A stretch of 32,000 bases of DNA from an uncultured bacterium (GTDB lineage: Bacteria; Margulisbacteria; WOR-1; CAVSGV01). Numbering within the stretch: position 1 is the stretch's first letter; each line of letters opens with the position of its first letter. The stretch spans positions 810,001 to 842,000 of the forward strand of contig OY969425.1 of the NCBI GenBank assembly GCA_963699255.1, given 5' to 3'. A program made the position numbers and the translations under genes. This document shows positions 1 to 32,000 of this stretch, piece by piece. The notes under the pieces are model-generated. The model searched no databases. It saw nothing but the letters and a program-made list of their open reading frames with translations, and had not been told where the DNA came from.

Positions 1-1684
1 TCACCGGATGTATCAGCTCATCTTCCACCGGCGCAACGCCGTGGCGCTTATCCCATATGCTCCTTATCTTCTTTGCGACAACGTAGGGTGAAAGCTCGCC
101 ATACCCTATCTGGACCATCAGATCATCCATATTAGGAAGATTAAATTCCTTAAGCAGCGTAGCGGTGATCTCGTCCACAAGGGCTTGAGAGGGCTCGAGC
201 ATGAATTTCTTAAGCTCCTCGTTAAGCGACGCGCAGCCTCTGCTCAGGTTCTCTTCACGTTTCTGCTTCTTGAACATGGATTTAATCTTTGTGCGCGCCG
301 CGGAGGTCTTCACAAAATTGAGCCATCCCATGCTCGGGTTGTCGACTTTTCCGGTAATGATCTCGACAATATCCCCGTTCTTGAGCTTATAATCAAGCGG
401 AACGATCTTACCGTTCACTTTTGCGCCGGTGCACCTGTGACCGACCTCGGTATGCACGGTATAAGCTAGATCAACAGGTGTCGATGAGACCGGAAGCGCA
501 TGAACGGCGCCTTTCGGGGTAAAAACAAAGACCTCATCGGTAAAAAGATCTATCTTCAGGCTCTCCATGAAATCTTTCGCGTTCGAGAGGTCTTTCTGCC
601 AGTCAAGGATGGACCGCAGCCATTCCATTTTCTGATCGAGAATGCCGGGCTTTCCGCCTTCCTTGTATCTCCAGTGCGCCGCAACGCCGTGTTCGGCGAC
701 CTTATGCATTTCTTTCGTCCTGATCTGGACCTCGATCGGATATCCCCCGTCCCCGATGACCGTGGTATGCAGAGACTGGTATCCGTTCAGCTTCGGCATC
801 GCTATGTAATCGGTGAAGCTTCCCGGTATCGGGCGCCAAGCCGCGTGAACGAGCCCCAGAACGGCGTAACAGTTTTTTACGGAATCAACTATGATCCTTA
901 CCGCAAGAAGATCGTACAGGTCCTCGAACTCAAGGTTCTGGCTGACCATTTTCCTGTAGATGCTGTAAAAATGCTTCGGACGTCCGGATATTTCCGATTG
1001 TATGCTCATCTCCGATACGATCTTCCGCACTTTAGCAACAAAATCCTCTATGCGCTCTTCTCTCTCCGCCCTTCTCTGCGCCACTTTTACCCTGATCTCT
1101 TCGTACTTGTCCGGCTCAAGATACCTGAAAGCTAGGTCCTCCAGCTCCCATTTAATCCGCCATATGCCGATGCGGTGCGCCAGAGGAGCGAATATTTCCC
1201 GTGTTTCTATCGAGGTTTCTATCTGTTTTTCTCTGGGTAGGTACTGAAGCGTTTGCATGTTATGGAGGCGGTCGGCGATCTTGATCACGATGACCCTGAT
1301 ATCCTCGCCCATGGCAAGGAGCATCTTCCGGAAATTCTCCGCCTCACGCACTTCCCTTGACTCAAAGACCAGCTGGCCGAGCTTCGTCACTCCCTCTACC
1401 AGGCATGCTATCTCTTCTCCAAAATTTTCCGCTATAGCCTCTTTTGTGACTTTGCCGTCCTCGATCACGTCATGAAGAAGCGCCGCGGCGATCGTTACCT
1501 GGTCCTGTTCAATGTCCGCGAGGATCTGCGCTACGGCGAGGGGATGGATAATGAAAGGTTCGCCCGAAAGCCTTAGCTGGCCTTCGTGATGCTTTTTCGC
1601 GTATTCGAACGCCTTCTCGATCAACGATACATTGACCTGAGGATTATATGTCTTTATTTTCGCTATTAAGTTTGAACAGTCCAA
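1..1684 (-). CDS. relA: RelA/SpoT-family bifunctional (p)ppGpp synthetase/hydrolase; the 3' end of the gene runs off the left edge of the window
   Basis: Manual minus-strand translation is open from 1684 to position 1. It is absent from the ORF track because no stop lies in the window. HD hydrolase motif: HPLAVAQILADIEQDQVTIAAALLHDVIEDG. Synthetase motif: GRPKHFYSIYRKM. TGS-like segment: FTPKGAVHALP...GAKVNGKIVPLDYKLKNGDIVEIIT. Probable TTG start at 1684 with AAGGA 9 nt upstream, 16 nt after the stop of the upstream gene. Confidence 0.9.
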   Translation of the reverse strand, partial: MDCSNLIAKIKTYNPQVNVSLIEKAFEYAKKHHEGQLRLSGEPFIIHPLAVAQILADIEQDQVTIAAALLHDVIEDGKVTKEAIAENFGEEIACLVEGVTKLGQLVFESREVREAENFRKMLLAMGEDIRVIVIKIADRLHNMQTLQYLPREKQIETSIETREIFAPLAHRIGIWRIKWELEDLAFRYLEPDKYEEIRVKVAQRRAEREERIEDFVAKVRKIVSEMSIQSEISGRPKHFYSIYRKMVSQNLEFEDLYDLLAVRIIVDSVKNCYAVLGLVHAAWRPIPGSFTDYIAMPKLNGYQSLHTTVIGDGGYPIEVQIRTKEMHKVAEHGVAAHWRYKEGGKPGILDQKMEWLRSILDWQKDLSNAKDFMESLKIDLFTDEVFVFTPKGAVHALPVSSTPVDLAYTVHTEVGHRCTGAKVNGKIVPLDYKLKNGDIVEIITGKVDNPSMGWLNFVKTSAARTKIKSMFKKQKREENLSRGCASLNEELKKFMLEPSQALVDEITATLLKEFNLPNMDDLMVQIGYGELSPYVVAKKIRSIWDKRHGVAPVEDELIHPV

Positions 1685-1700
1685 AACACTATTTCCTTGC

Positions 1701-2390
1701 TTATCTTCCGAAACCGCGCCTACTCGCTCTAGTCCTGTCCATTACACCTATGCTCGGCGGGATCGCAGACCTTCTTGCGGGCTGCCGATCACGCTGCGGC
1801 TGGTTCTGCTTCTCCGCACTGATCAGAGACTTATTTATGGCGATTATCTTACAGGAGTTCTCCAGACACGTCGTATACTGCAGCGCTTCAGATAGGCTTC
1901 CACCGACGGCAAAGCTCCCGAAATCCTTTATCAGCGAGATCAGATATCCGGATTTGAAAACCGGAGGAAGGAACTTTGCCAGATCCTCCGAGGACGTTCT
2001 TTCCTTGCCGGGAGTGATAGCTCTTGTTCTGACAACAGGGATAGACCGGAGCATCGCCTGGCCTTTTACGTCAGCGGGTATTATCTTGTTCTCCGTCCCT
2101 ATTGAAAGTGCTATCCCGTAAGGCGGATAAGCGTGAACGACCGCGCTAAAATTGCTCTCCTTGTATATCGCCCTGTGAACCTGAAGTTCCCAGGCCGCGA
2201 GTTCATCACTCTCACCCTCAAGCGGGACTTCCACGATATCCCCTTCCTTAAGATGCCCCAGCGCGGCATTTTTCTTTGTGATATATAACCTGTCTCCGCT
2301 TCTCACGCTCAGGCTGCCGCTCATTGAATCAACAAGCCCGAGCATATAAAGATCCTTGCCTACCGAACTGAATTCTTCAAAATTATTCAT
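1701..2390 (-). CDS. class II aldolase / adducin-N-terminal-domain family protein (FucA/MtnB/DrdA-like) with an Arg/Pro/Gln-rich basic C-terminal tail
   Basis: 229-aa ORF. The family-typical N-terminal motif SGSLSVR (consensus SGNxSxR) is present. VVHAYPPY matches the metal-ligand His region (consensus HTHSPY). The last ~45 aa (AEKQNQPQRDRQPARRSAIPP...RRGFGR) look like a non-family low-complexity extension. Confidence 0.75.
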   Translation of the reverse strand: MNNFEEFSSVGKDLYMLGLVDSMSGSLSVRSGDRLYITKKNAALGHLKEGDIVEVPLEGESDELAAWELQVHRAIYKESNFSAVVHAYPPYGIALSIGTENKIIPADVKGQAMLRSIPVVRTRAITPGKERTSSEDLAKFLPPVFKSGYLISLIKDFGSFAVGGSLSEALQYTTCLENSCKIIAINKSLISAEKQNQPQRDRQPARRSAIPPSIGVMDRTRASRRGFGR

Positions 2391-2394
2391 TTTT

Positions 2395-2949
2395 CTAGAC
2401 CCACCCTCTCTTTTTTATTTCTTCAAATACTATATCCGCCGCCTCCTTCGGCCCCAGTTTTTCAGAGTCAATGACCACTTCGGCATTTTCGTTCTCCTCG
2501 AACGGGACATCAACGCCCACGACCTTGCCAAGCCCCTCGAACTGCTTCCCTGTTTTCTTTCTCTCCAGCGATTTCTTGTAAAGGCCCGCAAGGACCAATC
2601 CTACGGTCCTTGCGCTTTCCCTTTTGATACAAAGAGGCAGGGGACATTTCACGTAAACCTCGATAAAATCCCTGATCCTGGACCTTGCTTCTCTGCGCCA
2701 TAATAGCTTGTGAGCTGTGGCATCATAGACAACGTTCCTGCCCTGAGCGATTTCCGATACGCCTTCTTCAATGAATTTTGAATAGACCAGCTCCCGTTCT
2801 TCGTCGGTAAATTCCGGCTTGCTGACATATTGCTTCCTGATCTCATCAAGCCTGAGATACCGGGTGTTCTTAAGTTTTTTTGTCAGCTCCCCGGCGATCG
2901 TGCTCTTGCCGCTTCCAGGAAGACCGGTTATCCACACGGCAAATGGCAT
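2395..2949 (-). CDS. P-loop kinase, adenylyl-sulfate (APS) kinase-like
   Basis: Walker A in the APS-kinase context WITGLPGSGKSTIA. Later segments (FIEVYVKCPLPLCIKRE...GLYKK...VDVPFEENENAEVVID) follow the APS-kinase layout. The ORF extends to 3024, but ATG 2949 has GGAGG 5 nt upstream, so the shorter start is preferred. Confidence 0.7.
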   Translation of the reverse strand: MPFAVWITGLPGSGKSTIAGELTKKLKNTRYLRLDEIRKQYVSKPEFTDEERELVYSKFIEEGVSEIAQGRNVVYDATAHKLLWRREARSRIRDFIEVYVKCPLPLCIKRESARTVGLVLAGLYKKSLERKKTGKQFEGLGKVVGVDVPFEENENAEVVIDSEKLGPKEAADIVFEEIKKRGWV

Positions 2950-3036
2950 AAAACCCTCCATGCTCAAGATTAACCTGATGTAGGAACAGCCTTCATGGCT
3001 GTCCGAAACTGCGGACAGGGACAAGCCCTCTCCTTA

Positions 3037-4127
3037 CTACATTTTTTTAAGATATTTGTTGATATTCTTGGGATCGAAAGCCCTGTCGTTCAAAACGTTC
3101 TTAACGAACCTTATCATTTTTCTCCGGACTCCGTCGCTTTGCATGGAATAGAAGACCGGGTGCGCGACCACGACGCCCCTGAAGGCGAAGAATATCCCCG
3201 CTGTCCTGGCAATATTCCTGTCACTCGTCTTTTTAAAATAATTATTCCAGAAAGCCGTGAACAGCTTTGCGAAAGGCCCGTCAAAAGAGCCGGACTGCAT
3301 GACGGCGAACCAGATATAATTGATCGCCATGGTCGTCACGTCATCCGCGGGATCCCCGTAAACCTCCCTTGAAGCGTCCAGCAAGGTCAGCTTGCTGCCG
3401 TCAAAAAGGATATTTCCGGGATGAAAATCCCCGTGCATCCTGCAGGGAATAACGGGGATATCCTTTATGTTCTCCCTGAACTTTGCCGCGCTGCATATCA
3501 AATTCGTGAGATTCTCTTTCGTAATAAAGCTGATCCTGTCCGGGTACGTGTCGATGACGCCTATCATCATTTCTCCGTGGCCGAGAGCGTCCCTCGTGTG
3601 ACGCCTTCTGATCGAACGAAGCTCCTCCGAAGAACCTTTGAACTTCCTGCTGTGGAGTTTTACCAGATAATCGGATAACGCCATCGCCCTCTTTATGTCC
3701 CCATCGGTCAGCCTGCCGCTCTCCATGATCCTCTGGAAATCCTGGGAATAAGATATACCGCGAGCGACCTCCACTATCTGAAAGAATTCCTTTACATCCC
3801 CGAGTGACACGAGTTCATTTTTCTTCGTGTAGCCGGAGACATCGAAAGAATCTATGTGATCCGGGACCATATGGGCCAGCTCATGCTGGAGCACGAATAC
3901 TTTTGCCCTGTCGGAAATCCAGTCATGAGAAAATTCGCCGGCATCAAGGTCCTGAGCACAACTTCCTTGATCTGTCCGCCGGAGGCAGAGAACTTAACTT
4001 TATAGCCTGTCCCGTGCCATCCCGAGCCGAGCTTTTCGTATTCGAGTATCTTTACGGATCGGCCTTCCTTGGCATCAAGGTATTTCTGCACAACGGACCT
4101 CGGGATCTTAATTTGCGTGCCTGTCAT
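3037..4127 (-). CDS. APH/choline-kinase-fold small-molecule phosphotransferase, interrupted by a 1-nt frameshift (pseudogene or assembly error)
   Basis: ORF 3852..4127 carries the N-lobe: glycine loop LGSGWHGTGY and strand EVVLRTL. ORF 3037..3894 carries the C-lobe with the Brenner motif HGDFHPGNILF and LLDASRE. The two frames overlap and join smoothly (..LRTLMPANF|SHDWISDRAKVF..) if one extra A is added to the A4 run at 3930-3933. SD AGAGGGG lies upstream of ATG 4127. Confidence 0.75.
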
Positions 4128-4155
4128 GTTAACCGTCCCCTCTTATGTGACAATC

Positions 4156-4200
4156 CCGCGACTGAAGTCGCGGTTAAATTATCCGAGACTTTAGTCTCGG
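4156..4200. other. two adjacent, mutually similar GC hairpins in the yggT-kinase spacer (possible weak or bidirectional terminator)
   Basis: Hairpin 1: ccgcgac-tgaa-gtcgcgg (4156-4173). Hairpin 2: ccgagac-ttta-gtctcgg (4183-4200). Hairpin 2 is followed by gttttc on the plus strand and ataattt on the minus strand. Confidence 0.45.
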
Positions 4201-4222
4201 GTTTTCAATGCCGTCAGCGAAG

Positions 4223-4489
4223 TTAGATCAGAGACAATATTTTAAGCAAACCCTGCTGAAGCAAGTAAAGAAGAATGATAGCGATAAAAGGGGACGCATC
4301 CATGCCTATTTTTGCCGGAGGCAGCCCCTTTCGAATGACCGATAATAACGGCTCGGTAATATCATAAGCCGGTTTAATGATCGGGTGATACCGGTTGTGC
4401 GGAAGATAGGTCAGGAAAGCCCTGATAACGATCAAAAAGTAAGCCAGGTCGAACGCGAGATTTAAAAACGACTGTATGATCAGTCTCAT
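4223..4489 (-). CDS. yggT: YggT/Ycf19-family small membrane protein
   Basis: 88-aa hydrophobic ORF with the family pattern IRAFLTYLP...ITEPLLSVIRKGLPP..GMDASPFIAIILL. It overlaps the proC stop by 4 nt. Confidence 0.85.
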   Translation of the reverse strand: MRLIIQSFLNLAFDLAYFLIVIRAFLTYLPHNRYHPIIKPAYDITEPLLSVIRKGLPPAKIGMDASPFIAIILLYLLQQGLLKILSLI

Positions 4490-5301
4490 AAAGATTTCTC
4501 GAACTCCTCGCTTATTTCCTTCGCCCTGGCGGATGCTTTTATTACGGCCTTTTTAAGCGCGCCTTTGAAATTCCCCTCATCAAGGGCCCTGAGTCCCGCC
4601 ACGGTCGTCCCCCCGGGAGACGCGACCATATTCTTCAATTCCTCGGGCGTTTTCTTTGTCTTGACCACGGTTTTGACCGATCCCAGTGCAGTTTTCAGCG
4701 CGAGTTCCATGGAAAGGTCCTTTGGAAGCCCCGATTCTATGCCCCCGTCCGCCAGCGCATTAATCGCTTCATATACAAATGCCGGTCCGCTTCCGGAAAG
4801 CCCCGTTACCGCATTCATATATTTTTCTTCCACTCTGATCGTATCCCCCACGGAAGAAAATATCTTCTCCGCCGTCTTCATGTCCTTTTCCTGGGCATAT
4901 CTGCCGCCGCATAACGCGGAAATGCCTTCTCCGATCAGGCAAGGATTGTTCGGCATCACCCTTACCATAGGTACCTTCAGCAGGTGTTTTTCGAGACTCT
5001 TAAGGGTTATGCCGGCCGCTATGGATATGACAAGCTGGTTTGATCCGACCCTGCCCGCGATCTCCGAAAGCACAGAATGCATGGATTGCGGTTTAACCGC
5101 CAGAATGATCACATCGGATGCGCTGACTGCCTGAGCATTGTCTTCTGCGGCCTTCACGCCGTATTTCTTGGATATCTGCTTTGACCGGGCAATATCTTTA
5201 TCAGATATGATCATGCTGTTCTTTGAAAAGGCCTTTGAAGATATAAGCCCGCGCAGAATAGCTTCGGCCATTCGGCCCGCCCCAATAAACCCTAACTTCA
5301 T
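4486..5301 (-). CDS. proC: pyrroline-5-carboxylate reductase
   Basis: N-terminal Rossmann motif MKLGFIGAGRMAEAI. C-terminal signature SPGGTTVAGLRALDEGNF. The ORF-track start at 5343 is a TTG overlapping sepF; ATG 5301 (MKLGF) is preferred. Confidence 0.9.
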   Translation of the reverse strand: MKLGFIGAGRMAEAILRGLISSKAFSKNSMIISDKDIARSKQISKKYGVKAAEDNAQAVSASDVIILAVKPQSMHSVLSEIAGRVGSNQLVISIAAGITLKSLEKHLLKVPMVRVMPNNPCLIGEGISALCGGRYAQEKDMKTAEKIFSSVGDTIRVEEKYMNAVTGLSGSGPAFVYEAINALADGGIESGLPKDLSMELALKTALGSVKTVVKTKKTPEELKNMVASPGGTTVAGLRALDEGNFKGALKKAVIKASARAKEISEEFEKSL

Positions 5302-5335
5302 TGTATCCCTATCTTCCGGAATAAAGCGGCTCTTA

Positions 5336-5749
5336 TTAGGCAATCATGCTTTCCTCTATGCCGCTTCTGTCCTCCACATCGGCAATGGATATATTGCTTG
5401 GAGTGAACAGGAATATCGAATCGCCGATCTTTATCATATGGCCTTCAATAGCGTATGCGGTGCCGCATACAAAATCTATCAGTCGCGTGCCCTCGGTGGG
5501 ATCCAGGTGCCTCAGGCTGATCACCACGGGATTGCCTGATCTTAGCTGTGACGAAATGGTCAGAGAGTCTTCGTAAACCTTTGGTTCGTGTATGACGATC
5601 TCGTATACGGCGGAAGTCGAACTTTTACCTTTCTTCGGGCGAAGGACGGTTTCCACATTTAGCTCCTCTCGCGAAACCTCTTCGACCGCCCCTTCCTCTT
5701 CCTCAAGACCTATGAACGCTTTTGCCCGTTTAATCAAACTGTCAGCCAT
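5336..5749 (-). CDS. sepF: cell-division protein SepF
   Basis: Acidic N-terminal part followed by the conserved C-terminal SepF core (VIHEPKVYEDSLTISSQLRSGNPVVISLRHLDPTEGTRLIDFVCGTAYAIEGHMIKIGDSIFLFTP). ATG 5749 has AAAGGGG 9 nt upstream. Confidence 0.85.
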   Translation of the reverse strand: MADSLIKRAKAFIGLEEEEGAVEEVSREELNVETVLRPKKGKSSTSAVYEIVIHEPKVYEDSLTISSQLRSGNPVVISLRHLDPTEGTRLIDFVCGTAYAIEGHMIKIGDSIFLFTPSNISIADVEDRSGIEESMIA

Positions 5750-5784
5750 TCCGATCAACCCCTTTATTAAATTAACAATTTCTT

Positions 5785-5875
5785 AATTACACAATTAACA
5801 ACAATGTGTGCTTACGCACATTTTTATAATAAAACCTTCCATAATTTTTAATTGTTCATTGTTAATTGTGTAATT
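5785..5875. repeat. intergenic palindromic element: 17-nt perfect inverted repeat built from the CAATTAACAA word, flanking a small GC hairpin
   Basis: aattacacaattaacaa (5785-5801) is the exact reverse complement of ttgttaattgtgtaatt (5859-5875). The inner hairpin atgtgtg-ctta-cgcacat lies at 5804-5821. The right arm overlaps the yggS stop codon. Confidence 0.75.
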
Positions 5876-6545
5876 GTCCAAATATTGCCCTGCCGATCCT
5901 GACCAGATTTGAACCTTCTTCGATGGCGATCTCAAAGTCGTCGGACATTCCCATTGATATGTATTTTAACTCAACACCCGGCAAATTCAACCTTTTTATC
6001 TGGCCGAACAGATCCGCAAGCGATCGAAAACTTTTCCTGATGTCCGGCTCACTGTTCGTCACAGGCCCCACCGTCATCAGCCCCGTCAGCCTGAGGTTCT
6101 TAAGACCCGAAATGTATCTCCCAATTTGGATGGCTTGGCCGGGTGCTGTGCCGTACTTGGCTGTTTCCCCTGAAGTGTTGACCTCAACAAATACATCCGT
6201 CATCCTCTGTGCCCTTCTTGAAATTTCGTCAGCCAGTCTCTCGCTGTCTACAGACTGGATAACGGAAAATATTTCGAGCGCCGCTTTTACCTTATTGGTC
6301 TGGAGGTGCCCTATCATATGCCAGGTCACAGGCAGATCTTTTATAAGGTCGAATTTCTGCTTTGCTTCCTGGACCCTGTTCTCCCCTATATCCGTAACGC
6401 CCGCTTTGATCGCCTCGTTAATAAGGTCTACAGGGACGTTCTTTGTGACAGCCACGAGCTTCACTTCGGCAGGGTCTCTTCCGGCGCGCCCGGCTGCTTT
6501 CTCGATCCGGCTTTTGACCGAAGCTATGTTGTCAGCAATTGACAT
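5862..6545 (-). CDS. yggS: YggS/PLPBP-family pyridoxal-phosphate homeostasis protein
   Basis: Typical YggS layout: VKLVAVTKNVP (PLP lysine), GENRVQEAKQK, WHMIGHLQTNKVK, SMGMSDDFEIAIEEGSNLVRIG. ATG 6545 is preferred over the TTG at 6554. Confidence 0.9.
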   Translation of the reverse strand: MSIADNIASVKSRIEKAAGRAGRDPAEVKLVAVTKNVPVDLINEAIKAGVTDIGENRVQEAKQKFDLIKDLPVTWHMIGHLQTNKVKAALEIFSVIQSVDSERLADEISRRAQRMTDVFVEVNTSGETAKYGTAPGQAIQIGRYISGLKNLRLTGLMTVGPVTNSEPDIRKSFRSLADLFGQIKRLNLPGVELKYISMGMSDDFEIAIEEGSNLVRIGRAIFGQLHN

Positions 6546-6663
6546 ATGAATCAAGTATACTAGAAAATGGAATACAAATCACAAAAAATACGACCTAATT
6601 CATCCTATGAGCGGCCTTTTTGTGTTGATTTATTGTTCCATAGTATATGTTATAATTAATTCG

Positions 6664-6981
6664 ATGAAAAAGACGTTGCTCGCGATACTGCTACTGGTGA
6701 TCTTACTGTCAACCTGCCTTGCCTCAACATTCGAGTATTATCCGATGGACATAAAGGTGGCGGGGCTTCTCAAAGATCCCACTTCTGAGTCGGAGGCTGC
6801 CTTCATATTCCCTATCGATGTGTCCCTTACGGGAATATCAAAGGACAAGCAGTGGTACAGGTTCAAGGTCTTCTATAACCTGGTATTCTTCGGAAAGTAC
6901 GAGTTCGAAGGCTGGTGCCACATAAATCCCTGGAAACCGTTCCTGACCAATGCGACTCCGGAAGTCATTGAATTGAAATAA
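6664..6981 (+). CDS. small secreted protein or possible lipoprotein, unknown function
   Basis: MKKTLLAILLLVILLSTCLAS is a signal peptide with a possible lipobox. There is no SD. A TATAAT at 6651-6656 ends 7 nt before the ATG, so the transcript may be leaderless. Confidence 0.55.
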   Translation: MKKTLLAILLLVILLSTCLASTFEYYPMDIKVAGLLKDPTSESEAAFIFPIDVSLTGISKDKQWYRFKVFYNLVFFGKYEFEGWCHINPWKPFLTNATPEVIELK

Positions 6982-6995
6982 TATTGGACCGTTAA

Positions 6996-7301
6996 TCAGC
7001 TCGCCTTGATCTCTTCTTTAATGTTCTCTATTGTCTGCTTGGAAGCTTTTATTACTCTGACGATCTCCTTGACCTGAGAATTCCCCGCAATATCAGTTTC
7101 CGATTTTTCAAGGCACTCATACACCTTTTTCCCCAGTTCGCCCATTGCTTTACTTATCTTGTTCTCTTCCATGACAATCTTGACCTTGAGGGACGCTGCG
7201 CGTGCACCCTTCTGTGTTTTGTCCGCCGCCGCGGAAAAAGTTTTTTTTGCCGCATCGCCCATATCCGAGAGCTTCCCCTTTACATCATCCCAATTGACCA
7301 T
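6996..7301 (-). CDS. small charged, probably alpha-helical/coiled-coil protein, unknown function
   Basis: 101-aa ORF with a strong SD (AGGGAGGTG) 6 nt upstream of ATG 7301. Lys/Glu-rich heptad-like sequence. No family recognised. Confidence 0.55.
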   Translation of the reverse strand: MVNWDDVKGKLSDMGDAAKKTFSAAADKTQKGARAASLKVKIVMEENKISKAMGELGKKVYECLEKSETDIAGNSQVKEIVRVIKASKQTIENIKEEIKAS

Positions 7302-7346
7302 AAAAACACCTCCCTTTTAATTGTTCAAATGATAACCACTTTTATC

Positions 7347-7355
7347 ATTATATCA
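7347..7355 (-). promoter_or_regulatory. candidate extended -10 element (TGATATAAT) for the 6996..7301 gene
   Basis: The minus strand reads ggggggg-att-TGATATAAT about 46 nt upstream of ATG 7301. No clear -35; a G7 tract sits where the spacer and -35 would be. Confidence 0.3.
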
Positions 7356-7389
7356 AATCCCCCCCATACTTAATAGTATGCAAACGATA

Positions 7390-9180
7390 TCACCTGGAAC
7401 CTTCTGCGCCAAGAAAACCCTTATAGTCATCCATCTCTTTCTTCAGCATCTCCGTATGAGAGAATATTTCGACCAGATCTTCCATTGTGGCCTTCTCATT
7501 GAGCTGTTTCCTGCTCAAATATCCCAGAACGTTTATTTCACTCGTCTTTGCAGCTTTGGACATTATACGCGCGAGCTCAGCTCTGGTAAGAATAGCGTTA
7601 GGTTTAAAAGTGCCGTTCCCGTAACCCTGCATTATGCCGGCAGACTTGACCGCGCTGATGAAATCTGCCGCCCAAAAATCCTGGCTGACATCCTTAAAGG
7701 CGGTTTTTTGAAACTGTACGGTCTCCAGCTTTCTGGCTTTTGAAATGATCATCGCCAGCATTCCTCTTGAGAGCTCTTTGTTCAAGTTATAATCTTTCCC
7801 AAGATAACGGAAGAATTCCGTATAGATAACCACGTCTTCAAAATACTTGTTCCGCGCATCTTCCGGTGCGAGGTCAGGAGGAAGATAAAACCTGATTATT
7901 TTTCTTGCGAACTCGGCCTCCGCGTTGCTCGTATCTTTTAATCTTATTTTTATTTCATTCCTGCCGATATTGAGAGGAACGGGCGTCTCAAAAGTCATGT
8001 CGCTTCTGATCCTCACTTTTTCTCCGTTTATCCAAACATCGGTCACATCTGTCTCAACGGTGCCGCTGAAAGTCTGCTCGGCATCCAGAGTGTACAGGTT
8101 GGCGGCAGGGATGATCGATATTTTTTGCGCGATCGCCTTTACCGGCGCAGCGGCCTCGGCGACCGCCTCAGCTGTCGGAGCTGTAACCTCTTCTTTTTTC
8201 GGCGGCGGAGCTTCCCGCACATAACCGGCGCCGCTGCTGAAAGTAAGAGAAAAAATGTTCGAAGCGAAACTTGACTGTTCATAGTTCTGCATGAATGCCA
8301 GGTCCGCCATTATCCCCGAATACTCAAAACCCAGTCCAAAGGTCATGTTGGTCGTCAGTGTGCCGCCTTCCGCGCCGCTTGCCTCTTGATCATAGCCGGC
8401 CCTGAGTCTCAAACTCGGGTGGATCCTCCATTCCACGCCAATGTGCATCGGCCAGGGTGTGTCCGGTCCGCTTAGGAACATATCCTGATCAAGCGCGAAT
8501 CTGGCATCATGCTCCAGCCAGTAGAACGATACTCCGATCTTTACTATAGAGGGGATGGTCTCCGGCGGCTCGTAACCGTAAAGCCTGGATCCGCTTACCG
8601 CATTTTGAAGGTTCAATCCGTAGGAGATCCATTTTTCAGGAACATATTTAAGTCCAAGATCAATGTTGTAACCTGTTCCGGCGGCATTTACGTCGCCGGT
8701 AAATCCTTTCGAATAATATTTCAAAGTTGCTCCGCCATAAAGATCGGGTTCGTCCCCCGTGGATGACCGGCCTTCTCCAATATCTCTTCCGTAAGACAGA
8801 ACAAAGGCCTGGTTATAGAAATCCGTTGTGCCTCCGCCTGAAACAGCAATGCCGCCTGATCTTGACCCGACATATCCTACACCGAAAACACCTGCCGGTG
8901 TGGGAGTGGCGCCGCAGACCATCGTATATTGATATTCATTCAGGAAATTTGAGCTCATAGTGGAGATGGCCCAGCTTTTCAGGCTACCGAGTCCGGCGGG
9001 ATTCAAGAACATGGCGTTCATGTCGTCCGCAACGGCAACAAAAGCCCGTCCCATGCCTAAAGGACGAGCCCCGATCCCGACAGAAATAGGATCATCATAA
9101 TAAATGACCCCGTAGGAACCCGCGGGGTATAGAGTTAAAACAAAAAATACCGCGACCAGCAGTTTCCTTAAAATTTTCAT
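7390..9180 (-). CDS. outer-membrane FadL/TodX/PorV-like beta-barrel fused to a Pro/Ala linker, an Ig-like module and C-terminal SLH domain(s)
   Basis: Signal peptide MKILRKLLVAVFFVLTLYPAGSYG. N-terminal hatch-like motif GARPLGMGRAFVAVADDMNAMFLNPAGLG. Alternating aromatic/Gly beta-strand pattern up to ~aa 320. Linker APPPKKEEVTAPTAEAVAEAAAP. C-terminal SLH signature FKDVSQDFWAADFISAVKSAGIMQGYGNGTFKPNAILTRAELARIMSKA. The start overlaps the upstream stop (ATGA at 9177-9180). Confidence 0.75.
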   Translation of the reverse strand: MKILRKLLVAVFFVLTLYPAGSYGVIYYDDPISVGIGARPLGMGRAFVAVADDMNAMFLNPAGLGSLKSWAISTMSSNFLNEYQYTMVCGATPTPAGVFGVGYVGSRSGGIAVSGGGTTDFYNQAFVLSYGRDIGEGRSSTGDEPDLYGGATLKYYSKGFTGDVNAAGTGYNIDLGLKYVPEKWISYGLNLQNAVSGSRLYGYEPPETIPSIVKIGVSFYWLEHDARFALDQDMFLSGPDTPWPMHIGVEWRIHPSLRLRAGYDQEASGAEGGTLTTNMTFGLGFEYSGIMADLAFMQNYEQSSFASNIFSLTFSSGAGYVREAPPPKKEEVTAPTAEAVAEAAAPVKAIAQKISIIPAANLYTLDAEQTFSGTVETDVTDVWINGEKVRIRSDMTFETPVPLNIGRNEIKIRLKDTSNAEAEFARKIIRFYLPPDLAPEDARNKYFEDVVIYTEFFRYLGKDYNLNKELSRGMLAMIISKARKLETVQFQKTAFKDVSQDFWAADFISAVKSAGIMQGYGNGTFKPNAILTRAELARIMSKAAKTSEINVLGYLSRKQLNEKATMEDLVEIFSHTEMLKKEMDDYKGFLGAEGSR

Positions 9181-10052
9181 TGGCGGAGTATAACTATCTT
9201 TATCCGATCAAGCTCTCTGGCGCTGCCGCCGGATCCTGAAACGATGCTGAGTAAATAAACGCCGGAAGGCAATTCCTGGTTGAAATCCGATATGGCGTTC
9301 CAGGGAACGGAGTTTTCTCCGGCCGCTCCGCCGTTCTCTCCCGCCGGGATCGTCTTCTGCCAGGCGATCGCGCCTCTCTGGTTGAATAAATAAAGCGTTA
9401 TTGTCGCCGAGGTATTGAGCGTGTATTTTATCATTGTAGGGCCGTTGTACGGGTTGAACGGATTCGGCTCGTTGAAGGGAGTCCCGATCACCTCCACACG
9501 ATTATGGGACAGGACAGCAAACCCCTTGGCAAGGGTGCCTATCTTGCCGTAACCTGTATTTATGACCGCCACATTGCGCGCTCCGGTAACAGCGCCGGTC
9601 AGGTCAAAAGTACATTCCATGCTCGTTGAACTTTCGATCGTGACCGTTGTTCCGTCAATGTCCGTCAGGCTTGGGCCGGTGAGTCTGGCTGTAGCGTCTG
9701 AGGAAATATTCCAGCCGTTAATGATCACCCTGTATGACGTGTAATTATACCCGGTCGCCGGTTTGATGGCTTTGACCACGGGCGTTTCAGCCGTTGCTGC
9801 AGCGCCTGTGCCGTAAACTATGCCCAGGAACCTGCTTTCCAGCGTGTGGCTTGAGTTCGTCATTGCCTTCGGGGCGACTTCCCTCAGTTTGCCGAACAGC
9901 TTGTGGCTGGTCGATCCCATGGAAGCACCGCCAAGGTCAATGACCTCGGAGGATATCGCGTAGTCTGCGTTGGTGGCGGCAAGTGAAGCCGGTGAAGTGA
10001 AAAATAATAATATTATAAGTATTTCGATCGCATGTTTATTCACATTAAACAC
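9177..10052 (-). CDS. secreted protein with IPT/Ig-like middle part and FlgD-Ig / T9SS-type C-terminal-domain-like tail
   Basis: Signal peptide ..ILIILLFFTSPASLAATNA. The C-terminal ~90 aa follow the FlgD_ig/Por-secretion-tail pattern (NPFNPYNGPTMIKYTL..ATITLYLFNQRGAIAWQKTI...VPWN....LPSGVYLL). GTG start. Translationally coupled to the barrel gene. Confidence 0.65.
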   Translation of the reverse strand: MFNVNKHAIEILIILLFFTSPASLAATNADYAISSEVIDLGGASMGSTSHKLFGKLREVAPKAMTNSSHTLESRFLGIVYGTGAAATAETPVVKAIKPATGYNYTSYRVIINGWNISSDATARLTGPSLTDIDGTTVTIESSTSMECTFDLTGAVTGARNVAVINTGYGKIGTLAKGFAVLSHNRVEVIGTPFNEPNPFNPYNGPTMIKYTLNTSATITLYLFNQRGAIAWQKTIPAGENGGAAGENSVPWNAISDFNQELPSGVYLLSIVSGSGGSARELDRIKIVILRQ

Positions 10053-10089
10053 TTATTATTTTAGTTCCTTAATTATTTTATATGATCCT

Positions 10090-13000
10090 TTATATGATTT
10101 GAACCGCAATCCAGTTTGTTGGATGGCTTGCGGAGTTGCTGCTGTCAGTTATTTGGACGTTATTTCCGGATAAACCACAGGAGATACCTGTTGCCGTAAA
10201 TTCACTTTGGACCTTAACATGATAGGTACTGTCATAGGCATCCCAGCGACAGAAAGCCAGCCATTTTCCGATGCCAAGCGTAGCCCCATAGTCTGCTGCC
10301 GGCCCTGAGGCGGTAATTTCCCACACTTCCGGGGCAGATCCTCCTAAAGTTAGTATAGTAGTAGCGCTGGTAGCAGTTATACTGCCGGAAGTTGTATAAA
10401 ACCCCGTGGCTTTCACGCTGCCACTTACCTCTAATAACTCTCCTGGAGTGTTCGTCCCTATACCCACATTCCCGGTTTTAAATATCGCACTATATGTGCC
10501 CCCTGCTATATCAACCTCATGAGGGGTGACACTATTATAAAAGACCCCTCCCCAACCACCTGAACTGTTAGCCTGTCCCAAGATGCCCTGGCCAGCTACG
10601 GTATTCCCTGCAATTGCACCATATGTAAAGTCACCAACTGAACTTCCGTTATTAACAGTCAACTTACTTCCTGGATTCGTCGTCCCGATGCCAACATTGC
10701 CTGTACCGCCGGCATTTACAAAAATTGAAGGTACAGCGCCTTCTAGAGTGGTTACCTGCAATTTCCCCGTCGGACTTGTCGTCCCTATACCAACGCTGCC
10801 CTGCAAAAGGGTTTTTGTAATTGAGCTGTTGCCCAATACAACTGCGTTTGATGCCGTCGCCTGCGCGCTGTATCCTATTGCGATGGCGTTTGTAAGGTTG
10901 TTAACCGAAGTATTGGCGCTCTCCCCAATGAAAACGCACTGATTATTGTTATCGAGTGTTGTTCCTGAATTGAATCCGGCGCGATAACCGAACCCCACAT
11001 TGTCGCTTCCGGTAGCGTTGCTGTACAAAGCGCCGTCACCCATAGCGGTATTGTTATTTCCCGTTGTGTTCATGTCGAGCGCGGGGTTTCCGACCGCCGA
11101 GTTCCTGCCGCCGCTTGTGTTGCTTGAAAGCGCGCCGAATCCCAGTGCCGTATTGTCGAAGCCGGTGCTATTGCTTCCAAGCACGTTATATCCAACGGCG
11201 GTATTGCCGCCGACCGACGTAGAGGTACTTCCGCCGGCATTGTATCCTATGAACGTCTCTTGAAATCCTGACGTATTATCAAAATCCATATTCAACGATG
11301 AGCTTTTAACTTGTAAAGTGTTATTCGGACTCGTCGTCCCGATGCCGACCCTATTATTAGCTGGATTAACAATTAATGCGGAAGAATCCACAGTAAGATA
11401 TCCGGTAGTCGAGATATTTATGGCTGAATTCAAGTCTGATCCAACTATCGTCCCATCAAGTATCGCGTCTGAGGTTACTGAACCTGTTCCCATATTCACA
11501 GCTGTTATCGTGTTGTTCGCTATAGCATCAGAAGTAACCGAATCCGACCCCATATTCGCTGCTGTTATCGTGTTGTTCGCTATCTTCGCTCCCGTAACAT
11601 TGGCATTGAGTATCTTTGCGGTTATTACCGCGTTTGATCCTATTGCATCTGCTGTCACTGAACCTGTTCCCATATTCGTCGCATTGATGGTGTTATTGGC
11701 TATAGCATCATTAGTCACTGAGTTTGTTCCCATATTCGCCGCTGTGATCGTGTTATTCGCTATCTTCGCTCCTGTTACATTGGCATTGAGTATCTTTGCG
11801 GTTATTACCGCGTTTGATCCTATTGCATCTGCTGTCACTGAACCTGTTCCCATATTCGTCGCATTGATGGTGTTATTGGCTATAGCATCATTAGTCACTG
11901 AGTTTGTTCCCATATTCGCCGCTGTGATCGTGTTATTCGCTATCTTCGCTCCTGTTACATTGGCGTTGAGGATCTTTGCGGTTATTACCGCGTTTGATCC
12001 TATTGCATCTGCTGTTACAGATCCTGTTCCCATATTCGCCGCTGTGATCGTGTTATTCGATATGGCTCCCGTAGTTACTACTCCACTCCCAAAATATGAT
12101 GCCTGTAACTTACCGACGCCTATTGTTGGGCTTGGATATGTCCCCGTCAAATCTCCTGAAGCGCTCCCTCCGGGCGCCACTCCTGATATTGTTGTGTTCG
12201 ATGCCGCCGTTAATCTCCCATCTGCATCTACCGTATATGTGCCAACTTGTGTAGCGCTCCCGTATGTCCCCGCTGTTACTGCTGTCGATGCCAGCGCGTC
12301 AGCTGTTACTGAGTTGGTTGCCATATTCGCTGCTACAATCGTGTTGTTCGCTATCGCATCATTAGTCACTGAATCTGAACCCATCTTGGATGCTGTGATC
12401 GTGTTATTGGCTATGGCTCCCGTAGTTACTACTCCACTCCCAAAATATGATGCCTGTAACTTACCGACGCCTATTGTTGGGCTTGGATATGTCCCCGTTA
12501 AGTCTCCTGAAGCGCTTCCCCCAGGTGCTACTCCTGATATTGTGGTATTTGATGCTGCTGTTAATCTACCATCAGCACCTACTGTATAGGTGCCGACCTG
12601 TGTAGCAGAACCGTATGACCCCGCTGTTACTGCTGTCGATGCTAATGCGTCTGATGTTACTGAACCTGTTCCCATATTCACAGCTGTTATCGTATTATTA
12701 GCTATCTTCGCCCCTGTAACATTTGCATTGAGGATCTTTGCGGTTATTACGGCATTTGATCCTATTGCGTCTGATGTTACTGATCCTGTTCCCATATTTG
12801 ATGCAGCGATCGTGTTGTTCGCTATCTTCGAGTTTGTAACTGCACCGGATGCGATAGTCGGGCTTGGATATGTTCCCGTCAGATCCCCTGAAGCGCTTCC
12901 TCCCGGGGCTACTCCTGATATTGTGGTATTTGATGCTGCTGTTAATCTACCATCAGCACCTACTGTATAGGTGCCGACCTGTGTAGCAGAACCGTATGAC

Positions 13001-16000
13001 CCCGCTGTTACTGCTGTCGATGCTAATGCGTCTGATGTTACTGAACCTGTTCCCATATTCACAGCTGTTATCGTATTATTAGCTATCTTCGCCCCTGTAA
13101 CATTTGCATTGAGGATCTTTGCGGTTATTACGGCATTTGATCCTATTGCGTCTGATGTTACTGATCCTGTTCCCATATTTGATGCAGCGATCGTGTTGTT
13201 CGCTATCTTCGAGTTTGTAACTGCACCGGATGCGATAGTCGGGCTTGGATATGTTCCCGTCAGATCCCCTGAAGCGCTTCCTCCCGGGGCTACTCCTGAT
13301 ATTGTGGTATTTGATGCTGCTGTTAATCTACCATCAGCACCTACTGTATAGGTGCCGACCTGTGTAGCAGAACCGTATGACCCCGCTGTTACTGCTGTCG
13401 ATGCTAATGCGTCTGATGTTACTGAACCTGTTCCCATATTCACAGCTGTTATCGTATTATTAGCTATCTTCGCCCCTGTAACATTTGCATTGAGGATCTT
13501 TGCGGTTATTACGGCATTTGATCCTATTGCGTCTGATGTTACTGATCCTGTTCCCATATTTGATGCAGCGATCGTGTTGTTCGCTATCTTCGAGTTTGTA
13601 ACTGCACCGGATGCGATAGTCGGGCTTGGATATGTTCCCGTCAGATCCCCTGAAGCGCTTCCTCCCGGGGCTACTCCTGATATTGTTGTGTTCGATGCTG
13701 CCGTTAATCTACCGTCAGCATCTACCGTATATGTTCCCACCTGTGTCGCGCTTCCGTATGACCCTGCTGTTACTGCTGTCGATGCCAAGGCATCTGCTGT
13801 TACTGAGTTGGTTGTCATCTTTGCCGCTGTAATGGTGTTATTCGCTATCGCATCAGAAGTCACCGAGTTCGTTCCCATTTTGACCGCTGTTATGGTGTTA
13901 TTCGCTATGGCTCCTGTAGTTACCACTCCACTCCCAAAATATGATGCCTGGATCTTACCGACGCCTATTGTAGGGCTTGGATATGTTCCCGTCAGGTCTC
14001 CTGAAGCGCTTCCTCCGGGCGCCACTCCAGATATTGTTGTGTTCGATGCTGCGGTTAACCTTCCGTCTGCATCTACCGTATATGTTCCCACCTGTGTCGC
14101 GCTTCCGTATGACCCCGCTGTTACTGCTGTCGATGCCAGCGCATCTGCTGTTACTGAGTTCGTTCCCATATATGATGCTTGGATCTTACCAACGCCTATT
14201 GTAGGGCTTGGATATGTCCCCGTTAAGTCTCCTGAAGCGCTTCCTCCGGGCGCCACTCCAGATATTGTTGTGTTCGATGCTGCGGTTAATCTACCATCAG
14301 CACCTACTGTATAGGTGCCGACCTGTGTAGCAGAACCGTATGACCCCGCTGTTACTGCTGTCGATGCCAGCGCATCTGCTGTTACTGAGTTTGTTCCCAT
14401 ATTTGATGCTGTTATCGTGTTATCAGCTATCTTCGCCCCTGTAACATTTGCATTGAGGATCTTTGCGGTTATTACGGCATTTGATGCTATTGCGTCTGAT
14501 GTTACTGAGTTCGTTCCCATATATGATGCCTGGATCTTACCGACGCCTATTGTAGGGCTTGGATATGTCCCCGTTAAGTCTCCTGAAGCGCTTCCTCCGG
14601 GCGCCACTCCAGATATTGTTGTGTTCGATGCTGCGGTTAACCTTCCGTCTGCATCTACCGTATATGTTCCCACCTGTGTCGCGCTTCCGTATGACCCCGC
14701 TGTTACTGCTGTCGATGCCAGCGCATCTGCTGTTACTGAGTTCGTTCCCATATATGATGCCTGGATCTTACCAACGCCTATTGTAGGGCTTGGATATGTC
14801 CCCGTTAAGTCTCCTGAAGCGCTTCCTCCGGGCGCCACTCCAGATATTGTTGTGTTCGATGCTGCGGTTAACCTTCCGTCTGCATCTACCGTATATGTTC
14901 CCACCTGTGTCGCGCTTCCGTATGACCCCGCTGTTACTGCTGTCGATGCCAGCGCATCTGCTGTTACTGAGTTCGTTCCCATATATGATGCTTGGATCTT
15001 ACCAACGCCTATTGTAGGGCTTGGATATGTCCCCGTTAAGTCTCCTGAAGCGCTTCCTCCGGGCGCCACTCCAGATATTGTTGTGTTCGATGCTGCGGTT
15101 AACCTTCCGTCTGCATCTACCGTATATGTTCCCACCTGTGTCGCGCTTCCGTATGACCCCGCTGTTACTGCTGTCGATGCCAGCGCATCTGCTGTTACTG
15201 AGTTCGTTCCCATATATGATGCTTGGATCTTACCAACGCCTATTGTAGGGCTTGGATATGTCCCCGTTAAGTCTCCTGAAGCGCTTCCTCCGGGCGCCAC
15301 TCCAGATATTGTTGTGTTCGATGCTGCGGTTAACCTTCCGTCTGCATCTACCGTATATGTTCCCACCTGTGTCGCGCTTCCGTATGACCCCGCTGTTACT
15401 GCTGTTGATGCCAATGCGTCTGATGTTACTGAACCTGTTCCCATATTCAAAGCTGTGATCGTATTATTTGCTATCTTCGATGTCGTAACCGCGCCGGATG
15501 CGATAGTGGGATTTGGATATGTTCCTGTTAGATCCCCTCCGGCGCTTCCCGCCGGATTAATAGTAACATTTGTAGCGCCTGTTATTCTCCCATCTGCATC
15601 TACTGTTATTAAAGTAGCTTGTGTAGTAGAGCCATATGTCCCGGCGGTTACTGCTGTCGGAGCTAACGCATCTGTTGTTACTGAACCTTTTCCCATATTC
15701 AAAGCTGTGATCGTGTTGTTCGCTATGGCTCCCGAAGTTACCACGCCACTTCCAAAATATGATGCCTGGAGCTTACCTACGCCTATCGTCGGATCTGGAT
15801 ATGTCCCCGTCAGGTCTCCTCCCGCACTTCCTCCTGGGGCTACTCCTGATATAGCAACGTTTGATGCACCTGTTAATCGTCCGTCTGCATCTACCGTTAC
15901 TAACGCAGATTGTGTTGTTGATCCATATGTACCGGCCGTTACTGTTGTCGATGCTAACGCGTCTGCCGTTACCGAATTTGTTCCCATATTCGCCGCTGTG

Positions 16001-16929
16001 ATCGTATTATTCGCTATCTTCGCTCCCGTGACATTGGCATTAAGGATCTTCACTGTTGTTACCGCGTTTGATGCTATATCAGCTGCCACTATTGTTCCAT
16101 CTAAAATAGCTCCTGTAGTTACCACTCCAGTTCCGAAATATGATGCCTGTAACTTTCCGGCTCCTATCGTCGGGTTTGGATATGTTCCTGTCAGAATCTC
16201 CTCCTGCGCTTCCTCCAGGCGCTACTCCTGATATTGTGGTATTTGATGCCGCCGTCAATCTCCCGTCCGCGTCTACCGTATATGTGCCCACCTGCGTCGC
16301 GCTTCCGTATGACCCCGCTGTTACTGCTGTCGATGCCAGCGCATCAGCTGTTACCGAGTTTGTTCCCATATTTGATGCCGTGATCGTGTTGTTCGCTATG
16401 GCTCCTGAAGTGACCGCTCCTGTTGTCAGCATTGCCGCAGTTATTGAAGCATTTGAAGGCGTTCTTGTATCTGAAAGTCTTGTGTCATCAGCAGTTACCA
16501 CATGACAAGCGGATGTATCAGCAGATGGAGTTTCAAGTGAAACAACACCTTGAACTGCAGTTGTCGCTGCTGTTGAACATGTCGTCGCGGTCCCCGATAA
16601 GGTAGAATAAGCCACAGATCCAGAACAGGCGGACGATATTCCTGAAAGAGCGGCATAATTAGCAGTTAAAGCAGTGTCGGCATTTACATTCGGTTCCCAT
16701 ATGAGCAGCCCAGAACCGTCGTTCTTTAAATATGTATTTGCGGACCCTTGTAAAGACGGCCAGGTATATATAAGCCCGTTAAATTTGATGTATGCGGCAT
16801 CCAGAGTGCCGGTAACCGTTATAGGCCCATTTACTGCTTCAGGGAACCGGGTCCCGGGCCTCCAGTTTGGATCGCCAGAGCCGGCACGCTCATCAAAATA
16901 AGGATCGCCCATATCACTGACCTTTTCAT
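10090..16929 (-). CDS. giant (~2,280 codon) secreted tail-fibre-like repeat protein, split into three reading frames by two 1-nt indels (pseudogene, phase variant or assembly error)
   Basis: Three consecutive pieces make one gene: a 32-codon ORF from ATG 16929 not listed in the ORF track (MKRSVIWAILILMSVPALA, SD aggaagggg), the 277-aa ORF 16079..16912, and the 2011-aa ORF 10090..16125. The signal peptide joins FPEAVNGPITVTG if 1 nt is added near 16845-16850. The repeat consensus GGDLTGTYPNPTIGAGKLQASYF is restored by deleting one A at 16195-16196. The body has more than a dozen GDLTGTYP(S/N)PTI modules. The C-terminal part has Hep_Hag/YadA-head-like NTA(V/L)G repeats and four VGIGTTxPxxxLxV motifs typical of tail-fibre-domain proteins. 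Confidence 0.8.
11461..12060 (-). repeat. coding tandem repeat, 180-bp unit (3.3 copies) made of three 60-bp subunits
   Basis: Sequence lines 11641-11760 and 11821-11940 are identical. 11761-11820 versus 11941-12000 differ at 2 nt. Every 60-nt block begins tat.gcatc and contains ttcccatattc. Encodes 60-aa units of IANNTITAANMGTNSVTNDA / IANNTINATNMGTGSVTADA / IGSNAVITAKILNANVTGAK. Confidence 0.9.
12527..13686 (-). repeat. coding tandem repeat, 381-bp unit, about 3.04 perfectly identical copies
   Basis: The antisense ORFs 12590..12970, 12971..13351 and the start of 13352.. are identical, as are the corresponding sequence lines. Identity begins at gctactcctg (12527) and ends near 13686. Confidence 0.9.
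13940..15405 (-). repeat. coding tandem repeats, 231-bp unit: ~1.5 copies at 13940-14290 and ~3.9 near-identical copies at 14504-15405
   Basis: Antisense ORFs at 14559, 14790, 15021 and 15252 are spaced exactly 231 nt apart and are virtually identical. The unit encodes 77 aa: GVAPGGSASGDLTGTYPSPTIGVGKIQASYMGTNSVTADALASTAVTAGSYGSATQVGTYTVDADGRLTAASNTTIS. Confidence 0.9.
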
Positions 16930-17056
16930 TGGCATCCCCTTCCTTTTAAAGATCCGGGCTTGCTATATTTGTAATCATATTGCTCCCGGCATGAGCAGCC
17001 AGCAGATATCCGCTCCTGAGGAGTAAGGCAGGTTTCGCTCTTGGAGAAGAGAGATC

Positions 17057-17998
17057 TTATTGCTTGGGCTGTATGCTTATCTTGCCAGCATCCGCCCAGT
17101 CGCTCTCAGCTCCCAGGCCAGTTATTATCCCGCCGCTCACATTTATTGTCCGGACCTTTTTCTGGAGCGTGCCATCCGCATTGAGACGGATATCGGTAAC
17201 CTGAACATAATTTTCAGAAATACCATCTGCTCCTTTTTGATTGAATCCGGAGTCAGATCTTACAGCGCCTGAAACGTTCAACCCGCCCCCCTGAAGGACC
17301 ACCCGTCCATTGCCGGATGGTATCAGGGTGATATTTTGGTCCGACCCGCCGGCGGAAAATGTCAAGGCACCGGAACCTGAGATAGAACCATTGTCACTTC
17401 CGGTCCCGCCGTGAGCCGCGCCCAAGATCCCGGAAGTGAGATCCGCGGTCGAGTGCGTATGCCCGCTTAAGGAAACCGCGACGCCGGCTTGCGTGATGGT
17501 CTTAGCATCCAGAGGCCCGGCAACGGTCAGATCATTAGAGCGCAGGGTCGGGACTTCCAGCGACTTGCTGATTATCGCACTATCGGTCTTTAATGTTTTA
17601 GAGCGCAGGTCCGCGGTCTCCATCCACCCATTGGAGATTATCCCGGTATCAACCTTTAATGTTTTCGCGGCATTATCCCAAAGTAAACCGGGGTCTCCCG
17701 CAAATGAATTATCCAGATTGAACTGGAGAGCGCCATTCGACCCTCCAGGGACTATCTCCTTTTGCCATGAGAGTTTTCCTTTGCCTTCATTTTTCAAATA
17801 GGTCCCTGATTCCTGAGTAGAGGGCCAGTTGTAGCTTATCCGGTTGAAAACCGTCAACCCTACAACCTTTATTGCCCCGCTTACCTCCAGTGTTCCTCTT
17901 ATTCCCTCCCTGGCACTGATCCCCGGACCTCCGAACGGAACTGCAAATACCGGTACGCTCAACAACAGGACCATTGCTACTATTAACAGCTTTTTCAT
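17057..17998 (-). CDS. secreted tail-fibre-like protein (313 aa) with HxH / GGTG motif
   Basis: Signal peptide MKKLLIVAMVLLLSVPVFA. N-terminal module shared with the neighbouring genes (ISYNWPSTQESGTYLKNEGKGKLSW). GHTHSTADLTSGILGAAHGGTG resembles the HTH..DIT.G.L...GGTG motif I recall from phage tail-fibre proteins. SD AGGGAGGA upstream. Confidence 0.75.
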   Translation of the reverse strand: MKKLLIVAMVLLLSVPVFAVPFGGPGISAREGIRGTLEVSGAIKVVGLTVFNRISYNWPSTQESGTYLKNEGKGKLSWQKEIVPGGSNGALQFNLDNSFAGDPGLLWDNAAKTLKVDTGIISNGWMETADLRSKTLKTDSAIISKSLEVPTLRSNDLTVAGPLDAKTITQAGVAVSLSGHTHSTADLTSGILGAAHGGTGSDNGSISGSGALTFSAGGSDQNITLIPSGNGRVVLQGGGLNVSGAVRSDSGFNQKGADGISENYVQVTDIRLNADGTLQKKVRTINVSGGIITGLGAESDWADAGKISIQPKQ

Positions 17999-18024
17999 TG
18001 CTTATCCTCCCTTTCTATTTTCCC

Positions 18025-20532
18025 TTAATTATCTGTGCGCCCTATTTCTATCCAGCGGCCATGTGCGCCAAGAGAGGCCACATAGATAAGCTGCAGAATA
18101 TCACCTTTACCCAAGGTGAAAGGAGTCGCCGCAGAAAGTTGAAGGACATCTAATGTGTCATTATTGAATGTGACGCACTTCAGATCATCCGTCCCTATCA
18201 ATACAAGCATCTGGCCATCTGAGCCGGCGGCTATGGGAGGATTGGCCGTAATGGTTACCGGAACATCTTTCCCTCGTATCAAGAGCACCTTTTTGTTCAG
18301 CATATCCTTTGTGATGCCGCTGACATCTATATCGGTGAAGTCTGACGGCAGATAGCTGACGCTTCCCCTGACTTCCATGGTTGAATTAATTATTACTTCT
18401 CCGCTCACAGAGAGTGAATCTATGGTGCCTATCCCGGTAATGTTCGGGAATGATCCTGTCGCGAGATCCGCGTTGACGATGGTCCCGTTCAGTATCGCAT
18501 CTGATGTGACAGAACCCGTTCCCATATATGACGCCTGGATCTTGCCTGCGCCTATCGTCGGGTTTGGATATGTTCCCGTCAGATCTCCTCCAGCGCTTCC
18601 TCCCGGCGCTACTCCTGATATTGTCACATTTGTTGCGCCTGTTAATCTTCCATCCGCATCTACCGTCACTAATGTAGCTTGTGTTGCAGAACCATATGTC
18701 CCCGCTGTTACCGTTGTCGATGCCAGCGCATCCGCTGTTACTGAGTTTGTTCCCATATATGATGCCTGGATCTTACCGACGCCTATTGTCGGGTTTGGAT
18801 ATGTTCCCGTCAGATCCCCTCCAGCGCTTCCTCCCGGAGCTACTCCTGCTATGGTGGTATTTGATGCCGCCGTTAATCTTCCATCAGCACCTACCGTATA
18901 TACGCCAACCTGTGTCGCGCTACCGTATGACCCAGCTGTTACTGCTGTCGGAGCTAACGCATCTGTTGTTACTGAACCTGTTCCCATGTTAGATGCAGTT
19001 ATCGTATTGTTCGCTATCTTCGAGGTCGTAACCGCAGCGGATGCGATGGTCGGGTTTGGATACGTTCCCGTCAGGTCCCCTCCAGCGCTTCCTCCCGGAG
19101 CTACTCCTGCTATGGTGGTATTTGATGCCGCCGTTAATCTTCCATCAGCACCTACCGTATATACGCCAACTTGTGTTGCGCTACCGTATGACCCAGCTGT
19201 TACTGCTGTCGGAGCTAACGCATCTGTTGTTACTGAACCTGTTCCCATATTAGATGCAGTTATCGTATTGTTCGCTATCTTCGAGTTCGTAACCGCAGCG
19301 GATGCGATGGTCGGGTTTGGATATGTTCCTGTCAGGTCCCCTCCTGCGCTTCCTCCCGGAGCTACTCCTGCTATGGTGGTATTTGATGCCGCCGTTAATC
19401 TTCCATCAGCATCTACCGTATATGTGCCGACCTGTGTCGCGCTACCGTATGACCCAGCTGTTACTGCTGTCGGAGCTAACGCATCTGTTGTTACTGAACC
19501 TGTTCCCATGTTAGATGCCGTGATCGTGTTGTTCGCTATCTTCGAGGTCGTAACCGCAGCGGATGCGATGGTCGGGTTTGGATATGTTCCTGTCAGATCT
19601 CCGCCAGCGCTTCCTGCCGGCGCTACTCCTGATATCGTCACGTTAGATGCTGCCGTTAATCTTCCGTCTGCATCTACCGTATATGTGCCAACTTGTGTTG
19701 CGCTACCGTATGACCCAGCTGTTACTGCTGTCGGAGCCAATGCGTCCGCTGTTACTGAGTTCGTTCCCATGTTAGACGCGGTTATCGTATTGTTCGCTAT
19801 CTTCGAGGTCGTAACCGCAGCGGATGCGATTGTCGGATTTGGATATGTCCCTGTCAGGTCCCCTCCTGCGCTTCCTGTGCAGGTTGATGCAGTTCCCGCC
19901 AGGATAGCATAATTTGCATTAGTAGCATTATCAGCATTGGTAGCAGTATCAGCGCTAGTAGCATGACCTGCATTAGTAGCGCTATCAGCACTGGTAGCAT
20001 GGCCTGCATTAGTAGCACTATCAGCACTGGTAGCGTGACCTGCATTAGTAGCAGAATCAGCACTGGTAGCAGAATCAGCATGCCCGCCATTAGCAGTTCT
20101 TGCATTTGACATTCTGGTATCATTAGCAGTAACCACATTATAAGCATTTGTGTTAGATGAACTATCTTCAAGTGAAACGCCGCCGATCGTGGTCGTGTTT
20201 CCCGAGAGTAATTCGATCGTGCCTGTAGTAGTTATAGTCCCTCCGGAGAGTCCGGTGCCGATGTCGATCCGAGTTATTGTCCCGCCACTGACCGTTTCCC
20301 AGGTGAGCGACCCGGCGCCATTATTCGTCAAGTAAGTATTCGCGGCTCCCTGTAAAGAAGGCCAATGGTAAATGACCCCGTTCAACTTGGTATCTATCAC
20401 ATCAATTGTACTGGTAACCGTTAAAGGCCCCTTCACCGCTTCAGGAAATTCGGGCCCTCCACCACCAAGCTGGACCGCTAAAGCCGAGGAACTCATTATT
20501 CCCAAAAACAAAACAACTAACCACTTTTTCAT
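18025..20532 (-). CDS. secreted tail-fibre-like repeat protein (835 aa)
   Basis: Signal peptide MKKWLVVLFLGIMSSSALA. N-terminal module FPEAVKGPLTVTSTIDV..LNGVIYHWPSLQGAANTYLTNNGAGSLTWE. 36-bp His/Ser/Ala repeats. Six to seven GGDLTGTYPNPTI modules. The C-terminal ~95-aa domain ends IEIGRTDN and is shared with the 872-aa protein. SD AAGGGGG upstream. Confidence 0.8.
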   Translation of the reverse strand: MKKWLVVLFLGIMSSSALAVQLGGGGPEFPEAVKGPLTVTSTIDVIDTKLNGVIYHWPSLQGAANTYLTNNGAGSLTWETVSGGTITRIDIGTGLSGGTITTTGTIELLSGNTTTIGGVSLEDSSSNTNAYNVVTANDTRMSNARTANGGHADSATSADSATNAGHATSADSATNAGHATSADSATNAGHATSADTATNADNATNANYAILAGTASTCTGSAGGDLTGTYPNPTIASAAVTTSKIANNTITASNMGTNSVTADALAPTAVTAGSYGSATQVGTYTVDADGRLTAASNVTISGVAPAGSAGGDLTGTYPNPTIASAAVTTSKIANNTITASNMGTGSVTTDALAPTAVTAGSYGSATQVGTYTVDADGRLTAASNTTIAGVAPGGSAGGDLTGTYPNPTIASAAVTNSKIANNTITASNMGTGSVTTDALAPTAVTAGSYGSATQVGVYTVGADGRLTAASNTTIAGVAPGGSAGGDLTGTYPNPTIASAAVTTSKIANNTITASNMGTGSVTTDALAPTAVTAGSYGSATQVGVYTVGADGRLTAASNTTIAGVAPGGSAGGDLTGTYPNPTIGVGKIQASYMGTNSVTADALASTTVTAGTYGSATQATLVTVDADGRLTGATNVTISGVAPGGSAGGDLTGTYPNPTIGAGKIQASYMGTGSVTSDAILNGTIVNADLATGSFPNITGIGTIDSLSVSGEVIINSTMEVRGSVSYLPSDFTDIDVSGITKDMLNKKVLLIRGKDVPVTITANPPIAAGSDGQMLVLIGTDDLKCVTFNNDTLDVLQLSAATPFTLGKGDILQLIYVASLGAHGRWIEIGRTDN
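18540..19880 (-). repeat. coding tandem repeats, 231-bp then 261-bp units (about 5 copies, diverged a few percent)
   Basis: cgggtttggata.gttcc anchors recur at about 18551, 18790, 19051, 19312, 19573 and 19834. Antisense ORFs at 19041 and 19302 are 261 nt apart. The 87-aa unit is GGSAGGDLTGTYPNPTIASAAVTTSKIANNTITASNMGTGSVTTDALAPTAVTAGSYGSATQVG.YTV.ADGRLTAASNTTIAGVAP. Confidence 0.85.
19961..20068 (-). repeat. coding 36-bp tandem repeat x3 (NAGHATSADSAT)
   Basis: gcatgacctgcattagtagcgctatcagcactggta (19961-19996) is repeated at 19997-20032 and 20033-20068 with 2-5 substitutions. Degenerate copies flank the array. Confidence 0.85.
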
Positions 20533-20551
20533 TTTCGCTCAACCCCCTTTT

Positions 20552-23170
20552 TTAATTATCTGTCCTGCTGATTTCATACCAGGCATTATCAACCTGGTCA
20601 TATATACATATCATAGTATCTTTATTGCCAAAGGTAAAGGGTGAATTGCCGGATAGTATCAAGTAATTCCCAGGGTTGAACTTTACGGTATTTATATTGT
20701 CAGTGCCCCGCAGGATTATCATTTGCCCGTCCTCTCCAGGCGCGATCGGAGGGTCCGCCGTCACAACCACCGGCCCGCCATTTCCCGCGATGCGGATCAA
20801 TTTCTTATTCAACATTCCCGCTGTCAGACCCGAACTTGCATTAATATAATTTATCGATGACGACGGATAGATCACTTTTCCATCAGCCTTAAATGTACCA
20901 CCTACTTCTAGGTTCCCCCCCGCTTCTATGGTGACCGTGCCCACCGTAAGGTTGCCGGTCATGGTGTCGCCTGCCCTGAGGACCGCGGTCTCTGCACTGA
21001 TCGCCGAACCAGCTGATATTGCGTAATCCGCTGTTGCCGCATTCGTAGCTGTGACTCCCGATAAATTCGATCCGTTGCCAAAAAATGCTGCCGCAGTTAC
21101 AACACCAGTTGTGCTAATATTGATATTAGTCATAAGAGCGCTACCCGCTATCTTATTCGTGGCCGTGTCAACCTTGCTCCAGTCAACCCCTGATATTTGC
21201 GAATTAGATATACCTAAAGCTTTTACCTCAAGTGATTGATCACCATTCAGATCAACAGTGATATTATCGTATTTGTTTGTTGCAGCTTCACCAGTTGGAC
21301 CGATCGGGCCTTGAATACCTTGAATGCCCTGAATACCTTGGATACCTTGTGGACCTGCTTCTCCAGTCAATCCGATGGGACCTTGAGGTCCGATAGCTCC
21401 GGTCTCGCCAGTCGGACCGATGGGACCTTGAATTCCTTGAATGCCCTGGATCCCTTGAATGCCTTGCGGACCTTGAGGCCCTGCTTCTCCAGTTGATCCG
21501 ATAGGACCCTCAGGACCAACAGCACCAGTCTCACCGGTCAGACCGATTGGCCCTTGAATTCCTTGGATACCTTGTATGCCTTGCGGACCTTGAAGACCTG
21601 CTTCGCCAGTTAATCCGATAGGACCTTCAGGACCGACAGCTCCAGTCTCACCAGTTGGACCGATCGGACCTTGAATTCCTTGGATGCCCTGAATACCTTG
21701 GATACCTTGTGGACCTGCTTCTCCAGTTAATCCGATAGGACCTTGAGGTCCGACTGCGCCAGTCTCACCGGTCGGACCGATCGGACCTTGAATTCCCTGA
21801 ATACCTTGGATACCTTGTGGACCTTGAGGACCGACTGCACCAGTCTCTCCGGTCAGACCGATCGGACCTTGAATTCCTTGGATACCTTGTATGCCTTGCG
21901 GACCTTGAGGACCAGCTTCTCCCGTTACTATTGCCCAAACCGGATTTTGAGATGCGCCTTGAGTCTCTAAGTAGTACCCGCTGGTTCCTGCTGTAAGTCT
22001 GGCCCATTTCGATCCATCATAATACATCACATCACCTTGCGACGCGGCATCCGTTGTTACAACTGTTGACGATAACCTTGCATTGTCGATCGTCCCTGAA
22101 GTGATATTCGTTGCGTCCAGGTTGGTCAGTAAGTTGCCTCCTCCGTCTATGGACTTGTTAGTTAATGTTTGCGCGTCCGTTGTCGTTACGACCACGCTAG
22201 TATCGATCGTTAAAGTCCCTGTTATCATTATCGGACCTCCAAGCAATCCTCTGCTTGTATTTACCTGAGTAACAGTTCCGGTCCCTCCGGAGTTCACCCA
22301 GGTGAATTGATCCGATCCGCCGTAGCTTAGAACCTGCCCGTTGGCCGGCGAATTTGTGGCGTTCAGTTTTGGTTCAATGATCGAATCATTTGCTATCGCA
22401 TCCGAGGTTACTGATCCGGTCGCCATTTTCGATGCTGTGATCCCTCCATTAGCAACATCGAGCGTTCCCGAACTTGTTATCGGACCCCCTGTCAATGACG
22501 GTCCTGTATTGACAGACGTAACGGTTCCGCTGCCGCCTCCTATTGCAGAGATCTCGATCGTTTGCCCGCTTTGCAAGAGAGAGACATTCGTTCCGCCTTT
22601 AAGCGTTACTGTCCCAGTTAAAGCCGCCGCGTCGGATGAAGATATTCCTGTAACGGAAGCCGGAATAACTGAGGAAGAAAGTTTCCCCATTCCATCGGTC
22701 GTTGGAATGATGTTTGCCCCTGAAGCAGATATGGGATATCCCGCGGCTTTTGTCGAATCGTCGGCTTGAAGCGTCCTGTACGCGTGTGCCGCGCTAGCTA
22801 TCTGGATCCTTGGCGTCATTTCTCCGCCCGGCGGGACTTCAACTCCCAGCCACCTGTCCGTACCATCAAATACACTTGGTTGGAAAGCTATTATCGTGCT
22901 GAAGACACCATTGCTATCGGGGGTGAGAGTTTCTACGGATGTCCCGTTCGTGACAGGGACGCCGCCGCTTGCCTGGCTGTACATTCTGAAAGTAAAAGTT
23001 GTGGAAGTAGTCGCTGGGGTCCCGTCTAAATATGTCAGTCTGCCTTCATAACCTATTATTTGCGGTATCGCCGCGTAACATATCCCCGTTATGCCTATCC
23101 GGCTGCCGTCAGGAAAGCCCGGCAGGTCCGCCAGAGGCAGGCTGAAAGCGGACACCATTAATATGAACAC
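20552..23170 (-). CDS. secreted collagen-like / tail-fibre-like protein (872 aa; true start may be ATT 23194)
   Basis: The ORF begins mid signal peptide ([14 protein letters not shown]). In frame upstream, ATT ATT AAG AAG lies 7 nt after GAGGTG, which would give (M)[21 protein letters not shown]. Motifs: QTLTNKSI, 71 Gly-X-Y triplets, [23 protein letters not shown]. The C-terminal domain ends YEISRTDN. Confidence 0.8.
21284..21922 (-). repeat. collagen-like triple-helix region: 71 uninterrupted Gly-X-Y triplets (639 nt)
   Basis: Counted from the translation: [30 protein letters not shown] ... GPI GPT GEA, with no interruption. Higher-order unit of about 13-14 triplets. The DNA copies are diverged, unlike the perfect repeats of the giant gene. 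Confidence 0.9.
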
Positions 23171-23351
23171 TGAAACAAAAATCTTCTTAATAATAAAATA
23201 ACACCTCAGTTGTTCATCGTGTCATAGTCCCGCTACCTTATTATTGGAATATAATGTGATGCGGGATCCCGCCTTTGGCGGTGATTAACCGTGTCATTTC
23301 TTCTTTATTATACCAGAGAATTTTGCATATTCAAAGGGGGTAAAAGCCGGA

Positions 23352-24752
23352 TCATGATGACAGGGTTTTATCTATGGCTTTAGCGGCTTTTTTCCCGGCC
23401 CCCATGGCTTCGATGACGGTAGCCGCTCCGGATACTATATCCCCGCCGGCATATACATATGTAATGGAAGTCTGCCCTGTCACGGGATCCGCTATGATCC
23501 CGCCCCATTTTTCCATCTTAAGGCCATTTATCATCCCTGGCAAAAGCGGGTTCGGGTTATTCCCGATAGCTACTATCACAGTGTCAACATCGATCAAGGA
23601 TTCGGATCCTTTAACAGGAATGGGGCGCCGTCTTCCGGAATCATCCGGTTCTCCGAGTTCCATTTTCAGGATCTCCATCTGTGAAACCCATCCGTCCTTT
23701 CCTATGATCCGCGTAGGATTTGAAAGCAGCCTGAATTTAACCCCTTCTTCTTTCGCATGCTCTATCTCTTCCGCCCTTGCCGGCATTTCCTCATTGCTTC
23801 TACGGTAAACGATAGTTACTTCATCCGCTCCAAGCCTCAGCGACACCCTTGCGGAATCCATAGCAACGTTCCCCGCGCCGACCACGACCACTTTTTTGCC
23901 GATCTTTACCGGGGTCAAGTATTCAGGGAACAGGTAGGCTTTCATCAGGTTCACTCTGGTCAGGTATTCATTCGCGGAATAAACACCCCCTAGATTTTCG
24001 CCGGGCACCTTCAAGAACTGCGGCAGTCCCGCCCCGGCGCCGATGAAGACCGCCTTGTACCCCTGGGACAAAAGATCGTCGATCGTCAATGTCCTCCCTA
24101 TCAGGGTATTTATCTTAACATCAACGCCGAGATTCTTTATCCCGTCGCTCTCAAATTGAACTATTTTTTTGGGCAGCCTGAACTCGGGAATGCCGTAGGT
24201 CAAAACCCCGCCGGTCTCATGCAGGGACTCGAACATGGTCACCTGATATCCCTTTTTTGCAAGGTCCCCCGCGCAGGTCAGGCCGGCTGGTCCAGATCCC
24301 ACTACAGCGATTTTTGCCTTGTCGTTTTTTTTCACATCTCGCACTTGCCCCGCACGAAGTTGCGGGGTCTCACATCTCACATCTCTATTTTTCATCTCCC
24401 AATCCGCCGCGAATCTCTCCAGCCTGCCGATAGCTATCGGATTGTTCTTCCTTGCGAACACGCAGACTTTTTCGCACTGGTCTTCCTGAGGACACACCCT
24501 TCCGCAGATAGCCGGAAGATTGTTTTTCTCCTTCAATTTCTTTATGGCTTCATCGAATTTGCCGTCAGCAATATAAGCCACGAACGCGGGGATATCAATT
24601 TCGACCGGGCAACCGGCCATGCACGTAGGTTTTTTGCACTGTATGCAGCGTTTTGCCTCGGCTACCGCCTGCTCCGGCGTGTAGCCAAGCGCCACTTCGT
24701 TAAAGTTATTAACCCTTTCTCTCGGGTTTTGTTCGGACATAGGTTGACGCAT
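23352..24752 (-). CDS. nfnB: NfnB / SudA / GltD-like subunit: NADPH-dependent FAD oxidoreductase with two [4Fe-4S] clusters
   Basis: N-terminal Cys clusters CIQCKKPTCMAGCPV and CGRVCPQEDQCEKVC. Dinucleotide fold KIAVVGSGPAGLTCAGDLAKKGYQVTMFE. Second fold KVVVVGAGNVAMDSAR. C-terminal YAGGDIVSGAATVIEAMGAGKKAA. Adjacent to the small NfnA-like subunit. Confidence 0.8.
   Translation of the reverse strand: MRQPMSEQNPRERVNNFNEVALGYTPEQAVAEAKRCIQCKKPTCMAGCPVEIDIPAFVAYIADGKFDEAIKKLKEKNNLPAICGRVCPQEDQCEKVCVFARKNNPIAIGRLERFAADWEMKNRDVRCETPQLRAGQVRDVKKNDKAKIAVVGSGPAGLTCAGDLAKKGYQVTMFESLHETGGVLTYGIPEFRLPKKIVQFESDGIKNLGVDVKINTLIGRTLTIDDLLSQGYKAVFIGAGAGLPQFLKVPGENLGGVYSANEYLTRVNLMKAYLFPEYLTPVKIGKKVVVVGAGNVAMDSARVSLRLGADEVTIVYRRSNEEMPARAEEIEHAKEEGVKFRLLSNPTRIIGKDGWVSQMEILKMELGEPDDSGRRRPIPVKGSESLIDVDTVIVAIGNNPNPLLPGMINGLKMEKWGGIIADPVTGQTSITYVYAGGDIVSGAATVIEAMGAGKKAAKAIDKTLSS
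24339..24371 (-). repeat. 33-nt GC hairpin element, in-frame inside nfnB (copy 1)
   Basis: tcgcacttg-ccccgca-cgaagt-tgcgggg-tctc, a 7-bp stem with a 6-nt loop. Translated as ETPQLRAGQVR. Bracketed by the direct repeat cacatctc at 24333-24340 and at 24371-24378 / 24378-24385. Confidence 0.75.
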
Positions 24753-24765
24753 ATACTAAGCCCCT

Positions 24766-24869
24766 AATTTCCAATTACCAATAACAAATGTCAAATTAAT
24801 TACCAATTATGCAATACCCAATTGGGAATTGACCATTGGGCATTAATTTGTAATTTGACATTGGAAATT
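24766..24869. repeat. ~105-nt imperfect nested palindrome of CCAATT/AATTGG words in the nfnA-nfnB spacer
   Basis: aatgtcaaatta (24787-24798) pairs with taatttgacatt (24851-24862). aatttccaat (24766-24775) pairs with attggaaatt (24860-24869). The central perfect palindrome cccaattggg is at 24817-24826. Confidence 0.7.
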
Positions 24870-24881
24870 GGTCATTTGTCA

Positions 24882-25730
24882 TTATTTGCATCTCTCGCAC
24901 TTCTCCGAAGCTATCTTCTCTTTGTCTTTATACTGACCCAGCCTTGTCATAAGTTCATCGTAATCCACCTGATGGGCGTCGAATTCCGGCCCGTCAACAC
25001 AGGTGAACCTGACCGCCCCACCGACCGTAACTCGGCACACTCCGCACATTCCCGTTGCGTCAAGCATGATAGGGTTCAAACTTACGATCGTCTTTATGCC
25101 GTAAGGCCGGGTTACGCCGGCAACCGCTTTCATCATCTGGACCGGACCTATCGCGATGACCCTGTCGATCTTTGTCCCTTTACCGATCAGGTCCTTTAAC
25201 TCATCCGACACAAAACCTTTTCTCCCGCAGCTTCCGTCGTCGGTCGTTATGTAAAACTCGTCGCTGTAAGCCTGATTCTCTTTCCTGAATATAAGCGCGG
25301 TCTCGCATCTTGAGCCGGTAATGGTGATGACCTTATTCCCCTTTGTCTTCATTGCTTTCACGATCGGATGGACCACCGCGATCCCTACGCCTCCTCCGAC
25401 ACATACAACCGTCCCAAAATTCTCAACTTCCGTCGGATGGCCAAGAGGCCCGAGGATGTCCAATATCGCACTTGCCCCGCGCCCAGTCGCGGGGTCTCCC
25501 GCCTCTAATTTCCCAAGCATTTTCGTGCTTGCTCCAACCTCCTGGAAGACCAAAGTGATGCGGTTCGTGTTATCGGTATCGGCGATCGTGAGCGGCGTTC
25601 TTTCGCCTTTTTCATCGATGCGCAGCGTCACGAACTGGCCGGCTTTTGCGTGTTGCGCGATAAGCGGGGCTTCCACATCGATCCTGACTATATTTTCATA
25701 GAGTCTTTCTTTGTGAAGTATCTTGAACAT
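24882..25730 (-). CDS. nfnA: NfnA / SudB-like subunit: ferredoxin-NADP reductase-type FAD protein with C-terminal [2Fe-2S] site
   Basis: FNR-like fold: GQFVTLRIDEKGERTPLTIAD, GPLGHP, VVCVGGGVGIAVVHPI. C-terminal Cys motif ATGMCGVCRV...FTCVDGPEF. Same organisation as PyrK/SudB/NfnA family members. Confidence 0.8.
   Translation of the reverse strand: MFKILHKERLYENIVRIDVEAPLIAQHAKAGQFVTLRIDEKGERTPLTIADTDNTNRITLVFQEVGASTKMLGKLEAGDPATGRGASAILDILGPLGHPTEVENFGTVVCVGGGVGIAVVHPIVKAMKTKGNKVITITGSRCETALIFRKENQAYSDEFYITTDDGSCGRKGFVSDELKDLIGKGTKIDRVIAIGPVQMMKAVAGVTRPYGIKTIVSLNPIMLDATGMCGVCRVTVGGAVRFTCVDGPEFDAHQVDYDELMTRLGQYKDKEKIASEKCERCK
25466..25498 (-). repeat. 33-nt GC hairpin element, in-frame inside nfnA (copy 2)
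   Basis: tcgcacttg-ccccgcg-cccagt-cgcgggg-tctc. 29 of 33 nt are identical to the copy at 24339-24371. Translated in a different frame as (G)DPATGRGASA. Confidence 0.75.
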
Positions 25731-25758
25731 AGTTTGATTTTATCATACTCAAATAAAA

Positions 25759-25895
25759 AAGAGGAGCTAGAAGAGCTAAAGATTGAAACGTCAAGAGGAT
25801 AAGAGGTGAAGAGGGATAAGACGATTTTTTATTTCCCTCTTCTCAACCCCTTAACATCTTAACCCCTTTCACTTCTAGCTCCTCTAGCTCTTCTG
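25759..25895. repeat. ~135-bp imperfect palindrome with a purine-rich left arm and pyrimidine-rich right arm, filling the divergent nfnA / galT spacer
   Basis: gaggagctagaag (25761-25773) pairs with cttctagctcctc (25872-25884). gaagaggga (25808-25816) pairs with tccctcttc (25834-25842). The arms are built from repeated words (gagcta, aagagg, gataag / cttaac, ccctt). Confidence 0.7.
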
Positions 25896-25910
25896 TGCTA
25901 AAATAACATC

Positions 25911-26920
25911 ATGCCGCAGCTAAGGCAAAATCCCGCGACAAAAGAATGGGTGATAATCTCAACCGAACGCTCAAAGCGCCCGGAGGAATTCCAGGTGCCG
26001 GAAGAGAAGGACGGCCCGGAGGTCATAAAGAACTGTCCTTTCTGCGCCGGCAATGAGCACCTGACCCCCGACGAGCTTCTTGCGTTCAGGACTTACGAAA
26101 CAAAACCGGGGACCCGGGCTGGTGGATAAGGGTGGTCCCGAACAAGTTCCCCGCTTTGATCCCCACAGGTAATGTTAAAAGGATGCAGTTCGATGAATTT
26201 TTACGCTATATGGACGGAGTGGGCAGCCACGAAATAGTGATAGAAAGTCCCGATCATAACACGTCAATGGCTACAATGGACCAAAAACAGGTCGAAGAAA
26301 TATTCCTTGCATATAAGGAAAGATATTCCGTGCTCAAAAAAGATACAAGGTTCGAGATGATCCTTATATTCAAGAACCACGGAAGGGAAGCCGGAACGTC
26401 GATAAGACACCCTCATTCGCAGATCATAGCCATGCCGATAACTCCGATCCATATCAGGCATTATATTGAAGAAGCTATGAGGTATTTTGACGATAATGGT
26501 GAATGCGTTTACTGTGAGGTACTGAAAAAAGAACAGAAAAAAGAAAGGATGATCCTTGAAACCGATAACTTTGTCGCCTTTGTTCCTTTCGCCGCCAGGT
26601 CTCCTTTCGAGATATGGGTCCTGCCCAGGAAGCATTATTCGTCATACGAATGCATCTCAGCCGCGGACACGAAAGAGCTCGGGTTTGTAATGAAACAGGT
26701 CCTGGGTAAATTGTACAAGTCATTAAAAGACCCGGCATATAATTTCATGATACTTTCGGCCCCCTGCCATGAGGAGGACCTTGAATATTTCCACTGGCAT
26801 ATACAGATAGTCCCCCGCGTCGCCCAGGTAGCCGGCTTCGAGATGGGTTCCGGTATCTATATCAACACCGTGATCCCCGAAGAAGCGGCCAAATTCCTGA
26901 GAGAAACAAAAGCAGAGTGA
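25911..26920 (+). CDS. galT: galactose-1-phosphate uridylyltransferase (GalT, HIT superfamily), interrupted by a 1-nt frameshift
   Basis: ORF 25911..26129 has the zinc motif CPFCAGNEHLTP. ORF 26132..26920 has VPNKFPAL and the active-site HPHSQI (HxHxQ). In the downstream frame the residues before the GTG read GWWIRVVPNKFPAL, the expected family continuation. The frames join within aaaaccggggacccgggc (26101-26118). Confidence 0.8.
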
Positions 26921-27651
26921 AGACCCGCCTTGACGAGCTCCTAGCCAAAAAAGGCCTGTTCGAATCAAGAACAAAAGCCCAGTCCGCCATCATAGCCGGC
27001 TTGATCCTTGTGGACGGCCAAAAGATCGAGAAGCCCGGCACAAAAGTGGACGAAACCGATGAGATAAGGATTCTTGGCGACGCATGTCCGTATGTAAGCC
27101 GCGGTGGGTTAAAGCTTGTGGGCGCCATCGATAGTTTTAATGTGGACGTGAACGACCTTGTCGCCGCCGACATCGGCGCGGGAACAGGCGGATTTACCGA
27201 CTGCCTCCTCCAGAAAGGGGCAAAAAAAGTTTACGCGATCGATGTGGGATACGGGCAGATCGCGTGGAAGCTGAGGAACGACAAAAGAGTGACCGTGATA
27301 GAAAGAAAGAACGCCCGCGAGCTGTCAGAAAGCGATCTCGGTGAGAAGGTCGACCTGGTGGTGATGGATGTTTCTTTCATTTCTATTCTTAAGATACTTC
27401 CGGCCATCCAAAATATTTTAAAGGAAAGCGGAGATGTGATAACATTGGTAAAACCGCAGTTCGAGGCCGGGAAAGATGAGGTACCGAAAGGCGGGGTCAT
27501 CAGGGACAAAAAGACCCACGACAAAGTATTAAGCAATATCAAGACGGGTGTCGAAGCGCTCGGTTTTAATGTCATTGGACAAATCCAATCGCCGATAACC
27601 GGCCGCGACGGGAACGTTGAGTACTTCATGCATCTGAGGAGGATCCAGTGA
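26917..27651 (+). CDS. tlyA: TlyA-family rRNA 2'-O-ribose cytidine methyltransferase (S4 domain + FtsJ-like MTase)
   Basis: RLDELLAKKGLFESRTKAQSAIIAGLILVDGQKIEKPG (S4-like). YVSRGGLKL. SAM motif AADIGAGTGGFTDCLLQKGAKKVYAIDVGYGQ. The GTG start overlaps the galT stop (GTGA). Confidence 0.85.
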   Translation: MKTRLDELLAKKGLFESRTKAQSAIIAGLILVDGQKIEKPGTKVDETDEIRILGDACPYVSRGGLKLVGAIDSFNVDVNDLVAADIGAGTGGFTDCLLQKGAKKVYAIDVGYGQIAWKLRNDKRVTVIERKNARELSESDLGEKVDLVVMDVSFISILKILPAIQNILKESGDVITLVKPQFEAGKDEVPKGGVIRDKKTHDKVLSNIKTGVEALGFNVIGQIQSPITGRDGNVEYFMHLRRIQ

Positions 27652-28196
27652 TAGCTCCATACGTTGTTATTTTGATCTTTTCTTCCGCTATTGGCGGAGC
27701 GGTGATCGGCTGTGTTTTATTCTTTTTTGCCAGCCGCGTTCTTCTTAGCCAAAAGATGTCGAGAAGGGTCGAACTTGCCCAGTTCTCCCAGGAAGAAGCT
27801 GAGTCCCTGCTGAAAAAAAGAGGGTTCAGGATAATCGACAAACAAAAACGCGCGGATGTAGTGACTTACATCGATGGAAAACCAAATCTCGGTTTCGTTC
27901 AGGCCGATTTTATCGTGGAGAAGAACGGGAGGAAATATGTGGCGGAAGTCAAAGCCGGGGAGCTTGTCTCGGATCCGACAGAACCTTCCACCAGAAGGCA
28001 GCTGCTTGAATACAAGTTCGCATACAAGCCTTACGAGATACTGCTGGTGAACATGCTTGACAGAACGATCCATAAGATCGATTTTGAAGCCCCTTCCTAT
28101 GCGGAAGACAAAATATTCCGGTTGATACTTACGGCGTTAATTGTTATTATTGTTATTGGAGTCATTTGGGTTTTCGCGTCAATTAAGATCCTTTAA
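27648..28196 (+). CDS. membrane-anchored protein with PD-(D/E)xK nuclease-like core, unknown function
   Basis: TM helices at both ends (IAPYVVILIFSSAIGGAVIGCVLFFFA and FRLILTALIVIIVIGVIWVFASI). The soluble core has E...ADFIVEKNGRKYVAEVK, that is D-x12-E-x-K as in YraN-type restriction-endonuclease folds. The GTG start overlaps the tlyA stop, with GGAGGA 6 nt upstream. Confidence 0.5.
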   Translation: MIAPYVVILIFSSAIGGAVIGCVLFFFASRVLLSQKMSRRVELAQFSQEEAESLLKKRGFRIIDKQKRADVVTYIDGKPNLGFVQADFIVEKNGRKYVAEVKAGELVSDPTEPSTRRQLLEYKFAYKPYEILLVNMLDRTIHKIDFEAPSYAEDKIFRLILTALIVIIVIGVIWVFASIKIL

Positions 28197-28202
28197 AAAT
28201 AA

Positions 28203-28288
28203 ACAATTAACAATGACACAATTAACAACATGGAAATATTATCATAATATGTCGCCAATGGCGACACCGCGTTGTTAATTGTTAATTG
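28203..28288. repeat. intergenic palindromic element of the CAATTAACAA family with a central GC hairpin, followed by a 12-bp tandem duplication
   Basis: caattaacaa occurs at 28204-28213 and 28219-28228. Its reverse complement ttgttaattg occurs at 28272-28281 and 28279-28288. The central hairpin tgtcgcc-aat-ggcgaca is at 28250-28266. aattgtaaatta x2 lies at 28292-28315, directly before ATG 28321. Confidence 0.75.
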
Positions 28289-28320
28289 AGAAATTGTAAA
28301 TTAAATTGTAAATTAAATTA

Positions 28321-30126
28321 ATGAAATTCCAGCTTTCTTATTATACAAAACAGAGGATCATTAAGCGCATCATTGATGTTTTCATGGTCGTTTTCCTTCT
28401 GATCACGCTTTTTCCGATTTTCTGGATGGTATATTCCTCTTTCAAAGACAACACCGACATATTAACGGGAAAAATATTCCTCTCCAAAGCCAGCAATGAT
28501 GTAATAGCCATTGACAGGGATTCGAAGAACTTTTACATCGGGACCGCGGACGGCAGGATCACGATACTTGACGGGAACGGAAAAGCCTTAAAGGACAGAT
28601 CGATAAGGTCTTCGGCAACTTCATTCGCTTTTGACGACAACTATGTCTGGATAGCAACTTCAAATAAAGGGCTCGCAAAAATAAGAAAAACCGACCTTAA
28701 GAAAATAGCCTCCTATAGCTACCAGCTTCCCGGAATAGACGTGAACAAGATCGCCTCAAGCGTCATATACAAGGAAGGCGGCAAAATATGGATAAGTCTT
28801 GAGTCAAAAGGTTTTGAAGGCGTCCTGGAATTCGACGAAAACACAAATAAGTTCTCTAGGTTAATCGACATTAAAAGCAGCCTGACCCCGTTCCAGGTCC
28901 TGACTATCTCAAAAGTGGGCAACAAGCTTGTTGTCGGAGGTGACCAGGGATTGCTTTCGGTCGACCTTGGTACCGGACTTGTTCTCCGCACCTACCCCAT
29001 CCAGGTCAGATCAATGACGGCAAAAGTATGGAGGATCGTCCCTCACAACAATGAGCTCTACCTCGGCACATCTGCCGGCGCCCTGGTTTTTGATCTGGGT
29101 TCTGGAAAGATCCTGAAAAGGTATTCGTCAGATAACGGACTTATCTCTGATCAGGTGGGGCAGATAAAAATATACGATGAACTTCTGCTTTTCGGCACGA
29201 ACCAGGGCCTCTCCATAGTCAATAAAAAGACCGGCGAAATAAAGAACTTCAGCGAGCTGTTCTCTCAGGTCAATAAAAGCAAAAATCAAACCTTAACCCC
29301 CGGCGACGTTCTGTCAATAATGAAGAACAACGACACTCTGATGCTTGGAACGACGAACGGGAAGATCGCATATTTCGACCTCAGCAAAGAAAAGGTCACG
29401 GGAGGAACGGTCCTCAAGCGCGGGTATTCAGTTGTGAGATGGAGGAATTTCGTCGACATGTGGTATAACATCGATTTTGGACTGTACCTGAGGAACTCCC
29501 TGCTGATATGCGGAATATCTATGATCATTGCAATGGCCTTCGCGACCATGGCGGCGTATTCATTCTCGCGTTTCAAGTTCCCAGGCGCTGACCTTTTCGG
29601 TAACCTTATTTTGGCAACCCAGATGATCCCCGCTATCATGTACCTGATCCCGATCTACATAATGTTCGTCAAATTCAACGAGGTTACTGGCATTGCGTTA
29701 AAAGGATCTTTCCTGGGGATCATACTCATCTATTCGGCTTTCTTCATTCCTTTCAGCATATGGATACTGAGGGGATTTTTTGCGGCGATACCAAAAGAGC
29801 TGGAGGAGGCCGGCCGCATTGACGGGTGCTCGCAGATCCAGGTATTCTGGTATGTTGTCCTTCCTCTTGCGGTGCCGGGAATCATCGCAACCGGAGTGTA
29901 CATATTCCTGACGGCATGGGATGAGCTGATGTTCGCCTGGGTCCTGTGCAACGCCGATACAATGACCATTCCCGTAGGCATAAGGCTTTTTGTCGGCAAC
30001 TACCAGAACAGGTTCGATCTTATGATGGCAGCTGCGACCGTCGCGACCATACCGGTCATGGTTTTATTCTTCATGCTCCAGAAATATATTATCAAGGGTT
30101 TGACAGCCGGAGCAGTAAAAGGTTAA
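28321..30126 (+). CDS. MalG-type (CUT1) carbohydrate ABC-transporter permease with a ~330-aa periplasmic beta-propeller-like insertion between TM1 and TM2
   Basis: N-terminal TM1 plus WMVYSSFKD, typical of MalG-like permeases. The C-terminal 230 aa form a BPD_transp_1 core with the EAA motif EEAGRIDGCSQIQVFWYVVLPLAVPG. Between them lie about six Reg_prop-like blades (WIATSNKGLAKI, IWISLESKGFEGVLEFD, LVVGGDQGLLSVDL, LYLGTSAGALVFDL, LLLFGTNQGLSIVN, LMLGTTNGKIAYFDL). Confidence 0.75.
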   Translation: MKFQLSYYTKQRIIKRIIDVFMVVFLLITLFPIFWMVYSSFKDNTDILTGKIFLSKASNDVIAIDRDSKNFYIGTADGRITILDGNGKALKDRSIRSSATSFAFDDNYVWIATSNKGLAKIRKTDLKKIASYSYQLPGIDVNKIASSVIYKEGGKIWISLESKGFEGVLEFDENTNKFSRLIDIKSSLTPFQVLTISKVGNKLVVGGDQGLLSVDLGTGLVLRTYPIQVRSMTAKVWRIVPHNNELYLGTSAGALVFDLGSGKILKRYSSDNGLISDQVGQIKIYDELLLFGTNQGLSIVNKKTGEIKNFSELFSQVNKSKNQTLTPGDVLSIMKNNDTLMLGTTNGKIAYFDLSKEKVTGGTVLKRGYSVVRWRNFVDMWYNIDFGLYLRNSLLICGISMIIAMAFATMAAYSFSRFKFPGADLFGNLILATQMIPAIMYLIPIYIMFVKFNEVTGIALKGSFLGIILIYSAFFIPFSIWILRGFFAAIPKELEEAGRIDGCSQIQVFWYVVLPLAVPGIIATGVYIFLTAWDELMFAWVLCNADTMTIPVGIRLFVGNYQNRFDLMMAAATVATIPVMVLFFMLQKYIIKGLTAGAVKG

Positions 30127-30128
30127 TG

Positions 30129-30198
30129 AGCTTACGGCTTACGGCACCGCCCTGCGGGCTACAGCTAACTGCTGTTAGCTGTAAGCCGTCAGCTGTAA
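30129..30198. repeat. word-built hairpin cluster in the permease / GH26 spacer
   Basis: gcttacggc x2 at 30129-30144 pairs with taagccgt and the agctgtaag x2 region at 30177-30198. Inner hairpin cagctaac-tgct-gttagctg at 30161-30180. Small gccc-tgc-gggc hairpin at 30148-30158. No T-tract. Confidence 0.6.
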
Positions 30199-30225
30199 GT
30201 TAAACAAGAAAGGGGTAAAATTGTT

Positions 30226-31848
30226 ATGAAGAGATTGTTTTGTGTTTTGATACTGCTATTTATGGGAGAGGCGTGCTTTGGGCTGTCAGCGCCCTCAGCA
30301 ACATCGTCCGCTTCCATAACATCAACATCTGAAGATGGATGTTACATTGGATTGTTCAGAGAAGGCGCTCCGCAGAATATGGGTTATATTAAGAGCTTTG
30401 AAAAGATGTTCGAGAAAAAGCCCGCAATGATAATGTGGTATGCGGATTTTAATTCCGATTTCCCATCAGAAGATTGTGAAAATGTCTATCGTTACGGCGC
30501 GGTCCCGCAGATAGTATGGGAACCGTGGATCTGGGGAGATGAAGAAAAGATAAAGCTGGATAATATCATAAATGGAGAATGGGACAAACATATAGAAGAA
30601 TGGGCATCGGACGCCGCGGCATATAAGAAAACCGTCTTTATCAGGTGGGGACATGAATTCAATATTGAAAAATATCCCTGGGGCATTGGCAACAACAACA
30701 GGAGCGCGGAAAAATACGTAAAAGCATACCGGCACGTTCACGACATATTCAAGAAGGCGGGAGCAACGAACATTAAGTGGATATGGTGCTTTAATAATTA
30801 TCCTAACCCGAACGAATACTGGAACAGCTGGGACCTGGCTTACCCGGGAGACGAATACATTGATTGGATCGGGATCGACGGCTACAACTGGGGAACAACG
30901 CAAACGTGGAGCGGGTGGCAGTCATTTAAAGATATGTTCCGCGACCAGGTCAGGGAAGCTTCAAAAAAATATCCGACCAAGCCGCTCATGATAGCCGAAT
31001 TCGGGTCATGTGAGGACGGCGGTAGTAAGGCGAATTGGGTAAAAGACATACTCCCTACGCTGAAGATAAGCATGAACCAGGTCAAGGCGCTCGTCATGTT
31101 CGATACAAGAAAGGAATGCGACTGGAGGGTGAATTCATCCAAAAAGTCCCAGGATGCGTATCAATCCATTTTAAGCGACAGCTATTTTCTAAGCTCAGGC
31201 AAAGGCCTTATGAATCTTTCGGTCACAAAAAGCTTGCTGGCGGCGGGAGAAAACAGGTCCGCAGTTGCCAAAAAAACTTCGATCCCTGTGAAGATCGACG
31301 GGAATTTCAGGCCGTTTTCGGCCTGCACCCCCATTGTCATGGACAGCGACATCTTCCTTAAAGAAGGTTCTGACTGGAAAGGGCCAAAAGACCTTAGCGC
31401 GAGAATATATTTGCTGTGGGACAGCACATTTCTTTATATGTTCGCCAAGGTCACGGACAATCTGCCTCTCACTAACAGCAAAACGAACGGGGATATCTGG
31501 AACGGGGATGGCATAGAGGTAACTCTGCCCGGATACCAGATAGGTTTTGGAGCCGGCGACGGAAGCGCGAATAAGCCGTCCATATGGATATGGCAAAAAA
31601 GAAGGCCTTCCACCGGAGAGATCTTTGTGACAAAAACGAACAATCCGACCGGTTATGTGCTCGAAGCAAAAGTGCCATGGAAAGAGATCGGCTCTATCTC
31701 CCCAAAAACGGGCGGGAAGGTCGCTTTTGACATAGCGGTTGACGACGCGGATCAAACGTGGGAGAGAAAGCTACAATTCATATGGAGCGGGGATTATCTC
31801 TTTTATAAAGACCCGGATGTCTGGGGAGTTCTCCAATTTGAAGATTGA
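30226..31848 (+). CDS. secreted glycoside hydrolase family 26-like (beta-mannanase-type) enzyme with C-terminal CBM9/DOMON-like domain
   Basis: Signal peptide MKRLFCVLILLFMGEACFG. GH26-type acid/base region FIRWGHEFNIEKYPWG and nucleophile region KPLMIAEFGS, plus YPGDEYIDWIGIDGYNWG. The C-terminal ~190 aa follow the CBM9-like pattern (VKIDGNF...LLWDSTFLYMFAKVTDN...GDGIEVTL...GYVLEAKVPWKEIG...FDIAVDDAD). Confidence 0.7.
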   Translation: MKRLFCVLILLFMGEACFGLSAPSATSSASITSTSEDGCYIGLFREGAPQNMGYIKSFEKMFEKKPAMIMWYADFNSDFPSEDCENVYRYGAVPQIVWEPWIWGDEEKIKLDNIINGEWDKHIEEWASDAAAYKKTVFIRWGHEFNIEKYPWGIGNNNRSAEKYVKAYRHVHDIFKKAGATNIKWIWCFNNYPNPNEYWNSWDLAYPGDEYIDWIGIDGYNWGTTQTWSGWQSFKDMFRDQVREASKKYPTKPLMIAEFGSCEDGGSKANWVKDILPTLKISMNQVKALVMFDTRKECDWRVNSSKKSQDAYQSILSDSYFLSSGKGLMNLSVTKSLLAAGENRSAVAKKTSIPVKIDGNFRPFSACTPIVMDSDIFLKEGSDWKGPKDLSARIYLLWDSTFLYMFAKVTDNLPLTNSKTNGDIWNGDGIEVTLPGYQIGFGAGDGSANKPSIWIWQKRRPSTGEIFVTKTNNPTGYVLEAKVPWKEIGSISPKTGGKVAFDIAVDDADQTWERKLQFIWSGDYLFYKDPDVWGVLQFED

Positions 31849-31906
31849 CGAATCTCCTCGGGTATGGTAATATTCCCCTTACCCTTCAAAGGAGGCAATA
31901 GATACA

Positions 31907-32000
31907 TGAAGAAACTTATGAGATCTACATCTTTCGGATTGGGCGTCTTATTGCTTGGCTTTCTGGTTTGCGGTTTTGGAGGACCAGCCCCGCAAGCAAA
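31907..32000 (+). CDS. 5' end of a secreted protein/lipoprotein gene (runs off the window)
   Basis: ATG 31907 is preceded by AAAGGAGG. Translation MKKLMRSTSFGLGVLLLGFLVCGFGGPAPQA has a signal peptide and possible lipobox LVC. Confidence 0.5.

Follow-up and report, generated by a model that had tools for sequence, protein, structure and literature searches.

The stretch of DNA analysed here (the window; 32,000 nt, assembly GCA_963699255.1, contig OY969425.1, positions 810,001-842,000 of the forward strand) belongs to an uncultured diderm related to Candidatus Margulisiibacteriota; the closest named relatives of the lineage are Margulisiibacteriota and Saganbacteria. Six co-directional genes, g1 to g6, lie on the minus strand between housekeeping genes (Table 1). 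The first five are separated by 19, 26, 127, and 37 nt, and the end of g5 shares the 4 nt ATGA with the start of g6; these values were re-measured and are the same as those reported in a previous sequence-only reading of this DNA. A promoter-like site ca. 110 nt upstream of the g1 start is the best minus-strand consensus match in the region (10/12). Downstream of g6 lies g7, a conserved neighbour (73-82% identical in the related loci L082-L084), which has a promoter-like site of its own and is probably outside the system. GC content is even across the window, and gene annotation revealed no capsid, terminase, tail-tube, baseplate, or integrase gene in the 32 kb, as had been claimed, nor any other morphogenesis, lysis, or integration gene.

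Table 1. Features of the locus. Coordinates are window-relative.
Feature	Position	Strand	Description
Promoter-like site 5' of g1	23307..23334	-	TTGAAT, 16-nt spacer, TATAAT, extended TG; consensus match only
g1	20552..23194	-	880 aa from ATT 23194; 872 aa from GTG 23170
g1 N-terminal domain	22715..23122	-	~aa 25-160; candidate docking domain
g1 collagen triple-helix stalk	21284..21922	-	Uninterrupted (G-X-Y)71; Pfam Collagen E 1.6e-33
g1 RTDN-type C-terminal domain	20555..20899	-	~115 aa; aligns with g2 C-terminus
g2	18025..20532	-	835-aa exported fibre protein
g2 RTDN-type C-terminal domain	18028-18372	-	
g3	17057..17998	-	313-aa exported protein: signal peptide, N-module, HxH motif (GHTHSTADLTSGILGAAHGGTG)
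g4	10090..16929	-	2279 aa after repair of two 1-nt frameshifts
g4 N-module	16682-16846	-	
g5	9177..10052	-	291-aa exported adaptor
g6	7390..9180	-	596-aa outer-membrane protein
g6 plug-like segment and barrel	8236-9093	-	aa 30-315; 14 strands
g6 Ig domain	7891-8121	-	aa 354-430; Pfam Glucodextran_B E 2.5e-7
g6 SLH repeats (three)	7411-7866	-	aa 439-590; Pfam SLH E 8e-14
g7	6996..7301	-	101-aa helical protein without signal peptide, downstream of g6
g7 promoter-like site	7329-7356		

The g6 product consists of a signal peptide, a plug-like N-terminal segment followed by a barrel, a Pro/Ala linker, an Ig domain, and three SLH repeats. An AF2 model (pLDDT 78.7) shows 14 long strands, a disordered linker, the Ig domain, and a helical SLH triplet at the C-terminus. 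In a Foldseek search of the PDB, the top match was the PorV chain 6h3i_F, from the SprA complex (E 3.8e-10, TMt 0.68), followed by FadL, while the SLH part matched Sap/SpaA SLH domains, i.e., SCWP-binding SLH structures. A weaker fold match was obtained with 9n2d_B, a chain of a Bacteroidota BAM complex structure that we take to be BamG. The score against the NCBIfam PorV_fam model of the PorV/PorQ family was 83.6 bits, below the cut-off of 90. The structure check thus predicts a membrane barrel whose best solved match is PorV, in agreement with the initial description of g6 as a FadL/PorV-like outer-membrane barrel carrying SLH domains.

The g5 protein contains a signal peptide, a segment (aa 25-86) that is conserved yet has no AF2 fold, a TIG-like Ig domain (aa 92-181), and an Ig domain of the CTD superfamily (aa 188-288). 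Both Ig domains were modelled with a pLDDT of ~90, the second as a confident beta-sandwich at the extreme C-terminus. The CTD-type domain carries NPFNP, GVYLL, and K285; an alignment of homologues, of which 47 were found (including a paralogue on the same 1.77-Mb contig), shows invariant residues, and K285 is conserved in at least 90% of them. Type A CTDs are characterised by a nearly invariant lysine close to the C-terminus (PMC10994853). Foldseek placed PorU (6za2) on top, ahead of generic tandem Ig folds, and family members matched FlgD_ig (14/22), TIG (8), CHU_C (5), and Por_Secre_tail (3). The FlgD-Ig/T9SS-CTD-like tail that had been proposed for g5 stands as a superfamily Ig domain, on the strength of the model and the homologue matches, but the TIGR04183 score of 18 bits is below the curated cut-off of 23. 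No other CTD match is present in the window, and g1-g4 are without a CTD.

All four fibre proteins have Sec signal peptides, as had been stated, with two qualifications: in g4 the signal is split off by a frameshift, and in g1 a classical signal peptide is obtained only with an ATT start (23194; GAGGTG 7 nt upstream), the first canonical start being GTG at 23170. The signal peptide of g1 is followed by a conserved N-terminal domain, tail-fibre-type repeats (E 2e-59 against PHROG tail-fibre families; motifs QTLTNKSI and GDTMTGNL in the translation), a collagen stalk, to which the collagen stretch noted earlier could be assigned, and an RTDN-type C-terminal domain. In g2, the signal peptide and a post-signal N-module precede DUF5907 / GDLTGTYPNPTI repeats (Pfam DUF5907 E 1.6e-19, with PHROG matches as well) and an RTDN-type C-terminal domain; tandem repeats of 261 nt (4.2 copies) are visible in its DNA. 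No match to g3 was found in Pfam, NCBIfam, or PHROG, and among 5.8 billion clusters it has only 7 homologues; its translation carries GHTHSTADLTSG...GGTG, and the HxH region resembles the R-type pyocin fibre 6cl5 weakly (E 0.095). L166 and L168 have the same gene order around their g3 homologues; L169 encodes a protein with part of g3 but without the N-module, in a small secreted-protein gene cluster without a g5/g6 pair.

The largest gene, g4, encodes a signal peptide, the N-module, more than 20 tail-fibre-type repeats (E 1.2e-69 against the PHROG 892 tail fibre), and a YadA-head-like C-terminal region with VGIGTTSPNNTLQV, NTAxG repeats, and VGIGTTxP motifs; like g2, its translation contains GDLTGTYPNPTI. 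It is spread over three frames: the signal peptide (ATG 16929, MKRSVIWAILILMSVPALA), the FPEAV module with the first repeats (ORF 16912-16079), and the remaining 2011 aa (16125-10090). A single ORF is restored by inserting one base near 16846-16854 and deleting one T near 16195-16204. Two tandem arrays are visible in its DNA, one with a 381-nt unit (3.5 copies, 97% identical) and the other with a 231-nt unit (4.1 copies, 98% identical). Since a conserved APH-like housekeeping gene in the same window (3046-4127) is also frameshift-split relative to intact orthologues, assembly errors are probably the cause in g4; if the frameshifts are real, g4 may be a pseudogene. All tail-fibre-like motifs listed in the sequence-only reading could be read directly in the translations of g1-g4.

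Pairwise alignment confirmed both domains that the fibre proteins had been said to share. The N-module is common to g2, g3, and g4 (41/82 identical positions for g2/g4 and 36/88 for g2/g3), while the C-terminal regions of g1 and g2 align over ~160 aa with 64 identities and end in EISRTDN and EIGRTDN. The RTDN domain occurs widely at the C-terminus of fibre proteins (650 clusters at 50% identity, nearly always at the extreme C-terminus) and matches Pfam Phage_depo_C weakly (E 4e-4).

In related loci, a gene ending in a g5-type CTD lies immediately upstream of 45 of 88 PorV-like barrel genes; about half of the sampled barrels are without one. The pair-bearing loci span several phyla, many of them outside the FCB superphylum, and the 4-nt overlap recurs in L012, L013, L021, L023, L025, L032, L043, and L076. 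The translational coupling seen in the ATGA overlap is part of a pairing conserved far beyond this genome. In the reverse direction, a barrel follows only 7/104 generic NPFNP-type CTDs, among them the four that most resemble the CTD of g5. A second copy of the g5/g6 pair exists in the same genome; its two proteins share 65% and 61% identity with those of the first. In L001, the orthologue of this second copy (82% and 78% identity to it) likewise comes after two fibre genes. A co-directional G/T/S/N/A-rich protein of at least 800 aa is encoded within 6 kb of 19/43 paired barrels versus 6/44 unpaired ones (Fisher p = 0.002).

In three relatives (L082, L083, and L084), the locus occupies the same site between the same housekeeping genes. 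Retained there are g5, g6, g7, and, of g1, the N-terminal domain, whereas the fibre genes are entirely different; large secreted fibre-like proteins adjoin the pair in relatives. Identity to L082 is ~80% for flanking proteins, 64% for g5, and 55% for g6, and judged by these sequences the locus evolves faster than housekeeping genes. Such wholesale fibre exchange between close relatives is as expected of exposed, selected surface structures. Synteny thus supports the CTD gene/barrel pair as a recurrent unit but not the N-module and RTDN domain, which had been put forward as conserved parts: both are absent from four related loci (three orthologous and one of the second type), and no N-module adjoins the pair in any of these four. 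We conclude that they are shuffled fibre modules and not conserved parts of the system.

In the three orthologous loci, the product of the first fibre gene carries the g1 N-terminal domain at its own N-terminus (50-69% identity), and a 34% identical copy is found in L021, within a 1658-aa protein directly after the pair. An HMM additionally matched L025, L067, and L004, bringing the total to seven loci; it is also located next to the pair in distant loci of Margulisiibacteriota and Endomicrobiales. It has no Pfam match, no PDB sequence match, and only three weak partial matches in IMG/VR. As the sole fibre segment conserved together with g5/g6 in relatives, it is a candidate docking domain. 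The sequence-only reading had not singled out this module, the one truly co-conserved with the pair.

We lean towards the view that the locus is a wall-tethered anchor for variable surface fibres, i.e., a chromosomal, Sec-dependent, adhesin-type system. In the proposed arrangement, g6 sits in the outer membrane as a 14-strand barrel of the PorV/PorQ family. Because the strand number is even, the C-terminal linker, the Ig domain, and the three SLH repeats would be periplasmic, and because periplasmic SLH domains bind wall-linked polymers, the barrel would be bolted to the cell wall. [quoted passage not shown] The cargo would be long, probably trimeric surface fibres composed of tail-fibre-type repeats, a collagen stalk, YadA-head-like repeats, and a beta-sandwich tip. 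The g1 protein may dock on the g5/g6 platform via its N-terminal domain; g2, g3, and g4, which share a different N-module, may attach to g1 or to the same platform. The g5-g6 pair probably anchors the neighbouring exported fibre proteins. For a dedicated export module, as originally suggested, we found no evidence: there is no translocon gene in the window, PorV in T9SS is a carrier and not a channel, and we know of no protein translocation by PorV-type barrels.

The arrangement resembles part of T9SS, yet it occurs outside the bacterial groups known for T9SS. In the Bacteroidota pairs PorV-PorU, PorQ-PorZ, and PorP/SprF-type barrels with type B CTD adhesins (e.g., SprB-SprF), a FadL-fold 14-strand barrel likewise joins a beta-sandwich CTD partner, and PorV and PorU are the top structural matches of g6 and g5. 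In T9SS, the gene for the cargo, in many cases a giant repetitive adhesin, neighbours that for the barrel (sprB/sprF, porU/porV). Type B substrates exit the translocon bound to carriers, which anchor them at the surface (PMC10994853). The organism could have a complete T9SS elsewhere, with g5 as a substrate or attachment-complex component and g6 as its carrier, a PorV/PorQ paralogue. PorV as the best structural match of g6, the g6 score near the family cut-off, the contact of the g5 family with Por_Secre_tail and CHU_C models, and the presence of the same pair in FCB phyla having T9SS (Ignavibacteria, Zixibacteria, and Calditrichia) are consistent with this possibility. We nevertheless consider it unlikely, since the closest named relatives lie outside FCB and the SprA translocon is described as FCB-specific (PMC12611786), no T9SS gene, translocon or motor, is present in the 32-kb window or in the 20-kb orthologous loci, and the score with the PorV equivalog model is 22.6 bits (cut-off 250); no T9SS model is matched above its curated cut-off. 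In addition, the CTD is here on a small adaptor and not on the long fibres, and the periplasmic Ig domain and SLH triplet of g6 are absent from described PorV, PorQ, and PorP. It is about equally improbable that the adjacency is coincidental, with g6 (with or without g5) being a general outer-membrane-to-wall tether or an SLH-bearing FadL-like transporter of hydrophobic compounds and the fibres being independent adhesins accumulating in the same variable "surface island". A barrel with SLH fits the operational definition of an OmpM-type tether for Terrabacteria, including Margulisbacteria and Saganbacteria (bioRxiv 10.1101/2021.05.31.446380), FadL ranks second among the fold matches of g6, half of the related barrels are without an upstream CTD gene, and N-module proteins are found away from any pair. 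However, the coupling to a CTD gene persists across phyla, orthologous sites retain the g1 N-terminal domain along with the pair despite replacement of all that lies in between, fibre genes precede both g5/g6 modules of the lineage, and giant proteins are enriched beside paired barrels.

The remaining alternative, a tail-fibre module of prophage or tailocin origin, intact or as a decayed remnant, is already effectively refuted and retains very little probability. The fibre proteins do have much in common with phage tail and R-type pyocin fibres: their repeat families match PHROG 892, 21412, 5073, and others (strong matches at 1e-69 to 1e-59) as well as DUF5907, a pyocin-like HxH motif, VGIGTTxP motifs, and a C-terminal beta-sandwich-like tip (Phage_depo_C) are present, and the RTDN domain is seen on 18 IMG/VR contigs. 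On the other hand, the genes lie in a chromosomal housekeeping context without virion genes and with uniform GC content, the same site is occupied in three relatives, and every fibre protein has a Sec signal peptide; virion fibres are, to our knowledge, assembled in the cytoplasm without one. For the g1 N-terminal domain and the N-module, viral counterparts are few or absent. The original preference for a chromosomal locus over a prophage tail module is thereby upheld, while its "domesticated tail-fibre parts" describe the repeats but not g3 and the RTDN domain, neither of which has a match in GenBank phages.

For the preferred reading, a wall-tethered fibre anchor, partial parallels exist in several known systems. 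OmpM / Slp / SLH-porins of diderm Terrabacteria, like g6, combine an outer-membrane beta-barrel and periplasmic SLH in one polypeptide, and the Margulisbacteria and Saganbacteria lineage uses SLH-based tethering, with the SLH triplet of g6 matching SCWP-binding structures. In g6, however, the order is reversed (barrel first, SLH last), the barrel is of the PorV/FadL type and not a porin, an Ig domain takes the place of the coiled-coil stalk, and the gene is coupled to a CTD protein and fibre genes. As in the collagen-like fibres BclA (Bacillus exosporium), Scl1/Scl2, and Lcl, g1 has an N-terminal attachment region and a globular domain at the C-terminus, connected by a long G-X-Y stalk without interruption; its collagen part matches the NCBIfam SclA, SclB, and Lcl models with scores far below cut-offs. 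The likeness is confined to this region, there is no LPXTG motif or exosporium anchor, and the organism is diderm. BamG-BamH of the Bacteroidota BAM complex differs in that g5 is no lipoprotein, no BamA association is in view, and the fold match is much weaker than that to PorV; it is nevertheless a precedent for a holding barrel of the g6 type, since its FadL-family barrel no longer serves in transport and instead grips a surface-exposed partner by the N-terminal segment (PMC12611786).

The six genes lie on one strand with spacers of 19, 26, 127 and 37 nt and a 4-nt overlap (ATGA) between g5 and g6, exactly as the sequence-only reading had it, and every fibre-type motif it named could be read in the translations. 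[quoted passage not shown] A proper signal peptide of g1 requires a start at ATT 23194, which has a GAGGTG ribosome-binding site 7 nt upstream; with a start at GTG 23170, the first canonical codon, the charged n-region of the signal peptide is lost. An alternative explanation of the unusual start is a base-call error, ATG having been read as ATT. Gene g4 is interrupted by two single-base frameshifts, so that its signal peptide, N-module (the post-signal module of g2, g3 and g4) and 2011-aa body are in three different frames; a one-base repair at each of the two sites yields a 2279-aa ORF. An APH-like phosphotransferase gene in the window is also split between two frames, and its orthologues in the related loci L082 and L084 are intact (361-383 aa), which indicates indel errors in the assembly. 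Since this conserved gene is split by a frameshift in the same window, the frameshifts in g4 are probably assembly indels, rather than pseudogenisation. Long ORFs opposite the g4 and g2 repeats were rejected as genes: their pattern follows the periodicity of the repeats and no family matches were obtained, so that they are almost certainly repeat artefacts.

Positions and strands of the features discussed (window positions, unless another locus is named)
Feature	Position	Strand	Remarks
g1	23194 (or 23170) to 20552	minus	fibre-like
g2	20532 to 18025	minus	fibre-like
g3	17998 to 17057	minus	fibre-like
g4	16929 to 10090	minus	fibre-like, two frameshifts
g5	10052 to 9177	minus	adaptor
g6	9180 to 7390	minus	barrel-Ig-SLH
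g7	6996-7301	minus	101 aa, helical
APH-like phosphotransferase gene	3046-4127	minus	4127-3930 in frame -1; 3948-3046 in frame -3
Antisense ORFs	11318-16231 and 18377-19912	plus	e.g. 14315-16231; up to 638 aa
GalT	26132-26920		looks N-terminally truncated against its Pfam model
601-aa protein	28321-30126	plus	ABC-permease domain
Flank, one side			NfnB/GltD-like and PyrK-like oxidoreductases, GalT, TlyA, ABC permease, GH26-CBM9 enzyme
Flank, other side			YggS, SepF, ProC, YggT, further housekeeping genes
23S_rRNA_IVP / bAvd-like genes	L082 3117-3497 and 13101-13526; L084 844-1212
HAMP/SpoIIE (RsbU-like) phosphatase genes	L032 11803-13845; L043 3292-5295; L047 2920-4071		FCB-group loci

Local alignment confirmed both domains that had been described as shared between the fibre proteins: the N-module is common to g2, g3 and g4 (41/82 and 36/88 identities), and g1 and g2 have a common C-terminal domain (the RTDN domain), ending in EISRTDN and EIGRTDN. 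The g1 protein contains an uninterrupted collagen run, (G-X-Y)71, both sides of which match PHROG tail-fibre families (E 2e-59), and g2 and g4 are built of DUF5907 / GDLTGTYPNPTI repeats (Pfam, E 1.6e-19; PHROG 892, E 1.2e-69). Tandem repeats in the DNA of g4 (381 nt in 3.5 copies and 231 nt in 4.1 copies) are 97-98% identical, so the repeat expansion is recent. No family match was obtained for g3, whose HxH motif region weakly resembles the R-type pyocin fibre 6cl5 (E 0.095). A PDB sequence search with g1 residues 23-410 (388 aa), g3 and the C-termini of g2 and g4 revealed nothing significant, and tblastn against GenBank phages gave no match for g3, the RTDN domain of g2 or another member of the RTDN family. 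Only seven g3 homologues were found. The local order of RTDN-ending protein, g3 and N-module protein recurs on two short contigs (L166 and L168), and a more distant, partial g3 homologue, which matches around the GGTG motif and not in the N-module, is located in a small cluster without the g5-g6 pair (L169). The RTDN family comprises 650 clusters at 50% identity, in proteins of 120-3900 aa, and nearly always occupies the extreme C-terminus; it has a weak Pfam match to a phage depolymerase C-terminal beta-sandwich (E 4e-4) and is present on 18 IMG/VR contigs. The most fitting reading of the domain is that of an exchangeable fibre tip. On IMG/VR contigs L176, L172 and L170, the neighbours of the RTDN gene are almost all ORFans by PHROGs and Pfam.

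A prophage or tailocin tail module would account for the likeness to tail-fibre families, which is seen at the repeat level only (PHROG matches of 2e-59 for g1 and 1e-69 for g4). The 32 kb contain neither integration genes nor genes for morphogenesis (tube, sheath, baseplate, capsid, terminase), both flanks consist of housekeeping genes throughout, and the GC content is flat across the window. In three metagenomic relatives (L082, L083 and L084), the locus was found at the same site, between an oxidoreductase gene and yggS-sepF-proC-yggT. The absence of phage genes from the window, together with the same housekeeping site in three relatives, effectively excludes a phage tail module.

At this site, the relatives have kept the first ~200 aa of g1 (43-66% identical), g5 (46-64%), g6 and g7 (73-82%), and everything between these parts differs. 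In L082, whose housekeeping proteins are ~80% identical to those of the window, the fibre genes encode a 1175-aa protein and a DUF2341/LamG protein. Both g5 and g6 diverge faster than the housekeeping genes; this, together with the wholesale swapping of fibre genes, fits exposed structures under diversifying selection. The N-module and the RTDN domain, which had been proposed as conserved parts of the system, are missing from L082-L084 as well as from L001, a locus orthologous to a second module of the genome, and the parts that are truly conserved are different ones. The sole fibre segment conserved with the pair is the g1 N-terminal domain (~aa 25-160), found in L082-L084 and in the Endomicrobiales locus L067; in L021, L025 and L004, a gene with this domain lies directly downstream of the barrel gene. 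Neither Pfam nor the PDB gave a match to the domain, and in IMG/VR there were only three, all of them weak and partial. The most conserved gene of the neighbourhood is g7, which always follows the barrel gene at the window locus and in L082-L084 and has no family match. It was rejected as an operon member on account of its own promoter-like site and lack of a signal peptide. In L083 (ENA contig_27818), proC, relA and the g5 homologue are each split into two or three ORFs, as is typical of indel-rich long-read assemblies, and gene lengths there are to be read with caution.

Proteins 100% identical to g6 and g5 are encoded on a 1.77-Mb NCBI/ENA contig, which has a further copy of each gene, the paralogous g6 being 61% and the paralogous g5 65% identical to the first. 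Candidatus Margulisiibacteriota and Saganbacteria (WOR-1) are the nearest named relatives, judged by homologues. In L001, the orthologues of the paralogous g6 and g5 are 78% and 82% identical to them. Directly upstream of the pair in L001 are two fibre genes, one of 1525 aa that is truncated by the contig end and one of 872 aa that includes collagen, and the module adjoins rho and flagellar genes. The orthologous fibre loci of L082 and L084 are flanked by 23S_rRNA_IVP / bAvd-like genes. Proteins of the bAvd-like type are accessory to diversity-generating retroelements; the window itself showed neither a reverse transcriptase gene nor an Avd-like one.

The g5 protein begins with a signal peptide, after which come 60 aa that are strongly conserved but not folded by AlphaFold2 (AF2), a TIG-like Ig domain and a C-terminal Ig domain. 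In the last of these, the NPFNP and GVY motifs show little or no variation, and K285, six residues from the end, is kept in at least 90% of homologues; residues 188-288 are modelled as beta-sandwich strands at the extreme C-terminus (pLDDT about 90). T9SS CTDs are recognised as C-terminal beta-sandwiches of ~80-100 aa with a conserved lysine near the end (PMC10994853), and by the AF2 model and the homologue alignment g5 has both features. Its score against TIGR04183 is 18 bits, below the cut-off of 23, and g5 itself has no Pfam match. Among 22 homologues, matches at E below 0.01 were to FlgD_ig (14), CHU_C, a type B T9SS signal (5), and Por_Secre_tail (3). Because of the score below the cut-off and these mixed matches, the g5 C-terminal domain is placed in the CTD superfamily, but in no curated T9SS class.

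An AF2 model of g6, built from 25 homologues (pLDDT 78.7), has short plug-like helices (aa 30-66) and 14 long beta strands (aa 71-315), followed by a disordered Pro/Ala linker, an Ig domain (aa 354-430) and a helical SLH triplet (aa 439-590). In a Foldseek search of the PDB, the top match was PorV of the Flavobacterium SprA complex (6h3i_F, E 3.8e-10, TMt 0.68), followed by FadL, and the C-terminal part matched the SCWP-binding SLH domains of Sap and SpaA. The membrane barrel proposed from the sequence thus holds, as a 14-strand FadL-type barrel with an N-terminal plug. Barrels with an even number of strands have both termini in the periplasm; the Ig-SLH tail would therefore lie in the periplasm, where it could fasten the barrel to wall polymers. 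Pfam SLH and Glucodextran_B matches were also obtained for g6. The NCBIfam PorV/PorQ family (NF033709) was a near miss (83.6 bits, cut-off 90), and the cut-offs of T9SS_OM_PorV (NF033710; 22.6 bits, cut-off 250), PorQ (22 against 220) and PorV2 (52.9 against 325) were not reached. SLH tails on the barrels are almost confined to members of the Margulisiibacteriota and Saganbacteria, lineages in which SLH-based outer-membrane tethering is in use (bioRxiv 10.1101/2021.05.31.446380).

Fetched loci were scanned with HMMs built from the g6 barrel and the g5 CTD. A same-strand gene ending in a g5-type CTD was located immediately before 45 of 88 PorV-like barrel genes, and the start of the barrel gene commonly shares 4 nt with the stop of the CTD gene. 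Carriers of the CTD vary in length between about 250 and 3300 aa: they are small adaptors that have the g5-specific N-terminal segment in the clade of the window and some other Margulisiibacteriota, and at more distant loci the CTD is at the end of a giant protein. A metagenome scan with the g5 alignment, which returned mostly generic NPFNP-type CTDs and one close relative, served as a negative control; here a barrel follows 7/104 generic NPFNP-type CTDs, and the seven include the four that are most g5-like. Best matches in a genome scan with the barrel alignment were 25-37% identical, and close relatives were not recovered. The pair occurs in the FCB group, the superphylum known to have T9SS (Ignavibacteria, Zixibacteria, Calditrichia), and outside it in Margulisiibacteriota, Saganbacteria, Elusimicrobiota/Endomicrobia, Poribacteria, Dependentiae and Muiribacteriota. 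Co-directional genes for G/T/S/N/A-rich proteins of 800 aa or more lie within 6 kb of 19/43 paired and 6/44 unpaired barrels (p = 0.002). The only other family common to many loci is that of signal-transduction proteins (HAMP, histidine kinase, SpoIIE), which are generic and absent from the window. At three FCB-group loci, a HAMP/SpoIIE (RsbU-like) phosphatase gene whose product has an anti-sigma-kinase-like N-terminus directly follows the pair, which hints at regulated expression in those lineages; the window has no equivalent.

By sequence and fold, g5 and g6 can be likened to the T9SS carrier/anchor pairs PorU-PorV, PorZ-PorQ and SprB-SprF. T9SS genes (SprA/Sov, PorK/L/M/N, PorU) were found neither in the window nor in L001 or L082-L084. 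Since all curated model cut-offs were missed and SprA is reported to be FCB-specific (PMC12611786), g5 and g6 are kept apart from the T9SS families. Gene g6 also falls within a loose definition of the OmpM/Slp tether as SLH plus barrel in one protein (bioRxiv 10.1101/2021.05.31.446380), but its order is barrel, linker, Ig and SLH, and its barrel is of the PorV/FadL type. Two-partner secretion (type Vb) is defined by an Omp85-type 16-strand barrel with POTRA and by a passenger TPS domain, whereas g6 has a 14-strand FadL-type barrel. CdiB and FhaC were weak, lower-ranked fold matches of g6, and no Pfam or NCBIfam matches to type Vb features were found in the window proteins. Canonical OmpM/Slp proteins have an N-terminal SLH, a coiled-coil stalk and a C-terminal porin-type barrel. 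The other closest known systems are phage and pyocin fibres and collagen-like surface fibres such as BclA. In the full-text literature, we found no paper on PorV together with SLH or S-layer homology, none that mentions DUF5907 and none that links T9SS with Margulisbacteria.

The translational coupling of g5 and g6 suggests that the two products may form a 1:1 complex, in which the PorV-like barrel would hold the g5 CTD; the coupling of CTD and barrel genes in 45/88 loci is indirect support for such binding. Parallels are known: PorV holds type A CTDs with its extracellular loops, and proteins with type B CTDs are anchored at the cell surface by other carrier barrels (PMC10994853). The periplasmic Ig-SLH tail of g6 would fix the complex to the wall. 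All fibre proteins have signal peptides and so are probably exported by Sec, after which the g5-g6 platform could display them. For docking, g1 would use its conserved N-terminal domain, and the N-segment of g5, which is conserved but unstructured, is a candidate docking partner. There is a precedent for binding by a FadL-type barrel, since BamG holds the N-terminus of BamH (PMC12611786). Of the two roles that the sequence-only reading had assigned to the cluster, anchoring is supported, and dedicated export is not, there being no translocon in the window. We know of no PorV-type barrel that acts as a channel. A tentative reading, put forward with low confidence, is that g5 and g6 are a T9SS-independent two-partner display system, in which a PorV-like barrel binds its own CTD partner and possibly co-assembles with it or helps in its export. 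On the same tentative footing, the pair could be an ancestral module for T9SS carrier/attachment proteins, because it is widespread in phyla presumably without SprA (Margulisiibacteriota, Saganbacteria, Elusimicrobiota, Poribacteria, Dependentiae), and in the clade of the window the passenger may have been split off, with interchangeable fibres docking non-covalently on the wall-tethered platform.

Recognition of CTDs by PorV-type barrels is regarded as a feature of T9SS and of the FCB superphylum. If T9SS is confirmed to be absent from the non-FCB lineages with the pair, the interaction of CTD and barrel would predate the secretion system or be more general than it, and the pair would be a tractable two-gene model for hanging large proteins on the outer membrane. 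The SLH fusion of g6 would be a second, differently built tether between outer membrane and wall in diderm Terrabacteria, and matters for models of envelope evolution in which every protein with SLH and a barrel counts as OmpM. Since a hypervariable fibre cassette lies between conserved genes, the locus should be a useful marker for strain variation and phage/host interaction in an uncultured phylum.

Elsewhere in the window, a 601-aa protein has an unusual architecture, with a C-terminal ABC-permease domain (BPD_transp_1) preceded by an N-terminal region of ~380 aa. Weak beta-propeller matches, including PorZ_N_b_propeller (E 4.6e-5), were obtained for the N-terminal region.

Follow-up and report, generated by a model that had tools for sequence, protein, structure and literature searches.

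Mosaic adhesive trimer (MAT) fibres are known from Bdellovibrio bacteriovorus (Caulton et al. 2024, PMC10769870), and the capping loops of their trimeric beta-helices follow the consensus V-G-G/N-small-x-x-P-x-x-x-L (PMC10769870). Length-variable repeat stalks are represented by the Periscope Proteins, namely SasG/Aap, Rib/alpha-C, Sgo_0707 SHIRT, Esp and CdrA (Whelan et al. 2021, PMC8201768). Here we describe a gene from an uncultured bacterium of the WOR-1 lineage (Margulisbacteria) that has features of both, and of phage tail fibres. It lies within a window of 32,000 nucleotides (assembly GCA_963699255.1, contig OY969425.1, positions 810,001–842,000 of the forward strand), whose own numbering is used below.

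Like the MAT fibres (PMC10769870), the gene is chromosomal and phage-tail-fibre-like, with a putatively Sec-exported product; both have a post-signal N-terminal domain common to paralogues (three here) and beta-helix modules (putative here) with a V-G-...-P-x-x-x-L loop motif, although the four V-G-I-G-T-x-x-P-x-x-x-L motifs found here are one residue longer than the MAT consensus. MAT tips are variable and come with or without an S74 chaperone; the fibre described here is without, as in the NS74 group. The DUF5907 unit repeated along this protein is found in Bdellovibrio genomes too, at 58–76% identity. When set beside the N-termini of two DUF5907 proteins from Bdellovibrio, a comparison that included no true MAT sequence, the N-terminal domain proved dissimilar to both, and a PDB sequence search matched the fibre protein to no solved MAT tip. 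Unlike the gene studied here, MAT fibres have not been reported with perfect repeat arrays.

Such arrays recall the Periscope Proteins, in which, as here, the tandemly repeated units exceed 50 residues and are very highly similar at the DNA level, a stalk projects a functional end domain, intragenic recombination is proposed for length change, and long reads are needed to see both (PMC8201768). Within-array identity was 100% for 127-aa units, 98–100% for 77-aa units and 88–100% (protein; 92% DNA by Tandem Repeats Finder, TRF) for 60-aa units, values within the high repeat identity of the Periscope class. Periscope stalks, however, are strings of independently folded globular domains in mostly monomeric, wall-anchored proteins, whereas the modules here resemble those of phage fibres and, as monomers, are predicted to lack a globular fold; the tip presumed to bind lies at the C-terminus here, unlike in Periscope Proteins; and the class is defined by strain-to-strain variation in copy number, while this gene is known from one assembly.

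The likeness to phage tail fibre and receptor-binding proteins lies in both building blocks of the stalk. Its decamer spacers matched PHROG tail-fibre families 892, 21412 and 28766 (phrog_892 at 1e-69), the hairpin core of its DUF5907 unit reached 68% identity over 38 residues with BFVD phage fibre proteins (uncultured Caudovirales), and the unit occurred in more than 275 IMG/VR stretches (uncultured viral contigs); a 100-aa query of one unit with 20-aa flanks had no match in GenBank phage genomes at E ≤ 1e-5. Unlike phage fibre genes, the gene encodes a signal peptide and has no phage genes nearby, its flanking genes being housekeeping genes, and a prophage origin was rejected on this context. 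Taken as a whole, the locus probably encodes, in a single chromosomal gene, a phage-tail-fibre-like surface fibre of ~2,280 residues that is exported by Sec and built from two modules, with arrays that arose by unequal exchange; its surface location and oligomeric state we infer.

Gene layout and frame breaks

The gene runs on the minus strand from 16929 to 10090 and would have ~2,279 codons if both of its frame breaks are read through. After a signal peptide and N-terminal domain come the 14 DUF5907 units, set apart by decamer spacers, then a tract of decamers alone and a C-terminal module and tip region, as follows.

10090–16929, minus: whole fibre gene, from its ORFs, architecture and signal-peptide frame
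16873–16929, minus: predicted Sec-type signal peptide (M-K-R, hydrophobic core, A-L-A), resembling that of an 835-aa paralogue
16847–16872, minus: frame break 1, one base missing between the signal-peptide cleavage region and a conserved F-P-E-A-V motif, located by comparison with the paralogue N-terminus; the interval contains C and G runs
16346–16846, minus: post-signal N-terminal domain, common to the 313-aa and 835-aa neighbours by sequence comparison and without a family in a Pfam scan
16193–16199, plus: frame break 2, AGAATCT for an expected AGATCT, one extra base inside unit g01
12121–16345, minus: fourteen DUF5907 units, g01–g14, of 60 aa each (one of 57 aa), from unit mapping and Pfam PF19264
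11371–12120, minus: pure decamer tract with 180-bp (60-aa) units, ×3.2 at 92%, from TRF and decamer statistics
10093–11370, minus: C-terminal region, Gly/Asn/Thr-rich repeats like adhesin head repeats, with the four V-G-I-G-T-x-x-P-x-x-x-L motifs, from sequence
18025–20532, minus: the 835-aa paralogue, with the same N-terminal module, five DUF5907 units and a 261-bp period (×4.2, 92%), from TRF and unit search

As assembled, two 1-nt frame breaks split the gene into three pieces: a 32-codon signal-peptide frame from the ATG at 16929, a 277-aa ORF (16079–16912) and a 2,011-aa ORF (10090–16125). The signal-peptide frame is that of the 2,011-aa ORF, and stops after its 32 codons at 16831–16833. 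An initial sequence-only reading had described a single giant fibre gene; one gene with the claimed repeats does stand, on the minus strand, but it is broken into three ORFs in the assembly. Plus-strand ORFs of 126–638 aa across the repeats were rejected as genes, as their layout follows the repeats of the minus-strand gene.

Both breaks most likely arose as errors in the assembly consensus and are not biological. At frame break 2 the spacing of DUF5907 units is 382, that is, 381 + 1, and the extra base falls within AGATCT. Genome-wide, removal of the extra base at AGA(A)TCT or AGAT(T)CT merged ORFs at 8 of 148 sites, compared with 7 of 789 for control 7-mers (odds ratio 6.4, p = 8e-4). Mending one such site gives back a 4,269-nt ORF of rpoC size, and the same class of error splits several other long genes. 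Because it splits the rpoC-sized ORF in this genome, frame break 2 is probably an assembly error too; this independent support applies to the AGATCT break only. Programmed frameshifting and phase variation were rejected, since the gene has neither a slippery nor a long homopolymer site and the 16193–16199 break belongs to the rpoC-splitting class.

That the gene is a real pseudogene or switched off, with genuine frameshifts and repeats that are relics free to expand, is unlikely. It would account for a 5' end broken twice in ~700 nt and for a signal peptide cut off from the protein body, and DUF5907 fibres are accessory, being present in 1 of the 40 related genomes searched; yet one of the breaks is of the AGATCT-plus-one-base type, the other 6 kb of the gene are free of stops and further breaks, dN/dS is 0.02–0.2 in repeats of every age, and the youngest arrays are perfectly in frame. 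For annotators, the warning is that the gene is seen as three ORFs, probably through assembly errors, and that the long antisense ORFs are artefacts.

The stalk is built from two modules

One module is the 60-aa DUF5907 unit; the other, a spacer repeat of 10 aa, is hydrophobic at every fifth position. Pfam PF19264 (DUF5907) matched the fibre protein in four stretches at 51 bits (gathering cut-off, 27) and the 835-aa paralogue at 70 bits; the genome has no DUF5907 units outside these two genes. Spacers between units are quantized, with lengths of 17, 27, 37, 57 or 67 aa, always 10n+7. Among 42 spacer decamers, position 3 was I, M or F in 100%, position 8 was V or I in 100% and position 9 was T in 81%, and hydrophobicity was autocorrelated at lag 5 (0.53) and lag 10 (0.44), in agreement with the 10-residue pattern noticed at the outset.

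Laid over these modules are the following tandem arrays, in addition to the 180-bp units of the decamer tract.

14495–15446, minus: 231-bp (77-aa) array, 4.1 copies, 98% by TRF, with units g05, g06 and g07 identical
13939–14410, minus: second 231-bp pair (g08, g09), ×2.0, 91% identical by TRF
12479–13806, minus: 381-bp (127-aa) array, 3.5 copies, 97% by TRF

The 381-bp array is the top-scoring long tandem repeat of the whole 1.77-Mb genome. Base-by-base self-comparison found a perfect period-381 match over 1,160 bp (12527–13686; 3.04 copies, 100% identity), exactly as the sequence-only reading had claimed. The 231-bp array was perfect over 14762–15405 in the same comparison. Also borne out were the two sets of 77-aa units that had been proposed, and the 180-bp and 60-bp units, which TRF placed at ×3.2 (11477–12057, 92%) and ×4.8. 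The periodicities that had been described as a nested hierarchy are thus real, but the hierarchy reduces to the two modules, the DUF5907 unit (×14) and the decamer: as far as sequence goes, the 60-, 77- and 127-aa periods come down to 'unit plus spacer' cassettes duplicated in tandem at different times, and are not separate structural levels.

Origin and age of the repeats

Units g11 and g12 share one sequence, which equals nucleotides 1 to x of g13 joined to nucleotides x+1 to 180 of g10, for any x from 108 to 125 (the junction lying within an identical stretch). All three 201-nt spacers of the 381-bp array are identical as well. A chimera of the flanking units, together with identical spacers, points to unequal crossing-over between those units, and unequal homologous exchange between neighbouring DUF5907 units probably made the higher-order arrays generally. 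At ~17–18 nt, the stretch of identity available for the crossover is on the short side for RecA-dependent exchange; slippage during replication or a template switch would serve equally well as the route to the first duplication.

Exchange of another kind has also left marks in the gene. Units g08, g09, g10 and g13 are mosaics of two haplotypes; in g08 the other haplotype occupies one contiguous, conversion-like patch (unit positions 42–87; p ~1.5e-8), and g09 has a patch at 150–153. These mosaics would suit a reading in which older, pre-existing copies were homogenized by gene conversion (concerted evolution), with no new duplication. We regard this as very unlikely, as conversion would need to have covered two whole 381-bp periods and ended exactly at the haplotype switch of the flanking units, and other unit families of the gene differ at up to 34 of 180 nucleotides (~19% of DNA), so that homogenization is not general. 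Of the two processes first put forward, very recent expansion or ongoing gene conversion, it is expansion that the chimeric units and identical spacers favour; conversion occurs, but is not homogenizing the gene.

Copy number and perfect identity were both read from one consensus sequence. That the genome forms a single contig of 1.77 Mb and carries systematic single-base indels suggests a long-read consensus, and the assembly preserves single-base differences between near-identical repeat copies. On these grounds the initial caution that copy number is unreliable in a short-read assembly is probably moot. It is quite unlikely that identity, copy number or both are an artefact of assembly or polishing, whether by over-expansion, by collapse or by multi-mapped reads homogenizing copies that differ. 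The 231-bp array keeps isolated single-base differences among otherwise identical copies, so repeats have not generally been flattened; array junctions are an exact in-frame chimera of flanking units; and an array of 1.2 kb is easily spanned by long reads. For an artefact speak the systematic single-base errors of this assembly and the outlying position of the array, same-module arrays in other genomes reaching 97% identity at most (median, 81%), but those genomes are mostly short-read MAGs, unable to assemble perfect arrays, which makes the outlier status partly one of ascertainment.

The arrays fall into an order of age: the 381-bp array, with zero substitutions, is the youngest, the 231-bp array is nearly as young, the 180-bp array is older, and the unit families, with dS of up to 1.2, are old. 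Among the 180-bp units dS is 0.12–0.68 with few amino-acid changes (units 1 and 2 differ by five synonymous and zero non-synonymous changes), and g05 and g11 differ by 31 synonymous and 3 non-synonymous changes (dS 1.23, dN 0.024). Older units thus have near-constant protein with saturated synonymous divergence, and dS of ~1.2 with dN/dS of ~0.02 indicates that the gene has long been under selection and that expansion has been recurrent. RecA is intact in the genome; perfect arrays should then gain and lose copies readily, and the fibre would be length-variable like the Periscope Proteins.

The distal fibre, its relatives and fibre length

Beyond the decamer tract the stalk carries the distal V-G-I-G-T...P...L repeats and a rare terminal tip, which presumably binds a target. 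The terminal ~80 aa are nearly orphan. JGI metagenome contigs, searched with the tip domain, matched over only its first ~50 residues and gave no conspecific locus, and the exact protein of the neighbouring 291-aa gene was on no other contig on record. The chaperone PF13884 (Peptidase_S74) was not found in the fibre protein by Pfam scan, and most long homologues carry S74. Pfam and NCBIfam scans found no C-terminal YadA-type anchor of trimeric autotransporter adhesins. The giant protein had no match to a T9SS sorting domain (TIGR04183 or related); the 291-aa downstream neighbour had a sub-threshold one (18 bits, cut-off 23). Some homologues are named trimeric autotransporter adhesins in some sources.

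As a monomer, the DUF5907 unit was modelled by AF2 as a hairpin with an extended chain (pLDDT 86, pTM 0.47) and the decamer tract as a weak periodic coil with no strands (pLDDT 69.5, pTM 0.35). Foldseek of these models against the PDB gave no informative match, and a PDB sequence search found, apart from non-significant matches such as the MyRF stalk (E = 2.8), one designed repeat protein whose match was compositional (E = 7e-4). The protein has a period-5 hydrophobic pattern, but a pentapeptide-repeat beta-helix was rejected in view of the absent Pfam match, the strandless AF2 model and the empty Foldseek result.

The modules recur in Ignavibacteria, Kapaibacteria, Cyclobacteriaceae, Bdellovibrio, Patescibacteria and WOR-3 at 45–82% identity, and of the 55 long arrays at 77 loci in other phyla, 33 have periods that fit 171+30k nt. 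More tentatively, and we hold it doubtful as a whole, the DUF5907-plus-decamer stalk may be a quantized molecular ruler whose length steps are one 10-residue turn or a whole cassette; old cassettes would be shielded from recombination by saturated synonymous recoding, newly made perfect arrays would serve as a fast, reversible length switch, surface fibres of bacteria and tail fibres of phages would follow one rule across phyla, and the fibre here would belong to an undescribed PorV-like or SLH-associated system. A PorV-like/SLH barrel is encoded in the neighbourhood.

No new principle is involved, as length-variable repeat stalks and phage-like bacterial fibres are already known and change of fibre length by recombination is familiar in bacteria. 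The gene offers instead a worked example of how a repeat fibre grows, in which chimeric junction units record unequal exchange and arrays of rising age show recurrent expansion while the protein is kept under strong purifying selection. Spacers of 10n+7 residues and array periods of 171+30k nt across phyla amount to a simple structural rule, for which the structure of the DUF5907/decamer stalk as a trimer could account.

Building blocks of the fibre gene

Tandem Repeats Finder returned, for the fibre gene region, a period of 381 nt (3.5 copies, 97%), a period of 231 nt in two arrays (4.1 copies, 98%, and 2.0 copies, 91%), and periods of 180 nt (3.2 copies, 92%) and 60 nt. Base-by-base self-comparison revealed a flawless period-381 match over 12527–13686 (1,160 bp, 3.04 copies), the same coordinates and copy number that a sequence-only reading had proposed for a 127-aa unit at 100% identity, and showed the 231-bp array to be flawless over 14762–15405. 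The 231-, 180- and 60-bp units of that reading were recovered where it had placed them, and its 10-residue hydrophobic/Thr pattern is borne out by residue statistics: across 42 spacer decamers, only I, M or F occurs at position 3 and only V or I at position 8, T fills position 9 in 81%, and the autocorrelation of hydrophobicity is highest at lags 5 (0.53) and 10 (0.44). As an observation, the reading was accurate. Among the long tandem repeats of the whole 1.77-Mb genome, the 381-bp array scores highest.

In its long frame, the protein runs from a signal peptide through an N-terminal domain (~165 aa), 14 DUF5907 units with spacers and a decamer tract to a C-terminal region. The units (Pfam PF19264; score 51 bits, cut-off 27) are 60 aa each, except one of 57 aa, and the decamer-built spacers are 17, 27, 37, 57 or 67 aa long, always 10n+7. 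The pure decamer tract (~230 aa) houses the 60-aa units, while the C-terminal region (~430 aa) contains Gly/Asn/Thr-rich repeats, four V-G-I-G-T-x-x-P-x-x-x-L motifs and the terminal part. The 77-aa period therefore combines a DUF5907 unit with a 17-aa spacer, the 127-aa period combines one with a 67-aa spacer, and the 60-aa period consists of six decamers. Of the ‘nested hierarchy’ first described, the periods stand, but its separate levels reduce to these two building blocks.

The repeats are also tiled on the plus strand (11318–16231) by long antisense ORFs, 423, 126, 126, 320 and 638 aa in length. We rejected these as genes because their starts track the 381-bp lattice, making them mirror artefacts of the minus-strand repeats.

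Frame breaks

The ORF listing divides most of the gene between two frames:

10090–16125, minus strand, ORF of 2,011 aa
16079–16912, minus strand, ORF of 277 aa

A typical signal peptide starts from the ATG at 16929, in the frame of the 2,011-aa ORF, and this frame meets a stop after 32 codons. An F-P-E-A-V motif, which also follows the signal peptide in the neighbouring 835-aa paralogue, continues in a different frame, so one base is missing between ~16847 and 16872. The second break lies in the first DUF5907 unit, where the minus strand encodes G-G-D and then reads ‘TCTGAC’, against G-G-D-L-T-G-T-Y-P in all other units; the plus strand at 16193–16199 has AGAATCT in place of the expected AGATCT. 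The spacing of unit starts here, 382 nt compared with 381 nt elsewhere, independently confirms one extra base.

Genome-wide, removing the extra base joined long ORFs at 8 of 148 AGAATCT/AGATTCT sites, whereas control 7-mers gave 7 such joins in 789 sites (odds ratio 6.4, p = 8e-4). The eight sites are:

genome positions 122299, 570040, 573852, 742791, 748753, 826193, 1303768 and 1676689, AGATCT plus one base, ORF-merging

At 1,676,689, the correction lengthens an ORF from 2,220 to 4,269 nt, the size of rpoC, a name resting on position rather than homology. Several of the eight sites fall in giant genes of 6–12 kb. Such a pattern resembles a consensus error that recurs systematically, perhaps where the site is methylated. 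GATC occurs 12,434 times in the 1.77-Mb genome, ~1.8-fold the expectation from equal base frequencies. A genome in one contig and errors of this type suggest that the assembly is probably a long-read consensus. The break at 16193–16199 is very probably a consensus error and the missing base may be another; in the living cell the fibre gene is probably unbroken.

Origin and ages of the arrays

The perfect array runs g10–spacer–g11–spacer–g12–spacer–g13 (units numbered from the N-terminal side). All three 201-nt spacers share one sequence, g11 and g12 are identical, and g11 is exactly the first 108–125 nt of g13 followed by the rest of g10, with the junction within a stretch identical in both. 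Such a chimera is the expected outcome when two flanking units, spaced by 381 bp, undergo unequal exchange or template switching; a second round would then have acted on the resulting perfect repeat. With ~105 synonymous sites per unit and zero differences among copies, the 381-bp event is very recent relative to all else in the gene; the earlier interpretation was right on recent expansion, from which it predicted a hypervariable fibre length.

Units g04–g14 encode nearly identical proteins, yet as many as 34 of 180 nucleotides differ between them. The comparison of g05 with g11 yields 31 synonymous changes and only 3 non-synonymous ones (dS 1.23, dN 0.024, dN/dS 0.02); the 180-bp units show dS of 0.12–0.68 with 0–7.5 non-synonymous changes, and dN/dS is 0.18 for two of the 57-aa spacers. 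The arrays thus form a graded series, the youngest of zero age and the oldest saturated at synonymous sites, with purifying selection on all of them, which suggests repeated expansion in a long-functional gene. The series argues against both general homogenisation of units and long-term decay. Exchange between units does occur, as mosaics of two haplotypes indicate: g08 carries one contiguous patch (clustering p about 1.5e-8) and g09 a short one, and the haplotype changes within g10 and g13. RecA is intact in the genome.

Relatives, predicted structure and known fibres

The flanking genes are housekeeping (relA/spoT, proC, sepF and an nfnAB-like pair), with no phage genes among them. In this genome, DUF5907 units occur only in the fibre gene and the 835-aa paralogue. 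The paralogue has a 36-nt (12-aa) repeat, 4.2 copies, at 19905–20081 (minus), a Ser/Ala/Asp/Thr/Asn/Gly/His-rich tract between its N-terminal domain and first DUF5907 unit, and shares a C-terminal domain with an 872-aa gene, whose collagen-like Gly-X-Y tract (21309–21913, minus) has higher-order repeats of 117 and 81 nt (79–90% identity).

Only 1 of 40 related genomes searched has DUF5907 units, a patchiness that suggests horizontal spread. This relative, of the same class and a different family, carries the units in open frames of 4,833 and 2,172 aa (G022:C16 and G022:C14; loci L002, L004, L006, L008 and L010). Units with decamer flanks were found at 45–82% identity in Ignavibacteria, Kapaibacteria, Cyclobacteriaceae, Bdellovibrio, Patescibacteria, WOR-3 and others, and in >275 stretches of IMG/VR viral contigs, with no match in GenBank phage genomes. 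The decamer spacers match PHROG tail-fibre families (phrog_892 at 1e-69). Long homologues are labelled ‘tail fiber domain-containing protein’ or ‘trimeric autotransporter adhesin’. The C-terminal domain of most of them is Peptidase_S74, which a Pfam scan did not detect in the fibre protein.

Of the 55 long arrays at 77 loci from other phyla, 33 repeat with a period of 171+30k nt, making the decamer quantum a family rule. Their identity is 69–97% (median 81%), in genomes that are mostly short-read MAGs, unable to assemble perfect arrays. In an Ignavibacteriota gene that also has the DUF5907 unit, a 360-nt period recurs 11.9 times at 86% identity (L078:8122–12399), so large arrays exist elsewhere in the family.

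AlphaFold2 modelled spacer–unit–spacer (54 homologues; pLDDT 86, pTM 0.47) as one beta-hairpin plus extended chain, with no Foldseek match in the PDB; against BFVD, phage fibre and receptor-binding proteins matched at up to 68% identity over 38 residues with marginal E-values. The decamer tract model (pLDDT 69.5) has zero strands and no PDB match. A monomeric pentapeptide-type beta-helix finds no support in these results. The models are compatible with, rather than proof of, an obligate-oligomer fibre, as in trimeric MAT and phage fibres. Of the last 246 residues, 1–170 match thousands of giant proteins, while the final ~80 (10093–10330, minus) match essentially one among 1.8 billion representative proteins (158 aa, 50% identity); this nearly orphan terminus fits a fast-evolving, putative binding tip.

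Bdellovibrio MAT fibres are phage-like proteins, encoded on the chromosome and exported, that have an N-terminal domain in common, beta-helix modules capped by loops, and variable tips, some carrying S74 and some lacking it (PMC10769870); the fibre gene matches them in protein type and is a candidate member. Periscope Proteins have variable-length stalks built from long repeats highly identical in DNA, screened as repeats of >50 residues with at least 80% identity, strain-to-strain variation being their defining feature (PMC8201768). The fibre gene falls within these length and identity bounds and matches the principle, with variation between strains a prediction for it. It adds a well-resolved case to an already known kind of repeat-built fibre.

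Follow-up and report, generated by a model that had tools for sequence, protein, structure and literature searches.

Rickettsia palindromic elements (RPEs), roughly 100-150 bp in length, are dispersed over Rickettsia genomes in many copies. In work by Ogata et al. they are reportedly found in-frame in seemingly functional genes, whose products thereby gain a passenger peptide at a permissive position, and a given element may be translated in more than one frame. MITEs of 70-300 bp harbor terminal inverted repeats and are flanked by a target-site duplication, and IS200/IS605-type (HUH) elements insert 3' of a fixed tetra- or pentanucleotide without duplication and carry an end hairpin. Repetitive extragenic palindromes (REPs) have a GTAG or CGTC tetranucleotide at one end, reach high copy numbers, lie mostly outside genes and are associated with a RAYT (Y1/HUH transposase) gene. 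RPEs are cited in PMC3733652. In the same source the REP class is described as a single imperfect palindrome of 20-40 bp, some REPs being located wholly inside ORFs; when such elements are moved by the HUH enzyme RAYT, no duplication of the target is expected (PMC3733652). Short GC-rich mobile hairpins are also represented by the yeast mitochondrial GC clusters (e.g. GC42), in which substitutions are mostly confined to the loops (PMC4478555). Finally, template-switch, quasipalindrome and microhomology insertions copy a nearby short tract via a few bases of homology, and template-switch events can create or repair perfect stems, apparent compensatory pairs included (PMC8794818, PMC7202029).

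The window, i.e. the whole stretch of 32 kb that was analyzed, harbors an nfnB-like and an nfnA-like gene (Table 1). The nfnB product contains Fer4_20 (PF14691, 9.7e-44) and Pyr_redox_2 (PF07992, 2.4e-37) domains according to Pfam, and it matches T. maritima 4ylf_B (E 7.5e-169). The nfnA product contains PF10418 and PF00175 and matches 5jca_S (E 3.4e-100) and 4ylf_A (E 8.4e-73); both ORFs align end to end with solved Nfn subunits. An earlier note on this DNA had described a 33-nt repeat with one copy in each gene, and on checking the sequence the positions of the copies, their shared orientation and their 29/33 identity were all exact. A repeat search of the window, in which the copies form family D19, extended the similarity over 50 nt with 78% identity.

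Table 1. Features of the nfnAB locus, numbered from the first base of the window.
Feature	Coordinates	Strand	Description
nfnB-like gene, NADH-dependent ferredoxin:NADP oxidoreductase large subunit	23352..24752	-	466 aa, intact ORF
nfnA-like gene, small PyrK-like subunit	24882..25730	-	282 aa, intact ORF
AT-rich palindromic spacer nfnA/nfnB, 129 nt	24753..24881	no strand	inverted repeats I4 and I13
Repeat copy 1, 33 nt	24339-24371		inside nfnB; tcgcacttgccccgcacgaagttgcggggtctc
Repeat copy 2, 33 nt	25466-25498		inside nfnA; tcgcacttgccccgcgcccagtcgcggggtctc
Insertion copy 1, 24 nt, nfnB	24343..24366	-	coding strand CCCGCAACTTCGTGCGGGGCAAGT
Insertion copy 2, 24 nt, nfnA	25470..25493	-	coding strand CCCGCGACTGGGCGCGGGGCAAGT
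Copy 1 flanks	left GAGAC 24367..24371, right GCGA 24339-24342	-	GAGAC and GCGA contiguous in L124
Copy 2 flanks	left GAGAC 25494..25498, right GCGA 25466-25469	-	nfnB-type
Hairpin, copy 1	24348..24367	no strand	CCCCGCA/TGCGGGG, 7-bp stem and 6-nt loop
Hairpin, copy 2	25475..25494	no strand	CCCCGCG/CGCGGGG, 7-bp stem and 6-nt loop
Ancestral linker units GAGATGT/GAGATGTG	24371..24385, also 24333-24340	-	flank the L124 empty site too

Comparison with the DNA of relatives confirmed that the repeat represents an in-frame insertion, but the inserted element is exactly 24 nt long in both genes and not 33 nt as proposed. The nearest relative, L124 (87-90% nucleotide identity), has a perfect empty nfnB site, AGATGTGAGAC^GCGAGATGTGAAG (the caret marks the insertion point), and the filled site of the window reads AGATGTGAGAC, the 24 nt and then GCGAGATGTGAAA, with at least 11 nt on either side of the insert being identical to the empty site. 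The nfnB insertion interrupts codon ACG after its second base, and the nfnA insertion sits between codons GAC and GCG. The empty nfnA site reads GGAGAT^GTGATA in L124 and GGAGAT^TCGATA in L002, L003, L004, L160 and L161, and the 8 residues PATGRGAS are absent from 17/17 NfnA relatives. Compared with these empty sites, no target-site duplication was found at the insertions. The repeats of cacatctc around the nfnB copy lie where the earlier note had placed them, but L124 has them in its empty site as well (GAGATGCGAGATGTGAGACGCGAGATGTGAAG). They are therefore ancestral 7-nt linker units and not insertion scars, target-site duplications or the proposed excision substrates. The empty nfnB site also holds the type IIS recognition sequence CGTCTC, a lead that was dropped as numerology without support.

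Both genes are encoded on the minus strand and, in agreement with the earlier reading, the codon phase of the two copies differs (ETPQLRAGQVR in nfnB, DPATGRGASA in nfnA). Since the reading frames are different, the shared sequence is a feature of the nucleic acid and not of the protein; the peptides PQLRAGQV and PATGRGAS are mutually unrelated passengers. In the predicted structures, the NfnB insert (P130-V137) lies within coil, with a pLDDT below 50 at residues 124-140, and the NfnA insert (P80-S87) lies in a coil spanning residues 74-87. The NfnB interdomain linker is variable in length among relatives, and homologues are indeed shorter at both insert positions. Taken together, a lineage-specific, in-frame insertion into permissive loops is supported for both copies. 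As both insertions are a multiple of three, contain no stop codon and fall into flexible loops, the enzyme is expected to tolerate them, and nfnAB represents a genuine, if modest, example of genes that put up with small palindromic DNA. Selection of the inserts as surface loops, e.g. at an interface, with an incidental likeness of their DNA, could explain why the partner subunits of the complex each have 8 additional residues in a loop. However, such a protein-level adaptation is effectively refuted by the different frames and unrelated peptides, 20/24 DNA identities are impossible by convergence on different peptides, and disorder is predicted for the loops, so that we regard it as very improbable. 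Least probable of all is an assembly or sequencing artefact: a frameshift in the neighbouring galT-like gene could be a homopolymer error, but both nfn copies were present and identical in an independent Logan assembly of ERR10755942 (L001), their length is exactly divisible by three and the ORFs are intact, and there are 4 mismatches between the two copies.

For both copies the proposed hairpin with a 7-bp stem and a 6-nt loop was predicted as RNA and as DNA and on either strand. The predicted energy of copy 1, in which the outermost pair is formed with a flanking target base, is -13.8 to -15.1 kcal/mol for RNA and -8.3 to -8.6 kcal/mol for DNA, and that of copy 2 is -16.5 to -18.3 kcal/mol and -9.4 to -9.6 kcal/mol, respectively. 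The four differences between the copies are two loop positions and one covarying pair (A-T to G-C), as had been noted. They correspond to 17% of the inserted unit (4/24 positions), as opposed to a third-position divergence of 24-28% between the window and L124, which fits a duplication later than the split of these two. The lone covarying pair (p about 0.01-0.04) is weak evidence for selection on the structure; hairpin-templated correction can yield a pair of this kind without selection, and template switching is documented as a source of hairpins and compensatory pairs (PMC8794818). Selected cis-acting structures of the nfnAB transcript or DNA, which would bind a protein, influence mRNA stability or pause translation and thereby coordinate both subunits, might be suspected from two copies in one operon, stable predicted folds and a stem kept by a compensatory change. 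We consider this improbable, as the element is absent from every relative, including the one of 87-90% nucleotide identity that has the same operon, no Rfam family was found for the hairpins, one hairpin fold (mRNA strand) had a z-score of only -0.87, and the single covarying pair is explicable by mutational correction (PMC8794818).

The origin of the second copy is indicated by the flanks. Judging from the L124 sequence, GAGAC and GCGA beside copy 1 are ancestral to nfnB. The filled nfnA site also reads GAGAC, the 24 nt and GCGA, whereas the empty nfnA sites in the DNA of 6 relatives read GAGAT^GTGA or GAGAT^TCGA. The flank bases C and GC beside copy 2 match nfnB, unlike every nfnA empty site seen, and were probably copied together with the insert. 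Since the flank bases that complete the 33-nt identity (C...GC) belong to the ancestral nfnB sequence and are absent from the nfnA empty sites, the nfnA copy most likely derives from nfnB. The nfnB-type flanks thus point to copying between the subunit genes, the scenario that the earlier note had set against its own proposal. The nfnA ancestor of the window could already have read GAC GCG; an alanine is present there in some relatives.

We therefore favor, with a probability of about 0.5, an insertion into nfnB followed by a short-tract copy into nfnA, the hairpin being tolerated in the loops. A 24-nt unit, CCCGCR-N6-YGCGGG-GCAAGT on the coding strand, would have entered the hypervariable interdomain linker of nfnB between GAGAC and GCGA without target duplication and in the source lineage only. 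Later, a tract consisting of C, the 24 nt and GC would have been copied 1,127 nt upstream and in the same orientation into nfnA, at a loop-coding site that offers short homology only, with GAGA to its left and GA to its right, likely by a replication template switch or by short-tract ectopic conversion. After copying, the hairpins would have diverged at the 4/24 positions, while the stem was kept by selection or hairpin-templated correction. The sequence comparison shows the insertions with their exact limits, the lack of a duplication, the frames, the positions in loops and the flank pattern, while it is inferred that nfnB was the donor, how the tract was copied and where the first insert came from. 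The 17% divergence, the compensatory pair and the loop-only changes would also be expected from independent insertions of diverged master copies of a repeat family.

Such a genome-wide family of tiny REP/RPE-like mobile hairpins would be inserted independently by a trans-acting enzyme (HUH/RAYT-type), without duplication and next to GAGAC or GAGAC^GCGA-like sites, selection leaving the in-frame copies in permissive positions. This is a serious alternative, although in our view less probable than local copying. It would account for a hairpin with a conserved 6-nt tail, for the clean insertion with GAGAC to the left of both copies and for changes restricted to the loop and one compensatory pair, and intragenic REPs are on record (PMC3733652). 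All six frames are open through the element, which would suit a mobile family, but 21% of composition-matched shuffles do likewise and this was rejected as an element signature. Furthermore, the right flank GCGA is also common to both copies, which is not predicted by HUH-type insertion, and the nfnA flanks are unlike all nfnA empty sites.

Searches for further copies bear on the same question. With a consensus of the repeat (8 free loop positions, at most 3 mismatches) 2 matches were obtained in the 32 kb, both being the known copies, and 0/100 dinucleotide shuffles gave a match. Seven relatives, represented by about 40 kb of DNA, yielded no third copy when up to 6 substitutions were allowed. 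A metagenome (JGI) scan with GACCCCGC-N8-GCGGGGCAAGTG (20 specified bases) gave 7 matches, none of them related (contigs of 56-63% G+C, contexts all unrelated), and a viral scan gave unrelated matches only. When a genome collection was scanned with CCCCGC-N8-GCGGGGCAAGT (17 specified bases), at least 119 loci were obtained; the matches listed were without exception unrelated hairpins, either terminator-like or from other repeats, GAGAC/GCGA flanks were found at none of them, and they did not include the source genome. The selfish multi-copy repeat family put forward earlier is thus not borne out by the window, the about 40 kb of relatives or the metagenome scan, and both known copies reside in the same orientation in adjacent genes of a single operon. 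The window contains a perfect target-like site (GAGACGCGA, 4617-4625), which is unoccupied, and sites matching at least 7/9 target bases occur at chance frequency; consequently, a strict target-recognition model is not needed. No transposase gene, including RAYT (Y1/HUH), was found among the window ORFs, and the element has no GTAG or CGTC tag. A donor for the first insert was not found in the window either, shared 9-10-mers being at chance level. Two candidates were rejected: a 13-mer at 17689 (CGGGGTCTCCCGC) forms no hairpin and has an estimated chance expectation of about 0.08, and a 10-mer at 24893 belongs to the ancestral sequence that encodes EKCERCK.

Other in-frame palindromes are present in or near the NfnB linker site of relatives, in line with a mobile family: a 21-nt palindrome after GAGAC in L159, one of about 85 nt in L160 (dG -44) and two hairpins in L161 (dG -40). 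At the equivalent site of nfnB, GC-rich inserts of a different kind are found in L159 and L002, which hints at a site-directed process. Homology between these inserts and the window element was not significant (p 0.07-0.8), and one ancient insertion is not claimed. That a hairpin of 24-27 nt is an autonomous-looking minimal mobile unit that enters GAGAC^GCGA-like targets without duplication, and that the NfnB linker of this clade is a recurrent landing pad for such elements (L159, L002, L160, L161), appears unlikely; such a unit would undercut any described bacterial repeat element in size. A further point compatible with mobility is that the genome also contains AT-rich palindromic repeats, one of which forms the spacer between nfnA and nfnB. 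AT-rich copies related to this spacer are located near 5785 and 28192. In L002, L003 and L004 nfnA and nfnB abut or overlap (ATGA) without the 129-nt spacer. Lying outside the 24-nt element and unrelated to it, the spacer represents another insertion in the operon and shows that small palindromes accumulate in the source genome.

If local copying is true, nfnAB would provide a clean natural case of microhomology duplication of a short hairpin tract between genes and in-frame, in which proteins gain loop residues from protein-blind events at the DNA level. In that case, the lone compensatory pair would also call for caution against inferring function. If, on the other hand, a mobile family is true, the element would be among the smallest bacterial insertion units known, and the NfnB linker would be a useful site for reporting the invasion of uncultivated lineages by palindromes. 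Under either reading, lineage-specific inserts of 7-30 residues in this clade can be translated palindromes instead of functional motifs, which is of relevance for annotation.

Among the known systems, MITEs differ from the element in that the latter comprises 24 nt, has no duplication and is flanked by repeats that are ancestral. IS200/IS605-type insertion would likewise leave no duplication and would match the GAGAC left flank found at both copies, but the right flank is shared as well and the final C of the nfnA flank is non-ancestral. Like REPs, the element is a single palindrome, with 20 of its 24 nt in the stem-loop; the two copies seen are both genic, no RAYT gene accompanies them in the window, and GTAG, CGTC and their complements are absent from either 33-mer. 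CGTC is present solely in the empty nfnB site (TCGCGTCTC), where it is split by the insertion. GC clusters differ in being mitochondrial and mostly intergenic, with an AG target-site duplication and many copies. A classical template switch uses the opposite arm or strand over tens of bases, whereas here the donor would lie at a distance of 1.1 kb and in direct orientation, and for the first insert no template was found in the window. An identity with RPEs, to whose behaviour the earlier note had likened the element, fails on size (24 nt versus roughly 100-150 bp), and the element occurs in two known copies in one operon of an unrelated uncultivated lineage. The analogy therefore concerns behaviour only: as with RPEs, a palindromic hairpin is placed in-frame in intact genes and is absent from their orthologues.

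Both 33-nt hairpin repeats were recovered at the coordinates and with the identity (29 of 33 positions) described in the earlier note, which was fully confirmed as an observation. The genes carrying them had also been named correctly as nfnA and nfnB, as judged from matches to solved structures and from the Pfam domains (Fer4_20 and Pyr_redox_2 in the nfnB product). When the eight central positions were unconstrained and as many as three mismatches were tolerated, the consensus matched only copies 1 and 2 in the 32-kb window, and such a match was absent from 100 of 100 dinucleotide-preserving shuffles. As described before, each copy has a perfect 7-bp stem and a 6-nt loop, the predicted fold of both on either strand and as RNA or DNA, and the copies differ at four positions, two in the loop and two that exchange an A-T for a G-C pair.

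Features of the nfnAB locus (window coordinates)
Feature	Position	Strand	Description
copy 1	24339-24371	given on +	33 nt, in nfnB
copy 2	25466-25498	given on +	33 nt, in nfnA
nfnB ORF	23352-24752	minus	466 aa; large Nfn subunit, end-to-end match to T. maritima 4ylf_B (E 7.5e-169)
nfnA ORF	24882-25730	minus	282 aa; small PyrK-like subunit, matches 5jca_S (E 3.4e-100)
AT-rich palindromic spacer	24753-24881		129 nt, between nfnA and nfnB

The sites were compared with DNA of seven relatives, of which L124 is the nearest (87-90% nucleotide identity). The empty nfnB site of L124 reads AGATGTGAGAC|GCGAGATGTGAAG, and the filled site of the window AGATGTGAGAC, the 24-nt insert CCCGCAACTTCGTGCGGGGCAAGT and GCGAGATGTGAAA. 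This insertion is exactly 24 nt (24343-24366), with unique boundaries and without target-site duplication relative to L124. nfnA, too, has gained exactly 24 nt net (25470-25493), which separate codons GAC and GCG. The residues PATGRGAS are missing in all 17 NfnA relatives (68-91% identity, alignment A1), and the NfnB site is a linker of variable length (alignment A2), in which the nearest relative P0122 reads ...RCET--------RDVK... against ...RCETPQLRAGQVRDVK... in the window. Aligned T. maritima structures have a gap at both sites, those of P. furiosus a clear gap in NfnA and only a 3-residue gap in the NfnB linker. The earlier claim of lineage-specific, in-frame inserts therefore held, but the inserted unit is 24 nt and not 33. 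The GAGATGTG ('cacatctc') units, previously taken as direct repeats for excision of the hairpin, also flank the empty L124 site; they are ancestral linker repeats and were rejected as insertion scars.

Since the nfnB insert interrupts a codon after its second base and the nfnA insert lies between codons, the two differ in codon phase and encode unrelated peptides, as had been proposed. They are real, lineage-specific hairpin insertions whose common sequence is a feature of the DNA and not of the protein; protein-level adaptation is a minor alternative. An assembly artefact, another minor alternative, is unlikely, because both copies are present and identical in L001, which Logan assembled independently from run ERR10755942. 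In AlphaFold models, NfnA residues 80-87 lie in a coil (74-87) between helix and strand, and NfnB residues 130-137 in a coil (124-140, pLDDT below 50) that connects the Fe-S domain with the Rossmann fold. Given the moderate quality of these models (mean pLDDT 73 and 64, respectively), both inserts are only predicted to lie at the protein surface.

The 33-nt identity is made up of the insert and its two flanks, GAGAC and GCGA. These nine flank bases are ancestral in nfnB, because they are contiguous in L124. In nfnA they are apparently not ancestral: empty sites have GGAGAT|GTGATA (L124) or GGAGAT|TCGATA (five further relatives), and the filled site GGAGAC[24]GCGATA. The two bases unlike every nfnA empty site are exactly those that equate its flanks with the nfnB flanks; in the most economical reading, a tract of C, the 24 nt and GC would have been copied from nfnB to nfnA. 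Homology between recipient and donor would have been limited to a left-hand GAGA and a right-hand GA. Sites matching GAGACGCGA at 7 or more of 9 positions occur at chance frequency on that strand (48 observed, 43 expected), and the nfnA site is therefore ordinary microhomology and not a rare recognition site; the sole other perfect GAGACGCGA in the window (4617-4625, inside proC) has no insert. A single insertion into nfnB, later copied into nfnA by way of short homology, is favoured over a dispersed selfish family, with a probability of about one half.

The copies differ by 17% and third codon positions between window and L124 by 24-28%, which would fit duplication some time after the L124 split followed by near-neutral drift. 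A selected RNA structure is a minor alternative. When four random substitutions were simulated in 24 nt, all seven pairs survived in ~4% of cases and a compensatory double change arose in ~1.2%. This one pair is suggestive of constraint on the stem, but template switching within hairpins during replication is documented to yield such paired changes without selection (PMC8794818). All six frames are open in both copies, as in 21% of composition-matched shuffles.

The NfnB linker of this clade (codons ~120-150) repeatedly holds structured in-frame DNA and seems to be a place of repeated insertion or a hot spot of recombination. In L159 (P0127) a different 21-nt GC hairpin follows the same GAGAC and precedes GCGAGATG; the linker of L002 (P0123) is GC-rich and 21 nt longer, an extra that the otherwise near-identical L003 lacks; L160 (P0130) has an in-frame palindrome of ~85 nt with a CCCCTCTCCATGAAATGGAGAGGGG core (dG -44 kcal/mol) and L161 (P0136) two strong hairpins (dG -40). 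None is significantly similar to the window element, and common descent is therefore not claimed. The palindromic nfnA-nfnB spacer is missing in L002, L003 and L004, whose nfnA and nfnB lie directly end to end or overlap (ATGA). Related AT-rich palindromes of ~110-130 nt, sharing motifs like AATTACACAATTAACAATGA, lie near 5785 (about 5770-5890) and 28192 (28185-28315); they look like a MITE-like intergenic insertion family and gave only weak, chance-level Rfam matches to plant miRNA hairpins. In L161 a different ~100-nt palindrome (ATTGTCATTCTGAGCGAAGCGAAGAATC...GATTCTTCGCCCCGACAAATCGGGGCTCAGAATGATACA, 1636-1735) occupies the same junction. It is clear that these genomes gather small palindromes. 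At 4156-4200, between ORFs 3037-3894 and 4486-5343, two perfect 7-bp hairpins lie side by side (CCGCGAC-TGAA-GTCGCGG; CCGAGAC-TTTA-GTCTCGG), one sharing a chance-level 10-mer with copy 2.

About 16.8 kb (~6554-23352) separate yggS/proC from nfnB, compared with ~0.8 kb in L002. This region looks like a lineage-specific island, encoding giant repetitive surface-type proteins (two with DUF5907 repeats, of 2011 and 835 aa, one of 872 aa with collagen triple-helix repeats, and one with an SLH domain), with extensive internal tandem repeats of 231-381 nt period in the DNA. A galT-like gene (GalP_UDP_transf/HIT, ~25900-26920, + strand) is frameshifted relative to 335-336-aa orthologues: a first frame holds the ~70 N-terminal residues, up to ...ETKPGTRAGG*, and a second the remainder (GDPGWWIRVV...). 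In L001 it is split likewise, into gene calls of 236 and 108 aa; the gene is either a pseudogene or carries a homopolymer sequencing error.

The accumulation of small palindromes keeps alive the idea that both copies belong to a dispersed selfish or mobile hairpin family, which we consider less probable than the local copy. Allowing six substitutions in 24, no third copy was found in the window or ~40 kb of relatives' DNA. Seven matches came from a JGI metagenome scan that specified 20 bases, all of them unrelated and in high-GC contigs, and a viral scan gave unrelated hairpins. A permissive genome-collection scan gave at least 119 loci, comprising terminator-like hairpins and other families; among the matches listed, which do not include the source genome, none has the GAGAC/GCGA flanks. 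Listed matches included CCCCGC-N8-GCGGGGCAAGT in a 108-nt-period tandem array (L045, Acidobacteriota MAG contig CAWKHL010000006.1, 3483-3830) and in the dispersed repeat ACAACGGAGGAACCCCGCTGGAAGGCGCGGGGCAAGTCGGAGAAGCGGAT of two Anaerolineales MAGs; loci of this type (L005, L053, L072, L015, L055, L057, L071, L102) are mostly from MAGs H67_698 and H51_515. Both repeats were rejected as unrelated to the window element.

Compared with known systems, insertion without duplication beside a fixed left flank is compatible with HUH-type single-strand transposition, but this mechanism predicts neither the shared right flank nor the non-ancestral C in the nfnA flank, and the window encodes no transposase. 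No Rfam family matches the element. With only 24 nt, no terminal repeats and no duplication it is not a MITE, and the GTAG/CGTC tag of REPs is missing, the CGTC of the empty nfnB site being split by the insert. The RPE-like selfish repeat proposed earlier is partly supported: the in-frame, DNA-level hairpins stand, but the size is not that of an RPE and no third copy was found in the window or in the relatives' DNA. In its behaviour the element is nonetheless like Rickettsia palindromic elements and intragenic REPs (PMC3733652), and it represents a neat, well-resolved case of an already known kind of phenomenon.
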